Shown here: positions 1 through 64,000 of the stretch, in pieces
Layout: every line of letters begins with the position of its first letter
How positions within the stretch are numbered: the first letter of the stretch is position 1
Assembly (NCBI GenBank): GCA_001724265.1
Contig: MEDY01000233.1
Coordinates: 1-64,000 of the forward strand
Length of the DNA: 64,000 nt
DNA from: Rhizaria sp. SCN 62-66
Taxonomy: Eukaryota
Direction of reading: 5' to 3'
Translations under genes and position numbers: made by a program
Notes under the pieces: generated by a model
What the model was told of the DNA's origin: nothing
The model's input: only the letters and a program-made list of their open reading frames with translations
Database searches by the model: none

Positions 1-658
1 CGTCTTGAACGTCTCGGCGGCCTTGAGCTGTTCGTTGTGGTGCATGTCCGTCAGGGCCTTCATGCGGTCCTGCAGGGCAAAGATCTTCTGCGACAGCGTA
101 GTCACCGTCGTGGTGAGCTCAGCGGGGATCGCGCGCGGGTCCGTACCTTCGATCTGCTTCTTGGTGTTCAGCAGCAGCGCGGACAGGTCGTCAGAGGACA
201 TGCCCGTGAACGGGGGCACGTTGGGGTTCTCGGTCGCGAACGCAGATACTTGCGATGAGAGGTCCGCGAACGACGTCGCCAGTGCCTGCATAGGCTCCGC
301 TGTACAAGGGGGGCAAATGGGAGTCGCATACAGAGAGTAAGAGGTGAATAGTGAGCGACACGAGAGATACAAAAAGTTTGGGGTATGGAGCGAAGTAGAC
401 AGTTGGCATTAGGGAAACTGGCGCCAGAGGGCCAAAGAGAGGAGCGATCCCGAGACAGATGTTGTGAAGCAATGATTCAATTTGCGCTTCGTAAAACGAA
501 GCAAGAGTGACGATGTTGTAACCACATGATGATGTGTGACAGCGCCGGGAAGATTTGGGAATTAGAGAGTTGAGGAGGGACGTACTCATGTCGACAGTGC
601 TCTCGTGAGCGAACACGGAGCAAATAAGAGCGACAAGCACCAAGATGAGGTACTTCAT
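1..658 (-). CDS. Secreted helical/coiled-coil protein of unknown function, 3' end outside window. Exons 658-586 and 299-1.
   Basis: ATG 658 gives the signal-peptide-like MKYLILVLVALICSVFA. A GTACGT donor at 585 and a pyrimidine-rich CAG acceptor ending at 300 join in phase 1 to give ...STVDMTEPMQALATSFADLSSQ...QKIFALQDRMKALTDMHHNEQLKAAETFKT, open to the window edge. Confidence 0.7.
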
Positions 659-1589
659 GCTCTTTCACCTACAGTAGAAAACAAATGTTAAGAAAAAGGG
701 ACATGGTGAGCAGGTAAACGGAGGCAAATAGAAGAAGCAAGGCGGTCTGTCACTGCTGGAACCAGGCTCAAACAAGGCGGTCATACGACGCAAGAAACGC
801 GTCCACATGACAAGGCGACAAAGCCACATTGAATTTTGGCGTCGTTAGTCTTTAGTGTATCAATGGCAAAAGCGGCTGCCTGCGACTATAAGCCCTGTTG
901 GATCGAAATTTGCCCTCTGTCGGTCCCCTTTGCAGGATGAGCTAAGTGACCGAGCGGCTGACCGTGAGCCCAACTCGACTGTGAGCGCCTCACCAGCCGT
1001 TTGTTGCTGCTGCTTGAGGGAACACCTTCTGGCATGTCTTTGCCCGCTGGTTTAGCGTTGGGTGGGTCTGTGGTTGAGTTTCATAGTAGCGCCCGCAAGG
1101 ATCTACCTGGTCACTTACTTGCTGGTCTATACCCCTGATCAGTGGGCGCATATCTTGGCGTTCTCACTCGTCCAGAATCGGTGGTTGACAAGATCGACTC
1201 ACCTCTTTTCCCTCACGACCAATCCTCAGCACACTCGCGAATCCGCACATCAGACGTGGCACCAACTTCAAACACCACTATACCTTCCTGCTCTCGGTTT
1301 TGTGCCTGTCATCGTGCTCTTTATGCCCCTTAATGCCCGTCCACAGAGAACCAGCCTCTCACCACTCCCTCGCGCCTTTTCTTTCCCCGCTCTCTCGCTC
1401 CTCTCTGTACCCCTGAAACTTTATACGCTCGGTCCCAATCCACGTTTCACGTTGTTAGATCCACATCTCCTTGCAGTTACCACTGTCTTTTGTTCCTACG
1501 CCGCACAAGCAACGTCCCCGTAGCGTGCATTGTGACCGAGAGAGCATCTGCTCGCAACAGCTCAGCTACCTCGCTCGCTCTCCACTCCT

Positions 1590-4142
1590 ATGTCTGAGCC
1601 GACAAGAATGTTGCCCACCGCTCCCGTCCCCGTCTCCGCCATCTTTTCGGGCCCCAGCCTGAGCTTCGGCACCAGTTTAGGAGCTGTCTCGGGCGCTGAT
1701 TCTGGCTCTGGCGCGCTGCGGCCCGGCCTGAGCCCGCGGCCCGCGTCGCCCGCTCTGGCCTCGCAGCCGTCGTCGCCCGCGCTGCCCGCGCTCTTCGCCC
1801 CGTCGCCGCGCTTCGAGCGCAGCCTCGACTGCTTTCTTGGTCCCCACCTTGCCGCCGCCTCGGCCGCCGCCGCCTCGGCCGCCGCCGCTGCTCCGACGCC
1901 ATCCTCGTCCTCGCAGTCGTCACACTTTGCGCACTTCTCGCTCTCGCAGCCGCAGCCGCCGTCGCAGCCTCAGACCCCACGCGCGCTGTACGACGCGGCG
2001 GCCTCGGTGGCGAGCGCGGCGGGCTGGCCGCGGCCGCCGCTGCCTGCGACGGCACTCTCGGCGGCCGAGCTGCTGTCGAGCGGGGAGCGCAAGGCCCTGG
2101 TGCTGCGCATCAAGGACGCGCGCCTCGAGGTGGCGGCGCTGCAGACGCGCATTGCCGCGCTTCAGCAGCAGCTGCAGCAGCACCAGCTTCAGCTCCAGCA
2201 GTATCAGCAGCAGCTGCAGCAGCAACAGGGCGGCGCGCAGCACCAGCAGCTCCAGCAGCAGCTGCAGCAGCACCAGGCTGCGGCCGCGGCGGCCGTTACG
2301 GAGCTGTCCTCCGCGCGCTCCTCGCTGGCCAGCAAGTCGCGCGCGATGCGCGAGTGGAAGCACCGCGTGCGCGCCTCGGCCGCCACCCAGATCCAGCGTC
2401 TCTGGCGCGGCGCGCGCGCGCGCAGGGCGCTACGGGCGCGCCGCGTCCACTTCCCTTTCGGCGTCCAGGGCGTCTACCAGGTCCGGCAAGCGCGAGATGC
2501 GATACATGCAGGACCAAGTGCATTATCTCAATCAAGTTTTTCTTTTATTTTTTGTTTTGCTTTCTGGCTCACTTCATGGATTGTTCTTTTGCTCTTATTT
2601 TTTTTTCTTCTCTCTCTCTCTCTCTCTCTCTCTCCCAATCCCCAGGCCTTGCTCGAGTCCGAGGCCGCGCGCGAGAAGATCGCCAAAGAGCGCGCCGTGA
2701 CCGCTGCGGCCGCCGCGACGGCCGCCGCCGCCACCGCCGCCGCGGACGGAGGCCCCGCGACCGCGGCCGCCGCTGCCGCTGCCGCTGCCGCTGCCGCAGC
2801 CGCCGCCGCAGCCGCCGCGGGACCGAACACGGTGATGCCGATCCTGTCGTACGTAGTGTCTCTGTCGCCGGCACTGACGCGCGTGGCCGAGGCCGTGCTG
2901 GCGCGCGTGCACGTGCAGCGGCGCCTGCAGGGCCGCCTGCTGCCATTAACGACCTACGGCACGCTGGCGCTGCTCGAGGAGAAGGCCGCCGTGAAGCGCG
3001 CCGTGGGGCTGCGGCAGGCGGCGCAGCAGCAGCAGCACCGGCGCTCGCGCGCGGCGTCGCAGGCCGAGCGAGACCTGTGCCGCCCGCTCTACTTGCTCTA
3101 CAACAAGCTCAAGGCTATCCTCGGCGACCGCGGCGACGGCGACGGCGACGGCGGCGGGGCCGGCGACACTCTCACAGCCTCGGTCTCCGCGGCCCCCTCG
3201 CTGTCGTCTTCAGCCTCGGCCTCGGCCTCTCACGCTGCCGCTGGCTCTGGCGCCGGCGCCGGCGTCGGGCGCGTCAAGGAGCCCAAGGCGACTGCGACGA
3301 CGGCGATGCTGCCGCTGCCCGCCGTCGCCGCCGACAAGGGCGCCGGCAGCGTCAGTGCCAGCGCCAGCGGAGGCAAGTCGTCTTCTAGCGGCAGCGGCGC
3401 TGCGGGCGGGTCATCGTCTTCATCCTCGTCGTCGTCGTCGCGCCCGGGCTCTGCGTCGTCCCGGTCCGCCGGTGGCGGCGCCAAGCCCGGCGACGAGGTC
3501 ACCGGCTCGAACGGCGGCGCGGGGCTGGTCGGCGGCCGGGGCTCGCTGGCGCACGTGTCCGCAGCTGCCCCCGCGGGCGCGGCGTCGACGGGGCTACTCA
3601 TCGCGGCCGCCACGACGGACCTGCCGCCGGGCTGGGTCGAGGCGCTCCCCGCCGCGGGCTCCGACGACCTGCGCCGCCTCCTGGCTGAGCTCAAGGCGCA
3701 GAAGCGCGAGCTGCAGGTGCGTTATATGTTCCATAATATCGCCGCACAATTACTATTAAATGATATGTTCGACTGAGTTGTATTTTGATAAATGTCTATA
3801 TATTCAACTGGATTCATATTTTTCAAAGTGAGCAATGTATACTTCGGTTCTCACCAATATTGCCCGCCTTTCTTCCCTTGGTTTTGGGCTTTGCGAGTTT
3901 AGGTGCAGCTGAACCGGTTCGAGCGCGAGTTCGAGTCGACCAACGGGCGGCGCATCCGCTACCAGGGCGACATCGCGTCGGTGCAGAACGAGTGGGCGCG
4001 CTACCGCCTGCTCAAGGCACAGCTCGCCGTCGTGTCGGACAAGGCTGCCGGCACCGCCACCGTCACCACGACGGGCTCCGCCGCGGGCGCCGCGGGCGCG
4101 CCCGGCAAGACGGGGCAGCACGGCGGCAAGCGGCCAGAGTGA
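1590..4142 (+). CDS. FAM13-like C-terminal helical-repeat protein with IQ motif (~733 aa). Exons 1590-2480, 2646-3716, 3903-4142.
   Basis: IQ motif AATQIQRLWRGARARRALR. Two FAM13-type repeats: EEKAAVKR...ERDLCRPLYLLYNKLKAIL and QKRELQVQLNRFEREFESTNGRRIRYQGDIASVQNEWARYRLLKAQL. AT/pyrimidine-rich GT-AG introns 2481-2645 and 3717-3902 keep frame; TGA stop. Confidence 0.7.
2609..2634 (+). repeat. (TC)13 microsatellite in the polypyrimidine tract of intron 1 of the FAM13-like gene
   Basis: Direct reading: uninterrupted tctctc... run just before the CAG acceptor at 2645. Confidence 0.85.
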
Positions 4143-5448
4143 CCGGAGCCCTCGAAACGAGCATGCGAAGCCAGTGGAGCGAGCCCTCGAGCGCGTGACT
4201 GAGTGGATTGGACAATGATGATTTGTTTGTTATGAAACTGTGAGTTGTTCCCGACGCCTTTGCTGCGATGTTTGATTACGTCATAGTGATGTGTTGTATC
4301 TGTTCGTTCTTTTTACGTGGAGTTGCTCGACAGTATTTTGTGTTGTGCTCCTCTTCTTTTGTGTGACGATTATGCGAATATGGACGTCGATTACTGAGAC
4401 CGCGATGACTGCGACTGGGGCAGCAACCAAGGTCAATTCTGACGCGCTGTTGAACTCGAGTGATGAGCAGACAGCAACCAACCTCCACCCATGTAACGAA
4501 GAACAACTGCAGTGTGGAGTTGTCCGGTCATCTCGCCTGCCTCATGCTCTCTCGAAGTACCTCGCCGTGCCCCTTTCTGCGTAATCACTTTATATTTATA
4601 GTACTGATGTGTATATATCTTTCTTTCTAAGACGAATGTTGCTGCTGCGTGTCACTACTGCCTGTGACGCAGCAGCCTTTGTCGTTATTTAAAACATGTT
4701 GCTCTTTCCTGTTATCGCTCTCTTTTTTATCTCCCTACCTCAAACACTGCGTGTTTTGTTGCTCAGTTGTCTGTGTGTGTGTCTACAGTTATTTGCTTTT
4801 GGCCACATAGAGTGAATAGAGACTCGTGAGTTAAGTGTAAACTGTCCAATGCCCTTCAAGCCCAATTGCTCGAAGCAGGTATCAGAACCACAAACTGATT
4901 ATCTTGCCTATGTGCATCACAGGAGGACTAACCGCGATAACGAAAACACGTTTTCATTACAAAGCACCTCCAAATACACTTTATACCGTTGTATTCTTGC
5001 AAATAACGTGCCTCGTCGACTTGAACAAAACCTTTAAGTTGGCAAACAATACATACACTTGTTCTGATGCTCCCAACGTCAATCCACGATATTTACAAGG
5101 GCAATAGTGCATGACTACAAGTTGCCCATGATGACTGTGTCAACGGAGCTTCTCACAGTCAGCTGTAAGCAGCGTTGCGAGCACGATGGCGGCATCAAAA
5201 CTCGAGTCTGACCCTCAACTTCGCTGCAGCAACAATGTGATCTGAATACATTGCCAAGAGAAACAAAATAAATATAGTATGGTATATATTAACTTAAACA
5301 TATCGTAATAATTCGCACAACTTGACTCAGTGCACCTATATCCACCAAATCAACTTATGCTTCAAGTCAAGTCTGACATCTCTTTTGGTCCACCACCTGT
5401 CTTGCCAACTTGCCTCCTGCAGTCGTTCGTCTCCGCCTCTGTGTAGCA

Positions 5449-7239
5449 ATGAACGTCTTTGCCTCTCCTACCTCTGCAACCGCGTCCCAGCCAGGCCAGA
5501 TGCAGCCGCGGCCCGCGCTGCGCTTCGACGGCAAGGTCGTCATCGTCACCGGCGCCGCTGGCGCGCTCGGCTCCGCCTACTGCCGCATGCTCGCCGAGCG
5601 CGGCGCCACTATCGTTGCCAACGACGTCTGCTGCGGGCTTGACGGTGCGCCACTTCCCGCGTCCGCTATCTGGCCCCCCAACCTCGCTAACGTCGCCCAC
5701 ATTGCGAGCTCCGCTGACGCCCACTCCACAACCTCTGCCGTCTCGGCCGCAACTAGCGCCGCCGGCGCCCGCCCCGCCGCTCCCATTGCCGCCGCTAGCC
5801 CCGTGACGGCGGTAGGCAAGCTGGTGGAGGAGCTGACGCGACTCGGCGCGCGCGCGGTGGCCAACTACGACAATGTGCTCGAGGGCGGCAAGATCGTGCA
5901 GTGCGCGCTCGACAACTTCGGCCGCGTTGACGTCGTTATCAACAACGCCGGCGTGCTGCGCGATCGCGCCTTCCCCGCGCTCACAGACGAGGACTGGTCC
6001 GCCGTGCTGGGCGTGCACCTGCTCGGCGCACTCCGCGTCACGCGCGCTGCCTGGCCGCACCTGGCCAAGAACACCACCGGCGGCCGCGTCGTCATGGTTA
6101 CGTCCACTGCGGGGCTCTACGGCGCCTTCGGGCAGGCAAACTACGCCGCAGCCAAGCTCGCGCTCGTGGGGTTGGCCTCAACTCTCGCGCTTGAGGGCGC
6201 GCGCCTGGGCATCAAGGTCAACAGCGTGGCGCCCACCGCGCTCTCCCGCATGACGGCGCCGATGCTGCCCGCCGCGCTGCACGCCGCGCTGGCGCCCGCG
6301 GCGGCGGCTCCACTCGTGCTTTGTCTTGCGCACGAGGGCTGCCCCGAGTCGGGCGCCGTGTTCGAGTCCGCGGGTGGGTGGGCCGCCAAGCTGCGCTGGG
6401 AGCGCGCGCCGGGGCTGCGCGGCGGCCCCGCGCTTACGCCGGAGGCGGTGGCGGCGCAGTGGGGCGACGTGGTGGGCTTCGAGGGCGCCGCGGGCCGCGA
6501 GGACTGCCACCCGACCGACAACAGGTCCGGGTTGGCCCGGGCGCTGGAGAATCTTGAGAGCGGCAACGGGAAGGCTACACCGCTAAACCAGGCTCAGCAG
6601 CAGCAGCTGCTGCATCTGCACCAGCACGGCAGCGTGGAGGTGAAGCCACCCGTTGCGATGCAGCAGGAGATCAATCCTTCGTCTGTCACCATCAAGGCCA
6701 ACACTAACGTCAACACGAAGAATTCGAGCACCAACGCTGCTGCTGACTCCAAGGCAAGCACTCCCACTGGCTCAACTACTACTGCTGCTGGTGCTGCTGC
6801 TGCGGGAGCTAGCGGGTTCGAGGCCGAGCGCATCATGGCGCTGCTGCGCGAGTTCCTGGACCGCAGCGTGGTGGCCAAGACCAAGGGCGTATTCGTGTTC
6901 GAGGTCACTAACGCCGCCAAGCAGAAGCGGACCTGGACGCTCGACCTAAAGCACGGTGACGGAGACCTCTACGAAGGCCTGCCGCGCGCCATCAACAGCG
7001 GCAGCAACGTGGGCAGCGGTGCGGCTGCGGCTGGCAATGCTGGCCAGCAGCAGGCGGGCAAGGCGGACGTGACACTGGTGCTGAGCGACGAGGACTTCCG
7101 GCGGCTGGTGTACAACGAGACACAGCCGCAGAAGCTGTTTCTGACCGGCCGCCTCAAGGTGCGTGGTAACCTCGCGCTCGCGCTCAAGTTCGAGTCCGTG
7201 CTCCGCTCCATGGAGGACCGCGCGCGCGCAAAGCTCTAA
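5449..7239 (+). CDS. Peroxisomal 3-hydroxyacyl-CoA dehydrogenase (MFE-2/HSD17B4-type SDR) fused to SCP2, with PTS1 (~596 aa)
   Basis: Rossmann VIVTGAAGALG; FGRVDVVINNAGVLRD; catalytic GQANYAAAK; MFE-2-typical FESAGGWAAKLRWER. C-terminal SCP2 (WTLDLKHGDG...ADVTLVLSDEDF...PQKLFLTGRLKVRGNLALALK) ends -AKL, TAA. Start could alternatively be ATG 5500. Confidence 0.9.
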   Translation: MNVFASPTSATASQPGQMQPRPALRFDGKVVIVTGAAGALGSAYCRMLAERGATIVANDVCCGLDGAPLPASAIWPPNLANVAHIASSADAHSTTSAVSAATSAAGARPAAPIAAASPVTAVGKLVEELTRLGARAVANYDNVLEGGKIVQCALDNFGRVDVVINNAGVLRDRAFPALTDEDWSAVLGVHLLGALRVTRAAWPHLAKNTTGGRVVMVTSTAGLYGAFGQANYAAAKLALVGLASTLALEGARLGIKVNSVAPTALSRMTAPMLPAALHAALAPAAAAPLVLCLAHEGCPESGAVFESAGGWAAKLRWERAPGLRGGPALTPEAVAAQWGDVVGFEGAAGREDCHPTDNRSGLARALENLESGNGKATPLNQAQQQQLLHLHQHGSVEVKPPVAMQQEINPSSVTIKANTNVNTKNSSTNAAADSKASTPTGSTTTAAGAAAAGASGFEAERIMALLREFLDRSVVAKTKGVFVFEVTNAAKQKRTWTLDLKHGDGDLYEGLPRAINSGSNVGSGAAAAGNAGQQQAGKADVTLVLSDEDFRRLVYNETQPQKLFLTGRLKVRGNLALALKFESVLRSMEDRARAKL

Positions 7240-8576
7240 GCGCACTGCGCTGACCGCAAGACTGCAAGTGCAGCGCTGGGGCTGAGGTCAAAGTTTGTGT
7301 GCGCATGTTGTAGAGTTTATGCTTCAGTTGACGACGATCTTCAAGTACTTTGTCAGTTTGCGTATTTGACAATGGTGTCGGTTCTTTATCACATACCAGG
7401 ACGCCAACATGGAGCTAAAGTTAGATGTTTATCTTAAATAATGTTCTTTTTGTGAAAAGACAACGCTTCAATGCAGCTTGCTCAGTTCCTCCAAATGTTT
7501 GAGGCGCTGCTTCAAGTTGTGTTAAAGTGGCGTTGAGTGTGTTCATCGAAATTAGTGTCAGCGCTACGTCCTTGTGCAATTTGCATGCATGCGCAGGTTG
7601 GTTGAATATATAATGATAATGGATGTGATCCAGAACATTGTATGACATTTTTCCAGTCTAAGATGTACAAAAAAATAAAGCTATTTGCTGTTTGAAGCAG
7701 GACAAAGCCCACCTGCAAGATGTAATGCGTGTTGTTGTATTGTAGTCGTCGATGTTAGCAAGCAAGCATAACGAATGATAGTTACTGCACTGGACATTGT
7801 CCGCGCCACACTTCGCAAAAGCAGTCGCCGCTGTCCTTAGTCCGTAACACAGCATGTACTCACAGACTCACAGCAGTCGAAAGCGAAGCAAGTGTTCATT
7901 TGAACCCATGCTATCGCTGCAACGCGACTGCAAGCATGTAAGTACTCGTACTACGTCCTGGAGACCGTTGCGACTGCCATTGTGAAGTGGAAGCGGTGAT
8001 GGATCGACGAAGTCAGCAACGCAACAACAGCGACGTTGACCGAATATAACGGATATTAACAAGGCTTTAGGTATTGTTAATGTTGTTAAAATAATTACGC
8101 AATATAAAATAGATCGATAAAACAGAAGATAAAAGACATACTAGAAACAAGAAAGAACAGAAGATCTACCAACAATGAAACTCATCAAAATATAAACGAC
8201 AAGATACAACAGCGCAACGTAACAGCAATCAAAACTGCAATGCAGTCACAGTTAAAACTGCTCTCGCTCAAGCTGTAGATACATCTTCTTGTGACGTCTA
8301 CACGTCAACGTCACTGGCACGACAACCACTTACACCATCTACAATCACAGTCACTGGCACTAAATACGTAAGACACGAAATTTGTACATGTACAAGAAAA
8401 ATATTGAAAGCCTCACAAAACAAGCCACAAAAAAAAAGCAAAATCACAAACAAACGCAAGGATTCAAGCCAAAGAGCAAAAGGTGAACTTGCATCAAGAC
8501 TGCTTATTCTTCGAAAGCAAGCCTCCTTGCTCGCTCGCTCGTTTTGCTCGCATGCGTGCATGTGTATGAGTCGCGC

Positions 8577-10602
8577 TTATTCGACCTTGGCGGCGGCGGG
8601 CTTGTGTGCGGCGACGCGCTCGCGGACCTCGCCGGCCTTTGCAGCGACGGCGTCCGCGGCGACGGCAGCGAGGTCGCATGCGGCGTCCACGGCGGCGTCC
8701 ACGGCGGCGTCCACGTCGCGCTGGCGCGGGATCGCGGGCACGGCCGAGGCGGGCGCGAACGGCCGGTCGGACGCGTCGGGCTGCCCCGCGGGGTCCGGCC
8801 GGGGCGACATCAGCGCGTCAGCCTCGGCCGCAGCGGCGGCGACGGCAGTGGCGGCGGCGGCGGAGGAGGAGGGCTTGCCGTCGGCGGACTTGGCGCCGCG
8901 GCGCGCGCCGCCGCCGCGGAGCTTGTGCGCGAGCGCGGGCGCGATGACGAGCGCGAGCATGCCCAACACGTGGTACCAGCAGTATGAGTCGACGAGGATG
9001 CGGACCGAGGCTGTGAGCTCGAGCAGCACGAAGGAGGAGCCCAGCCAGGCGAGCGACCACATGGTGAAGGCCGTCATGACGGCGCGGAAGACCCACGCGC
9101 GCGGGTACACCAGCGTCGGCCGCGAGGGCCGCTCGGGGTTCGGGACGGAGAAGTACGGGATGATGAGCGCGCGCAGCTTCGTCTCGAACGTCTGGATGAA
9201 CCACACCTGTAAAACAAAACAAGTAGGAAAGAAACAATGACGTAGCAATGGACAGAAAATGTTAGAAAATAGCGTATAGTTTCATGGCACAACAATTATC
9301 TTCTTGTGTTGAGATGATACGAGGGATATATAGATTAAAAAAAATGCGTACCTGGAAGAAGAAGATGTAGTAGCCGGGGTAGAAGCCGTGCCAGAAGGCC
9401 GAGGTGAACTTGGTGGCGAGGTTTGCGAAGGTACGGGGCGCGATGTAGCGCGCGATGGCTGGCGGCGTCTGCACACGCAGGTAGACCTGGTGCTTGAGCC
9501 ACTCCGAGGTGAAAATGTTCCACGAGTCGATGAGCTCGTTGGTGGAGCTGGCGAGCTCGGTGGTAAGCGCGCGGCAGTTTGTGCACGCGCCCCATTCGGC
9601 CGCGCCCGTCTTGGGCTCGAAGCGCGAGAGCCCGATGCCCGCGGCGACGCAGCCGGCCTCAGCCAGGTACCACGCGAAGTAGTACTTGTAGCGCGAAAAG
9701 CCGTTAAAGAATGTGACGTAGGCAACGCGCTGCCATGTCTGCGGGTAGTCGAGCCAGAACTGCTGCGTGTTGACGTAGTTGGCGATGGGGAAGGCGCTGG
9801 CGACCATCATACCAGGGTACACGGCGGCCATGAACGAGAGCTTGACGAGCGGTGCGGTCCACGAGAAGACGGGGCGGCCCGATGCGATGCCCAAGGCCTT
9901 GTAGCGCGCGCCCGTGACGTGGTCCATGTAGTGGTTGAACTCGATCGCGGGGCCCGCGACGACCGAGGGGAAGAAGTAAACCCAGGCGAAGTACTCGAGC
10001 AGGGACGGCATGGTCTCGATGGCGCGCTCGCGACGGTACTCGTGCTCGCGCTCGTTGGCGTCGAGATCAAGCCCATCACGCACGTTCTCGCCGTCAACGC
10101 GCGACCACGCGAACGAAACGATCTTGAGCGTGAGGATCATCTGCGCCGAGGTGAAGTCGAGCGTGAAGCCCAGGTAGTCGACGTAGATGCGGTACAGGTG
10201 CGCGCAGCACATGTAGAGCATGGCCGTGACGAAGACAGCGTAGCCGACAACCTTGCGGGCCGCGGCGCGCTGCTCGGGGGACTTGCCCTTGAGCGACGCG
10301 GCCGAGGGCATGAGGAACTTGACGAGGAGGAAGGCCATCGTGGCAGCGGCCAACACGTTGAGGGACGAGGGCCCGACGTTGAAGTAGAGCAGCGCGAAGC
10401 CGAGCAGCATGCCCGAGAGGTGCTTGGCGAGCACACCGGGCACGAACTGGTGCGCCCAGCCGAGCGGGATGGCGATGAGCAGCGCCGACACGAAGCAGAG
10501 CTGGTCGGTGGGCAGCCCGGTGAGTCCCGAGGCGGAGACGATCAGCCCCGCCATCGCGCGGGGCAGGTGCGGCAGCACAACGTCGCTCAGAGCGTCCGTC
10601 AT
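8577..10602 (-). CDS. MBOAT-family lysophospholipid acyltransferase (LPCAT/Ale1-like, ~626 aa). Exons 10602-9352, 9206-8577.
   Basis: Motifs DFTSAQMILTLKIVSFAW, PSLLEYFAWVYFFPSVVAGP, RYKYYFAWYLAE, WNIFTSEWLK and catalytic SAFWHGFYPGYY. Phase-0 intron 9351-9207 (GTACGC..CAG); TAA stop. Confidence 0.92.
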
Positions 10603-11504
10603 GCGTGGAGCAGCCTGCGGGGGAAGCGTCCGGGCGTGCAGGGAGCGCGAGGTGAGAGCGTGGTGGGGGCACGGCGGGGAAGGGACGCGCACGAGTGGTT
10701 TAAATGCGACGGCGCGGAGAGTCGAAAGAGAAGAGAGGATTTAAAGCGAAGAGAGCAGAGTTAGTGGGCGGAGATTAATGATTTAGATTAAAAATATGCT
10801 GCAGTATCCTATGTTTGCGCGGCGTTCCAACAGATCGGAGTCTAGATGCCCGCGCGAGTAGGAAATGCACAAGCCTCGCAGATGCTTTGGTGGCGGGCGC
10901 GCTCTGGCTACAGCCGCGAGAACGGAGGATTGGGAGCGCCGCAAGCCGCACGCCTGGAGTCTGAAAAAAGATAACGCATCTCTGCAACATGCTACTACAG
11001 CCTATGCCGCCATTTCCGCAAGTCCGCCACTATATCTCGCTCTGGCGCTGGCGTTTTGATGGCCCTCCCACCGCCGTCATTCCGCCAAATGACCGTGCGA
11101 GGAGGCTGGCCGACTGTGAGCAGAGCGGCTGGGCACGAGCGCTTCAAGTCAACTTGAGATGCAAATGAAGGGTGTTTGCACAGTGTTGACTTGAAAACAA
11201 GGCGCAGCACCTGTAAAAACGTGTATATTTGAAATTCCAAAGGTTAACCATAATGTTTGCATATTGTATTTTTCATCGCCCCTCCTCTTTCACTTTTCTT
11301 CGTTACATAAAATCTTGGTCCCTTACACACAGCAACTCAGTTGCTTGGACACAGAGAAAAGGGCTGCCACTGAACAACATCAACTCCTGACACCTTGAAA
11401 ACATTGCAGCAGCCAACCTCAACAAGACTACCGCCAGCCCTCACTACTTTTGCTTCTCCAGAGCGTATATAGCGCAAATTGCTGTTGCTGATAGAGCTGT
11501 GAGC

Positions 11505-12509
11505 TTAGAGCGCGAGCGCGAAAACCACTGCCACCGCGGCGGTCACCAGCGCCGCGGCGCCGCCAGTCGTCAGCGCGGGCGCGGCGGCCGAGCAGAACTT
11601 GTTCTCGCAGACCTTGGCCTTCTGCTCAGCGAGCGTCTGCTTGCCGTCCTTGCCGCCGAGCCAGCGCAGCCCACCGCGCGCGCTCTTCTTGTCGATCTTG
11701 CGCTCCTTGCCGTGCTTGTCCTTCTCGCTCGTGCGGTAGTTGACGTTCGTGCACACCAGCTCCAGCGGCTGGTCCGCGTTCACGGCCAGCCCAGAGACGG
11801 TTACGGTGCCTGCCTTGGCGTCGACGGCCGCCGCGACGGGCGCGCGCGCGCCGGCCGTGGCCACACACTGCGCGTTTGTAAGGTCGATCGCGCGGTTGAC
11901 GTGCCACTGCAGCTTGCCTGAGGTCACGTCAACGCCCAGCTTGCTCGCCTTGCCGCGCAGCGTGCGCGTCGCGGGCTCAAAGCTCAGCCCGTTGTTGTCG
12001 GGGACCTTGCCGCCCAGCGCGCCCGTCTTGTCCACGGTGTACGTGAAGGGCGCGTCAATCTTCTTGCCGCCGTCGTGCTTGATCTGGAGGAACGAGCGGC
12101 GGCGGCCCGCGGAACCCGACACGCCGAGGTCAAGGCAGCCGACGTCGAGTGGCTTGTTGCCCTCGACCCAAACCTCGTTGCTGGGCGTGAAGGTGAGCGC
12201 GTCGGCGGCCTTGTTAAGCGACACGGCTGCGGGCACCGGCACGTCGTTGATCGTCAGCGCGCAGCCGGCCGTGTCGAGCCCGCGGAAGCCGCCGGTAACG
12301 CCGGTGAGTTCAACAGACTCGATGCGCAGACGGCCCTTGTCGTTGTGCGCGAGCTCGGCGCGGACGCCGAAGGGCGAGATGGCGCCCACGAGCGGGGACG
12401 CGTAGCCGCCCTCGACGTTGCGCAGCGACGGCGACGCGGCCGCCGCCAGCGACGCCGCAGCCAGCACGGCAACCGCGAGCGCGCGCAGAAGAGATAAGCT
12501 CAGCTTCAT
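11505..12509 (-). CDS. Putative GPI-anchored/surface protein of unknown function with two-fold internal repeat (334 aa)
   Basis: N-terminal signal peptide MKLSLSLLRALAVAVLAAASLAAAA; hydrophobic C-terminal tail SAAAPALTTGGAAALVTAAVAVVFALAL; high GC3 codon usage; TAA stop. Confidence 0.75.
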   Translation of the reverse strand: MKLSLSLLRALAVAVLAAASLAAAASPSLRNVEGGYASPLVGAISPFGVRAELAHNDKGRLRIESVELTGVTGGFRGLDTAGCALTINDVPVPAAVSLNKAADALTFTPSNEVWVEGNKPLDVGCLDLGVSGSAGRRRSFLQIKHDGGKKIDAPFTYTVDKTGALGGKVPDNNGLSFEPATRTLRGKASKLGVDVTSGKLQWHVNRAIDLTNAQCVATAGARAPVAAAVDAKAGTVTVSGLAVNADQPLELVCTNVNYRTSEKDKHGKERKIDKKSARGGLRWLGGKDGKQTLAEQKAKVCENKFCSAAAPALTTGGAAALVTAAVAVVFALAL

Positions 12510-13304
12510 TATGCTCTGTAACAGCAGCAACAAGCAAGCGCAAGCAGGACGAAGCGCGAAGAACGAAAAAAGAAGCGGAAGCCAAGTTCGGAGGGACGCG
12601 ATCGGGTTGAGGTTTCGAGTTGATACAACGAGAAATTATAGATTTTCAAGAAAATTTCTTGTGGAATCTGATTTTAAACAACTTGAAAAAAGTGCTTCAA
12701 GTTAACAAAATTCTTAATGCAAGCTTGATGAAAGACAATCTATGTTTTAAGAAAAGTTGTCCTGAAGTTGCAGGCGGAAGTAGTCCCTCTCGCTGCGCAC
12801 GGTCACTTGGCTGCCACCACACACGTTCGCTCCAGCACTCTCTGTCTCCTTCCACCAAGCAACTGTGAGATCATCTGTTATCTGTCACTGCTGGCTCTCT
12901 TAGAACTCACAGCTGAGTGCTGTTGCGCTACACTCTGTTATCGCGCGCGATATCTGCTCTCGTATCTCGAGGGAGGTCCTAAAATTCCCACTTCAAGTTG
13001 TTCCGCCAAGTGAGCGATTTGTAAAATGAGTGAAATTATGTATTCATAATGTTTTCATCTCGTACATAGCACGTCCGTACTGTACGTATTGTAAATGAAG
13101 AAACACCAATACATCTCGACGTCAAACGGAAACCACAACAAAGCAAGCAAAAGCTGCAAGTCCTCCCCCCACTCTCGACACCACCAACGCATCGAGCCTC
13201 AAACCCTCCCGAGAAAACCCAGCTCGCTTTCCCATCACCACCATGTGCTCAGCCACATCGTTGACGGCGCCTAGACACCGCCGCGCTTAGAAAAGCCGCT
13301 GCGC

Positions 13305-14785
13305 TTAGAAGCCGGTGGGAAGGGGCTCGACCGAATAGTACTGGTCGATCTGGTCGGGGCGCGCGCCAGTGAGGCGGAGAACGTCGGCGCGGCCCTGGGC
13401 CTCCCAGGAGCGCGTGCCCTGGTCCAGGAAGCGGTCCTTGGGGTCCGTGGGGCGGCGGCCGACGGGGCCGCGCTCCATGGTCGCGAACATGTTACCCTTC
13501 TTGTTCTTCTCCATGAACGCTACGGAGGCCTCGAGCGCCTGCGCCTGCGAGGCGAGCACGGCGGCGAGGTTCGTCATGGCCGCCACGGCGGGCTCGGTCG
13601 CATTGACCACGGCGGTCGAGTTGCCCACGGTCGCGTTGGCCGCGGCAGTGGTGTTGGTGAGCTCGAACTCGGTCTCAAACTCGGTCTCAGCCTCGGCCTC
13701 GGTGTCGATGAAGGCGTAGGCGGCGCTGTCATCCTCGGCCTCGGCCTCGGCGTCGACCTCAGCCTCGAGCTCGGCGTCGGCCTCGGCGTTGACCGACATC
13801 TCGACCTCGGCAGCGGCCTCGGCGTCCATCTCGGCATCGGCGTCAGCGTCTCCCTCCTCCTCAGCCTCAGCCTCAGCATCAGCCTCAGCCTCGTTCTCGG
13901 CATCAGCCTCGGCGTCGGCCTCGGCGTCCATCTCTGCCTCGAGCTGGTTGTCGAGCTCGTTCTCGAGCTCGGCCTCGGCGTCGATGACGGCGTCCTGCTC
14001 CGCGTCGGCCTCGAGGTCCTGCTCAGTCTCGAGTTCAGCGAGGGTCTCGAGCGCGGCGGCGGAGGCCGTCTCGATCAGCGACACGTGCTCCGCGGCGTCG
14101 GCGGCAGCGGTGGTGTCGAGAGCGCCGTTGTTGTAGGCCTCGAGGAACGAGGCAGCGACGGTCACGTGCGAGCTGGGGTCCGCGGCCTTAGCGATCACGG
14201 CCATGAGCGCATCGCGCGTCTTGGGCTGCAGGCGCGACACAAGCGCGTACACGCTCTCGGGCTTGGCGCCGTACATGTTGCCCAGCAGCATGCGCGCCTC
14301 GGCGCCCGTGAGCGTGGCAGCGACGGGGAGCCCGCCGGGGCCGAGCGCGGCCAGGGAGCGCGAGGCGAGGCCGAAGGGGACGCTGTGGGGCGCCACGAGC
14401 ACGGGGTGCGGGCCCGCGCCCGAGGGCACGAGCATGGCCTGCGCGGGGAAGGCGGCCGGGTGCGAGAAGTCGCCGGAGGGGTGCAGGATCACCGCGGGCT
14501 TCTGCAGCACGCCCACCGCGCCGGCCGCGGGGAGCGGCTTCGCGGGGGCGGTCTTGTTTGCGTCCGCAGCTAGAGAGGTGAAGAGAGAAAGAATGGAGCG
14601 GAGAGCGGAGGGAAACATTGCGTGAGTTGGGTTTGGGGGTTGAGAGAGAAGAGGAAAGCCGAGTTGAGCAGGAGCTGCAGAAATGGGGAGCGGACGGTCG
14701 GGTTTTAAGAGGACGTACCAACGCCAGTGGCGGAGACTGCGACCACAGCCACAACGGCCATGCACAATCCACGAAGGACTGACAT
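13305..14785 (-). CDS. Secreted acidic protein with Glu/Ala/Asp-rich (EAEADAE) tract (~443 aa). Exons 14785-14719, 14569-13305.
   Basis: Signal peptide MSVLRGLCMAVVAVVAVSATGVA; phase-1 intron 14718-14570 (GTACGT..TAG); long EAEADAE tract; TAA stop. Confidence 0.75.
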
Positions 14786-15386
14786 CACAACCTCTGGAGA
14801 GGACGCAGCGCACGGAGCAGAGAGCACGGGAAAGGGGTAATGTCGAGGGAGAGCAGTGAGACGAAGTGGAGACAATGAACCGACAAAATGGACCTTGATG
14901 AAAGCCAAAATAAAGGTGAATCGACTCGAAAACGCGGCATATAAGAGAATAACACATCTAAAAGATAGCACACATAGCGATATATCGGACCAACGTAGTC
15001 AAGCCGTGATATGAAGCCTGTTTTGAGGTCTTGAAGGAGACCAGCCAGTCCCAGCCAGCCCTTAGAAAATGAATTGGCTTTTTTGAGAACCAGTCAAGCC
15101 CGACCTACAACGAGTGATCTCAACCACAAGAACAAGGGTCAGATTGACGTCGATTCTACGAGTGTCTGTTACGAGTCCAATCTTCCGCGCTGTATTACCA
15201 TATCACTTTGCTGGGTAAGATCTTTGCTTTAAATACCTAATTTTTATTGTAAGACTTCTCACATCTCCCGCACTCTCTCTATATTGTCACTGGTTCGCTG
15301 TCCCCGCTGTCGTGTTCGACCTGTCCTCGGCCTTCGACGCTCCCCGCTCCTTTGTCCCCCACGCGAGTCCAGGGCGTTGCTTTAGC

Positions 15387-16596
15387 ATGTCTTTCCTGCA
15401 GTCTATTATTAAGGGTGTTGGCGCCATCGGCCTCACCACCATTGCCGGCGTCTTCATCGCCCCCCAGGTCCTCTACACCAGTACGTCCCACCTTCGCCCC
15501 ATCTCAAGTTTCCTCTTCTCACGGACTCTAGCGCGACAAGACTTAGCTTAAACCAACTGTTGTTGGCACGCCACGATTGCCTCTGTGATTTTCTACCTTA
15601 TTCTAGCATATTATTTCGCGCACCACTCACATATCCCTCATATCACACTCTCTCTCCTAATCTTTCCCTATCTCGCCGCTGCAGTCCAACCCGGACACCG
15701 CGGTCTGATCTTCAACCGCTTCTCCGGTGTGACTGACGAGATCTACGCTGAGGGCCTGCACTGGCGCATCCCGCTAATTGAGTACCCGCGCATCATCGAC
15801 GTGCGCACGGCACCCCACATGATCATGACGGCGACCTCGACCAAGGACTTGCAGCAGATCTCGCTCTCGTTGCGCGTGCTCTACCGGCCCCGCGTCGAGG
15901 GCCTGCCCACCATGTACCGCTCGCTGCGCGCCGACTACGCCGAGCAGGTCCTGCCGTCGCTGGGCAACGAGGTGCTCAAGGCCGTCGTGGCGCAGTACAA
16001 CGCGGACCAGCTCATCACGCAACGCGACCAGATCTCGCGCGAGATCCGTGAGACGCTCACCTTGCGCTGCGAGAAGTTTAACATCCTCCTCGACGACCTC
16101 TCCATCACGCACCTGCAGTTCTCCCCCGACTTCACCAAGGCCATCGAGGAGAAGCAGGTCGCCGAGCAGCGCGCCGAGCGCGCCAAGTTCGTCGTCGCGC
16201 GCGCCGAGCAGGAGAAGCTCGCCCTCATCACTCGCTCGGAGGTATGTTCCATCACACATAATCTGAGATATCTCCGCGATATCGATGTCTATTTGGATAC
16301 GCTTTTATATTTGAAGATTATGTTCTGTCACTTTCCTTAAACCTTGATTTCATCACCATGCGCTCACATCTTGTATTTTATAACTTTTTTTCTCACTCCA
16401 GGGTGATGCCGAGGCCGCCATTCTCGTCTCCGATGCGCTTCAGAAGGCCGGCAACGGCTACCTGGAGATCCGCCGCATCGACACGGCCGTGCAGGTCGCG
16501 TCCACGCTGGCCACCTCGACCAACGTGACCTACCTGCCCTCTGTCGCCAGCGGCTCGCTGCCCCCTGTGCTCATGCTGCCCCCCAGCCGCAACTAA
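15387..16596 (+). CDS. PHB1: Prohibitin (PHB1-type, ~281 aa). Exons 15387-15480, 15685-16241, 16402-16596.
   Basis: PGHRGLIFNRFSGV, TKDLQQISLSLRVLYRP, VLPSLGNEVLKAVVAQYNADQLITQR, AIEEKQVAEQRAERAKFVV; exon 3 GDAEAAILVSDALQKAGNGYLEIRRID...NVTYLP. Both introns GT-AG and frame-consistent; TAA stop. Confidence 0.93.
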
Positions 16597-17235
16597 GCGC
16601 CTCAAACGAACAATCGCCAGGAGCGAAAACAACGCGAAACGCGCGCACCAAATTGATGCGAGGCGATGCGCGATTAAACGAAATGTAACTCGTGGAGGCG
16701 TGATGAAACAAACGTCGCATGGGTAACGGTTGAATGATCAATCGCCGCCGAATGACGAAATAGCGCGACACAGGGCAGAACGACGCGTTTTGGGGCTGTG
16801 GCGCTATCTGTGCTCGTTGTTGGCGATGGCGGTATGATGGGAAATGAACACGACGACCGGTGTGAAAGCTGGCGACTCGGAGCAGTCTTCTGTGAGTCAG
16901 TCCAGTCACCTGTCAGTGAGAAGACGCTAACCAAAAGCTGTTTTTGATGCTTGTGTTTGTGTGTGTTTGGTAACGTATATATTAGCAATACAACTATTTT
17001 AATTTATATCTTTCTACTTCTCTTCTTATCGCAGTGTCAATGTTTACCCGCTGGATACAAGTTTTTGTCGTGATAGGAGGCTGAATTGTGTATTAGAACG
17101 GTGGATTGATTAATAAAGCTAGATATGATAAGCATAGATAAGTTAATAAAATGTGTTGCATATAGATATACAGGTGCAAGAAACACTGACAAGGTTTTTT
17201 CGCTCTCACGCCATATTCTCGTCGTCACTGGTCAC

Positions 17236-17615
17236 TCACTACTGGGCGGAGTTGACGCTGGCGCTCGCCGGCCGGCTGCCCTGCTGCATCTGCATCTTGG
17301 CACGCAGCGCAACCAGAGCGCGGGCCACGTGCGCGGGCGTCGGCGCGTTGCTGCCACCATCACCAGCGCTCATAGCCGGCTTGTTACCGCCATTATCATC
17401 ACTGCTACTGCTAAACGATTTGGCATTGTTGCTCGAGAGAGACAGCAGAGGCAGCAGCGGCGCGCGGGCCCTGGTGTGCGACTACGACTGTGCAGTGTTG
17501 CTGTTGTTGCTAGAGGGCGAGAGCAGAGAGAGCGGCCTCGATACCGCAGGCAGCGAGCGCGCGCCGTTGCTTGAGAACGCACTCTGTGCGACAGAGCTAG
17601 TCTTAATAGCCTTCG

Positions 17616-17665
<50 letters not shown>

Positions 17666-20600
17666 CCCGTGCTCGTGCTCATGCTCATGCCCGCGTTGGC
17701 CTTCAAGGTGCCGCTGCTGCCCGCGGCGCTGCCATTAGTGAGAGTGACCGTGTTTTCACGGTCGGCGACGAGACTGCGGCGGGCGGCGCTGAAGCCGCGG
17801 ACACGCGTGTTAGCGCCAGTGCCGACATTCGCATTCGCACCCTCAGCTGCACTGGGATGAGCTATGGGATGAGCGGGCTTGTCAGTCGTGTCTTTGGGAG
17901 TAAACGCGTTGGAGAAGGACGTGTTGGTGTTGGTGCTCGCGGAGTTGAGAGCGGTGCTGTCGCTGCAATGCCGCGCGTGCATCGGCGTGCCGTAAAGGGA
18001 CGGGGCCGCGCTGCTCGCGTTCAAGTTAGGCCGCGCGCCCACGGTCGACACAGCGAGAGGCGGCGGCGAGCCCAAGCGGGTGCCGAAGGGCGTCAGCGAA
18101 GCCAACGCGTTGGCACCATCACTGCTGCTGCCACTGCTGCCGAAGCTACCGCTGCCGAAGCTACCGCTGCCACTGCTGCTGCTGCTGCTGCTGAAGCTGC
18201 TGCTGCTACTAATAAGCGGATTTGTGCTAGCAGTCAGAGGTGAGCGCAGAGAAGCCAAGGGGGCCAGCGGTGCCAGCGGAGTGCGCAGAGGCTTCACGTC
18301 TAAGGGGCGAGCGTCTAAGGGTCTCGATTCTAAGGGTCGTTCAACTAAAGGCGTCAGCGTGAGCTTCTTCAAGTGCGACGGCGCCTGTGATGGACGCTGT
18401 CGCTGTCGCGACCGTACGTCATAGTCGTGGGCATGGTCATTGCCGTCGTCGTTGTGGGCATAAATGCTGATGTTCAGAGGCTCACGGGGGGTGCGGGGCA
18501 GGGAAGCGCCCAAGAACGGCGACTGCTTCTGCTGCTGTTGTTGCAGAGCAAGACGCGCGGCGGCAGGAGTCGCGCGCGCGGGCGTTGTGCGCAGCGCCGA
18601 CCGGCCTGGAGCCGGGGTCGGCGGCACAGCAGTGACGGCAACCTGAGCAGCAGCAGCAACAGGAGCAACAGGAGCAGGGGCAAAGTCAAAGCTTGCGTCG
18701 GCGCCAAGGCCAGGGCCCACTGCGGCCGAGGCGGGGCGCGAGCTGAGGCCCACACCGGCGACTGGACCCGCGGCGGAGGTGGGGCGCGAACTGGGTCGCG
18801 AGCGCGCAATCGCGGCCATGGAGGGCGACAGGCCCACGATCATCTCGCTGCTCGCGGCCGCTGCGCTGTTGCTGCTCATCACGGTCACAGGCTTTGCGGC
18901 CTCTGCGGCTACCGCGGACGCGAGAGGCGCTGCAATCGGCTCTAAACCAAACCCGCTACGCGACTTAACTTCCGCGCCGTGCGGCTTAACATTCAAGCCT
19001 TTAAGCACGAAGCGCTCCTCGAGACTGGAGTCGTCGCCCAACGCCAACGCCAGCCGCCGCGCCCCAGCCTCGGCCGCCGCGGCTTCAGCCTCAGCCTCAG
19101 TTTGAGTTGTTGACTTCGCGGCCTCGGGGGACTGCGCGCGCGACTGAGCCGGCGACAGCAACTGCGCCCGCGAGTGCGCCTGCAATCGCGACTGTGAGCG
19201 AGAGCGCGACTGCGAGCGCGCCCGGTCAGCGACGGCCTCGGTCAGCTCGTCTTTGAGCTGCTGGAAGCGGGTGAACTGGTCGCGCGCCGCCGCGCCGCGG
19301 GCCGCGCTGGCGTTGAGTGCAGCGGCGACACTGGCGTTAAGAGCGGCCGCGGAGCTCGTGTTGAGGGCGCCGCTGACGTTGAGTGCGCTGGCGTTGAGCG
19401 CGCTGGCGTTGAGGGCGCTGGAGCTCGCGTTCAGAGCAGCAGGCGTGCTGGTGTTGAGAGCTAGGGCAGCGGTCGCGGACGGGGAAAACACGGGCGCAGG
19501 CGAGGAGGCCCGAGAGGAACCGTGAGAAGCAGCAGTTGCGGAAGCAGCAGCCGTCGACAAACTCGAGAATGCAGAAGCGTTTGCGTTTGTGCGTGACTGC
19601 TGCTGCTTGGGTGCCGGTGTGAAGGCAAAATCAAGCCGCCCCTGGGGGAAATCAAGCCGCGCCTGCGAAAAGTCGCGCCGCACGGGGGAGAAGTCAAGCT
19701 TGCCGTGGTTGAAGTCAAGCCGCGTCTGATCGAAGTCTAGTCGCGTCTGCAAAAAGCTCAGCTTATTCTCGCCACCGGCACTCGCAACAGGCGTGACGTT
19801 ATTGTAGGCACCGTGGCGACTGCCGCTGTGCAGCGCGTGTAAGGGCCCCCACTGGATCACCGGTGAGGGAGACGGCGCCAGCGCAAAACCAGCACCATCA
19901 GCATCAGCACCAGCAGCACCAGCAGCAGCACTCTGAACACTCTGAGCACTTGTCGCATTCGCGGTCAAACCGCAATTTCTGCTACTGTAAGTGGGAGATG
20001 GGCAGGCTGAAGCGTTTAGAGACGCGTTGAGCACCGTCGTCAGCGGCAGGCACAGCATGGAACCGTCCAAGTTATTATCGGCAGCAGCAGTCGCAGCGGC
20101 CTCAGCCTCAGCGGCGGTGGCGGCGGCGGCGGCAGCGAGCAGCAGCGCAGCCTCGGACGCCGCAGCCTTAATCAAGGTTGTCTCAGCCTCGGCCTTGGCT
20201 GCGGTGGCGGCAGCGCGGCGACTGCGAGTGAAAGCGTGGGTGCGCTTGTGAGAGTGAGACTGTGAGAGCAAAGCAGAGACCTGCGCAGAGTTCGGGGAAT
20301 ACGCGTCGCCAGCCTCGCTGCTTGTGTTGTCGGTCTCGTTCTGCGTGTGCGAGTGTGACAGCGACAGCGGCGACGACGACGACGCTGACGATGACGAAAA
20401 GGACGCCAAGCCGGCCGCGGCGCGGGAGGCCGCCAGCCGCCGCTGCCGCTCGGTCACGGAGAGAAACAACGACGCCTCAGCCTCCGCCTCGGACTCCGCG
20501 TCAGTCAATCCCGCATTCTCTAAAGTCGCAGTCTCAGCCTTCGCTTGGGCCTCAGCGTCTGAGGCCGAGTTAGACTTGTTGTTGATGCTGTTGTTGTTCA

Positions 20601-22446
20601 ACGCTGCGTCTGTGTGCGTGATAACGGCCGCCGCGGTGATGACTGATGCTGGCGGCAGCGGCAGCGGCAGCGGCAGCAGCGGCACTCTGACTGGCGTTGA
20701 TGATGTTGTCTGCAGGCGCCGTGACTGGCTGTTGATGCTGCGAATAGTCTCAGAACCGGCAGCAACAGTTTTTCCGTCATCATTGGCATTGCGGCCGGAA
20801 GCCTTCTCATCACAGGCGCTGCCTTTGCAGTCGGCGTGAGAGTCCGCAAGCGAACGGCTGTGGGCGTGGCTGTGGATGCTGCGGACAGGCGTCTCAAACT
20901 GTTGCTGCTGCTGTAAACGCTGATTATCGCTGTCGCTGTGAGCGTCGCTGCTGCTGGTGGTGTTGGCGCTGCTGCTACTGCTGCTGCTGTTGCTGTTGTT
21001 GTTGTTGTCCACGTCGGTGAATGTGAGGCTGCGCACGATGGCAGAGATCGGCTGCTCACAGTCACCCTGCTGCTCACGGTCACTTTGCTGCTCACCCTGC
21101 TCATCACGGTTGCCCTGCGGCAGCGGCTGTTCGCACTCCTCTGCGTCAGCGAAAGCAGAGGCAAAGCCGAAGGCCGACACCGGGACAGACACAACAGGGA
21201 CAAAAGCAGGGACGGACTTAGGGCCGTGTGACGCGCGCGGCTGCGACTGGAACAGTTGCTTTACTTTGCACTGGCAAGAGCACTTACAAGCGACTGCATT
21301 GCTGTTCTTGCTTTTGTTCTTGCGAGTGCTCCTCTTAACAGCGCTAGCAGGGTTGCTCTTAGTCTCGCCCTTGCGCGTTGACTGACCGCTGCTGTCGCCG
21401 CTGTCATCATCAACAGAAGAAACAGCATCATTCTCAGATGTGTCTGCGTCAGAGCCGCTCTGCGAGGCCTCGGATTCGGACTCAGCCTCGGCCTCGGCTG
21501 CGGCAATTATGCTCTCGAAGAACGACGCTTCGCCCGCTCTCACGCTGGCGCCCTCCTCCGGCACTGCCTCTTGTCGCGACAGTCCCTCATGTAACTGCAT
21601 ATCCTCCTCCTGCTGATGTGGCTGTTGCTGTGTCTCCGGACGCTGCGCCTCGGGCCGGCCGGTCTGGCCCCCCGCAGCATTGGCGTCGCCGCCATCAATA
21701 GCCACCCCCGCCTCGTCGCGGTTGACGCTGCGACGACTGGAGTTGTTGATGCTGGTGTTCACTTGTGAGGCCGAGAATGAGGTCGCGCGGCGGAAGTTAA
21801 GCCGCTTCTCGGCGGCCCCGAAGCGCGCGGGCCAAAGCACGCCGTTGAGCAGCACGGCACCGCTAACGTCGCCGACGGGGGGACTTGCGAGCGCGCTGTC
21901 AGCAGCAGCAGCAGCGACGACAACGGAGGGGCGAACCTTAGAGCCTGTTTGGGGGCCTGTGTGGGAGCTTTTCTTGCTGCTCTTAGTCTGCTTGCTGCGG
22001 CTGGTCGTAGCGGCGCCAGCGTTGCGAGCGCAAGTGCAGCCGCAAGAAGGCGCAGCACTCGCAGAGGGGCGCTTAACGCCGCTGCTGCTGCCATTGCGGC
22101 TCGCGCGGTGAGCGTGCCGACTCTGGTTATTGTTGTTAGTGACGTTGTTGCCGCTGTCAACGTTGTCGGCAAATGCGACGCCGCTCAGACCCGTCAGCAC
22201 GTTAGCGTCGTCATCAAACTCATGTGCCGCGGTTTCGTTGCGGTAGCTAGACCCGCAGTCGGCATTGGTCGCAGCGGAGACGGAGGTGGAGAGAGAGGCG
22301 GAGTCGGCAGCGACAGACACAAACGGGACTGGGCTGGTGGCGAAAAGCTCGGGATGCTCGTTGAGATACGCGTAGCTGCCGTCATAATCAGGAAACAAGG
22401 TGTCCGCGGCACAAGCAGTTGTGGGACGAGAGGCGCCGCACCCCAT
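17236..22446 (-). CDS. Large low-complexity, probably disordered protein with N-terminal MGCGAS acylation motif. 1736 aa if TAG is read as sense, 1654 aa if stopped at 17482.
   Basis: Single long ORF from ATG 22446. The frame continues past TAG 17484-17482 (TAQS*SHTRARAPLLPLLSLSSNN...ALVALRAKMQMQQGSRPASASVNSAQ*) to TAG-TGA at 17241-17236, after which the sequence turns AT-rich. Confidence 0.75.
17617..17661 (-). repeat. (AGC)15 trinucleotide run encoding poly-Ser
   Basis: Direct reading of gctgctgct... on the + strand, in frame with the 17236-22446 ORF. Confidence 0.85.
19624..19749 (-). repeat. Six degenerate 21-nt tandem repeats encoding xxRLDFx heptads
   Basis: QTRLDFD QTRLDFN HGKLDFS PVRRDFS QARLDFP QGRLDFA; recurrent aa(g/a)tcaagc on the + strand at 21-nt spacing. 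Confidence 0.85.
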
Positions 22447-23283
22447 TGTAGGATGGTTCGGCGAGCGAAGCGCGGGCGATGATGAAGCGAAAAGGTCTAA
22501 CGGCTATCAACAAGTGGCAAGGCAGAAAGTGTGAGTGACCAAACCTAATTGAGGCTTTTACAAAATATTATTAAAAATACAAGTAATTTCTTCATTTTTG
22601 TTATCCGAACACTTAGTTTCAATTCATTTTGACGTTCCAGATCGTGGTATTATTGTTATTTAAAGTGCCGCTTCGTCAAAGTCAGATCGCGAGCAACGGC
22701 TACTGGCAAACACAAGGCCTCAGAAACAGACGTCAATATCGTCATACCACCTACTTCATAACCTGTGATGCATCTACATTGCTTTGCACCGTGCTTTTCA
22801 AACTGATTTTTTAAAATGAAAACAAAAGTGCGTTGTTTCACGACTGCAACAGCCTTCGGCGTGTGTCGCCACAGCGACCCCACTCCCACTCAGCCAAATC
22901 TGTTCTCTCCTATCAGCGCTACAAGACATTTGCTGATCCACGCGTAGCAGCTGTGTCTGATATTAATATGATGCCCTTAATATGCCATCGCTGTGTCAGC
23001 GACGAAATTGTTGATCAAAGCTGGTATTCGCGGCGTTTCTTCGCCTGGAAGGCGATGTGGTCGTGTTGTGGTGTTTTGAATAGCACCCCTCTCTTTATGA
23101 TCTCTATCTTTTGTCGAATCAAAAATGAGCGCACGATGGCATGTACTAGACTTCTTTCCATTACCCACTCTAACCACTCTCTCTCGGTACCCATTCTTCC
23201 TCCCTTCAACCTATCTTCCACAGTGTTGCAGCCCTCGCTCACGAAGTAGAAAAGCACTCTCCAAGCACGCCATTGCTTTACTG

Positions 23284-25781
23284 ATGTCCCGCCCCTTCTC
23301 GACTTCGGTCGCTTCCCCTCCTGCGTTTGACGGCGGCAGCGGCGGCGGCGCACGGCTGGCGAGCATCCTGAGCTTCCTCGACGACGCCGAGTCCACCGCC
23401 GCCGCCGACGAGCAGCGCGTCTCGTCATCGCACTCAGCCTCCGCGTCTGTGTCAAGCGCGAATGCGGCGACTCTGCGCTCCGGCGCCGCCGCCGGGCCCG
23501 CGCGCCCCCCGCCCCAGAGCTCCTCGGCCTTGGCAGCAGCGACAGCGACCAGCAGCAGCCGCGGCGTCTCGGTCTCCAACGCCTCTCGCGGTGTCAGTAA
23601 CTACAGAAGCAGTGACAACAGCGCCAGCAACGCGGTCGCCGCCAGCTCGGCCGGCGGCAGCGGCGGCAGCGGCGGCCAGCCGCCCCTGCTGGACGCCGTG
23701 CGCGGCAAGCTGGCCTCCCTGCGCGCGGAAATCGCGGCCAAGGACGCCGAGCTGGCGCGGACCGGGGAGGCGCTCCACGCCGCGCAGGCCGCCGCGCAGG
23801 CCGCGGCCGCGGAGGCGGAGACGCGCGCGCGCGGCGTCAAGGCCGAGTACGACGCCGTGGCGCAGCGGCAGCTGGCCTTCATCCAGCGCCTGCTCGCCGA
23901 CAAGGAGGCGCTGACGAAGCGCCAGGAGGAGCTCTCGCGCGAGGTTGCGCAAGCCACGGCGGCCGGCGCGGCGCGGCTCGAGGCCGCCATGGCCGCGGCG
24001 GCGGCGGAGCTCAAGCGGCAGAAGGAGGGCTGGGCCGTGGCGGAGCGCGCGCGGCGCGAGCAGTGGGAGAGCGAGCGGACGGCCAGCATCAAGCAGATGA
24101 CGATTAAGGGGCTGGAGCCCGAGATCAACAAGCTCATCGAGCGACACAAGAAGGAGCACGAGCGCACCGCGGCCATCCACCAAGAGGTACGTTGTCTTGG
24201 AACAAAGCTTTATTTTGTGACTTAAACACAATCGAAAGCTTCCATTTGTGGTGTATGATGTGACAGAGAGTGACTGAAACTAAGTTTTCACGACTGAAAT
24301 TCACGCACACTGTCTTGATATTTTCATTATTTTTGTTCTTGCCTGGTTACTCGCCCGCAGTCCCTCAAGGCGCTCCGCGCAGAGCTAGAGGCCGACTTCG
24401 CGCGCGAGCGGCGGTCGCTGCTGGCGGCCAATACGGCCGCGCTCGCCGCCGCCGTTGACGAAGAGCGCGCGCGCGGCGCCGTGCGGTTGCGCGACCTCGC
24501 CGCGCACTCGGACGCGCTGCAAGAGGAGTTCCGCCGCCGCGCGCGCGCCGAGGCCGAGGCGGAGTCAGCCGGTGCGCTCGCGCTCAGGGACAGCGAGCTC
24601 GCCTCGCTCCGCACCGAAGTCGCTCAGGTACGACGCCTTTTCTTGTATCTCACTTAAATTGATGCTATATTCATGTAATTTAAGTCTAATTATTTCTCAC
24701 TTGATCTGTATTATTTGTCTATTGATTTCCCTCCTCACACAGGCGCGCGCGGCGCAGGGCGACAAGGTGACGCTGGCGGTGGACGAGTGCAAGCGGCGGC
24801 ACCGCGCGCTGCTGGCCCAGCTGGCGGAGCAGGAGAAACTTGAGCGCGCGCAGTGGCAGGCCGCACTCGTCGACAAGCTGCGCAAGGAGGCCGAGACACA
24901 GGTTGATGCCCTCAAGCGTGATCTTAAGGAGCGGCGTGACAAGGAACTCGAGGTACGTGTGGAAGAAGAATCAATGATACTCAAAACTGTTCAGGAACTT
25001 GACGTTGAATTATTCGAATCTCAGGAAGCAGACGCATTGAAATCAACTTAAACATAACAACTATATTTTCTTTTTTTTGTTGCTAACATCTCGCCTAATC
25101 ATGTTATATGCCACTCCCCAGACCGTGATCGCGCGGCTGCAGGAGGAAGCGTCCTCCTCGGCGGTCTCGGCGGCGCAGTCCTCCGAGTCGCGTCTACAGG
25201 ACCTACTCGCGCTGCGCCTGCGCGATGAGCGCGCGCACGCCGCCGCGCTGGCCGACCGCGACGCCTTCGCGGCGCGTCTGCAGAGCCAGCTAGCCGACGC
25301 CAAGGCCGCCGCAGAGGCCGCGACAGACGCGGCCGCCACGGCCCGCAGCGGCGCCGCCGCAGAGGCCGCCCGCGCCGCCAAGCTGGAGCGCGATTTGACC
25401 GCGGCGGAGGCCCGGGCGGCCGCGGGCGAGCGCGCCGCGGCCGCAGCGGTCGCCGCCGCCGAGGCCGCGAGCGGGGACGCCGTGGCCGCGGCGCGCGCGG
25501 CCGGGCTGGCAGAGGGCCGACGCGCGGCTGCGCTCGCTGCCGAGGCCGCCGCCGCCGAGGCGGCGGAGGAGGCGGCGGCGGCTGCGCGGCGGGCGGTCGA
25601 CGCCGAGCGCACGCGCGCCGAGAGGGACAAGGAGGCCGAGCTCGGCGCGCTGCACGAGCGCGTGCGCGGCATCGTGGGCAGGAAAGACCTCGCGATCGAA
25701 AAGCTTAAGGAGACCGTGGCGGCGCTGGAGCAGCGGATCAGGGAGCAGGAGGGCGCGCTCGCGGCCGCCGTCGGAGAGTGA
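23284..25781 (+). CDS. CEP131: Centrosomal/centriolar-satellite protein CEP131 (AZI1) homologue (~679 aa). Exons 23284-24186, 24361-24627, 24743-24952, 25122-25781.
   Basis: Signatures LASILSFLDD, QRQLAFIQRLLADKEALTKR, IKQMTIKGLEPEINKLIERHKKE, ERRDKELE|TVIARLQEE, ELGALHERVRGIVGRKDLAIEKL. Three phase-0 GTACG..CAG introns; TGA stop. Confidence 0.88.
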
Positions 25782-26672
25782 GCGAGCGAGCGAGTGATGA
25801 AGTGGCTCCGACTGCGGCTCCGACTGTGCTTGAGCGTGACTGCGTGTGCTTGCGTGACGGTGACAGTGCGTCCGTCAGAGACTCGGCGAGTGACTGCACG
25901 CTGAACTCCAATAGTTTTTGGAGTCGTTAAGGATTTAGCAATTTATTTTGCGATATATTGATTCATACAAAGCAATCGTTGATCGTCAAATCTTCGGATA
26001 TCGACTTTGATCATGACCAACGTGATACTTACTAGCTTGATTAGTCCCCCGAAGCAGTTCAAATACAACAGAAATGGATATCGATTAAGGTAACATGATA
26101 TTACAGGGAATTGTTTTGATGTTGTTTGTTTGTATCAAGGCATTTGTATTTGTTACTACGTAGTCGTCGTACGAAGCTTGGCTTGGGCGCGGCTCGGTCC
26201 GCCGCCGGCGCGAGGCGCAGGGGAGCAGTGTGTTGCAGCTCGTGGTTAACCAAGCTCGCAAGCACATGCAAAACAGCCCTACGCACATCACTCCCACCCG
26301 TGGTATCCCGGGGAAAAAACACGCCGACGCGGCGACTCTCATCTCACATAAGGCGGGCAGGCAGCGCGCACGCATCCGCAGGCTTTAACAGTGAACTTGA
26401 GGTTGCGGCGGTGGCGAACCGCCTACAGCCGAATAGCTACACACAAGGTGTACGGCTGTGGGAACAAGACTGGGGGAGCACGCGGGCGCATACACATAGG
26501 TGGTAAGGCTACGTTTGCTGCATGGCAAGGAGAAGAGAGAGAGGCTTTGTCGGAGTGTCCGGGGGGAAGGGAGGAAACATCGGCGTCTTGCGCTCAGCAG
26601 GCGCTGAGCGGGACGCAGACGTTCACGTCGACGGCAGGCAAGACGCTGGGTTGTGCTGCGAAGGCAGACAAC

Positions 26673-27212
26673 TTAGATGCCGAGCTTGGTGCGGCGCCAG
26701 TGGCGGCGCTTGGAGTTGTAGCGGACGGTGTTGCCGGTGCGGAGGCGGATCCACTGGGGAAGCTGTGGTTAAGCGCAGGCGAAAGGGATGAGCAAGAGAA
26801 AGAGACAAAGAATGTTGGTACGCAAAAGAAAGAGCATGGGTGTCGGACAGGAGAGAGCACAGCGAAAGGGCGCAAACGTACGGGGCGGTTCTGCTTGTCC
26901 TTCTTGCCAAGGAGCTTCTTGACAGCGAGAGACTTGTTCGAGGGCTGCGCGGGGGAAGAAAGGGTGGGAGGCGCAAGAGAAGAAAGTGTCAGATGTGAGT
27001 TAAGTGCTGCGGCAAAGATGCGGGCAGGAAACAACGCGCAGGAGGCGGGCGGCAAGGGCGGGTCGACCCCAGCCTCGGGGCGGTCGGGAACGCCCAGTGT
27101 GGGGTGTGCCGGGGTCTTAATGCGGGCTGCTGGCAGCGAAGAAAAGCGTGACAGAACGCGGGATATTCCAAATGAAGACTAATATGGGCGTGAAAATTCG
27201 TAAACGTACCAT
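26673..27212 (-). CDS. RPL39: 60S ribosomal protein L39 (51 aa). Exons 27212-27210 (ATG only), 26944-26882, 26762-26673.
   Basis: Spliced product [51 protein letters not shown] has the canonical eL39 length and [14 protein letters not shown] motif. Both donors GTACGT; TAA stop. Not recovered as such in the ORF track. Confidence 0.96.
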
Positions 27213-27754
27213 GCTTGATAAAAACACGACTAAAGAATCGACAAAAGGCCTCTTCTTCAGCGGCTGTCTCTTGACTGGCCGCGGTCGGAGGCCGCAGTCG
27301 CAAAACTGGGTCCTAATTTGAGCACCGCCAATTCGGGCCCCAATTTGACTGACCGTGCGATGATTGTGCTCACGGTCAACTGCAGCTCCAGCCAGTCGCC
27401 AACCGTTAGGAGATACCTTTCAGGCATTCGTGTTAGCTAAACGCTTCTGTATAAAATCTAATTTTGTAAAAATATATGTTGTTGTGATTCTCATATTGGC
27501 ATTGTATTTTTACGCCTAAACAATGATTGGGCCAGGTTGCTCCCAGTGTGAGAGACGGTTTGCTGAGTCCGAGTTACGAGCGCGCCCTTTTCGCACAAAC
27601 GCCATATCTAGCCCCCCATACCATCACCTAGTGAACATCAAATTGATTTATATCTCGTTTACATATCTTTTATCCCTGTTATCCGGGCTACACCCTGCCT
27701 CTGCTCTTTCTTCTTACCTGGCACAGCGTTCCCGCGCCCCCCTCTGGCTGCCCG

Positions 27755-30700
27755 ATGCCCCGCTTCGAGGCCCCCAGCAGCAGCGACGACGACGACGATG
27801 CCCTCCTCTTCCCGTCCGTCGCCGCGAACGCCCTGAGGCGTGCGCCCGCTAAGCTCGCGCCCATTGCCGCGCCCGCATCCACCTCGCGCCCTAAGCGCCG
27901 CCTCCGGTCCTCGCTCGCCGCCGCCACCGCCGCTGCCGCAGACGACGACGAGGACGATTACAACGGCTATGGTAACAGCGCCGCGAACGCCATCAGCCGA
28001 GCGCCCCTCGCCTCGCCGTACCGCGCCAGCAGCAGCAGCAGCATTGGTGGCGGCATGGGCGACAGCAGCGACCTCGACAACCACAACAGCAGCAACTACC
28101 CCCTCACGGTCACTGACGCTGGGGTCGACGCTGCTGAGGCCGAGGCCGAGGCCGTGACGGCCGCCGCCGAGGCCGCGACGCACGCGAGCGTCCGCGCGGC
28201 CGTGGCGACGGCACTGGCTTACGCGCAGCCCGTGCGGCCCCCGCCCCGCGGCGCAGGCTTCTCGCGCTTCTCCTCCTCCTCCTCCTCTTCCTCCTCGTAC
28301 AGCGAGAGTAGTAGAGTCGCAGGCGCAGTGCCCGCGCCCGTCTTCGTGCCCTCCGCGTCGGCTGCGGCCGCTGCCAGCGGCGCCGTTGCCGCCGCGGGCG
28401 CCCCGCGGGCCGCGCTGGCCGAGACGATGCGCTTCTCGTTCCGGCCCTGCTTCGGCCCCGCGGGCCTCCTCGTCACCCCGGTCCCCCTGCACAGCGCTCA
28501 CGGTGGCGCTCAGGGCGAGAGTGCGAATACGAACACGAGCAGCAACGCGCGCGTGGCGACGGGCATCGCCGTCGACTCCGTGGACCCCTTCGCCTACTTA
28601 GACGCCGGCAACAAGCCCTTACAGCACCTACAGCCCGCGCGCGCGCCCCTGACGCTGGCTCTCACTGCCACCTCCTCTTCCTCCTCGTCGTCCTCGGTCT
28701 CAGCGAACGCTGCGGCTGCGACAGCGAAGGCCAAGGAGGAAGCCCGCGAACAGTACGCCGACCTCGTCACGCGTCTGCTCACGGTCACCGCCTCGCTCCA
28801 CGACAGCGACTGCAACAACAACGACAACAGCACCAGTAGCAGCAGCACCAGTAGTAGTAGTAGTAGCAGTGCTGTAGCCGATTGCACCAGCGCCAAGTCG
28901 TTTGCGCAGGCCGCTAGCGCGCTGTTCGTGGCGCTGGCGCCGACCTTCGCGGCCGAGGAGCGCCGCGTGCACAGTGTCGGTGCCAGTCTAAGTACCCAAT
29001 TGGACGCCTCGTCGCAGGCGCTGCTGCCGAGCGAGCGCTACTCTCTGCCTTTGGCGCTGCAAAACGTGCTCGTGCTCATCCGTCTCCTCCTCCTCAACAA
29101 CAAGAGCAACAAGAACTCTGACGCTGACGCTGATGAGGCGGCTGCTGCCGAGGGGGAGGCGGAGGCCGCTGCTCAGGCCCTGGCGGCTCGCCGCGCGCTG
29201 ACGCAGTACTTGCGCCTCTCGTTGGCGGGCTACGCGCAGCACCAGCTGCTCTCTCTCCTCGCGCTCGTCTCCGGCACCGCCAACGCCAACGCCGGTACCG
29301 GTGCCGGTGCGGGCAGTGCTGTGGGCGGCGGCCTGACTTCTGCCTCCGCCTCCGAGGGCGGCTTAACTTTACCCCCCCTGTCCATCCTCGTCCCCGCGCT
29401 CGCCTCTGCCCTCAACAGCAATAACGGCAGCGCCAGTGGCGGCAGCGCGGCCTCGGTCGCCGCCGCCACCGTGTCGGCCGTCTCGCGCGCGATGGCCCTC
29501 TCGCCCTACCTGCCGCTGCTGGCGCCGCGCCTTGCCCTGCTCTCCTCCATGTCCACCGCCACCGCCAGTGCCAGTGCCACCGCCAAGGCCCGCGCGGAGA
29601 CGCGCGACTCGGCGCTGTCGCTGGCCGTCTGCGCACTGCGCGGCGCGCTGCAGCTGCCCGCGGCTGCGGACCTGGCCGCGCTGGCGGGGGCCCCGCGGCT
29701 GGCGCTGCTGCTGCTGGCGCCGCCCGGGGCCCCCGCGCTGCGCGGCCAGCTCGCCGACTGGCGCCACAGCGGCTGGGCCGACGCCGGCGACCCCGCACGC
29801 GCGCCGCTGTATGCACAACTCGCGGGACAGGGGCCCGTCACCGCCGCGCTCGCCGCGCTCGACAACTCCGCGCACCCGCGCCCGCAGTCTAACTCGCGGC
29901 CTCATAGTGAGGGGCCGGGGACAGCGCTGGCCGCCGTGAGCGCCGCTGGCAAGAGCAAGAGCGCCGCCGCTGCGGCTGCGGCCGTGGCTGCGGCGGTGGA
30001 CGCCTGTCTTAGCAGCAGCAGCAGCAGCAGCAGCAGCGGCGGCGGCAGCGGCGGCGGCGGCGGCGCGCTGGGCGCTGCCGAACGAGGCCTCGCCAGGGCC
30101 CACCACATTGCCCTCATCACCGACGACGACAGCAAGAACAACAACAACAGCAGCAGTGCGAGCGCGAGTGGCAGTGGCAGTGGCGTGTTGGGCATCGACT
30201 TGCGGCAGCACCCGCGCTCGCTGTCGTGGCAGCACGCGCTCGCCGCCCTCCTGCTCACGGCCACACCCTCCCCGGACGGTGGTAACAGCAACAACAAGGC
30301 GGCTGAGGGCGGCAAGGCGCACGGAGACGCCGCAACTTCGCTGCCGGCGCTGCTGAGCAGGTACCTGGACCTGGCCGCCGCGGGCGCCGCCGCGGCCCCC
30401 GCGCCCGCGTGGCGCCGCGAGTTCCCCGCGTGTTCTCTCCCCCTCATCAACACCCACGGCCGCTCTCACAGCGGCAGCGGCAGTGGCAGCGGCAGTGACG
30501 GCGAGGGTGCGGATGACGGCTCGAGCGCCGTGGCTGCGGTGGACGCGTCCTTCGCGCTGCTCTGCGTCTCCGCCCGCCTCCAGTCGCCCCCCGCCCCCGC
30601 CTCCGCCGCTGCGTCCGCCGCTGACGCCGCCGCCAATGCCGACTCACTGGCGCTTCCGTCGCTGCAGTGGGCCGCGGCGGCCGCGCTCGCGCCCGCGGCG

Positions 30701-32893
30701 CTGGTTCCGTCGCCGCTGCTGGCCACGCCCTCGTTCGCGCTCGCCTGCCTCCTCGCGCGCGCGCCGGAGCCCGCGCTGGCGGCGGCTGCGCGCGCCGCGG
30801 TCCCCGCGCTGGCCGCCGCGGCCACCGCCGACCTGGAGAGGGCCGGGCTGTGGCGTTGGGCCGTGCTCGTGCTCCGCAAACTCGCACACGGCACCTGTGG
30901 TACCCGTGCTGCTCACGGTCAGCAGATGATCGCGCACGGCGCCAGCCAGGGTAGCGGCAGCAGCAGCAGCAGCAGCAGCGAGGAGGCGGCGGCGGGCATC
31001 GTCGCGCGCCACCTGCCCTTGCTGCCCCTGCAGTCTCGGAGTGAGTCCGCCTCTCAGTCTGACTGCCGCGTGGCCGACTTTTTCGGTCCCGCGCTGCGCC
31101 CCCTTGTCCCCGCCCTCGTGCCCAACGGCAGCAGCGCCGACGGCGACTGCGACGACTGCGACGAGGAGACGGCCGACGCCGCGGCCGCGGGCGTGAGCTG
31201 CGGTTTTGCCGTTACTCTCGCAACCGTCGACTCCAACGGCAGCACTCACCCTCACAGTGATGACAGCTCTCGCTCTCGCGCCCGTGCAAGTGCGAGTACT
31301 AGCGATGGCGTTGCCGTCGGGGCTACTGCGGCACACAGCGGTGACTGTGGGCTGGTGACCGTGGGCGGCCGCGCCATGCCCCGCGGCGACGCCTTCCTGA
31401 TCGAGCAGTGCGGCCTAACTTCCGCTGAGCTCGACCTCGCGCGCGCGCGCAAGCTTCTCGCCGCCACCAAGAGCTCCTCCAGCGGCAGCAACACGATTGG
31501 TCTCGCGCTGCTGCACCTGCTGCAGGCTGCCGAAGTCAACGGTACCAACGCTTCTTCCGACGATGCTGGCTGTGACGGCGATGACTCCGACGCAGATGCC
31601 GACTCTGACGGCGTCGCGCGCGTCCCGCGCGCCGTCGCCGCCCGCGCCGAGGCGGGCGAGCGGGCGCTGCGGCTGTGGGCAGAGCGCGTGGCGCCCGCCT
31701 GGGTCCTCCGCGCCTGCGCCGCCGCCCCCGGCGCGCTCGCGAACAGCCTTGGCAGCAGCAACAGCAGCAGCAACAGCAGCAGCAGCGTTAACTGCGCGAG
31801 CGTGAACGCGAGTGCGAGCGCGGCGAGCGTGGTTGGCGCGGTGAGCATTGCGAGCTACGATGCTGACGCCACCGCCGCGGCCGCCGCCGCCTCCGCCGCC
31901 GCTGCCGCCGCGGCCGCGGCCTCCGAGCGCCTGCTGGCGCTTACGCTCACGCTGCCACAGCTGCAGCGGCCCCTCGCCCTCGCCCTCAACGCCCCCGCCG
32001 CGAGCGGCCGCGCGATGTGCGACAGCTCCAGCTCTGCCCGCGCGCGCGACACCCGCGGCTACGCTCACAGTGCGCGTGGCCGCGACGGCGCCGAGCCGTG
32101 GCGGCAATGGGCCGCGCTGGTGGCGCGGCTCTTCGCCGTGCGCGCCGACCTGGCCCGCTGGCTGCGCCTGCTCACCCTCCTCGGTGCCGAGTCCGCTCCG
32201 ACCGTGGGCGCGACAGCGAGCGCGGCCGCTGTCGCGCTGGGCGGGGCCGACTGGGGCCGGCTCGCGGCCGCCGCGGCGCGCGCGCGCAGCGGGCTGGCGC
32301 TCGAGGACCTGTCGGCCCAGGACGTCGCGCTGCTCGCGGCGCTGCACGCCACTCTCATCTCCGCCGCCGACGGCGACGTCCACGGCGACGTCCACGGTGA
32401 CGCCAGTGACGGCGAGATCCGCGACTACGGGTGGGGCGCGCTGTCGGCCTTCGCGTCCTGGAGCGCCTCCGCCTCCACCGCCGCCTCCTCCACCGCTGCG
32501 GCCGCCTCAGCCTCAGCCTCGGCCTCGGCCTCGGCCTTCGGAGTGCCCCGCGCGGCCTCGGCGGCCGCGGCGACCTCGACGGCGCGGACCGCCCGGACCG
32601 CGCTTCTGCTGGCGGTGCCGCCCGCGGCCGCCGTCGACGCGGGGCCCTGGGCCGTCCCGCGCGCGCTCGCGGCCGCCGCGGCGGGCGCGCTGGCCGACGC
32701 GAGCGCGTTCCTCCTCCCGACCGCCCATAGTAGCGAGGCGGGGGCGGGGGCGCTGGGGCTGCGCGCACGCGTGGCGCTGGGCGCGTTGGTGGAGCAGACC
32801 AAGGAGGTGGTCGTGCGGCTCGCGGGCCTCATGCCCCCTGCTGATGGCGACGAAGGCTACGGCGACGAGGGCTACGGCGACGACAGCTACTAA
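27755..32893 (+). CDS. NUP96: Nucleoporin Nup96-like protein, expanded by low-complexity inserts (1712 aa)
   Basis: Nup96-like blocks in the expected order: SFRPCFGPAGLLV; RLALLLLA...LRGQLADWRHSG; LSWQHALAALL; ADLERAGLWRWAVLVL; AFLIEQCGLTSAELDLARA. Acidic N-terminus; TAA stop. Confidence 0.72.
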   Translation: MPRFEAPSSSDDDDDALLFPSVAANALRRAPAKLAPIAAPASTSRPKRRLRSSLAAATAAAADDDEDDYNGYGNSAANAISRAPLASPYRASSSSSIGGGMGDSSDLDNHNSSNYPLTVTDAGVDAAEAEAEAVTAAAEAATHASVRAAVATALAYAQPVRPPPRGAGFSRFSSSSSSSSSYSESSRVAGAVPAPVFVPSASAAAAASGAVAAAGAPRAALAETMRFSFRPCFGPAGLLVTPVPLHSAHGGAQGESANTNTSSNARVATGIAVDSVDPFAYLDAGNKPLQHLQPARAPLTLALTATSSSSSSSSVSANAAAATAKAKEEAREQYADLVTRLLTVTASLHDSDCNNNDNSTSSSSTSSSSSSSAVADCTSAKSFAQAASALFVALAPTFAAEERRVHSVGASLSTQLDASSQALLPSERYSLPLALQNVLVLIRLLLLNNKSNKNSDADADEAAAAEGEAEAAAQALAARRALTQYLRLSLAGYAQHQLLSLLALVSGTANANAGTGAGAGSAVGGGLTSASASEGGLTLPPLSILVPALASALNSNNGSASGGSAASVAAATVSAVSRAMALSPYLPLLAPRLALLSSMSTATASASATAKARAETRDSALSLAVCALRGALQLPAAADLAALAGAPRLALLLLAPPGAPALRGQLADWRHSGWADAGDPARAPLYAQLAGQGPVTAALAALDNSAHPRPQSNSRPHSEGPGTALAAVSAAGKSKSAAAAAAAVAAAVDACLSSSSSSSSSGGGSGGGGGALGAAERGLARAHHIALITDDDSKNNNNSSSASASGSGSGVLGIDLRQHPRSLSWQHALAALLLTATPSPDGGNSNNKAAEGGKAHGDAATSLPALLSRYLDLAAAGAAAAPAPAWRREFPACSLPLINTHGRSHSGSGSGSGSDGEGADDGSSAVAAVDASFALLCVSARLQSPPAPASAAASAADAAANADSLALPSLQWAAAAALAPAALVPSPLLATPSFALACLLARAPEPALAAAARAAVPALAAAATADLERAGLWRWAVLVLRKLAHGTCGTRAAHGQQMIAHGASQGSGSSSSSSSEEAAAGIVARHLPLLPLQSRSESASQSDCRVADFFGPALRPLVPALVPNGSSADGDCDDCDEETADAAAAGVSCGFAVTLATVDSNGSTHPHSDDSSRSRARASASTSDGVAVGATAAHSGDCGLVTVGGRAMPRGDAFLIEQCGLTSAELDLARARKLLAATKSSSSGSNTIGLALLHLLQAAEVNGTNASSDDAGCDGDDSDADADSDGVARVPRAVAARAEAGERALRLWAERVAPAWVLRACAAAPGALANSLGSSNSSSNSSSSVNCASVNASASAASVVGAVSIASYDADATAAAAAASAAAAAAAAASERLLALTLTLPQLQRPLALALNAPAASGRAMCDSSSSARARDTRGYAHSARGRDGAEPWRQWAALVARLFAVRADLARWLRLLTLLGAESAPTVGATASAAAVALGGADWGRLAAAAARARSGLALEDLSAQDVALLAALHATLISAADGDVHGDVHGDASDGEIRDYGWGALSAFASWSASASTAASSTAAAASASASASASAFGVPRAASAAAATSTARTARTALLLAVPPAAAVDAGPWAVPRALAAAAAGALADASAFLLPTAHSSEAGAGALGLRARVALGALVEQTKEVVVRLAGLMPPADGDEGYGDEGYGDDSY

Positions 32894-33269
32894 GCCGTAG
32901 GAGCCCACCTGCGCAAGGCAGCGCTCACGAATATCGCAGATGCCTGAGCTTAGGCTGTCTTCTTTGCGCTAAATTATCATATTATTATAATAGTCTGTGA
33001 AGTCTCGCCTATATGAAGCACAATTTATATCACGAACAAATCAAATACACAATTTTAAAACTGTTTTATAGAAACTAACGTCTCACAAAGAATACGTCGG
33101 AAGTCACATGTGTGTATGCTGGCAAACCCTCTTCACGCGAGGTCTGTAATGGTAAGCTTAAGACTTAAGTCAGTTCTGTGGCCCTACAATAAAATATATT
33201 TGCTTGCGCACATCAAAAAAATGGTAAACAATTTCCTCTCTCTGGAACAAAGTCGTCACTCAGTCTCAG

Positions 33270-35827
33270 TCACTCGGTCGCTGCCTCAGCGGCCGCGGCA
33301 GCAGAGGGCGCGGGGACGCGCTTGTGGATGTAGGCGGTGGCAAAGCCCCAGGACATGCGACAGCGGAGGGAGCGCACGGTCACGAGTCCAGGCCCCGGCG
33401 TGAGCTCGGTGGTGAAGGTGACCACGATCGCGCCCTCGCGCAGCGCGAGGCACATGCGTCCGATGCGCTCGATCATCTCTGCGCGCGAGAGAGAGTGAGG
33501 GGCAGAGCGGGGGGCATTGACATGATGCGATGAAGGAGAGGGAAAAGAAAAACAAAAGAAAGAGTAAAGCACAATGAGCTGAGTTTCAATATATCACCAA
33601 GAATTTACCATTCACATGCACTCTCGTGCTCTGTTTATGAGTTGCACGGACGAATCGTATACCGCACAAATGCATCCTGCCGTACCGTCGTCGAAGCAGG
33701 TCGAGTGCGCGAAGACCAGGTCCGCGCGCGACCATTGCGTCCAGTCGAAGAAGGAGCCGTGCACTACGGTCAGCTTGCTGCTGCTGCCAGGCCCGGTCTC
33801 AGTCCCGCTCCCGCACTCGTCCGCGCTCGCGCTGCTGCTGCTTCCACTCGCACTCGCGCTCGCGCTCGCAGCCGCGGTCGAAGACAGAGCTTCTAACTCG
33901 GGACCCTCGGCCTCAGCATCCTTGCTGTCGCCGCAGTCGCCGCAGTTGTTCTGGGGCGCGTGCGCGGCAGTGCTGACGGTGCTGACTGTGAGCGGGCACA
34001 GCGTGAAACGGCGGCCGCTGCGGCCACTGAGCACGCCCGCGCCCGCCGCGGCCGCCGCAGCCGCAATGCCGTCGTCGGCCGCAGCAGTGCGAGCGCGAGC
34101 GTCGATGTCGGTGGCGGCGACCATCAACTATAGAGCGAGAAAGAGTCAATACAAGACATTTCAAACAGTTATAAAAACAAAACGATGTCAAATACATCCA
34201 TTTGATTTCACAAAGTCAGTTTCTAATTGATATCCTCGTTGTTGCAAGTCAAGTCGATTCAGTTCAGCAGTTCTCCGTGATGCAGTCCAAGATGTGTGAC
34301 GTTTGCAGTGTGCCGCGTACCTGAGCGGTGGCGACGGCCTCGTGGTGGAGCCCGGTAAGGAGCTCGACGCCGATGAGCTCGGCGAAGTCGTGCAGCAGCG
34401 CCGCCGCCAGCACACCGCGGCCCGAGCCGGAGCCCAGGTCCACGAACACGCCACCCGCGGGCAGCCACGGCTACGGCGCGAACGAAGCGCAAAAATGATT
34501 AGAACAGCAAGATATTTCATATAAATGAGTGACAATAACAGAAATATTAACATAACAATTACAAACAAATTACGACTGTAACATAGTCTTTACTTAGGAC
34601 CTTATGTTAACGTCTATAGCGTCAAATATCGTAAATAAAAACTGTTTTCTTAAATGAGTGTCGTTAAAATAAAAAGCACTGACCTTGATGTCCCAGAGCA
34701 CGCGGGAGAAGGAGGGGAACTCGACCTCGCCGTAGACCAGCCCCTCGTGGCTCATCGCCGCCTTCGCGCGCTCGATCTCGCACTCGATCACCGCGGCGCC
34801 AGCAGCAGGCGCGGCCGTCGCAGCACCGGGCGCGGCCGCCCCAGCAGTGGCAGCTTCAGCAGCACCACCACCAGCGATGTCAGCAGTGTCAGCTCTCGCA
34901 GCAGAGGAGGCGGCCTTGCTCCCCTTTGCGCTGGCGCGCGCGCCGGCGCCGCGGGGGGGCTTGCGCGCGTAGATCTCGTTGCGCTCGGCGAGCGAGAGGT
35001 CCTTGGCGCGCGTCGTGGAGCACTCGGAGAACAAGATCTGCGGAGCGAGCGGGACATGAACAGGAAATTCAAGTTTCTCGTGAATATGTTGCTATTGTTA
35101 CATCTTTTTGCCACTGCACGCATGATGTATGGTCTAGTTCTACAAGAGTAATAACCGTTTTAAATTATATTTCAAGTGTTTAATTGCATGAATCATGACA
35201 AAAAGATTCTGAAAGAGTTAATATAAGCGATATCTTAGCGTTTTACGTACGTCCCAGCACTTGTTCAAGTGGGCGATCATTGTGGCCTCGCAGACCGCCT
35301 CCCAGCGCAGCCAAAGCAGCTCATAGCACTAACTCGCGGCCGCGCAGCTGCTTTCAACGCTTGCAGTCGCAGCGGGGTCCGCAAGAGCGCCCGCGGGCGA
35401 TGTTGTGGCCGTTGCGGCGATAGTCGAGGCAGGGAATGCGACAGCGGCTGCTGCTTCGGCCGCAGTTGCAGGGAGATTGTCGGCCTCTGCGGCAGACAGG
35501 AGCTCTGCAAGGGCCGCGGGGGTCGTCACCACGTCTGTGTTGATGTGTGTGACGAGCAGAAAAAGTTGTAAAGGTGAGGGTTCGATCGAGAAGCGTGAGA
35601 AAGCAAAGGACGTCGAGGACCTTACAGTTGCTGAAGCAGCGAGGAGCAGGAGTTAGCGACGTACGGGAGAGTGCGTTGAAGCGAGCGGTGTCACGGGAGG
35701 CTAGAAAATCGCACAAGAGAGCGAGTGTGGGGCCATAACGCGCAATGGCAGTGACAGCGGCGGTTTCCGCGGAAGCCGAAACAGCCGGCGTCGCGGTTGC
35801 GGGGAGGAGGACCGCGGCGGCGCTCAT
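33270..35827 (-). CDS. DOT1-like class I SAM-dependent methyltransferase (~546 aa, one in-frame TAG at 35331-35329). Exons 35827-35626, 35534-35251, 35037-34684, 34470-34321, 34127-33686, 33478-33270.
   Basis: GLVYGEVEFPSF, motif I VFVDLGSGSGRGV, LIGVELL, HGSFFDW..ADLVFAHSTCFDDEM, LREGAIVVTFT, MSWGFATAYIHKR. Five GT-AG introns with consistent phases; TGA stop. Exons 1-2 are less certain than the catalytic exons. Confidence 0.82.
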
Positions 35828-36469
35828 CGAGAGAAATGGGGTCAACTCAGATCGTCTTAAGTTGAAATAAAGGTATTACAAGTATCGTATACCTAGCTAA
35901 TGTCTTTTACGGCTTATTTTCCGTCAAATGGCAATTTGACACGGCAATCAACCTGTTTTTATCGTCCAGCCACGACTCTCATTGCAACGCCCTCGGGAAG
36001 GACATGCAACGAAGCACTACTTGCTGCATCTGTAATGACTGCCACAATCCGTAGTTAGCGTTGGATCCCGTGCAAGATGGATTTTCGCTTTCTTTTTTTC
36101 TTTATTTTATATAATTTTTCACTCAAAAGCTTTGTTTTCATCTTCAAACACGCGTTTTACGTGAGGACCTTCTTATCCCACCAACCCCACGTGGTCCATT
36201 TTACTATTCATCCGTCGCTGACCATAATAGTCTTTGCATTCTCTTGTGCTTCCACGTTTATTTGATTTTCCTTTGTATATTCTCTCGTTAATCTTTGCTT
36301 TTATACTCACAACATGAAAAAATCACTTGCATTCTGGCCCTGGACAGGCTTCCCCCCTTCAACAGCTCTTTCCCCGTTGCTGCTGTCCGCCTCCCCCGTT
36401 CCCCCACCTCACCGCCTCCCACGCCCCCACAGCCCTGCCCCTTGTGCGCCCCGCTTTTTCTACTACCCA

Positions 36470-37216
36470 ATGTCTTCCCTGCGCGCCCCCGAGCATCCGT
36501 TCCCGTCGCTGTCGTCGCTCTCCGCGCCCGCCCAGGCGCTGCTGGCGGCGCACTCGTGGCCCGGAGAGCCTACGGGCACGGTGTTCCTCGACCGCGCGCA
36601 CCTCATCGAGGCCGCGGGCGACTGGGAGTTCGCCGCCGAGCTGCTGACGGACATGCTGGCCGAGCTGGCCACGGCGCTGCCCGCGATCGAGGACGTGGCC
36701 TTCCTGGGCGGCAACTGCGACTCGACGCTCGACACCTCAATGCCCACCTCGGTGCGCGCGCTCTCGCAGGCCGACGCCGCCGCGCTGGGCAAGACCGCGC
36801 ACGGGCTCAAGGGCGCCGCGCTCAACCTCGGCCTGCAGCAGTGCGCGCGCGCCGCGCAGGGCGTCGAGCTCATCGGCAAGACCCTTGCCGAGCGTGCCGC
36901 CGCCGCGGGAGGGCAGTGGGAGAGTATTGACCAGGGTACGCCAAGACAGACCAAAACATTGAATGAGCTCTTTATGCCGAAGATTAGTATCTAGTGTTGT
37001 TAATTTGAGATATAGCTATATATTATGTATATATTTGCAATATATCTCACTGTAATGTTTTATCTTGTTTTCTCACCATTTATGTTCTCTCGTATTCGCT
37101 CTTTATTCCTCAAATCGCCAGAGCTCTTCTCGCTGCTGCCGCCTCTGTGCGCCCGCCTGCGCGCGCTGCACATCGACCTGCAGACACTCGTCGAGGCCGG
37201 CTTCCAGAACGAGTGA
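36470..37216 (+). CDS. Stand-alone histidine phosphotransfer (HPt, Ypd1/AHP-like) protein (~186 aa). Exons 36470-36935, 37122-37216.
   Basis: LDRAHLIEAAGDWEFAAELLTDMLAEL helix, then phospho-acceptor motif AHGLKGAALNLGLQQCARAAQGVE. Phase-1 intron 36936-37121; TGA stop. Confidence 0.85.
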
Positions 37217-37479
37217 GCTCCCGCCCCGGGCCCGCCCAGGCTCTTGCACGCCTGCACGCCTGGGCATGGCACGCCTGGGCACGCCAGTGGACGCGGACGC
37301 GGACGCGGACGCGCGCGCTGGCTGCACTCAGGTGTGCAGCTCGCGTGTGCCGCCCACGTGTGCCAAGAGAGAGAGCGCCTGGAGCGTCCTCTCTTCGCTC
37401 GCTGACTCGTCGAATAACGACGAGTGGGTGACGCCCCTCGGTCTGTGACCTGACCTGCGCTGTCCGCCAGTCTGCCGCC

Positions 37480-37528
37480 GCATCGCGCATCGCGCATCGC
37501 GCATCGCGCATCGCGCATCGCGCATCGC
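37480..37528 (+). repeat. (GCATCGC)7 perfect heptanucleotide tandem repeat downstream of the HPt gene
   Basis: Direct reading of seven consecutive GCATCGC units. Confidence 0.9.
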
Positions 37529-38455
37529 ACGTCGTGCGGTGGCGGCGGCTGACGACTGCTGCGCTGCGCTGCTGCATCGGGCACTCGGCGACCGGGAGGT
37601 GCGCTCTTACGCACACATGCGAATCGCACACAAGTGTTACCTATGTCCGTCCGTGTGGCTTTGTGTGGGTGCATGTTGTCTGTGTCCTCGTGTCTAGGAG
37701 GGCTGGGTACGCCTCCGCGGCTGTGTAGGACAGCGGTTAACCGTGATTTACTATGAAGTTAACTTCTGTCTGTCACTGACGTGATTCCTTTTTTGACGGT
37801 CTTCTCTCTTCTTGTGTGTGTTTGTTTGTCTTTTTGTTTAATGTTGTCAACGACGCACTTCACACTCCGACTTATAGTGTGGCTTTTACTTTTACTACTA
37901 CTCTTACTACTGCGAGTACCAATTGACTGTGTATGCTCTCGAAATACGACATGCGTGTACGGATATGGCTTAATGATTTTTTCAAGAAACGCAAAAGAAA
38001 TGAAGCTTTTTTTTGGTACACAAAACACTAAGTATTCGACTTGTGCGTGTGGCAATGACATGTCACAAGTGCACGCGTCGACTCGTACACGCATCATTAT
38101 CACTTATTCGCATGATTATCTTGTTTTTCTCTGTCTCGTTCGTAGCGCTTGTATGCAATGAGTTTGGTTGCACGCAAGGATAACTAAAGCAAGGTCTTTT
38201 TTTATTCGTCTCCACAACTACATATCTGACAACTTAACGATTAGCTTATTACAATTAAGAATAATTCTCACCGCTACAACAATTTCAACATCCAATAAAC
38301 AATTTTCGTAATCATCTCCAGCGACCACAGGCTGCAATACGAGAGTGTCAAAAATTAAGAGATCGTGCCTGTGCGCTCGTTGTCTGTCGTGGACAGCGCG
38401 CGAGCGCAAAAAAACGGTGTGCCGACGTACATGTGGGGGGGCCAAGCAGTCGTGG

Positions 38456-38474
38456 AAAAAAATCCAAAAATAAA
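38456..38474 (-). terminator. RNA polymerase III oligo-T terminator of tRNA-Asp
   Basis: Minus strand TTTATTTTTGGATTTTTTT immediately 3' of the tRNA. Confidence 0.7.
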
Positions 38475-38475
38475 G

Positions 38476-38547
38476 CTCTCTGACCGGGAATTGAACCCGG
38501 GTCTCCTCCGTGACAGGGAGGAATACTAGCCACTATACTATCAGAGA
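38476..38547 (-). tRNA. tRNA-Asp(GUC), 72 nt, intronless
   Basis: Minus strand TCTCTGATAGTATAGTGGCTAGTATTCCTCCCTGTCACGGAGGAGACCCGGGTTCAATTCCCGGTCAGAGAG. Acceptor stem TCTCTGA/TCAGAGA, A-box TAGTATAGTGG, anticodon stem CCTCC/GGAGG with loop CT-GTC-AC, B-box GGTTCAATTCC, discriminator G. Confidence 0.95.
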
Positions 38548-39296
38548 TTAGTGGAGAAACGGACGAAATTTTGTACTTAAATAGGACATTAATTAGGTAA
38601 AAAATGAAGGAGATATAAGACACGTTTTATAGATTTGTCTAGGTTTTTGAAATCAATGCCAGGCTTATATTTGTTATATATTAAAAAATTAACCCACATA
38701 GACACAACAATTAAGCGTGGGAGGAATACACAGATGAAAAACGGCCTCATGCATCGCGGAGCGTTGCCGTTGGCCACGGTGGTGGAGAGACCAACTGGCC
38801 AGCGTGACCGACGAGTCGAAAAGGAAAAGGGGAAGATGGCTAGGAGATGTTGTCGTGTACAGTGTGTCCTGAGTTCTAAAGCACTACAATTTTGTTACTG
38901 CCGGGTTTACAAATATATATTTTGCTGGGATTTAATTCTACATATGCGTGTTTCGTCGTTTGTTATTGTCAAAAGTAAATTGGGAGAGACGTCACTTGGT
39001 TGTCAGTTGAATGGCAAGTAGATTTGCGAGATAAACACTTTGTCGTACGACTGTTTGTCTTTAGTTGTGTTAAGATCCAATGAACGCTTGCACTCTAAGC
39101 GTTTTCGTTTCTCACAAACATATGCACCCACATTTTACGCCAATTTTGAAGCTTTTCTCAAGTGTGTCCGAGCCCTCCTCTTCTCGGTGACCTCGCACTC
39201 CTGAGTTTCCACTAGGGGCGAACCAGGACTTCATAGTCTTTTTAAGACATTTTAACGCTTGGATTTTGGTAGATCACAACGTGTTCTACAAGAATA

Positions 39297-42200
39297 ATGA
39301 GCGCGCATTGCGTTTTACGAGTATCCAGACTCGTCCACACCTTCTTTGCGACGTGGGCTCTGCTCCTCGCCACTCTCAGCTCCCCCAGCACAATATTCTC
39401 CGTCAATGCCCGTACGTCGCTCAATTCTCTCTATATACCGGTTATATGAAGGAAAAATGCCTTTTGTGGGAGTATATCCCGCTTTCAATCCCAGAATGTG
39501 CGATTTACCCCTTAACTCACACTATATCCATGATGTCCGGACTATTCCCTCTCCACTTCGTCACTCCCACTCCTCTTCTCGCTCAACCTCCGCGCCGTGC
39601 CCAGAACTCTTGACGGACCCTCCGTCACAGGTCAGCCATATCAGTGGCGCGACTGTGAGCGCGGATGCGTTTCTGGGCACGACGACGTGCTTAGTGTCGC
39701 ACCTCTACACGCGTTCTGGCGAGAACGTCGACAACTCTCTCCGCATCACGCTAGTCGGCTTCCTGGGGCTAGGCCTCGTCGAGCGCTCGGGGCCCAGTCC
39801 GCGGCTGCTGGTGCACGAGCGGCCAATTTGGGGCGTCGATGCTGGAGCCACGTCAGCGTAGCATAGCGTGTTCAGCGGAGCGGTCTATAACAACACCTCG
39901 GCAGACAGCAACTACGAGTCGACTTGCACCGTCCAGTCGGGCAGTGCAACTGTGACGGCCTCGCTTGCGTACAAGGCGGAGCTGCATACCGACAACATCA
40001 ACTGGAACCGATGGCTGGAGATCAAGAGTGACACCCCCGACGGAGGCTTCATGAAGGACTTGCAGAACCAAATGCTCGCGAGCAGCGGGCGCGTCAATGA
40101 AGACTCACTCTCGCTCATCATCACGTGTTCTGTACGTCACACAAAGTTAATTATATTTTTATCCATGATACTAGGATGATTTCGATTTATATGGCAGTCA
40201 TTACATGGTAAAAGTTTAAGAATCCTCCGTTTTACACATTTTTCATCTTACAACTCTTTCTGACAAACTCTTATGGTTATCTTAATTTACAGGGCTTTTC
40301 GTATACGCGTGCGAAGATGATGGACATGCGCATGATGCGCGTTGCCTTTGACTATGGCGGCACACTCGCAGCCGCAAACACCGGCTGCGTGTACCAGCCT
40401 CCGCCGACGCAGCGTCTATACGGCAACCCAATCGCGACGGTCACGCCTCCTGTAGTCACAGCAACGCCCGGTGAGTACGAGTCGTTTATCGCGGTAACGT
40501 TTGTTGCGACATCGTTCTTCTTGCCCGTCACGGACCCGCTGGAACTTGTGCTTATGCTCAACGGCCTTAAGTTCACGAAACACAACGCACTGGCGTTAGC
40601 GGGCGACGAGTGCACTCTGACGCACGGCACCACGGCGTACGTCAACGCCAACGCTGGCGGCGGCGCGACGGAGACGATCGCATTTACGCCGCTGTCAGTC
40701 GCCACTACGGCGCAGGTGCCGCATATTCTGCGTTGCCCAATGCGCGGCGTGCCCACAACGCGCGCCAGCTCCGCATTGGCGAATTCGTTCACGCTCGCGC
40801 TCACTTCGGGCGCGGGGGAAGTGCTGACCACCACCGTGGCCGACAACGCCTTCACATCAGGCTCATTAACGGCACACGTCGCCGCATGCACGCCCTACGC
40901 CGAAGACGGCATGATGGGATCCTGCGTGCTAATTGCAACGCTGTCTACGGCGCCAGCGTTTGTCGTGGATAAGGTGTTTCTGTCCCCAACGTCCATGTCA
41001 AACTCAACCACGGGCAACTTTGCCAACCTGTCTCTCTCGCTCACTTTTTTTGATCCCGTGACGGGTGACTCGGTAAATGTGCCGTCGTCGTACATTTGGG
41101 CTAACAGCGGCGAGTGCGAGGCGTTGCTTCCGGCCGGTTCGGCCGCCAAGTCCATGGGCACCAGCATCCTGATCGGCACTCTCCACAACTTCCCCGTGGT
41201 CACGACGGCGCTGTCGGATGAGATGTCAACGATCTCCTACGCCGTCTTTGGACATCAGCCCAACGTGAACTCGCTTATGCAGGAGTTTGAGTACACAACC
41301 TCGGTCAACTTGCGCACAGCGGGCTCCAAACTCGCAATAGGAGAGGCGCCCGCCCTCGCGTTTCACTACTGGGCCTACGCGACGGCCATGCCGACACCGT
41401 GCGTGCTTGCGCTTATCCTGACCAACGTCAACAATGCTGCCAACGCTGATGTGTTCGAGGTTGAAAACGCGTATCAAGTCTTCAAAGAGCTGAATGACTT
41501 GACGTGCGTTGCCACGTTTCCGGGAGGCACCACCGAGACCTTTGACGTCGGAAGCGGGATCACGCTGCCAACCGCGGGCGACACATCACTGCGTCTCAAG
41601 CTTAATCTTGGCGGCAACACGCTCCTCGATTTTGGCGGCGCTGTGCTTGTCAAGTGCACAACTTCTATGGACGCACTGCTGGAGAACCCCGATGAGTATG
41701 CGGCGTCCGCTGCACGCATGCACGTGCTTGGAGCAGACGGCGTGACTCGCGCAGGCACAGTACTTGAGTACCCGCTCAGCGCCGACGCGCGGCCCGGCGT
41801 TGCAACGACGACGTGGGATGACTGCACAGGCACACAGCGCGTGGCTAACATAATCGTCTCGGGCCCAGAGGCTTTGTTCCCAAACAAGAACCAAGTCGTC
41901 TCCCTGGCGCAGACGAAGCACCGCTATTCAGCGTATTACGGCACGGACTTTGAGTCGATAGCGGTTGCAGGCGTATCTTTCTCATGCCTGCTTGACAGTG
42001 TCACAGGTTCCACTATGCCTACGGCACTGAGCTTGAGCGTAAGCGTGCCATATGTCGGGCAGCTCAACATTAACACGCTGAGTCAGGGACAAACATGCCT
42101 GCTATTGCATGTGCGCCTTGTCTTTACACAAATCGCTGCGTTTATTAATACGTGTCACGGCGCTCTCTTTGTGCGCTCAGTCTTTGTTGGCTTGAAATGG

Positions 42201-45200
42201 GGTGTTTCTGAGCTGCTGAGCTCTGAGACGTACCGTAACGTGCGTCCGCCAATCGTGCAGTGGGAGAAGTCGCCGCTACCGTCACCCCTTTACAGCGCGT
42301 CGCCCCTGATTAACACGCTGACCGTTATCTATGTCACTGCTGACCGGTGGGAGGATCCCAATCTGAACTTTTTAGTCCCAAGCCTCTGGACACTATCATC
42401 AGCATGCACAGTCACTTACACTTGGCTGCTTAAGTCAGGCAGCGCCTTGCAGACTCTCACTAACACGCGTACAATTGCGCAGGTCTCCGCAGCCGCCATG
42501 ACCGCCAGCACACAATTTCAAAACGACAAGTCCGGCCTGCCAACCGTTGCTGGCACACTTAATGCGTTCAATAGCTTCCGGCTGCACATGAAGCTGATGT
42601 GTACTGTCGTGTCAACGCCCCATACGCAGTTGTCACTGCAGTTTGGTCTGGATGCCACTCAACGTGTGTTTGTGCCGCTTGCACGCGTCCCGTGGGCCGC
42701 ACTTAAGGTCTTTGCGCACACAGACTACTCTCGATTCGACCCTGTAACGGGCACAAAGTCTGAGGTCGCAAAGCTTCTCACACCCATAGAGCTCAGGGTC
42801 TGCGTTGCGGGCAACTATTACGAGGACTACACGCAGCGTTGGGCGCAGGAAATTGCAACACAAGGCTTGAACGCGGCATATGACGCGATTTTTGTTGTTA
42901 CGCCGCCTTCATCTACAATGTCTCTAATTGCGAACTCAAGTTATACGCACACCACTTCTGCCACCGCTGTTGTCTACGCACTGCCCCCACTAACCGGCAC
43001 ACTAGCCGCAAACTGGCTTGATATGGATTTGCAGCCGCGCATTGAGTTTCGCGGTTCTGGTTGGATCCATCTTGCGGTGGCGGTGAACATTTCCTCAAGT
43101 GTGACAAACTTGCTCGAAACAAGTATCTTCATCCAGGCTACATGCTCGCTCGCTCTTTTTACCACTGCGCTTGCGACGACTACAGGCACACCTGTTGTTG
43201 CGGTGCCGTCGCCCGCAGGCTCCGGCGACGAGTGGCCCGTAGGCTCAACCATCACGGCAAGTTGTGACACTGGTTACTCCTTTGACGGCACCATCTCAAC
43301 CATAGGCGATTACAGTTTCACGTGTAGTAGCTTTAACGTTTGGACTTCCACGATAGGCACACTTAGCACCTGCGTGCGCGTGCCAGTATGTCTCCAAAAG
43401 TCGTTCGGTGCGGGCGTAGTAACTCCGACAATGCAGGATATGGATAGTCTTGATGCTATAACTACCGCCAGCTGCGATGATGGCTACACGGCGCGCGATG
43501 ATCTTCCGTCATCCGCGATCTACAAGTGCACGCAGACGGGTTCTGATGAGTACAATTGGAGCCTTGACGTCAATGAGATTGCAATTGTGTGTGTTCCACA
43601 CTGCATTCCAATTGCAGACTATGACCCAAACATTGACACAGTTATCTACTCCGGCAACGGAGAGCCTGCACTGTACAACGTTGCTACGGTTACAAGCTGT
43701 GCAACAGGTTTTATGATAAACCCAGTGCTATTGGCGCTGCAGTGTGAGCTGGATCAGCTCATAAACTCTGCGTGGTCTCAGCCCGCATCGTACATAGCTG
43801 ACAGCGTGTGTCTTCGTGTTGCTTGTCCGGTGCCCTTTGTCGACAGTACAGGCACCGTGTACACGTACACGTTCAACTCCACCACGCTGACCGGCACACC
43901 CACAGCCTTTGCCGAGACCACTGCGGCTGCTGTCTCGTGTCTGCCCGAGTATGAACTTCCCACGGGCGGCGTCTACAGCACAATCTGCGACGTTGCAGGC
44001 TGGGCTGACGCCGCACTCACAATGTGCGTGCCCAAGACGTGCCCCGAGTTCCCGCTCACGGGCTACAGCAACGTCGTTGCCTCAGGAACAACATCTGTGG
44101 TTGGTGATGAGTTCAGACCGGTCTGCGAATAGCACTGGGTTGCGCCCAACGATGACAAGGCCGTGTACACATGTGAGCTCAAGGGCGATCTTTCAGCTGA
44201 CTGGCGCGAAAACGCCACTGTAACGCCGCCAGTGTGTGTTGAAGGATGTGCGGCTCTGGAAGTGCCCATTGGTGGGAATTGGCAGTTCATAAGCGGTTAC
44301 AGCAGCGGCACGGTTCCAACAGTTGGCGCGACGGCCAACATTGTTTGCGACTACGGGTACACACTTGACCCACCGCTCGCGGTCGCGCCGCCCGTTTGTG
44401 TTGACAATGGGGATGGTACGCGTTTGTGGGACCGCGATGGTAGCAATGAGTGCGTTGAGGCATGTCCACAGGCGCCGCCGCAGTCCAACACACTTTTTGG
44501 CGTGTGGATCAACGATGCCACGAGTGCTGTGATGAATTGGTCTGTTGCAGCACCAGTTGGCACCCAAGTCATTCTGACGTGCTTGCCAGGCTACGCAGTC
44601 AACGGTATTGACGGTGACTATACGATTCAAAGCACGTGCCTGCAGGACAAGACGTGGAGCACAGCTAACAGTGTGGATGTATGCGAGCCCCGTACCTGCC
44701 CGCTCTACGCGGCAGACGCGTCATTTGAGTCATTCACCACAGTGCTTGTGCTTGGTGCCACCGCAAGTGTGGTTTGTGCAACTAACTTTATTTCGCTCTC
44801 GGAACACGCGAGTGCAATGGTTGAATGCCGCGTTAGTTCCGCGGACAATGTGACAATGGAAAACGTTGTCACCAACGTCGAAGGCCTGCCTACTTGCGTG
44901 CCGCAGTGCCCTGCGGTGACAATGGGGTCTAACTGGCTGAACATGAGCTATTCCACCGGCACTTACGCAACCGAGGGTGCTGTCCTTAATATCTCCTGCA
45001 AAAGCTCGTTTGTGCTTGATCCCATGCTGGATACGTATCAATGTTCCATGGTCTCTCCAGGTGTCGTTGATTGGAGCCCCTCAGGCATCTCGAACATTGA
45101 CCCTTGTATCGCGGGCTGTTCACCACCAGTGCGCGCAAGCACAACAGTGGTTGAATATTACCAGAGCGGCAGTTCTGACCCGGTCACTCTCGAAGGCTCA

Positions 45201-48200
45201 GGCACCTATGTGCCCATTGACACCGAGGTTAAATTACGTTGTCTGTCGGGCTTTGCAGTTGATTCTGTTGCTGGTGCAGGCAACTACACTGCGGTTTGTA
45301 CTTCGCTCGGCGTTGGTCTTGGCGCAGAATGGTCAGATGAGTCTGCAGTCCCTGCTTGTGCTCCCACGGCGTGCGCTGCACTTGAAGCCAACACCACAGC
45401 AAGCAATACCATTGCCGTTCAAACAGGGTACGTGGTAGGGCAGACGGCGGAGTATGTGTGCGCGCCCGACATGTTCCGCGTGAGTGGTAACTCCAAGCGA
45501 AGCTGCTCTATTCCAGCTGACTACAATGGGGCGGAATGGGAACTGCTCTATCCACTCGAAGGCGAACTTGAGTGTATGCCGCAGTGCGACGCGCTTGTGC
45601 CGACAAATGCATGGAGCTTCATTTCGTATAGTGTCGCCGAAGTAGGAGACCCACGACTCCCAAACATTGTGGCAACGCTCTCGTGCGGTCCTGAACATCA
45701 ATTAAGCCACGATGCACCAGAGAAGCTCACATGTATTGTGCCAGACCCTGTCAACGCGCCTTTAATTGTGGCCTGGTCTGCGGTTGTTGACACTGCGACA
45801 TGGCTTGCCGGTGCATGCCAACCCACGTGTCTTGGCGCGCCGTCGTCATTGGAAGCCCCAGGATCCCAGTTTGTCTTTACGTACTCTTCAGACGGCTTGC
45901 CTTCGCCCGTGAGCGAGCGCTATACTGTGGGTGTTGTCGCGGAGCTGACGTGCGACTTGGGCTACGACGTCAATGGTGAAATGGGCACGAAGATTGCTGA
46001 TACAATCTGCGTTGATGGCTCCCCACCAACATGGATTGACGAGCTCGCGTGTGTTCCGCGCACGTGCAATCCGTTTAGTCCACCTACAGGAACCCTGACG
46101 GATGCTGACCAAGTCATTCCTTACACACTTGGAATGTCAGTAACGGTTACGTGTGATGATGGGTACAAGCCTTTGATGTCCGGACATAACGGAATATCAA
46201 CTGCAGTGTGTGCGGTTGACACGTCAAGCGAAGAGCTTTACTGGGCGTATCCCGAGATTGGGGTGTTTCCCTGCGTGGCTGTGTGCCCCACGCTAACCAT
46301 GCAATCGACATGGGACTGGGTTGATTATGAGACTTAGTACGCCGACGGTGTGCTCAACTTTGGCTCGGTTGCCCTCATTACGTGCGCAGAAAACTATACT
46401 TTGCACGCAGATTTGATAGCCGCGCCGCCCACGTGCATCTTTAATGACGACCCCGAGACAAATCCTCCTGAAGCCATCTGGTCGCGAGACAACGTGTGGC
46501 TTGACCAGAACGCGTGCGTTCTTAACGGCTGCACGGAATCTCCTGTTGCTGGAGCTAACGTACAGTCTCCTGGTGAATGGTTTTACACGCTTGCTGGGAA
46601 CGCTTATGTCGCTCCAGTCGCTCCTGACAATCTGTTTTTCGCTGGCGTTGTCGCAACACTCCAATGTCAGCCCGGTTACGAGGCATCAAAGCACGAAGAT
46701 GCTGCCGTATCGACTTCCGAATGCTTTGTTGACTTCTCTCAGTCTCCAGCGGTGGGTGTGTGGAGCCCCACGGCAACGTGCAAAAACTCTATCTGTGCAG
46801 ATCCAGCGTTACAAGTGCAGCAAAACCATCTTGTGTACACCACCGAGACTGAGAACTTGGTGGCCTTACGTACCACAGGCTTGCTAAGCTTTGATAGCGT
46901 TGTTGTTGAATGCGACGTTGGTTACGCGAGTGCGGCTGCGTCAAAGTTGAGCTACACGTGTCAGCCTAACATTGACGATCCTGATCAGCTCGAGTGGGTT
47001 ACTATGGTAAATGCTGAGGTGCCTGTCTGCGAGGTCGCAGGCTGTCTCCCAATTGAGAGCTTGCTGCCTGGTTATATCTTCGTTGCCAGCTACTCGCAGC
47101 CACAGGACAACGAAACGCGCTATCCCGTCGGCACAGTCATTTCTTTTTCATGCGCAAGTCCAATGGTGCCTGCACCCGCGCCAACTGCAGTGACATGCAT
47201 CAGTGACGCAGCTGCGCCAGGGGGGTCTCGTTGGAGCGCGCAGCCGAGTGAGATGCTGTCGCTCTCATGCGCAAATAGGTGCATAATTGCTGAGCTTGGC
47301 GGCTTTGCAAACGCGGAACTTCTAGATACAAGCAACACAGTCTTGAACCGCGACGTAGTGGAGATATACGCAAGCGAGCAGAACGTATATACCGTACGCT
47401 GCAACACGGGCTACGCCTTTGCGGCAGATCCTACGGCTGGTGTTTGGAGCAGCACTGTGCGCTGTCAAAGCACCGGGTGGGAGGCTGTAACAGGCCTTGC
47501 ACAAGTCGCAGATTGTGCGCCACAGCTGTGCCCTCAGCTGACGACGGATCCGACGCTGACTGCAAACGTGACATATCCAGCGGTGTATCTTGTTGAGGCA
47601 TCATATACGTGTACCGAGAATTTTTACGACACAAGTATTCGTGCTGGAGCCGCCGTGCCATTCAAGTGTGACGTGGTAGATCCTGTGGCTAATATTGCTG
47701 CGTGGATACAGCAGGACGCTGGTCCACTACCTACGTGTGTGCCACAGTGTCCGCTTCTTGCGTTCTCTGATGCACTCTTATTGCCATCTTACAGCAGTGC
47801 TTCGCGAACCGACGGCACGACTATGGCGCTTTCTTGCAACGCGCCTTTCTTAATCCGCAACTCAATTGCTGAGCTTAATATTGTCTGTGTTATCACTAAC
47901 GATGTTGCGGTGTGGACCCCAAACCCGCAGCAGCACGTCAATGTCAGCACTGCGTGCCTTAATTTGTGCGCGTTGTCTGGCCTCCCAAGCGCAGCCGGAC
48001 TTGAATGGGACGCTCTTGCTCTTGAGAATGATGATAAGCCAGGGTACTTTGCTACTGATGATGGCTTTATGGCTTCTTGCAGTGACACTACTCAGGCTCT
48101 TAAGGGAAGCACTAAAGGCACGTTTGAAATGACCTCGACAGTGCTTTGCGCCGGTTATCCTGCTGCCTGGGCCTTTACAAGCGCCAGTCCTACAATTGAG

Positions 48201-51200
48201 TATCCACCTTCCTGCGCAACCGTTGTTTGCAGCAGCTTACCCGACGGATTCGCTCCGATCACAGCACTGCCGGACCCCGCCATAATGACAACAGAGGTTG
48301 AGTTTGAGTGTGGGAGTGCGTACGAGCTCGTCAATGGGACCACCGCAAAAAGCGAGAAGTATACTTGCGACATTGTCTCTGGAACTCCACAGTGGCGTCG
48401 CTCCGACGTCTCTGCACCGGTGCTGCAATGCATTGCTTCGGCGCCTTGTGGCACCTTTACAGTCGACAACGGGACTGTGGCACTTGCAAATGGTGGCACA
48501 CTCGCGGATATCACGTGCGACATTGGCTTCACCAACTCTGGCGCGACGACGCGTTCTTGCGACACTGTCTCGGGGCTTTGGATGGAGTCTCTACCAACGT
48601 GTGTGCTTAACGCGGGCTGCAATGGGCCAGTCATAATCGATCCCCGCTTTCCTACAGGAGCGGGTTACTGGGTTGACAACGGCGACGACACTGCTATGTT
48701 CACATGCGCGGTTGAATACGAGTTTAGTCATAACTACGCCCTGCAGTCAGTGAGCTTGTCTTGCAGTGGCCCTAACTGGTGGGACTCAATCCCGACATGC
48801 GTTTTCTCACCTGTTTGCGCTTCATTCCCCTACAGCATTGTACCACTCACTCTAAAAGCTACTAACGGCTCTGATCTGGTGGCGTCGGCTGCGTTGCAGC
48901 CTCTTGGTGCGACTGCAAGAGCTGACTGCTCCACAGTCTCGGGCACTGTGCAAGCGTATCCCTCTATTGCTACCATAGGAACCGATGGCAAGCTTGCCCA
49001 GTGCACTCGCGACAGCGTGAATCCAACTGTGGCTGCGTGGGCTGCAACTGCACTTGCGTGTCTCATTGCTCCCGAAGTCATAAGTACAACAGTTACCGTG
49101 GATACATCCAGTGTCACTATTGAGATTGAATTTTCTGCTCCAACGTCGTGCCCTGTGCACACTCCGGGCCACGACCCTACAGCTGCGGCAACACTTCTAT
49201 GCTCGGCAGTTCTGTTAAACGTTGCATCACTGGGCACTGACCCGCTGTGCTCATGGCCGAATGAAACAAAATTCCGCATCCTACTGGGAGATAACTTTGA
49301 GTACACATTAAGCACTTCGCTGACAGTGCGTAGTGGTGTTGTCAAGCTGGCCTTGAGTGCTGCCGTAGCTTTAGTTCCTGGCTCAAGCGCAAGCAGTTTT
49401 AACGCAAACGCAATGCCCGCAGTGGCTAATGACGTTGTTGCGCCTAAGCCCGCTGCACCGATTGCTGCCGCACCGGTTCTTGTGGCGATGACATCAAACT
49501 CCAGCGTGGCCGCCTGCAAGACCGCGACAATCTCGATCTCCAGCGCGACCACGGGTGGTGCTGGCGGTGCACTAACGTACAAGTACGTGCTTACTTCGAC
49601 CACTGCAACAGGGTTCGCTCCCGCGCTTCCTTCAGGCTTTAGTGCGCAAACTAGCGTGACGTTAGACTTTGCTAGTGTTTATATCGGCGAACACGTTGTC
49701 ATGGTTACCGCGCATGATTGGCTTGGTCAAGAAAGCTCGCAAACTCTCACAATTGTCTCATTCGCAGACACAATTTCGTTACAAGCAAACATCCTTGGCG
49801 ACGTATACACACGCACCCTTGCTTCTAGCGCGCCGTTGCCGCTAACTGCTACGTTACGCGCATTGTCTAATTGCGGCGACAGTTCTGCAATTGCTGTAAC
49901 ACATTCATGGGCCACTGGTACAACGCTATTGAGCTCACAACTGTCGTTAATCATACCCGCGTACACGTTCGTTGCAGGATCTGTTTCTGTTCTTACTTAC
50001 ACTGCTACATTATCAGCTAATCCCATCGTTAAAGCTGAATTCAATGTGACAATAACAGTAAACAGTCTTGCCCCACGTGTGACAATGACCGCGCTAGCTT
50101 CAGAACGTGCTCCTCTTGTTTCAGTGACATCACAAACTGCGCTCGCATCTAGTGTGGGCGCATACACTGCTGCCAACGCTGTTACTCTTGTTACCACTTC
50201 AATTGCATCGCCACAGCGGCTTATCGCTACGATTTCACCGCAACCACTTGCGTTTTCAACTACAGGCACACTGGATCGCAACACTAACAAAGACGTTGTG
50301 GCCTACACGTGGTCTTGTTACCGCACTGCGCAAAGCTACTCTACCAACACGTGGGATGCAACTGATTGCCCCAATGAGATTACCAGTGTGCTTGCAGGTG
50401 GCACACCACCTGAGATTCCAGCCAGTGCCATTGCGCTGTTGGCGCGCAACGACAACACTGAGCTCCGTGCTGTGCTTGTTGTCGCTCTCACGGTTACCTC
50501 AAGTGGCGCAGCGCCTTTGCGCGCGCGCACTGTGGCTCGGTTTGAAATCCTGCCAGCACTGGAGTTTTTCACGCGGCCCACAGTTATTCTACCGGTTGAG
50601 ACCGTAGCCACAGTGCTGCACATGTCGCCCCTTGTACCATTGCGTTTTGCGGCGAACGCAGCGGGGCCCAATCGCACTTACGCGCTGCTGTGGGCTTGTG
50701 AAAGCGGAAATATTAATGTTTCATCTTCCGGCACCCTTGCTTCGCCGCTAACGGGAGCTAATCTTGTCGTATCTGCTGCCGCGCTGCAACCCAACCAAAC
50801 GTATTCGTTCCGCGTATCAATTTTTGTCACTGCAGTAACAGGCCCAGCGTTTCCAAACGCACTTCCGCCGTCTGCAGCCGTAACAGCGGCTGCCAACCCC
50901 GCCCGTGCACCTGGCCCCTTACCGGGCGAGTTTACCAGCGCCGTTATAACTGTGCACACATCTGCTTTGCCATTTGGCGGTGTGTGTGCACAAGTAGATC
51001 AGTCAAACGACGCCGTGACAGGAGCCCGTGCCGTGGTGCGCTGTACTGGTTGGGCTGCGGAAATAACTGAGTTGCCCCTGAGGTACCGTTTCCTGCGCGC
51101 TGATACGGGCTTAATGCTTGCTGCCACAGACGTTGCGCCCGTTGCTGAGCTTACGCTCCTGGAAGGCACCACTGCCATTAACGTCGAGGTTATCAGCTCT

Positions 51201-54200
51201 CTTGGCGTTGCTGTCACAGTTTCTGTGAATGTAACGATTGCGCCCGCCGCGGCCCCAACACTGCCAGCGTTGCTGGCTGAGGCTGTAAATACTGTGCAAA
51301 ATAAAGATGCGTGGGGTTTTGTCCAAGCCGCCGCCTCTGCAACTTTGCTGTTGAATGACAGCGCTACAGTTAACGCGAGCACGAGCACAGCAGCGCGGAT
51401 GCAGATTTTTGCTCTGCTGACTGACCCTACTGTATCTGCGCTATTGCTTGACGCGGAGACTGCGGATCGCGATAGCGTGACAAACAACAGTGATGTTGAT
51501 GATGACAGTGAAGATGTTCTTTTGCGACGAAGCCAAAGCACGTTGGAAACTGGCGAAGCCTCGTTGGGCTCAGCTGTGGCCGTGCAGTTGCTTTCAACTC
51601 TTGTGCGCTCTGGAGTGTTTATCAACGACAACGATAATGCCAGCGGCGGCCACATGTCCTTTATCGACGCCACACTTGCATTAGACTTAAGTTCACGCCA
51701 TGTGCAGACAATGTTGCTCCGGGAGCGTCTTGTTGGTACCACAACGTTGTCTAGCCTTGTTGCTCTTGTTGACGCTGCTGTACAGATTTTGTATCTCAAG
51801 CTGTCTCTTAACGGCAAAAGTTCTAATCACTTGGTTCCCGAACTGCCGTTTATGCGCGCACTTAGCAACAACAACACTGGCAGTTCAGAAAGTGTCGCGT
51901 CGATTTTGTCTGCACGCACCGATGTTGTCGTAGCTGCTGCGCTGCAAGACGCGGTTGCCGGTGAGGATCCTGCGACTATGATAAGTGGTGATCTTGCTTA
52001 TGTTGCTTTACGCTTACTTGCTCAAGGTGATTCTGACGTCGAAATCACGCTTCCGCAAGATGAGACTGACAGCGAGGGCTCCGGTAGTGAGTCTTTAGTC
52101 AATATTGCCGGCATTAGCAGTGATAGCCACAGCGTCACTATTTCTTCACTGACGAGCAGTGTTGCCCGTGCTCACACTGTGCTACAAAGGCTGCGCTCTA
52201 ACCAACCAGCACATATCTTTGCAACTAAGGCAAACACGGCTATGAAATCTAAGGGCGTACGCGTGCCTGGTGCGCTGGTGAAGACTATTGGCGGCAGTTC
52301 AGGTGGCAAACTTGACGCTGGCATTTCTGCTCTGCTCCGCGCTTCTTTGCTATCGTCGGATTCTCTTGAGAACAACGACACGCGGTTGCCTGATACTGAG
52401 GCCGGCGAGCCGGCTGCGGCGCCACTCAAGGGCATGTTTGCAGGCTCGGTTGGCTTAACACTTTTTGACGCGAGTGGCGCTGAGATAAAAATATCAAACA
52501 CTGGTGTTAGCATTGTCGTCAGCAACGGCACTGCACCCGCGCCTATCTCGGCTTCGGAGGCCGACAGGGTCTTTATAGTGACAATCCCACACGAACAAAC
52601 GCTGCCTGTAAACTACACCGCAACGTGCCAGTTTCTCGATGAAGTCACAAACATGTGGAGCCAGCGCGGCTGTGCGGTGGCTGAGGCAACGTCAGAGTAC
52701 ACAATTTGCAAATGCAATCACTTGACCATGTTTTCCGTCCGTCTATCACCCAAATACTTTGCACCTAGGGTTCTCTCGCTCAACGTAAAGTCTTTTACAA
52801 GCATTTCATGGAACCAAATTTCCCGCAACCCCGCGCCTCTAATTTCACTTTGTGTGTGGCTTGTGCTATTTTTGTTGCTCGTTTGGTTTGGCGCGCGCAT
52901 TGACCGCAAATACGACAAAAAGGGCATGTACAAGCTGTTGAGCGAGTGGCACCCATCGTCACAAATTCTCCTTACTAAAGCTGAGGAGTATGGCGTTGCG
53001 GCCAACGCATCGTCCTTTGCTTTCTTAAAGCGACGCTTTTGGCGCGTATTTCGCCGTGACCACACATGGCTTTGCCTGTGGTTGCGCCCGACAACGGATG
53101 ATTTTGGCTCTCAATCGCGCGGCGCAACCTCAGCGCTCACAGTTCTTATTGCGCTTGCTATTGCGGCGACTTTCTTTGGCTCACAAGAACGAGAGGCCGC
53201 AATGACAATTTCACTAATTACAACTGCAATTACGTTCCCCATTGGCAAGTTTTTTCAGCTTGTGTTTGAATTCTCAGACTCAGACCGGCTGAAACGTTTT
53301 ATTTACTACTACGCTGAGCATCTTGCCTTTCTTCACATTTATGGCTACTCCTCAGACAACTTCTTTACACCTGAACAGACCGCGCGGCTGTTGGCGATGC
53401 CGCAAGTTGACATCCAAATGGTGCGTGACCTCGTCCCTGAGCTGGGCCGCTGGCGTGAAAGCGATGATGAGGCTGCCGAGCGCTACTCTTTTGCAATGCG
53501 CAGCAAGAGTATCAACACAAAATCAACAGAGATCAACGACACTGCTGACCAAACGCATATGTCGCGGCAGCCGGAGCCAATGATGCGCGTACCAAACACG
53601 TATAGCACACACCGCCAGCTTGAGCGTGACAATAAGATGTTGCGCGTGCTACTACGGTCAACGTTAACCCTTGATGCCGCTGACGTTGTCAATCATCACC
53701 GTCATCGGCCTTTTTACACGCGTCTGCCGCGAGGTCTTCGCATGTTTGGCATTGTGTCTGTAATGTTAATTGGACTAGCGTGCGTAATGCTGGTAATGGT
53801 AATGGGAATGGAGATGGACCGATCTGTGGGATCGACGGCTGTGCGAGATTGGCTTCTTTCTACTGCCGGTTCCGTTGTCACTGATGCATTTTTATCTGGC
53901 CCCATTATGGCGTTCATTCGCTCTACTATCATCTACTATGCTAAGTACATGCTACTCGGCCGATGCTTCACTCAGCCCTGGAAACGTTACGATTGCATGT
54001 CAAAGCTTGCCTCTTCGCGTCGCCTCTCAATCACCGCCATTAATGTGTCGTATCTTGAGGTCATGGGAGTCAAGGCCGAGCCACGGCTCCAATTCGACAC
54101 ACCCGAAGGCCTGACATGCAATTCAGATGATGAGCGTGCTGCCACCGTAGCAAAAGACACTAAAAAGAGCTCTTATGAGTGCAGCATGAGCGGGAACTGC

Positions 54201-54812
54201 TTCAAGCTTGCACGTGATAATTCACACATGGAACTCTTACATACTGACTTGCACTTGCAACCACGCGTGCATTCTCTTGTTGCGTCTACAATCACGACTC
54301 AGTTACCCAATGACTGCGCAAGACTGGCATCTTCCGGCAGCGTATTTTCTGTCACAGCATCTGGTAAATTCAATGAATCTAACTCTTTCTCCACTGGTGC
54401 TGACTTTGACTTCGCTGCGGATGTCACTGATGCGACTCTAGCAAGCACAATTGCTCTAAGTGTTACTTGTGCTCCTGATCAATCTTTTGCAAACATCCCA
54501 GATGAATTGACGCTACCAGATCAAATTTCCCCGGCAAATGTTGTGATTGCTAGCGCTATGACTGCAATATCACAAGACAACGAGCAAAACGACCCCGAGT
54601 CGTGCAGTCGCCATCACATTGCATACGGCGTCGATGTGACGGCTGTGTCGCACTCCGACGACAGCGATGACGATGAAGATAACCACATGGCTGATTCTGC
54701 TGCTCAAATCCGGTACTATGACAATGACGCTTTGTGGGATGGGGACGATGACTACGGCCGGTCTTCAGGGGACGAAATCTCGGTCAGCCATCTGCGCGTC
54801 CACTTTCGCTGA
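39297..54812 (+). CDS. Giant polycystin-1/PKDREJ-like receptor (~5053 aa): signal peptide, Sushi/CCP array, REJ-like module, GPS, multi-pass TM region. Exons 39297-39411, 39605-40131, 40293-54812; in-frame TAG at 39859, 44130, 46335.
   Basis: Exon 1 encodes a signal peptide (FFATWALLLATLSS...VNA); two GTACGT..CAG introns keep frame. ORF-track pieces 40317, 44163 and 46350 share one frame, separated only by single TAGs. Repeated C..P...GxxxxxxCxxGY...C....W.....C units at ~43200-49070; REJ-like PFGGVC...CTGW...LPLRYRF; GPS CQFLDEVTNMWSQRGC...CKCNHLTMF (52626-52733); PKD1-type HTWLCLWLRP..DFGSQSR; TGA stop. Confidence 0.85.
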
Positions 54813-56063
54813 GCACTGAAATACGCCGTGTCGCATGACTTGCGATGAAAATAAGTTTCTTCACAACTAGTCGGATCTATTTTAATATGTTTCTTTTATT
54901 TTTAATTGTTTTTATTACTTTCACCACGATTGAATACTCTTACATGTATCTTCATTTTCGTATGAACCATGTTGCTCATGAGCGACCTATTTGCAAAGAC
55001 GCATTACGAGGGTTTGTCGTTCTTGAATCACCATACTAGTAATCATTATGTCAATATCTTCTCATTAATCAGTGTCCGCAACGCTTGCATTAGCGCGTGA
55101 TCGTACACTTCACTCTATCTTGTCGTTTGCGTCGTCGATGCTGTGGTTCTGTTTGTGAACAGTCAGTCACTGATTGCAAAAGAATCAGATCACGAACACG
55201 CCTGCGCTTGCTCTTCGAACTCGTCCAGTCTACTTCTGTGACATACTATGTTTTCTATAGACACTATGACGAGTTTCTCTTTAAAGGAACATTCCCATAA
55301 TTAGCGGTGCGTTTTATCTTAGACGCTATCAAGAATAGCGACTGCCCGCTTACTACTTTAAACCACTTCGCTTCAATAAACAAAAGCAACGTTTGACAAA
55401 AGATATATTGGAATTCACTTAAATATAAGGTTTAAAAAGTGATCACACAACCCGGAAGTTGAGATACGTTCATATTTATTAAAATAAGCATGCATTTGAA
55501 TGCGTGAGAACAATACGTCACTTATTTGCGACGTAGGAGCTGATGAAAAAACGCGTTTTAGTGTCTATACAGAGTGATGCTCTCCTGATGACGGCGTTTC
55601 GCGCATCACCTTCAAACAAAACAGATGAAGATTGGCTGTGATGGCGGATGAGCCGTGGGTGTGAGAAAAAGAAAACAATCAAAAAGTCGATAAATCAATG
55701 AAAATGCAGCCCATATGAACAAGTTAACGTGATTATGTGGGTTGAAAAAGAAAACAAACACAATGTAACGACGAAGCAGTAAACTTGTTAAGTTTTAGGT
55801 AGTGATACTGGAGCATATGAACTCGTGGCTTGAGATAAGTTGAGACTCGCACACTTAGCAAAAGTGGCACAACTTGGCAACTTGGTGAGAGATAATACGA
55901 CGGCAAGTTTAAATACATAAGTACATCAAAACCTAAAACATTGCTAAAAATAAAACAAATAATAACATAAAGTACGTGACGTGTTACGAAAACGCAAAAA
56001 AAAAGAAAAGAAGCAAAAACAACAACAAAAAACAAAAACACAACAACGGCCGATTCGCAGTGT

Positions 56064-59000
56064 TTACTGATTCGGTTGTTCACGCCGTTGCTGCCACTCA
56101 CGCTTCTGTTGCTGCTTGCGTAGTTTCTGCAGCCTAGACAAATCAGCCATTGCTAGCGGTGTCTGGCCTTCGCCACTTTGTCCGGAAGACCCTGAGCTGG
56201 TGCCCGAATGCGTAGCTGAGGGACTCGTGGGCGACAAGCTCGCAGTTGACGCGCTAACAGTCGTCGCAGATGCAGACGCAGAAGAGCTACTGGGTGACGC
56301 GCGCGACATTTGCGCGTTCACACGCACGTCGACCCCGCCCACGGTCATCACGCTAGAGCCGCGTAGTCTACCGGAAACGGGGCCTCTGACGGGTGCTGTC
56401 GTCGCAGAAGACGCGGCAGACTCAACAGACACGGCAGTGTGTTTAGATTGAGGTGATGAGACAGAGTCTGTGTCTTGCGAGACAGGTGAGGAGGAAGAAA
56501 TTTTTAAGCCGATGAACGCCTGCGTGTTTGCGGACGTAGCAGGTTTAGCTGTTTCAGCCACAGCGTAAGAGCAAATACCTGAGTGAGTGGTGGCGTTCTG
56601 TAGTGCCGTCAGTGCGGTTTGAGCCTCAGCGTCAATGTGCGGCTGCGTCGCCTCAAGCTCGCGCTCAACATCCACAATGTGCACAATGTGCTGCGAGGGA
56701 GGCTCGGCCTGGTACAGTGGAGGAAGCTGTTGTGAGATGTCGTCGGGGCTGTTGCTATCACCACCGGCAAGGTGAGAAAATCCTCTAATCACAATCGGCT
56801 AAGACTCCAACTGCGACTGCAGCTGGGAAAGTAACTTCACACGAGGAGACGGTACCATTTGCTGGTGCTGTTGCTCTGTCGCAGTCTCACCTTTAACAAG
56901 AGCATGGTCCGTTACAACGGGCTCAGTGATAGAAGCAGAACAGTGTGATTGAGGAATGACAGGAACAAACCCTAGATTCGCGTTTGACTCAGGGCCACCG
57001 CTAGAAGCAGCATTCAAATTGTTGTCGCTACCACTGAGTCCGCCTTCCTGGGCTTGCTGGCGCAGAAGCAGATCAATAAGCTGGATGCGAAGCTGCTGCT
57101 GCGGGCTCAACGTCGGCATCGGCTGCTGCTGTTGCACTCGCTGCAGTTGATAAAGCTGTTGTTGTTGTTGATGATAATACATCTGTTGTTGTTGCTGTTG
57201 TTTTTGTTGTTGTAGTTGATCTAGCTGTTGAAGGATCACCTGCTGCTGCACGAACTGTGCTGCGATGGCGTTGTATTGCGCCAGGTAATGCTGCATCTGA
57301 TGGTCTGTCGGCTGACCGTTTCTCTCATCCATAAACGACGTTAGTGGTGGCGGCATTGGAAATGGCGTGCCACCGTTCATCGCTCCATCTGCAGGAGCGT
57401 CGCCGGGTCCCCACGCCTGCGCGTACGGGCCGGGGCTACTGCCGCCTGGAGCGACGCCGGAAATAGCATGTATCACAGCATCGTTATTCGTGATATTATT
57501 GTTGCTGGGGTTCTGTTCTGCGATCGAACCAAGAGGAACGGGAGCAGCACCGCCGCCTGACTTGATGCGAGACCGGCTCCAGGACCTGGCCACACCACGA
57601 CGTGCGCCAACGTTGTTTGATCCAGCGGCGCGCCCACGTGCATCAACGCCGCCGTTAACAAGCTTATTGCTACCGGGCAGCCGGCGCGAGTCCGCGCCGG
57701 TCCCCAGCAGTGTCGCACGCAAGGCGGACGGAGACGGTGCCTCGGGGTCATCCAGCTCCAGCCCTGAAAAGGAGAGCAGTGGCAGCGGCGCAAAAGCGGG
57801 CACGGTTTGGACAACGCGCGCGGTCGTTTGTGAGAGCTTCAGTGGCGCCCAGCCCCATGAAGCCGTGTTAGGGTCAGTTGCCGTGGCCTTGGCGCTAGAC
57901 AACGACGCCTTGTTCCCCGAACCTGTGCCTGCGCCTGTCGCCACGGTTGTTCCCACACCTGCGCCAGAACTGAGGCGGTCACGCGCGCAACGCGGCGCGG
58001 GAAGACGGCGGCTCGCCGCGTGGACAACCTTGGTGCAGGTGGGGTTGCCGTTCGTGTCCACAGCGCTGCGGCTCGAGCGCGAAGAGCTGCTGTCGCTGCC
58101 GCTGTGACGCGCGTTAGGATTGTCGAGCACACGGACCTTCCAAAGAACCTCCTCTGCGTTGTTGGGACCAACGTTGCCCGTGGTCGTGACGGTGCCGCGC
58201 GTGCGGCCGCGCACACGCATCGCCCGCAGCTGCGCCAGCACGCGCTCGCGCGCAAGCAGGATCACGGCGCGGCGGCGCTCGCGCATCTCGCGGACGATCT
58301 CGCGGCGCCGGCGGCCGTGGAGCCGCATGCGGATGTGCGCAGCGCAGCCCGCAAAGACCGCGACAGTCGACAGCAGCAGTGGCGTGGCGACAAACCACTC
58401 GATCACAATGCCGATGAGTGCGCCGAGACCCCACATCCACACGCCCGAAGAGCCATCGCGCACGGAAAGGCGCACAGAGAACACAAGTGCGAGCAGGATA
58501 GCCACAACGATGACAAACGTGACAAAAGTCGTCTGCAACACCAACGTCGGCAATAGTGCCCATATAAAGCAGCTGTCGCGCTGCAGCTTCTGTGCCGAAG
58601 GTGTATCAGAGAGAGTAGTCGTAGTTTCCTCTTCTGGCGTAGGTGCCCTGGCGTTAGAAAAACCACGCTGCCTCTGCTGCGTCGCAGAGGATCCACTGCC
58701 GCCAGCGTGCTGCTGCGTGGACCGATGGGTATCACGCTGCTGGCGAGTGCGAGCACGGCAACAGAAACGCTTATTGCCACTGCGCCGGCTGGGACGTGGT
58801 GATGCTGGGGTTGGGGTCGGAACAGCCGACGTGCTTGCGCTGCTGCTGTGCGCAAGGATCTCATTGGCGCTCGTAGAGGATACCATTGTGGCGCGGGCAT
58901 CGGCAGCAAAATCATCCTCATGATCCTCCTGGCAGTCCTGAGCCGACGTTGAAGCAGAAACAGAGAAGGCTGCACTCTCGTTCGTGTAAGGTTTCGGGTC

Positions 59001-62000
59001 AACAAAGCGCTCGTAGCAGCGCAGCACGTGTGCGGGATCAACAGCGACTAAAATCATAAGCGCACGCTCAATGAGTGCTTCCTCGCGCTGACGTTGCGTC
59101 AGCTGTTCCTGCAACTCCTTACCAGCGCCATTGCGCGCGCCGACGCCGCAGAGTGGTAGTCCGTTGTAACAAGAGGCCAAAGCGCGCTCGCTGAGACTGG
59201 GGCCCAGCTCGACAGAACGTATCAAAACGCCGTCGCGGCGACGGTGGCGGCGTGCACGTGCGGCCGCAGCAACGGCGTCGCGACGTGCGCCAGTTACTGT
59301 CGACACGGTGATAAACGTCCCCGGAAGCGAGCCGACAACTGCGGTCCGGTCGGCTGAAGGCAGCCCAACATTAAGGCTCAAACCGTTCGCGAACGCAGCA
59401 GCAGCAGCCGCAGCGGTTGCTGCAGCTGCGGTGTTTGCATCTTTGTTCGCAGGGAACGCCTTGTTTCGCCTGCTATTCGATGTCGCATTCTGGTGATGTG
59501 GCGATGTCGCTGCGGTTGCCGCAATTTGCACATCTTCCTCATTGTCACTCCCACTGCTGCTCGAGTTCAGGTCTTCGCTCAAGCCCGTGAGCGACGCATG
59601 CCCCCGGTATCGTTGGCCCGCACGCACGGCAGCGCTGCGACTCAAAGCGTTGTCGCCATAGAGTATCGCCAGCGGCAGCACACGCAAACTGCGCTGTAGC
59701 AGTCGCTCGCGTGCAAACCGTCCGACAAGGTGCTTGGGTAGAGTTGTGCCGGCGGTCATAGCTGCAGCGGCAGCAGCAGTGCCGCGACCGCAAGCTGCCG
59801 TCGGGCGCGGGACATCTTCTGAGGAGTGGGATGAAGGCGCGTCGGGGCTAGTGTCGTTACTAGAGTTGCTGTTTTGTTGCGCATTCGCGTTTGCAGCAGA
59901 AACAGCAGCAGCACTGGACACTGTCACAAAAGCTTCATGACTGATCGCGGCGTTACTCTCGGGCGGAATTGTGATCACATGCGCGCCCTTGACAAAAGGT
60001 GTCGGCGCCGCAGTGGACGTGTTGGCCTTGGTGGAAATAACCACCATTTGACGCATTGCACCTGGAGGGCTCGGTGCGGGCGAACCAGGCTCACTGTTTT
60101 GTCCACTGCTGCTGCTGGCAGCGGGTAACGAGTCGCTGCTGCTGGTTGTGGGCACACCGTCGCTGCCGACGTCGTCGCTCACTCCGGTGCCACTGTTTTC
60201 AGTGGTTCCTGTAGGCGAATCTAATGTACTGGCAACAACTTCTTCACTAAGTCGTGTCGTTTGTCCCTGCTGACGCTGCTGTTGTTTTTGCTGCTGCTGC
60301 TGCTGCTGCTGCAACGTGCGCTCCTCGAAAGTTCCACGTGCATGTTGGTTCGCCCTGCGACGTCGGCTACGTGAGAACTGGCGCTGCGGCTTCCACGCGC
60401 CTGCCGCAACGGGGCCGCCTGGAGTCACGGAAGAGCCTGAAGACGAAAAGTAAGATGAGGTTGACGAAGATTTCGATGATGATGAGGAGGAAGATGATGA
60501 TGACGACGACGAGGAGGAGGAGGAGGAGACTGCACCTGCAGCGCGGTTCAATGCAGCGCGAGCGCGGCGGGCATGTCGCGAGGTGATCTTGAGATTGTCA
60601 TAAACTCCGATCGCTGCAATCTCAGCCAAGGTAGCGGGCGCGGAACTTGTGGCGCCCGTCGAGGAAGCAGCCATAAGACGGTTGAGCTCGCGGGCAGCAT
60701 TGGGAATCTCATGCGGTGTCGGCCGCCAACGAGCAGCGTACGATAACACGTGCAACAGCTCGAATGCGCGCGAGTTTCGCGATTGCATCGCTGCCTGCAG
60801 TAGACATGGTTCGGACTCTGAGATACTGCGAGCCGAAGGATGGCCACTGGCCACAAACCCAACATTAGAGCTTGTTCCAGAGAGGTTCATTTGACTCGAG
60901 TCCACTGGAGACTGAGCGTGACGACCAGCCGCAACTGCTATCGCCGCCGTGATGCGCGCAGCAGGGCCAACGCAGAGCGTAACCCAGCCAAGCTTGCGGT
61001 GAGGTCCTGCCGCAGACGCGAGGGCTACAGCACGAGCTCGGGCAGAGCAAGTGCCGCATGCGCACTGCAGATGCCGACTAATAGTGTCTTCAGCCGCAGC
61101 GGCAGCGGTATTAAGACTGTTGACACGCACAAAAGGCATCGCGATGTCAGACGAACCCTGTCGTCGCAAAGCGGTGTTTCCAGCGGCACTCTTCTTTGGT
61201 TCAGGTTGTTTGGGGCGCTTGTACAGGACAAGAGGCAGCTCCATCTTAGGGAAAAAACTATTGCTGTACTGGCCAGAGACTGTTTCTGGAATGACACCTC
61301 CACAATAGTTCACAAAGGCGACTTGCTCGGCGTAGTATCGAACAAAGTTTTCTGCACGCTTGATGTTTGAGGTTCGCAACACACAGAGAAGAATTTGCGA
61401 CAGGAGCGATACAAAAAGTGAGATAATGGCGGCAGCGACAAAAATACGCATGATGGTTTCTTCGGCAGAAAATGGCTCTGCACTGGAGCTAAAGAGAAAC
61501 AGCAGCACACACGCCGCATATGCAAGTGCACCCACTGTTGTGGCAAGAATGATCACAAAGCGGCGTGCGAAAGAAATGCGTGACACGGGGGAGCGACGCC
61601 AAAGCGAGTATGCGACGTGGCGGCGGCGCATGAGCCGCGAGAGCATGACTGCAATGATGGTACACAGCGGCTTCTGCCGCGGACCCCAAATCGACGCACT
61701 GCTACTACTGACGCGATTACCGTTGGTATTCTTATCATTGTGGTTATCATCAATCTCATCGTCATCAGCAGCAGATTCATCGCTGTCAAGGTCCGAGTCG
61801 TCTGAGTCATCGCGACTGCTGTTCTCGAGCTCGTCAAGCTCGTTCTGCAGCTCACGCCCCAGCGACTTGGCCGCGGCTGCGAGTGCACTGATGTCAATAC
61901 TAGCAAAATTACCATCGTTGTCACCCATAGGCACAACACGAGCGTCACGAGCACTATTAGAAGCAGAAGCACTGCTATCAAGAGGACCCTTATTATGATC

Positions 62001-64000
62001 TCGTGAGTTAGTGGTTGCAGAAGCTGAATGTTGCGGGCGCGGTGCGCTGGTGCGCTTGCCGACGAAGCGAGAGGAGTCGGAAGCCTGCCCCGTGTTGTTC
62101 TGAGAAACGTTGTCAAGACGCTGTCGATTCTGTTGCTGCGTATGTTGTTGTTGTTCGGCGTGTTGCAGCTGTTGCTTCATCACCATATTTTCATGCAGTG
62201 TCTGAGCAAAGATCAACTGTTGCTGTAATTGCACCTGCTGATGTTGCTGCTGCTGCTGAAATGCTTGTTGTTCTTGAGCAGCAATCATTTCAGCTTTCCG
62301 TTGACTTGGTGGCGTGGGTGTACGCGAGCCTGCGTCGCTGCAGCTTCGGCTTATTGGCCGCGAGCGCGAATGCTGGTGCTTGAACATGTTTATCGCGCTG
62401 TGAAACAAAGCGTCTGACTGGTAAGCATCTACAGGGCGCACGCGTGAGCGGCCACCTGCTGCAGCGGCACTAGAGGGAGGAAGTGCAACTGAGCCCGAAG
62501 AAGGCCTGATATTCGCCACAGGAGAGTCTGTAGCAGGAGGAACAGACGGTGGCGGCAGAGGACCGTTCGGTTTAGAGTTTGGGACATCGTCACCTAGATT
62601 AGATGCGTCAGCGCCTCCGTTATTATGACTTTTGAGTGAAGTTTGTGGCGGCGCCGAGTGTCCAGTGTTGCGCACACCAGGACTTTGAACAGGTTGCGCC
62701 ATTGGCACTGCGAAGGAGTTGCTAGCGCCATGAAGTGGTGACTCTGCAGCGTCTGCCGCAGCTGCCGCCGCCCTGCTCGCGGCTGCGGCGGCCTTCTTGG
62801 CGGAGTTTTCACTCGCAGCTGCCGCGGCAGTGAGCGCAGCCGGGTCTGTCTCGAGAGCCCATGGGTGGTTCGCAAGGTGCTTTTTGTTCCACTTAAGCGC
62901 TGCAAGCAACACACTATTGCGCAGAGCAGCAGCGTCAAAATAGCTCGCCATAAACACAAGAAGCAGACAAATTAGCACAACAGCGCCGATTACGATAATA
63001 GGTGCAAAGTTGTCCTCTATCATGCTGACTGACACACCAAACACCGTCGCAGGCCCTGCAGCAACCACTTCAGCGACAGAGCTGATGACAGCTGCGTATA
63101 GTCCCAACCGGGTGCATGCACAGACTGTGCGCGTAGCAGACACGTGTTTCGCAACCGTACAAGAAGTCAAGTCCCAGTCTTGCGCTGCGCCAGTCTGCGC
63201 AGTCACCGCGCCAAGGAGCACATCTGTGACAGAGGCCGTCGCCACCCAATCGCTTGGACGACTCACACACGAGACTCGCTCGTGTGATCCAACACTCCGG
63301 TGCTCGACGGTCACGTGCAACGGAGTCGACAGTAAAATCCACGAGTCTGAGTCTGGGAAAAAACTCGTCGCGTTCCGTGGTGCGATCCGAACGGCAGTAT
63401 AGACAGAAGAGGTGATACTGTCGTTTTTCGAGAGAGTCGCACTGCTTAAGTCAGGATAAAGCACCGTGTCATCTGTGAAGCTCATCTCAGCAAGCATGTC
63501 TTCGGCGGATGCAATTGCAGCGACAGAACCATCATCCTGTGAGTTCACCTTGCGGTCTGCGCTACCAGAATAAACAAACGCACTCTGAAGCCCAGAACGC
63601 ATCCATAGTGGCCACTGCACAGAGTCTGTAGTCTTAAACATGAGCTGTCCGAGGAGCTCGGGAGAAAGGCCCACCGCAGCAAGTTGAGCATCAGTTAATG
63701 AGTTTGATTGAGTGCTGTAGCGCACGGGTCCGATTATGTTGTCAAGAGCAAGCGGCGCTAAGGGAAGCAATAAATTAGGGAATTCTGCTGTACGAAGCGT
63801 GGCATCCGGAGCTGTCGTTAGGGTTTTACCAGCAACGCTGCTCGCCGACTTGGTTGCTGCGCTTGTTGCCCCCGTTTGTGATAATAACGCGCTGCTGGTA
63901 AAGAGTGAAAACATGCCACCAGAAAATAACCGGAATACAGCGATATCAGCGCTTTCATCGCCGTCAAGCGCAAGTGTGGACAAAAAAGACTCAGGGATGG
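56064..64000 (-). CDS. Second polycystin-1-like GPS multi-pass membrane protein (>2640 aa in window, 5' end outside); in-frame TAG at 56801-56799
   Basis: Frame open from the window edge. GPS-like C...WDLTSCTV...TVCACTRLGLYA, TM APIIVIGAVVLICLLLVFMASYFD, PKD1-type RRHVAYSLWRRSPVSRISFARRF, further TMs. ORFs 56799-63983 and 56064-56792 are in the same frame, separated by one TAG; ends TAA before AT-rich DNA. Confidence 0.8.

Follow-up and report, generated by a model that had tools for sequence, protein, structure and literature searches.

The 64-kb stretch of DNA analysed here (the window) is nuclear DNA of a GC-rich, unplaced eukaryote from bioreactor and wastewater metagenomes. Its GT-AG introns (130-202 nt in the gene models), a GC3 of up to 0.86 and the long multi-gene DNA do not look ciliate-like. 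We describe the organism as unplaced because its best named prohibitin matches (50-61% identical) are spread over many supergroups, among them Aplanochytrium, Pigoraptor, Cantina, Mantamonas, Paulinella, Vitrella, Porphyridium and others. A GTDB genome scan with the prohibitin returned bacterial and archaeal homologs alone (the best 39% identical, among the best 80 of 223), an Atlas search returned bacterial Band_7 clusters, and a JGI scan with the SDR-SCP2 enzyme returned one 3.7-kb contig that was 100% identical to positions 6945-10680. The features considered below are as follows.

5449..7239, plus strand: control gene for an SDR-SCP2 enzyme; free of in-frame TAGs, end ...AKL TAA-GC
15387..16596, plus strand: prohibitin (PHB) gene of 3 exons, a second control, likewise free of in-frame TAGs; end TAA-GC
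17236..22446, minus strand: gene G, low-complexity protein starting MGCGAS; end ...CAG TAG TGA at 17244-17236
17239-17241, minus strand: TAG adjoining the TGA-G terminator at the end of gene G; uninformative
17482-17484, minus strand: in-frame TAG in gene G, next base T; probable sense codon
35251..35534, minus strand: predicted exon 2 of the DOT1-like methyltransferase gene J, between two GTACGT introns; holds the next TAG
35329-35331, minus strand: in-frame TAG in exon 2 of gene J, next base T; probable sense codon
38475..38547, minus strand: tRNA-Asp(GTC), the sole tRNA in the window
39601..40131, plus strand: predicted upstream exon of giant gene 1, in frame with the main ORF across the intron below; 5' limit uncertain
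39859-39861, plus strand: in-frame TAG in this upstream exon, next base C; probable sense codon
40132-40292, plus strand: spliceosomal intron of 161 nt, AT-rich, GTACGT...CAG, read from the sequence
40293..54812, plus strand: main exon of giant gene 1, which encodes Sushi repeats, a GPS motif and transmembrane segments; from ORF and Pfam
44130-44132, plus strand: in-frame TAG within a Sushi repeat of giant gene 1 (VCE-TAG-HWV), next base C
46335-46337, plus strand: in-frame TAG within a Sushi repeat of giant gene 1 (DYET-TAG-YADG), next base T
56064..63998, minus strand: giant gene 2, a distant paralog with transmembrane segments, a weak GPS and a long tail that is disordered; 5' end beyond the window
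56799-56801, minus strand: in-frame TAG in the tail of giant gene 2, next base C; CAG in the strain of run X2

A first-pass annotation had proposed that seven in-frame TAGs in four genes are sense codons, probably for Gln, in a code that retains UAA and UGA as stops. All seven read TAG at the positions and on the strands reported there, and six, in four genes, are flanked in frame on both sides by coding-like sequence. The remaining TAG, at 17241-17239, directly adjoins TGA and is uninformative, being either the last sense codon of gene G or the first of two tandem stops. The TAGs at 44130 and 46335 are certain in-frame codons, the case for the one at 56801 is strong, and those at 17484, 35331 and 39859 are probable in-frame sense codons. 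Another TAG, at 36992, falls within an intron of the Hpt gene (gene end at TGA 37214) and was not counted as in-frame. UAG is scarce, with about 6 occurrences in some 15,600 codons of the window, or about 1 per 2,400 codons, and is absent from its conserved housekeeping genes (prohibitin, SDR-SCP2 and MBOAT). A Pfam search of the sequence after the TAGs gave no matches.

Giant gene 1 provides the clearest view of these codons. Its single frame of 4,866 codons (40212..54812, plus strand) is interrupted solely by the TAGs at 44130-44132 and 46335-46337 and contains no TAA and no TGA, whereas dozens of stops occur in the other five frames; TAG itself occurs 60 times in the two other sense frames. 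Pfam recognized Sushi (1e-26) and GPS (1e-08) domains in the product, and both main-frame TAGs lie within Sushi repeats, the pattern of which continues through each of them without extra residues. The third TAG, in the upstream exon, has frame-specific coding signal on either side (39601-39750 and 39862-40049). The intron that follows this exon has its GTACGT donor at 40132 and its CAG acceptor ending at 40292, both at codon boundaries, and its donor is of the same type as in the transcript-verified PHB intron. The gene terminates at TGA 54810-54812. In the homolog P0006 (4,189 aa), residues 523-1597 align in one stretch to positions 12-1091 of the query, spanning both main-frame TAGs at 30% identity; identity is 37% over 3,008 aligned residues further downstream, and the C-terminus of P0006 matches the end of giant gene 1 at this TGA. 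P0006 was the one distant homolog returned by a HMMER scan, alongside only the window's own three pieces and 4 weak Sushi matches; a word-index search of longer proteins, queried with the 734-aa middle piece, gave no homolog, and a JGI metagenome scan with the giant-gene alignment gave no match. In public protein sets the gene appears in three pieces, gene callers having split it at TAG, and a cluster look-up of one fragment returned solely start-site variants of that fragment.

The sequence downstream of these TAGs could be compared with a second strain, represented by run X2 from another study, over 17.1 kb (39800-56900). The two strains differ at 61 positions in this interval, and among the 40 differences listed, 33 lie in the frame of giant gene 1, of which 22 are synonymous and 11 are not (p=1.2e-5 at an expected synonymous share of 0.30). 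The excess persists among the listed differences after the first TAG (14 synonymous versus 11 non-synonymous, p=0.006) and after the second (13 versus 8, p=0.0025), and giant gene 1 downstream of both TAGs is therefore under purifying selection between the two strains. No indels separate the strains over the 17.1 kb, and the interval contains no joints. The TAG at 44130 is unchanged in the contigs of runs X3 and X4 that bridge the site, and in X2 it lies just 9 letters short of the end of a contig; four unlisted differences, which may include the TAG, occur in the X2 contig that covers 46335. X3 and X4 yield the same contigs, and X3 shares a study with the likely source of the window, so that these are not independent; runs X6-X15 cover small shares of the window and were left out of the comparison. 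At 56801, X2 has CAG in place of TAG (A>G on the plus strand).

The presence of UAG in both DNA and RNA, the earlier annotation's proposed check, was borne out at 46335, where a polyA-RNA contig (X5 record 29, 46252-46453) bridges the TAG with 0 differences. UAG is thus present in mature mRNA (1/7 sites tested), as seen in contigs from an RNA library that may contain DNA. RNA contigs cover 15 of 30 bins, and the gaps were not interpreted.

The other TAGs lie in giant gene 2 and in genes G and J. With TAG 56801 read through, giant gene 2 ends at TAA 56066-56064. The 244 codons that follow this TAG are open (shuffle P 5e-5) and have coding-like codon usage, whereas each of the other five frames contains 6-19 stops; a homolog search with this tail found none. 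The differences listed for the tail are 1 synonymous and 3 non-synonymous, and no constraint is visible there. In gene G, the openness after TAG 17484 is by itself not significant (shuffle P=0.13), and the 80 codons after 17484-17482 are coding-like, with a score of -3.86 in frame 0 versus -4.66 and -4.60 in the other frames, on a scale on which true 3' UTRs score about -5 without frame preference. For gene J, the predicted exon model has GTACGT donors at 35664 and 35250 and an ACAG acceptor at 35535, coding signal is found on both sides of TAG 35331, the intron after exon 2 has a GC content of 0.31, and a later exon gives a DOT1 match that falls below Pfam's cut-off (E=1.1e-4). We had considered TAG 35331 as part of a GTTAGT donor and dropped this in favour of the GTACGT intron model.

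We modelled 13 gene ends, which comprise 7 TAA and 6 TGA when TAG is read as sense; in the 11 unambiguous cases there are 6 TAA, 5 TGA and no TAG, and the two ambiguous genes, G and giant gene 2, end at TGA and TAA, respectively, if read through. The first-pass figures of 14 ends (8 TAA and 6 TGA), 12 of them independent of the assumed code, are revised accordingly, and its observation that none of the ends independent of this assumption is a TAG stands. The sample of ends is small: were TAG 20-25% of stops, the probability of 0 in 11 would be about 0.04-0.09. UAA and UGA are still stops, as that annotation had also held, because the TAA end of the PHB gene equals the ends of P0014 and P0015 and the C-terminus of P0006 coincides with the end of giant gene 1 at TGA; nor does an in-frame TAA or TGA occur in the long frames. 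The spliced PHB product is identical to the transcript-derived P0014, C-terminus included, except for one residue in the N-terminal region (I in the window, M in P0014, compared by eye), and the sister-species protein P0015 is 94% identical to it.

The bases that follow true stops and TAGs differ. G follows the stop at 10 of the 13 gene ends, whereas all seven TAGs precede a pyrimidine (background at codon position 1: 0.40); the codons after the TAGs are CAC, TAC, CCG, TCG, CAT and TGC. C or T after a stop is a weak termination context in eukaryotes, and motifs of the CAR-YYA type stimulate readthrough. The first-pass view that the 3' contexts share no readthrough motif was right in that none matches the CAR-YYA type, and it had overlooked the shared pyrimidine.

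Taken together, the UAG codons lie within real, expressed and selectively constrained coding sequence, and no feature of the window requires UAG as a stop. The continuity of the Sushi repeats, the colinear P0006, purifying selection, the RNA contig, the 0 of 11 TAG ends and the missing G at +4 lead us to consider it quite likely that UAG is translated as an amino acid while UAA and UGA terminate. This part of the first-pass proposal very probably holds, as it agrees with every test, whether on the window or on other runs. Against it count the rarity of UAG (2 in the 4,866 codons of the main frame of giant gene 1, beside the 60 TAGs of the two other sense frames), its absence from conserved genes and the fact that no UAG aligned to a conserved residue. 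Its genome-wide extent is a separate matter, and a full reassignment, to a code of the NCBI table 15/16 types, is likely, which a window of 64 kb supports but cannot prove.

The standard code would be preserved if the TAGs were tolerated nonsense alleles and giant gene 1 a decaying or truncated gene, with G and giant gene 2 ending at TAGs 17484 and 56801 and the TAGs at 35331 and 39859 lying outside true coding sequence. Two TAG ends in 13 would then be an ordinary share, and only giant gene 1 and the predicted exon models (gene J and the upstream exon) would conflict with this explanation, to which several other observations lend themselves: the TAG/CAG difference at 56801 resembles a nonsense polymorphism, the giant gene 2 tail has its 1 synonymous against 3 non-synonymous differences, and the giant genes are weakly codon-biased (GC3 0.55 versus 0.8-0.86 elsewhere in the window). 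TAG is also the commonest expected product of nonsense changes (share 0.50), although that all six in-frame stops are TAG has a probability of 0.016 at this share. Against nonsense alleles stand the purifying selection past both TAGs of giant gene 1, the 4,866 codons free of TAA, TGA and indels, and the colinearity with P0006 as far as its conserved C-terminus; the mixed stop types, frameshifts and relaxed downstream selection of a pseudogene were not found. Moreover, the runs of the second strain show both main-frame TAGs (44130 near a contig end and 46335 in the contig with four unlisted differences), and at 17484 and 56801 the following sequence scores as coding, unlike true UTRs, and the G at +4 of most true stops is missing. 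We therefore regard this explanation as improbable.

Slightly less probable still is leaky or programmed readthrough under an unchanged code, in which near-cognate tRNAs (Gln, Tyr or Lys) would read UAG. The C or T after every TAG and the rarity of UAG accord with it, and the tails of G and giant gene 2 would be C-terminal extensions like those of known readthrough genes. However, in giant gene 1 two or three such events in succession would be required inside folded domains, with yields that multiply to near nothing unless each event is efficient, and no context fits the CAR-YYA type; the three TAGs of this gene lie far from its end, unlike a single leaky stop at the 3' end in a known context. 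Were readthrough efficient at each site, it would be equivalent to sense decoding. That the TAGs are artefacts that do not reach the ribosome (assembly or sequencing errors, missed introns or RNA editing) is very improbable: the contigs have a low depth of about 4-9, any of the TAGs could in principle be an acceptor because of its AG, and one run has CAG at 56801, but the same TAGs recur in separate assemblies (X3/X4 contigs, and ENA and Logan proteins that end and start at the same places), the 17.1 kb contain no joints, the Sushi pattern passes both TAGs without added residues, the TAG flanks are GC-rich like exons whereas real introns are AT-rich with CAG acceptors, and TAG 46335 is retained in the RNA contig.

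If UAG is sense, Gln is the somewhat likelier meaning, and the TAG/CAG strain difference at 56801 is the sole evidence for it. The earlier argument from Q-rich contexts is weak, and the expectation that the UAGs align to one amino acid received a mixed answer, with CAG at 56801 in X2 and Ala opposite TAG 44130 in P0006, the sole distant homolog, at 29% local identity; 46335 could not be placed in that alignment. Internal Sushi repeats were dropped as a guide to the amino acid, since the equivalent positions are variable (T/P/D and S/G/T/V). Leu could also be the meaning, although nothing points to it.

In the mechanism that we propose, the ribosome would insert an amino acid at UAG, with UAA and UGA remaining the terminators. 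A dedicated tRNA with anticodon CUA would decode UAG, most likely a tRNA-Gln derivative because the step from anticodon CUG to CUA takes one change, and recognition of UAG by eRF1 would be weakened. No tRNA(CUA) is present within the 64-kb window, which says nothing on the rest of the genome, and the window contains no eRF1 gene. The release factor may still compete with the tRNA at UAG, since UAG is rare and always precedes a pyrimidine whereas true stops usually precede G; if so, the code change may be young or incomplete. As to a dual meaning of UAG, of the kind known from Condylostoma or Amoebophrya, there are 0 TAG terminators in the 13 ends, and the avoidance of G at +4 hints at leftover competition. 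We tentatively raise the possibility, which we hold to be rather unlikely, of an early or ambiguous stage of UAG-to-Gln change in a wastewater protist, in which UAG is sense only before a pyrimidine, the stops are UAA or UGA followed by G, and UAG occurs mainly in long, weakly biased genes.

UAG and UAA almost always change meaning together. UAG-only nuclear codes have been described in few lineages, namely Iotanema, exLh (a rhizarian), Scotinosphaera and certain phyllopharyngean ciliates (PMC5304391, PMC11687900). In Iotanema spirale (Fornicata), UAG encodes Gln, UAA is the dominant stop, and the predicted tRNA-Gln(CUA) is one step away from CUG (PMC5304391). As in Iotanema, in the window UAG alone has changed, the other stop codons terminate and Gln is the likely meaning. 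Unlike in Iotanema, where UAG occupies conserved Gln positions in many conserved genes (PMC5304391), UAG is rare here and missing from conserved genes, and a single difference between strains is the basis for its meaning; moreover, this GC-rich protist of aerobe type has introns, prohibitin and an SDR-SCP2 of peroxisomal type (ending in AKL), and shows no link to fornicates. In exLh, UAG encodes Leu, with 384 UAGs in 71 genes (PMC5304391), far denser than in the window; the two share a UAG-only change in a non-ciliate protist and a scarcity of UAG in highly expressed genes.

Among phyllopharyngean ciliates, UAG encodes Leu in three TARA MAGs and Gln in Hartmannula sinica and Trochilia petrani, a tRNA(CUA) was found in two of the MAGs, and in Scotinosphaera UAG encodes Ser (PMC11687900). 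These lineages resemble the window in that UAG has changed alone, as judged from genome or MAG data, and UAA is the main stop (PMC11687900). In Amoebophrya sp. ex Karlodinium veneficum, stop codons are translated by context, in-frame stops occur in DNA and RNA even in large genes such as those for dynein heavy chains, and suppressor tRNAs are thought to compete with a still-working eRF1 (PMC12005148), which makes it a candidate model for the +4 context of the TAGs in the window. All three stops and about half of the genes are affected in Amoebophrya, whereas here TAG alone is affected and none of the 13 ends is a TAG terminator. Among the results listed by literature searches there was no report of a wastewater protist with a UAG-only code.

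A further independent UAG-only case, in a GC-rich, non-ciliate protist, would be a data point on how code changes start. Gene callers break the genes of this organism at TAG, and eukaryotic bins from wastewater therefore need a code check. The very low usage of UAG and the next-base contrast suggest a stage of ongoing competition between release factor and tRNA; if the early-stage reading is true, this protist would illustrate, in a living organism, the 'ambiguous intermediate' route by which codes change.

All seven in-frame TAG triplets recorded by the first-pass annotation were confirmed at their positions. When TAG is read through, 40212..54812 forms a single frame of 4,866 codons that contains no TAA and no TGA, and many stops occur in the other five frames over the same region. 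Conserved Sushi-repeat cysteines flank the TAGs at 44130 and 46335, and the pattern of repeats continues past them with no added residues; in public protein sets, giant gene 1 (the Sushi/GPS gene) is represented by three pieces, cut exactly at these two TAGs. A third TAG, at 39859, lies in the upstream exon of this gene, with frame-specific codon usage on either side of it. In giant gene 2, the frame stays open for 244 codons after TAG 56801 (shuffle P=5e-5), with codon usage like that of the gene body; by the same kind of codon-usage score, frame preference was absent from true 3' UTRs in the window. The two giant genes, 40293-54812 (+) and 56064-63998 (-), stand tail to tail and encode distantly paralogous giant membrane proteins with Sushi repeats (many in one of them) and/or a GPS motif, transmembrane segments and a common YYAE..AF motif. 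The gene and intron models were as follows.

5449-7239 (+), SDR-SCP2 enzyme gene: an SDR domain fused to SCP2 (Pfam matches), C-terminus AKL
15387-16596, prohibitin gene: two GT-AG introns, donors GTACGT and GTATGT
22446-22420 (-), start of gene G: MGCGAS, followed by a 1,700-residue low-complexity remainder
15482-15684, 16242-16402, ~36936-37120, 35664-35535 and 35250-~35098, modelled introns
40132-40292 (+), modelled intron joining the upstream exon of giant gene 1 to the main frame: 161 nt, AT-rich, GTACGT...CAG, junctions at codon boundaries

We compared the contigs of four public sequencing runs (X2-X5) with window 39800-56900, and neither indels nor joints were reported in them over this region. 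The X3 and X4 contigs were identical to each other, with no listed differences from the window; they were not counted as independent because they are the same contigs and X3 belongs to the same study as the probable source. In these two runs, 51640-51672 had a depth of ~302 with loose ends on both sides, and is a stretch of ~33 nt common to some abundant other sequence in the samples. X2, from a separate study (library kind not on record), differed from the window at 61 positions, 40 of which were listed, and four of its variants also occurred in X5, a polyA metatranscriptome from that study. TAG 46335 was unchanged in an X5 RNA contig that bridges the site (46252-46453, 0 differences); the X2 contig spanning it carried 4 differences, outside the listed ones. 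TAG 44130 was unchanged in an X2 contig starting at 44121, only 9 letters from the contig end, which was not counted as bridging. At 56801, X2 has G on the + strand, giving CAG where the window has TAG. Another X5 RNA contig matched the window to 56115 and then continued for 255 letters unlike it, in the Ser/Ala-rich repeat of the giant gene 2 tail, where the strains probably differ in repeat length.

Giant gene 1 has 33 of the 40 listed X2 differences within its frame. Of these, 22 were synonymous and 11 non-synonymous, an excess over the 30% synonymous share expected from the observed mutation spectrum (p=1.2e-5). The excess persisted after TAG 44130 (14 synonymous versus 11 non-synonymous, p=0.006) and after TAG 46335 (13 versus 8, p=0.0025), indicating that the downstream part of the gene is selectively maintained as coding in the same frame. 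The giant gene 2 tail, with 1 synonymous and 3 non-synonymous differences, gives no information on constraint. A scan of 1.84 billion representatives returned P0006 (4,189 aa) as the sole relative of giant gene 1 beyond the window's own pieces. The match runs as one continuous stretch across both TAG positions (44130 and 46335), with an identity of 30% there; farther downstream, 3,008 aligned residues are 37% identical, and the C-termini are alike (...VSVSHLRVFFH in P0006, ...ISVSHLRVHFR before the TGA in the window). The P0006 residue opposite TAG 44130 is Ala at a local identity of 29%, which does not indicate the amino acid for TAG. At its N-terminus, P0006 is ~640 residues shorter than giant gene 1 and lacks a signal-peptide-like start, even though it comes from a contig of 305 kb; an intron or in-frame stop may have truncated its gene call.

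Ordinary leaky readthrough at UAG cannot yield the protein unless each UAG is read efficiently, since translation must continue through folded domains that contain two or three of these codons. Nor do the TAGs fit nonsense alleles or a pseudogene, given the selection after the TAGs, the absence of indels and of other stop types, and the conserved C-terminus; the in-frame stops are all TAG (6/6), whereas about half would be expected from random nonsense changes (p=0.016). Errors, introns or editing do not fit the same TAGs in repeated assemblies, their exon-like flanks and the TAG in an RNA contig. A sense meaning for UAG, with UAA and UGA terminating, is the simplest account.

Gene ends were examined for the same question. 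We modelled 13 ends, 11 of them independent of how TAG is read.

TAA ends independent of the TAG reading: 7237, 8577, 11505, 13305, 16594 and 32891
TGA ends independent of the TAG reading: 4140, 25779, 33270, 37214 and 54810

TAG was found at none of these 11, so the earlier claim that unambiguous ends lack TAG held, with fewer ends than the 14 complete and 12 unambiguous ones it had counted. Reading TAG as sense extends gene G to TGA 17236 and giant gene 2 to TAA 56064. The tally is by itself indecisive, because the standard code would place TAG at these two ends, an ordinary share. The sequence after the stops is more telling: the following base is G at 10 of 13 true stops, each of the six unambiguous TAA ends has the form TAA-GC, and TGA-G occurs at four stops (17236, 25779, 37214 and 54810), whereas C or T follows all seven TAGs; in the background, pyrimidines have a share of 0.40 at codon position 1. 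By this contrast, TAGs 17484 and 56801 are unlike the terminators of the organism, and the TGA after 17241 is like them.

The remaining sites lie in gene G, a low-complexity protein gene, and in the DOT1-like gene. The 80 codons after TAG 17484 score as coding (-3.86 versus -4.66 and -4.60), although their openness by itself is not significant (P=0.13). On the 3' side of gene G, AT-rich sequence begins only past the TAG-TGA at 17241-17236; TAG 17241, which immediately precedes the TGA, is uninformative on TAG meaning. TAG 35331 lies in a modelled exon between two GTACGT donors, in a model from sequence alone, with coding signal on either side; the intron after this exon has a GC of 0.31.

The source DNA has a GC of 52-73% in 4-kb steps and genes with spliceosomal introns, and the runs containing it come from bioreactor, wastewater and activated sludge; window 6945-10680 is 100% identical to one JGI contig. 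The modelled introns are 130-202 nt long and AT- or pyrimidine-rich among GC-rich exons, with donors GTACGT, GTATGT or GTACGC and acceptors that are mostly CAG, ATAG being required in one model. The spliced prohibitin differs at one residue, near the N-terminus, from P0014 (a 281-aa prediction on a Logan contig of 1,270 nt) and is 94% identical to P0015, the prohibitin of a sister species; the best named relatives are only 50-61% identical and scattered over many supergroups, so they do not place the organism. The window further encodes an MBOAT acyltransferase, an Hpt protein, a DOT1-like methyltransferase and several low-complexity proteins, and tRNA-Asp was its only tRNA gene. We take the AKL end of the SDR-SCP2 enzyme to be a peroxisomal targeting-type C-terminus, and the MGCGAS start of gene G resembles an N-myristoylation/palmitoylation start. 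GC3 is 0.70-0.86 in housekeeping and low-complexity genes (window 1-37000) and ~0.55 in both giant GPS genes (39600-64000); we do not read this split as a chimeric assembly, because intron donors and stop contexts are alike in both parts.

UAG is quite likely translated in this organism, and UAA and UGA are stops. The first-pass annotation had proposed this code with Gln for UAG; its translation and the two stops are supported, and Gln and full reassignment are plausible but unproven. If UAG is sense, Gln is the favoured and fairly probable meaning, on the basis of the one TAG/CAG strain difference (56801) and of precedent. UAG occurs about 6 times in 15,600 codons, is absent from high-GC3 housekeeping genes and is scarcer in the coding frame than in the other frames. 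This rarity, together with the lack of housekeeping-gene use and the restriction to positions before a pyrimidine, suggests that the code change may be young or incomplete, with eRF1 perhaps still competing at UAG.

Changes of UAG alone are reported from several lineages: the codon means Gln in Iotanema spirale and Leu in the rhizarian exLh, which has 384 UAG in 71 genes (PMC5304391), whereas Scotinosphaera reads it as Ser and phyllopharyngean ciliates as Leu, or as Gln in the case of Hartmannula sinica and Trochilia petrani; two MAGs contained tRNA(CUA) genes (PMC11687900). In Amoebophrya sp. ex K. veneficum, stop codons are reported to be translated according to context, with suppressor tRNAs (PMC12005148). 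Compared with these UAG-only codes, the present case has a far sparser UAG usage. A literature search at listing level returned no earlier report of it. If true, it would add an unplaced lineage outside the ciliates to those with a UAG-only change.

Follow-up and report, generated by a model that had tools for sequence, protein, structure and literature searches.

The frame of a spliced methyltransferase gene is interrupted by a single TAG, and the question raised by this locus is whether that codon ends translation or is read as an amino acid. The window, the whole 64-kb stretch of DNA that was analysed, comes from an uncultured eukaryote with GC-rich exons that recurs in the wastewater and bioreactor metagenomes of several studies. 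In-frame TAGs occur here and in three neighbouring genes, so that TAG is probably an amino-acid codon in this organism. In that case, gene calling under the standard code would split or truncate its genes: a gene of 4866 codons would be reported as three pieces, and the methyltransferase would lose its first 139 residues.

Gene model and methyltransferase domain

The DOT1-like methyltransferase gene occupies positions 35827-33270 of the minus strand. Its six exons join to 1602 nt, corresponding to 533 codons followed by TGA, and the sole internal stop of the spliced frame is the TAG at codon 123 (35331-35329, context AGT TAG TGC) in exon 2. Exon 1 (35665-35827, 163 nt) opens with the first ATG of the frame (35827-35825) and ends in phase 1. 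It is followed by intron 1 (35535-35664, 130 nt, GTACGT..CAG), for which GTAAGG, 39 nt beyond the first donor, is a second candidate that would leave the phase unchanged. Exon 2 (35251-35534, 284 nt) is entered in phase 1 and left in phase 0, between the acceptor CAG (35537-35535) and the donor GTACGT (35250-35245). Beyond the TAG, its reading runs CYELLWLRWEAVCEATMIAHLNKCWD|ILFSEC across the junction with exon 3. The first ATG 3' of the TAG is that of Met140 (35280-35278), which provides an alternative start under the standard code. Intron 2 (35038-35250, GTACGT..CAG) is AT-rich, and exon 3 (34684-35037) carries the blocks LFSECST..LAER and LVYGEVEF, with an Ala-rich insert in between. Exon 4 (34321-34470) contains the SAM-binding motif, exon 5 (33686-34127) ends with the motif ..VFAHSTCFDD, and exon 6 (33270-33478) is closed by the terminator TGA (33272-33270). 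This last exon is 65% identical to the relative P0005 and identical in L001. All five introns are GT..AG, AT-rich and 130-213 nt long, and the exons are GC-rich. The gene model and its in-frame TAG are confirmed as real.

The boundaries of exon 2 had been claimed by an earlier, sequence-only reading of this DNA and are borne out from the sequence, and the joined six-exon model upholds its further claim that the phases force the frame through the TAG. Use of the TAG itself as the acceptor of intron 1 does lead to an immediate TGA, as that reading had stated (C+TG CTA TGA). Inspection of the sequence downstream of the TAG gave no usable alternative acceptor AG in phase 1, and skipping of exon 2 is ruled out, since it breaks the frame. 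Tiny introns that would excise the in-frame TAGs were also rejected: the GT..AG spans around them measure just 5-14 nt, as against 130-213 nt for the real introns.

A codon model prefers the frame of exon 1 by 29-34 bits and that of exon 2 upstream of the TAG by 13-48 bits; downstream of the TAG, the frame of exon 2 exceeds the shifted frames by 14-18 bits. Intron 1, scored as a control, has no coding signal. Exons 3-6 have 0.81-0.92 GC at third codon positions; the values are lower in exon 1 (0.67) and in the part of exon 2 that precedes the TAG (0.61). The open reading frame of exon 2 upstream of the TAG (35329-35652) contains no ATG. The edge of the GC-rich block lies 14 nt upstream of ATG 35827, within the range of -60 to +118 nt found for 10 other genes. 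We infer that translation of the gene starts at this ATG.

Exon 4 alone scores 22.8 bits (E 7.6e-05) against the Pfam DOT1 profile PF08123, whose gathering cut-off is 23, and two colinear relatives, P0005 (36.6 bits) and P0016 (57.6 bits), both lie above it. Exon 3 matches the family profile at E 2.9e-06 among 1436 ORFs; compared with longer proteins it gave no match, probably swamped by Ala-rich words. The sequence VDLGSGSGRGV in exon 4 is the glycine-rich SAM-binding motif (D/E)LGSGxG and aligns with all nine homologues. With the DOT1 family (PF08123, structure 9ne1_A) the gene shares DLGSGSGRGV, LVYGEVEF, STCFDD and MSWG; it differs in its long Ala-rich inserts, in 138 N-terminal residues that match nothing in the family, and in a His, common to it and P0005, in place of the Asn of xNSTCF. 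In DOT1L, a catalytic role belongs to the Asn in the xN(N/S) motif that follows strand 4. The earlier description of all catalytic motifs as intact is slightly too strong: the window protein and P0005, its closest relative, read AHSTCF, the other eight aligned homologues all read xNSTCF, and 9ne1_A has INSS. The named members found for this small DOT1-like family are stramenopile proteins, and the organism may, judged only from these names, be a stramenopile.

Transcription, splicing and the onset of homology

Four of the five splice junctions are backed by homologues or by a cDNA contig. The junction between exons 2 and 3 is spanned by a match to the family profile (residues 139-170, 28.3 bits, E 1.9e-07 at Z=1436), and exons 3-6 are colinear with P0005 (BLASTP E 1.2e-77). 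P0005 itself begins in sequence resembling intron 2 (..PPSLQ|ALFASC) and is therefore uninformative on exon 2. Intron 4 is excised in a cDNA contig of run X8, in which 34127 is joined to 34321, so that the gene is both transcribed and spliced. Exon 1, together with 65 nt upstream of it, is covered by an X8 contig (35724-35892) and exon 3 by a contig of polyA RNA (34727-34954). The junction between exons 1 and 2 has no outside support, and no RNA junction was seen there; among the RNA contigs listed for runs X5 and X8, none lies over exon 2, this junction or any TAG. One X5 contig (33529-33806) continues unspliced into intron 5, which indicates that the X5 library also holds pre-mRNA or DNA. 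A scan of metagenomes for orthologous loci returned one contig only, of 1805 nt, identical to the 3' end of the window and lacking exon 2.

A profile built from 76 N-termini of the family starts its alignment at residue 139/140, where ATG 35280 encodes Met. Upstream of this point, exon 1 scores 0.4 bits against the profile of the family N-terminus. When the alignment is forced to extend without gaps over residues 124-138, it gives -9.1 bits there, a value not above that of 73% of random peptides from the window. When residues 1-138 were compared by BLASTP with 136 proteins of the family, nothing came below E=2. Two proposed correspondences within this region, of LALLCDFLASRDTARFNAL in exon 1 with the family helix LKELILRRDPRL and of Trp132 with the conserved Phe of the family, 16 residues before the W..LF motif, were rejected, as neither profile nor BLASTP supports them. 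One homologue, P0030, starts at the position equivalent to ATG 35280, but it derives from a contig of 906 nt. The onset of homology coincides with the start (MIAHLNKCWD) that the sequence-only reading had itself named as the outcome that would tell against it.

Since detectable homology begins exactly at ATG 35280, a downstream start is a live rival to translation through the TAG. The proposal that this TAG is independent evidence for decoding, apart from the giant genes of the window, stands only in part: taken alone, it is compatible with a long upstream ORF in a gene that uses the standard code.

In-frame TAGs and stop usage across the window

Four genes of the 64-kb window contain in-frame TAGs, six in total among about 12,000-17,000 codons, each flanked on either side by sequence with coding statistics. 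Two lie in a giant Sushi/GPS gene on the plus strand, whose ORF (40212-54812) comprises 4866 codons in one frame (1306 + 734 + 2824), joined by TAG only; all three parts score as coding, and 3558 codons are open behind the first TAG. This TAG (44130-44132) falls between the second and third Cys of a four-Cys module and the other (46335-46337) within a repeat module. The latter is spanned by an internal repeat profile trained without that module (residues 2023-2092, i-E 3.6e-06). The Pfam Sushi profile gave no match across either TAG-bearing module, and both TAGs align with variable positions of the repeats. The second giant gene, on the minus strand, has a TAG at 56801-56799, followed by 244 further coding-like codons with a signal of 78-88 bits, up to TAA 56066-56064. 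In the gene at 17236-22503, also on the minus strand, the TAG at 17484-17482 is followed by 80 further coding-like codons (36-87 bits), and the gene ends in the tandem TAG TGA (17241-17236), directly after which the sequence is AT-rich. Behind both TAG 56801 and TAG 17484, the GC-rich coding-like sequence ends at the next TAA or TGA.

No interruption by TAA or TGA was found in the confident coding ORFs of the window. The 13 terminators comprise eight TAA, five TGA and no TAG. In this small sample, every one of the 11 genes whose first stop is unambiguous ends at TAA or TGA; in two further genes, the first stop is TAG and coding-like GC-rich sequence continues to TAA or TGA, a reasoning that is partly circular. 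The base following the codon (+4) is a pyrimidine at all six in-frame TAGs, compared with 39% pyrimidine at first codon positions (P=0.0037). At the terminators it is a purine in 10 of 13 cases and a pyrimidine in three (Fisher P=0.0031 versus the in-frame TAGs), and UAA often stands in the context TAA-GC. In alignments with homologues, none of the six TAGs falls at a conserved column, that of the methyltransferase gene being at the edge of an Ala-rich linker, and thus no amino acid can be assigned. Within the 64-kb window, the search for a tRNA(CUA) returned only a tRNA-Asp(GTC), and no eRF1 gene was found.

A second sample, X4, one of the DNA runs (X1-X4) in which the window is found, is about 0.3-0.5% diverged from the window and keeps both giant-gene TAGs. 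The X4 contigs over these TAGs show four differences each, none on a TAG, and their identity in an independent sample excludes assembly error for these two. TAG 44130 lies close to a contig end in X4. Another X4 contig, over 34947-36420, spans the TAG of the methyltransferase gene and has five differences from the window; in exon 4, both differences from X4 are synonymous. The giant gene has 14 synonymous and three non-synonymous differences upstream of its first TAG, and three synonymous and five non-synonymous behind it, the latter being indistinguishable from neutrality (P=0.39). Between the samples, non-coding DNA differs by six indels, of which three have lengths not divisible by three; over the stretch of the giant ORF that was compared, some 5.9 kb, there is none.

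The meaning of UAG and known variant codes

Taken together, TAG is probably read as an amino acid, and the code of this organism would join, as a new member, the known nuclear codes that keep UAA and UGA as stops and use UAG as sense. Within the window, the wider claim of TAG decoding is supported by six TAGs in four genes, by the lack of TAG at unambiguous gene ends and by the two TAGs kept in X4. The ribosome would translate the TAG at codon 123, UAG being non-terminating or poorly terminating and UAA and UGA serving as stops. The product would be one protein of 533 residues, in which a lineage-specific N-terminal part, made up of exon 1 and the Ala-rich linker in exon 2, is joined to a DOT1-like SAM-dependent methyltransferase domain. 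We infer that UAG is read by a tRNA, either a cognate one with the anticodon CUA or a near-cognate one acting in a weak termination context.

The downstream start would leave the standard code intact, or make this transcript an exception, with the methyltransferase made from ATG 35280 (MIAHLNKCWD...). Either the 5' leader would be spliced, made up of exon 1 and the 204 nt at the 5' end of exon 2, and would carry an upstream ORF of 122 codons that ends at the TAG, or transcripts would begin inside exon 2. The onset of homology and the start of P0030 agree with this, as do the lower third-position GC upstream of the TAG and the lack of exon 2 among the RNA contigs listed. Against it, the upstream ORF has coding statistics and shares the frame of the methyltransferase, with 16 stop-free codons in between. 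A GC-rich spliced leader of 290 nt would be out of line with 10 other genes, where no more than 118 nt separate the ATG from the edge of the block. Scanning to the main ATG would be strongly hindered by an upstream ORF of 122 codons, and exon 1 with the adjoining 65 nt is represented in the X8 library. The TAGs inside three other genes would be left unexplained, and on balance a start at ATG 35280 is unlikely.

Correction or bypass at the RNA level would yield the full-length protein with the code unchanged. Premature stop codons are subject to A-to-I editing, from UAG to UGG, in some filamentous fungi, and such editing would explain why TAG only is tolerated; by definition, the U-A-G context is common to all six. 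It has little probability here. In the polyA RNA run X5, from a study of activated sludge, the only two A>G differences, at 38793 and 42917, reflect the strain, both being found in X4 as well; among the RNA contigs listed, none of which lies over a TAG, there is no X5 A>G at a TAG and no T>C on the minus-strand gene. The proportion of genes affected, four of about 14, is far above the fungal cases, and neither the absence of TAG terminators nor the pyrimidine bias at +4 would be accounted for. Similarly improbable are nonsense mutations or alleles in recently disabled genes, or assembly errors, by which the methyltransferase would be a young pseudogene. At this codon usage, 2.5-2.8% of random substitutions are nonsense and 51-53% of these give TAG, the commonest outcome, and the differences behind the first giant-gene TAG do look unconstrained. 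However, of about 14 genes, four have internal interruptions, and all five of these are TAG (0.53^5 = 0.04). No frameshift accompanies them, whereas indels that shift the frame are common in the non-coding DNA when the two samples are compared. The long open frame behind the first giant-gene TAG, the synonymous differences in exon 4, and the transcription and splicing of the methyltransferase gene also argue against decay, and the two TAGs shared with X4 argue against errors of assembly.

Translation of UAG as sense could take a more particular form, put forward tentatively: UAG may be a rare sense codon at an early or intermediate stage of capture in a new UAG-only lineage, tolerated only before a pyrimidine. 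Release factor would then still compete at UAG, the pyrimidine at +4 providing a weak termination context, and UAA and UGA, usually followed by a purine, would do all the terminating. The very low frequency of TAG and the strict pyrimidine at +4 could show capture of a stop codon while termination still competes; if true, the organism would exemplify in nature the ambiguous-intermediate route of codon reassignment.

Reassignment of UAG alone in nuclear codes is very rare and is confined, in the literature cited, to a rhizarian, a fornicate and some ciliates; one more instance, in a free-living organism of wastewater and bioreactors, would count as an independent origin. In the excerpted text of PMC5304391, UAG encodes Leu in Rhizaria sp. 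exLh and Gln in Iotanema spirale, with UAA and UGA as stops. The gene ends given there are 56 UAA and 15 UGA for exLh and 104 UAA and 15 UGA for I. spirale, and in-frame UAGs number 384 (71 genes) and 204 (126 genes), respectively (PMC5304391). The paper names GTS, NIKS and YxCxxxF as the motifs of eRF1 that recognise stop codons. As in the window, coding sequence is interrupted in both by UAG alone, and genes end mostly in UAA, otherwise in UGA and never in UAG. In the window, UAG is far rarer, with six in four genes, and the organism differs from both in being a free-living wastewater eukaryote with GC-rich exons. A pyrimidine follows all in-frame TAGs of the window; no such bias is described for exLh or I. 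spirale in the same excerpted text. No report of nuclear UAG reassignment in stramenopiles was found in the literature, as judged by titles and the opening of abstracts.

Ciliate macronuclear DNA is unlike the AT-rich introns of 130-213 nt, GC-rich exons and very large genes of the window. According to the portions of the reports cited, reassignment of UAG only occurs in phyllopharyngean ciliates (PMC11687900), and UAA and UAG carry different meanings in another ciliate code (PMC10553269); as in the window, UAG is uncoupled from UAA in these codes. Codes in which stop and sense depend on context are described, again in the portions cited, for Condylostoma, Parduczia and Blastocrithidia (PMC4967479, PMC5304391). 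The window departs from them in that no TAG terminator was found in it. The pyrimidine at +4 of its in-frame TAGs, set against the purine at most of its terminators, hints that termination may compete at UAG.

Structure of the methyltransferase gene

The minus-strand gene runs from ATG 35827 to TGA 33272-33270 in six exons (35827-35665, 35534-35251, 35037-34684, 34470-34321, 34127-33686 and 33478-33270), which join to 1602 nt, or 533 codons plus TGA. Exon GC is 0.62-0.71, and each of the five introns has GT..AG borders and is AT-rich, with GC of about 0.35-0.5. The joined sequence contains a single internal stop, a TAG at codon 123 (35331-35329) in exon 2. Recomputation of the spliced model bore out the coordinates, phases and peptide that the sequence-only reading had given for exon 2, and confirmed that use of this TAG as the acceptor of intron 1 leads at once to a stop (CTG CTA TGA). 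The exon 2 sequence offers no suitably placed phase-1 acceptor AG downstream of the TAG and no ATG in its frame ahead of it, and skipping of exon 2 throws exon 3 out of frame.

By its sequence, the product is predicted to be a DOT1-like methyltransferase, a family with a solved structure (9ne1_A). Exon 4 alone scored 22.8 bits against Pfam PF08123 (cut-off 23), a threshold exceeded by the homologues P0005 and P0016. When 1.84 billion representative proteins were searched with exon 6, 11 matched at E up to 0.001, including P0005 (337 residues, 65% identity). Of the 120 homologues listed, 10 carry an organism label, and all 10 are stramenopiles. P0005 gave one colinear BLASTP match to the spliced model (model residues 151-519, E 1.2e-77), which confirms the junctions of exons 3/4, 4/5 and 5/6. 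Intron 4 is exactly removed in a contig of the cDNA run X8 (34127 joined to 34321), and the exon 2/3 junction (..HLNKCWD|ILFSECSTTRAKDLSLAER..) is spanned by a match to a profile built from the N-termini of 76 family members (28.3 bits, E 1.9e-07 at Z=1436). Outside support from homologues or cDNA is present for the other junctions and absent for exons 1/2, where splicing from another possible donor, GTAAGG, which lies 39 nt further along, would preserve the phase.

The VFAHSTCFDD motif of exon 5 (33700-33720, minus strand) carries His in this protein and P0005 at a position that is Asn in 8/8 other aligned homologues and 9ne1_A. As it is common to two diverged sequences, the Asn-to-His change is a trait of the lineage rather than a sign of decay. 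Within P0005 residues 1-25, ALFASC is preceded by ..LPRPLPPSLQ, which resembles a translated polypyrimidine tract and CAG acceptor. The organism of P0005 has therefore probably kept intron 2; the gene call of P0005 lacks introns 3-5.

In-frame TAG codons across the window

The window holds six in-frame TAGs in four genes. Under the standard code, the Sushi/GPS gene at 40212-54812 (+) would be three same-frame ORFs of 1306, 734 and 2824 codons, separated solely by the TAGs at 44130 and 46335. All three parts score as coding, and the domains comprise Sushi repeats and a GPS motif; a repeat profile trained without the TAG-bearing modules covers the second TAG (residues 2023-2092, i-E 3.6e-06). 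The gene's 4866 codons, uninterrupted by introns, encode numerous divergent, Sushi-like modules of four Cys, the GPS motif at residues 4138-4176 and hydrophobic stretches at the C-terminal end; GC3 is 0.51-0.64, far below that of neighbouring genes.

In a second giant gene, past the TAG at 56801 (-), 244 more codons score as coding (78-88 bits), and the GC-rich block finishes at the next TAA, 56064. The gene at 17236-22503 continues to score as coding for 80 codons past TAG 17484 (36-87 bits), its frame closing with TAG TGA and AT-rich DNA following directly. A hypothetical GC-rich 78-nt intron (17412-17489, minus strand, GTCGTA..TTTAG) that would remove TAG 17484 in frame was rejected, its donor and composition being unlike those of the AT-rich introns in the window. 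A possible seventh in-frame TAG, followed by C, lies at 39859-39861 (+) in ORF 39301-40179, within a GC-rich block that closely precedes the Sushi/GPS gene; the coding signal is weak (10-21 bits), and the independent DNA sample X4 has a 9-nt in-frame deletion there, at 39724.

No in-frame TAG occurs in the genes at 1536-4142 (+), 5377-7239 (+), 8577-10740 (-), 15552-16340 (+) and 27647-32893 (+). These are ordinary eukaryotic genes, including an SDR+SCP2 enzyme, an MBOAT acyltransferase, a prohibitin-like Band 7 protein and a Nup96-like nucleoporin. The methyltransferase gene's neighbour on the opposite strand (36266-37740, +) has a histidine phosphotransfer (Hpt) domain (Pfam 24.5 bits, cut-off 24.6) and probably an intron at about 36942-37111. 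The sole tRNA in the window, tRNA-Asp(GTC) at 38475-38547 (-), has a depth in metagenome runs far above its flanks, presumably from identical tRNAs of other organisms.

The base after the in-frame TAG is a pyrimidine at 6/6 sites: T at 35328 (-), 46338 (+), 17481 (-) and 17238 (-), and C at 44133 (+) and 56798 (-) (P=0.0037, given 39% pyrimidine at the first position of about 11,750 codons). The 13 terminators comprise 8 TAA and 5 TGA, 11 of them unambiguous and the other 2 not independent, since they come after a read-through TAG; the stop at 3774 proved intronic, and the true gene end, 4140, was used in counting following bases. A purine follows 10 of the 13, four as TAA-GC (Fisher P=0.0031 versus the in-frame TAGs). 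No TAA or TGA interruption of confident coding ORFs was found in the window. The pyrimidine bias is consistent with decoding that competes with termination at UAG, although with six sites it is no more than suggestive.

Translation start and alternative explanations

The explanation we favour, and consider fairly probable, is that the ribosome translates UAG organism-wide, by full reassignment or context-dependent leakiness, and that the methyltransferase gene encodes one 533-residue protein; decoding of the TAG had been proposed in the sequence-only reading. Against it stand the beginning of detectable family homology at the Met encoded by ATG 35280 (residue 139/140) and the lower GC3 upstream of the TAG (0.61-0.67 versus 0.81-0.92 in exons 3-6). 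Exon 1 scored 0.4 bits against the family profile, forced extension over residues 124-138 gave -9.1 bits (73% of random window peptides score higher), and residues 1-138, compared by BLASTP with 136 family proteins, matched nothing below E=2. One homologue starts at the position equivalent to ATG 35280, on a contig of 906 nt. None of the six TAGs coincides with a conserved column. A standard code with a start at ATG 35280 is unlikely. A start at ATG 35827 is favoured by the coding score of exon 1 and of exon 2 before the TAG, in the frame running into it; by the edge of the GC-rich block, 14 nt ahead of ATG 35827 (-60 to +118 nt from the first ATG in 10 other genes); and by an X8 contig covering 35724-35892. 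If the TAG is translated in the organism at all, ribosomes starting at 35827 would read into the methyltransferase domain.

Correction at the RNA level, such as UAG-to-UGG editing, is given only a slight chance. Among the RNA contigs shown, none covers exon 2 or any TAG, a point against translation through the TAG of the methyltransferase gene. The contig at 33529-33806 from the polyA RNA run X5 continues past the end of exon 5 into intron 5 without splicing, indicating that this library also contains pre-mRNA or DNA of the organism.

A young pseudogene, nonsense allele or assembly error is comparably improbable, and decay is an unlikely cause of the TAGs. Random substitutions under window codon usage yield 2.5-2.8% nonsense, with TAG 51-53% of it, and the five internal interruptions are all TAG (P of about 0.04); pseudogenes should gain frameshifts well before five nonsense codons. 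The window sequence, of metagenomic origin, is found in bioreactor, wastewater and activated-sludge runs. X4, about 0.3-0.5% divergent from it, keeps both TAGs of the Sushi/GPS gene, with no difference at a TAG in either contig concerned; the contig over the methyltransferase TAG has five differences from the window. Of 6 indels in non-coding DNA, 3 are not multiples of three, whereas roughly 5.9 kb compared in the Sushi/GPS gene has none, and both exon 4 differences in the methyltransferase gene are synonymous. Upstream of its first TAG, the Sushi/GPS gene has 14 synonymous and 3 non-synonymous differences (P=7e-06 versus neutrality); downstream the ratio is 3:5 (P=0.39; Fisher P=0.061 between the two), which counts against translation of UAG.

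Relation to known UAG-only codes

Among the literature searched by title and abstract opening, no relevant report of a stramenopile nuclear UAG change was found; UAG-only changes in ciliates offer another comparison. The nearest known systems are the UAG-only nuclear codes which PMC5304391 describes for Rhizaria sp. exLh (Leu) and Iotanema spirale (Gln). Unlike these, as described there, the present organism would use UAG very sparsely and with a strict downstream pyrimidine. If confirmed, it would add another UAG-only nuclear code alongside those two.
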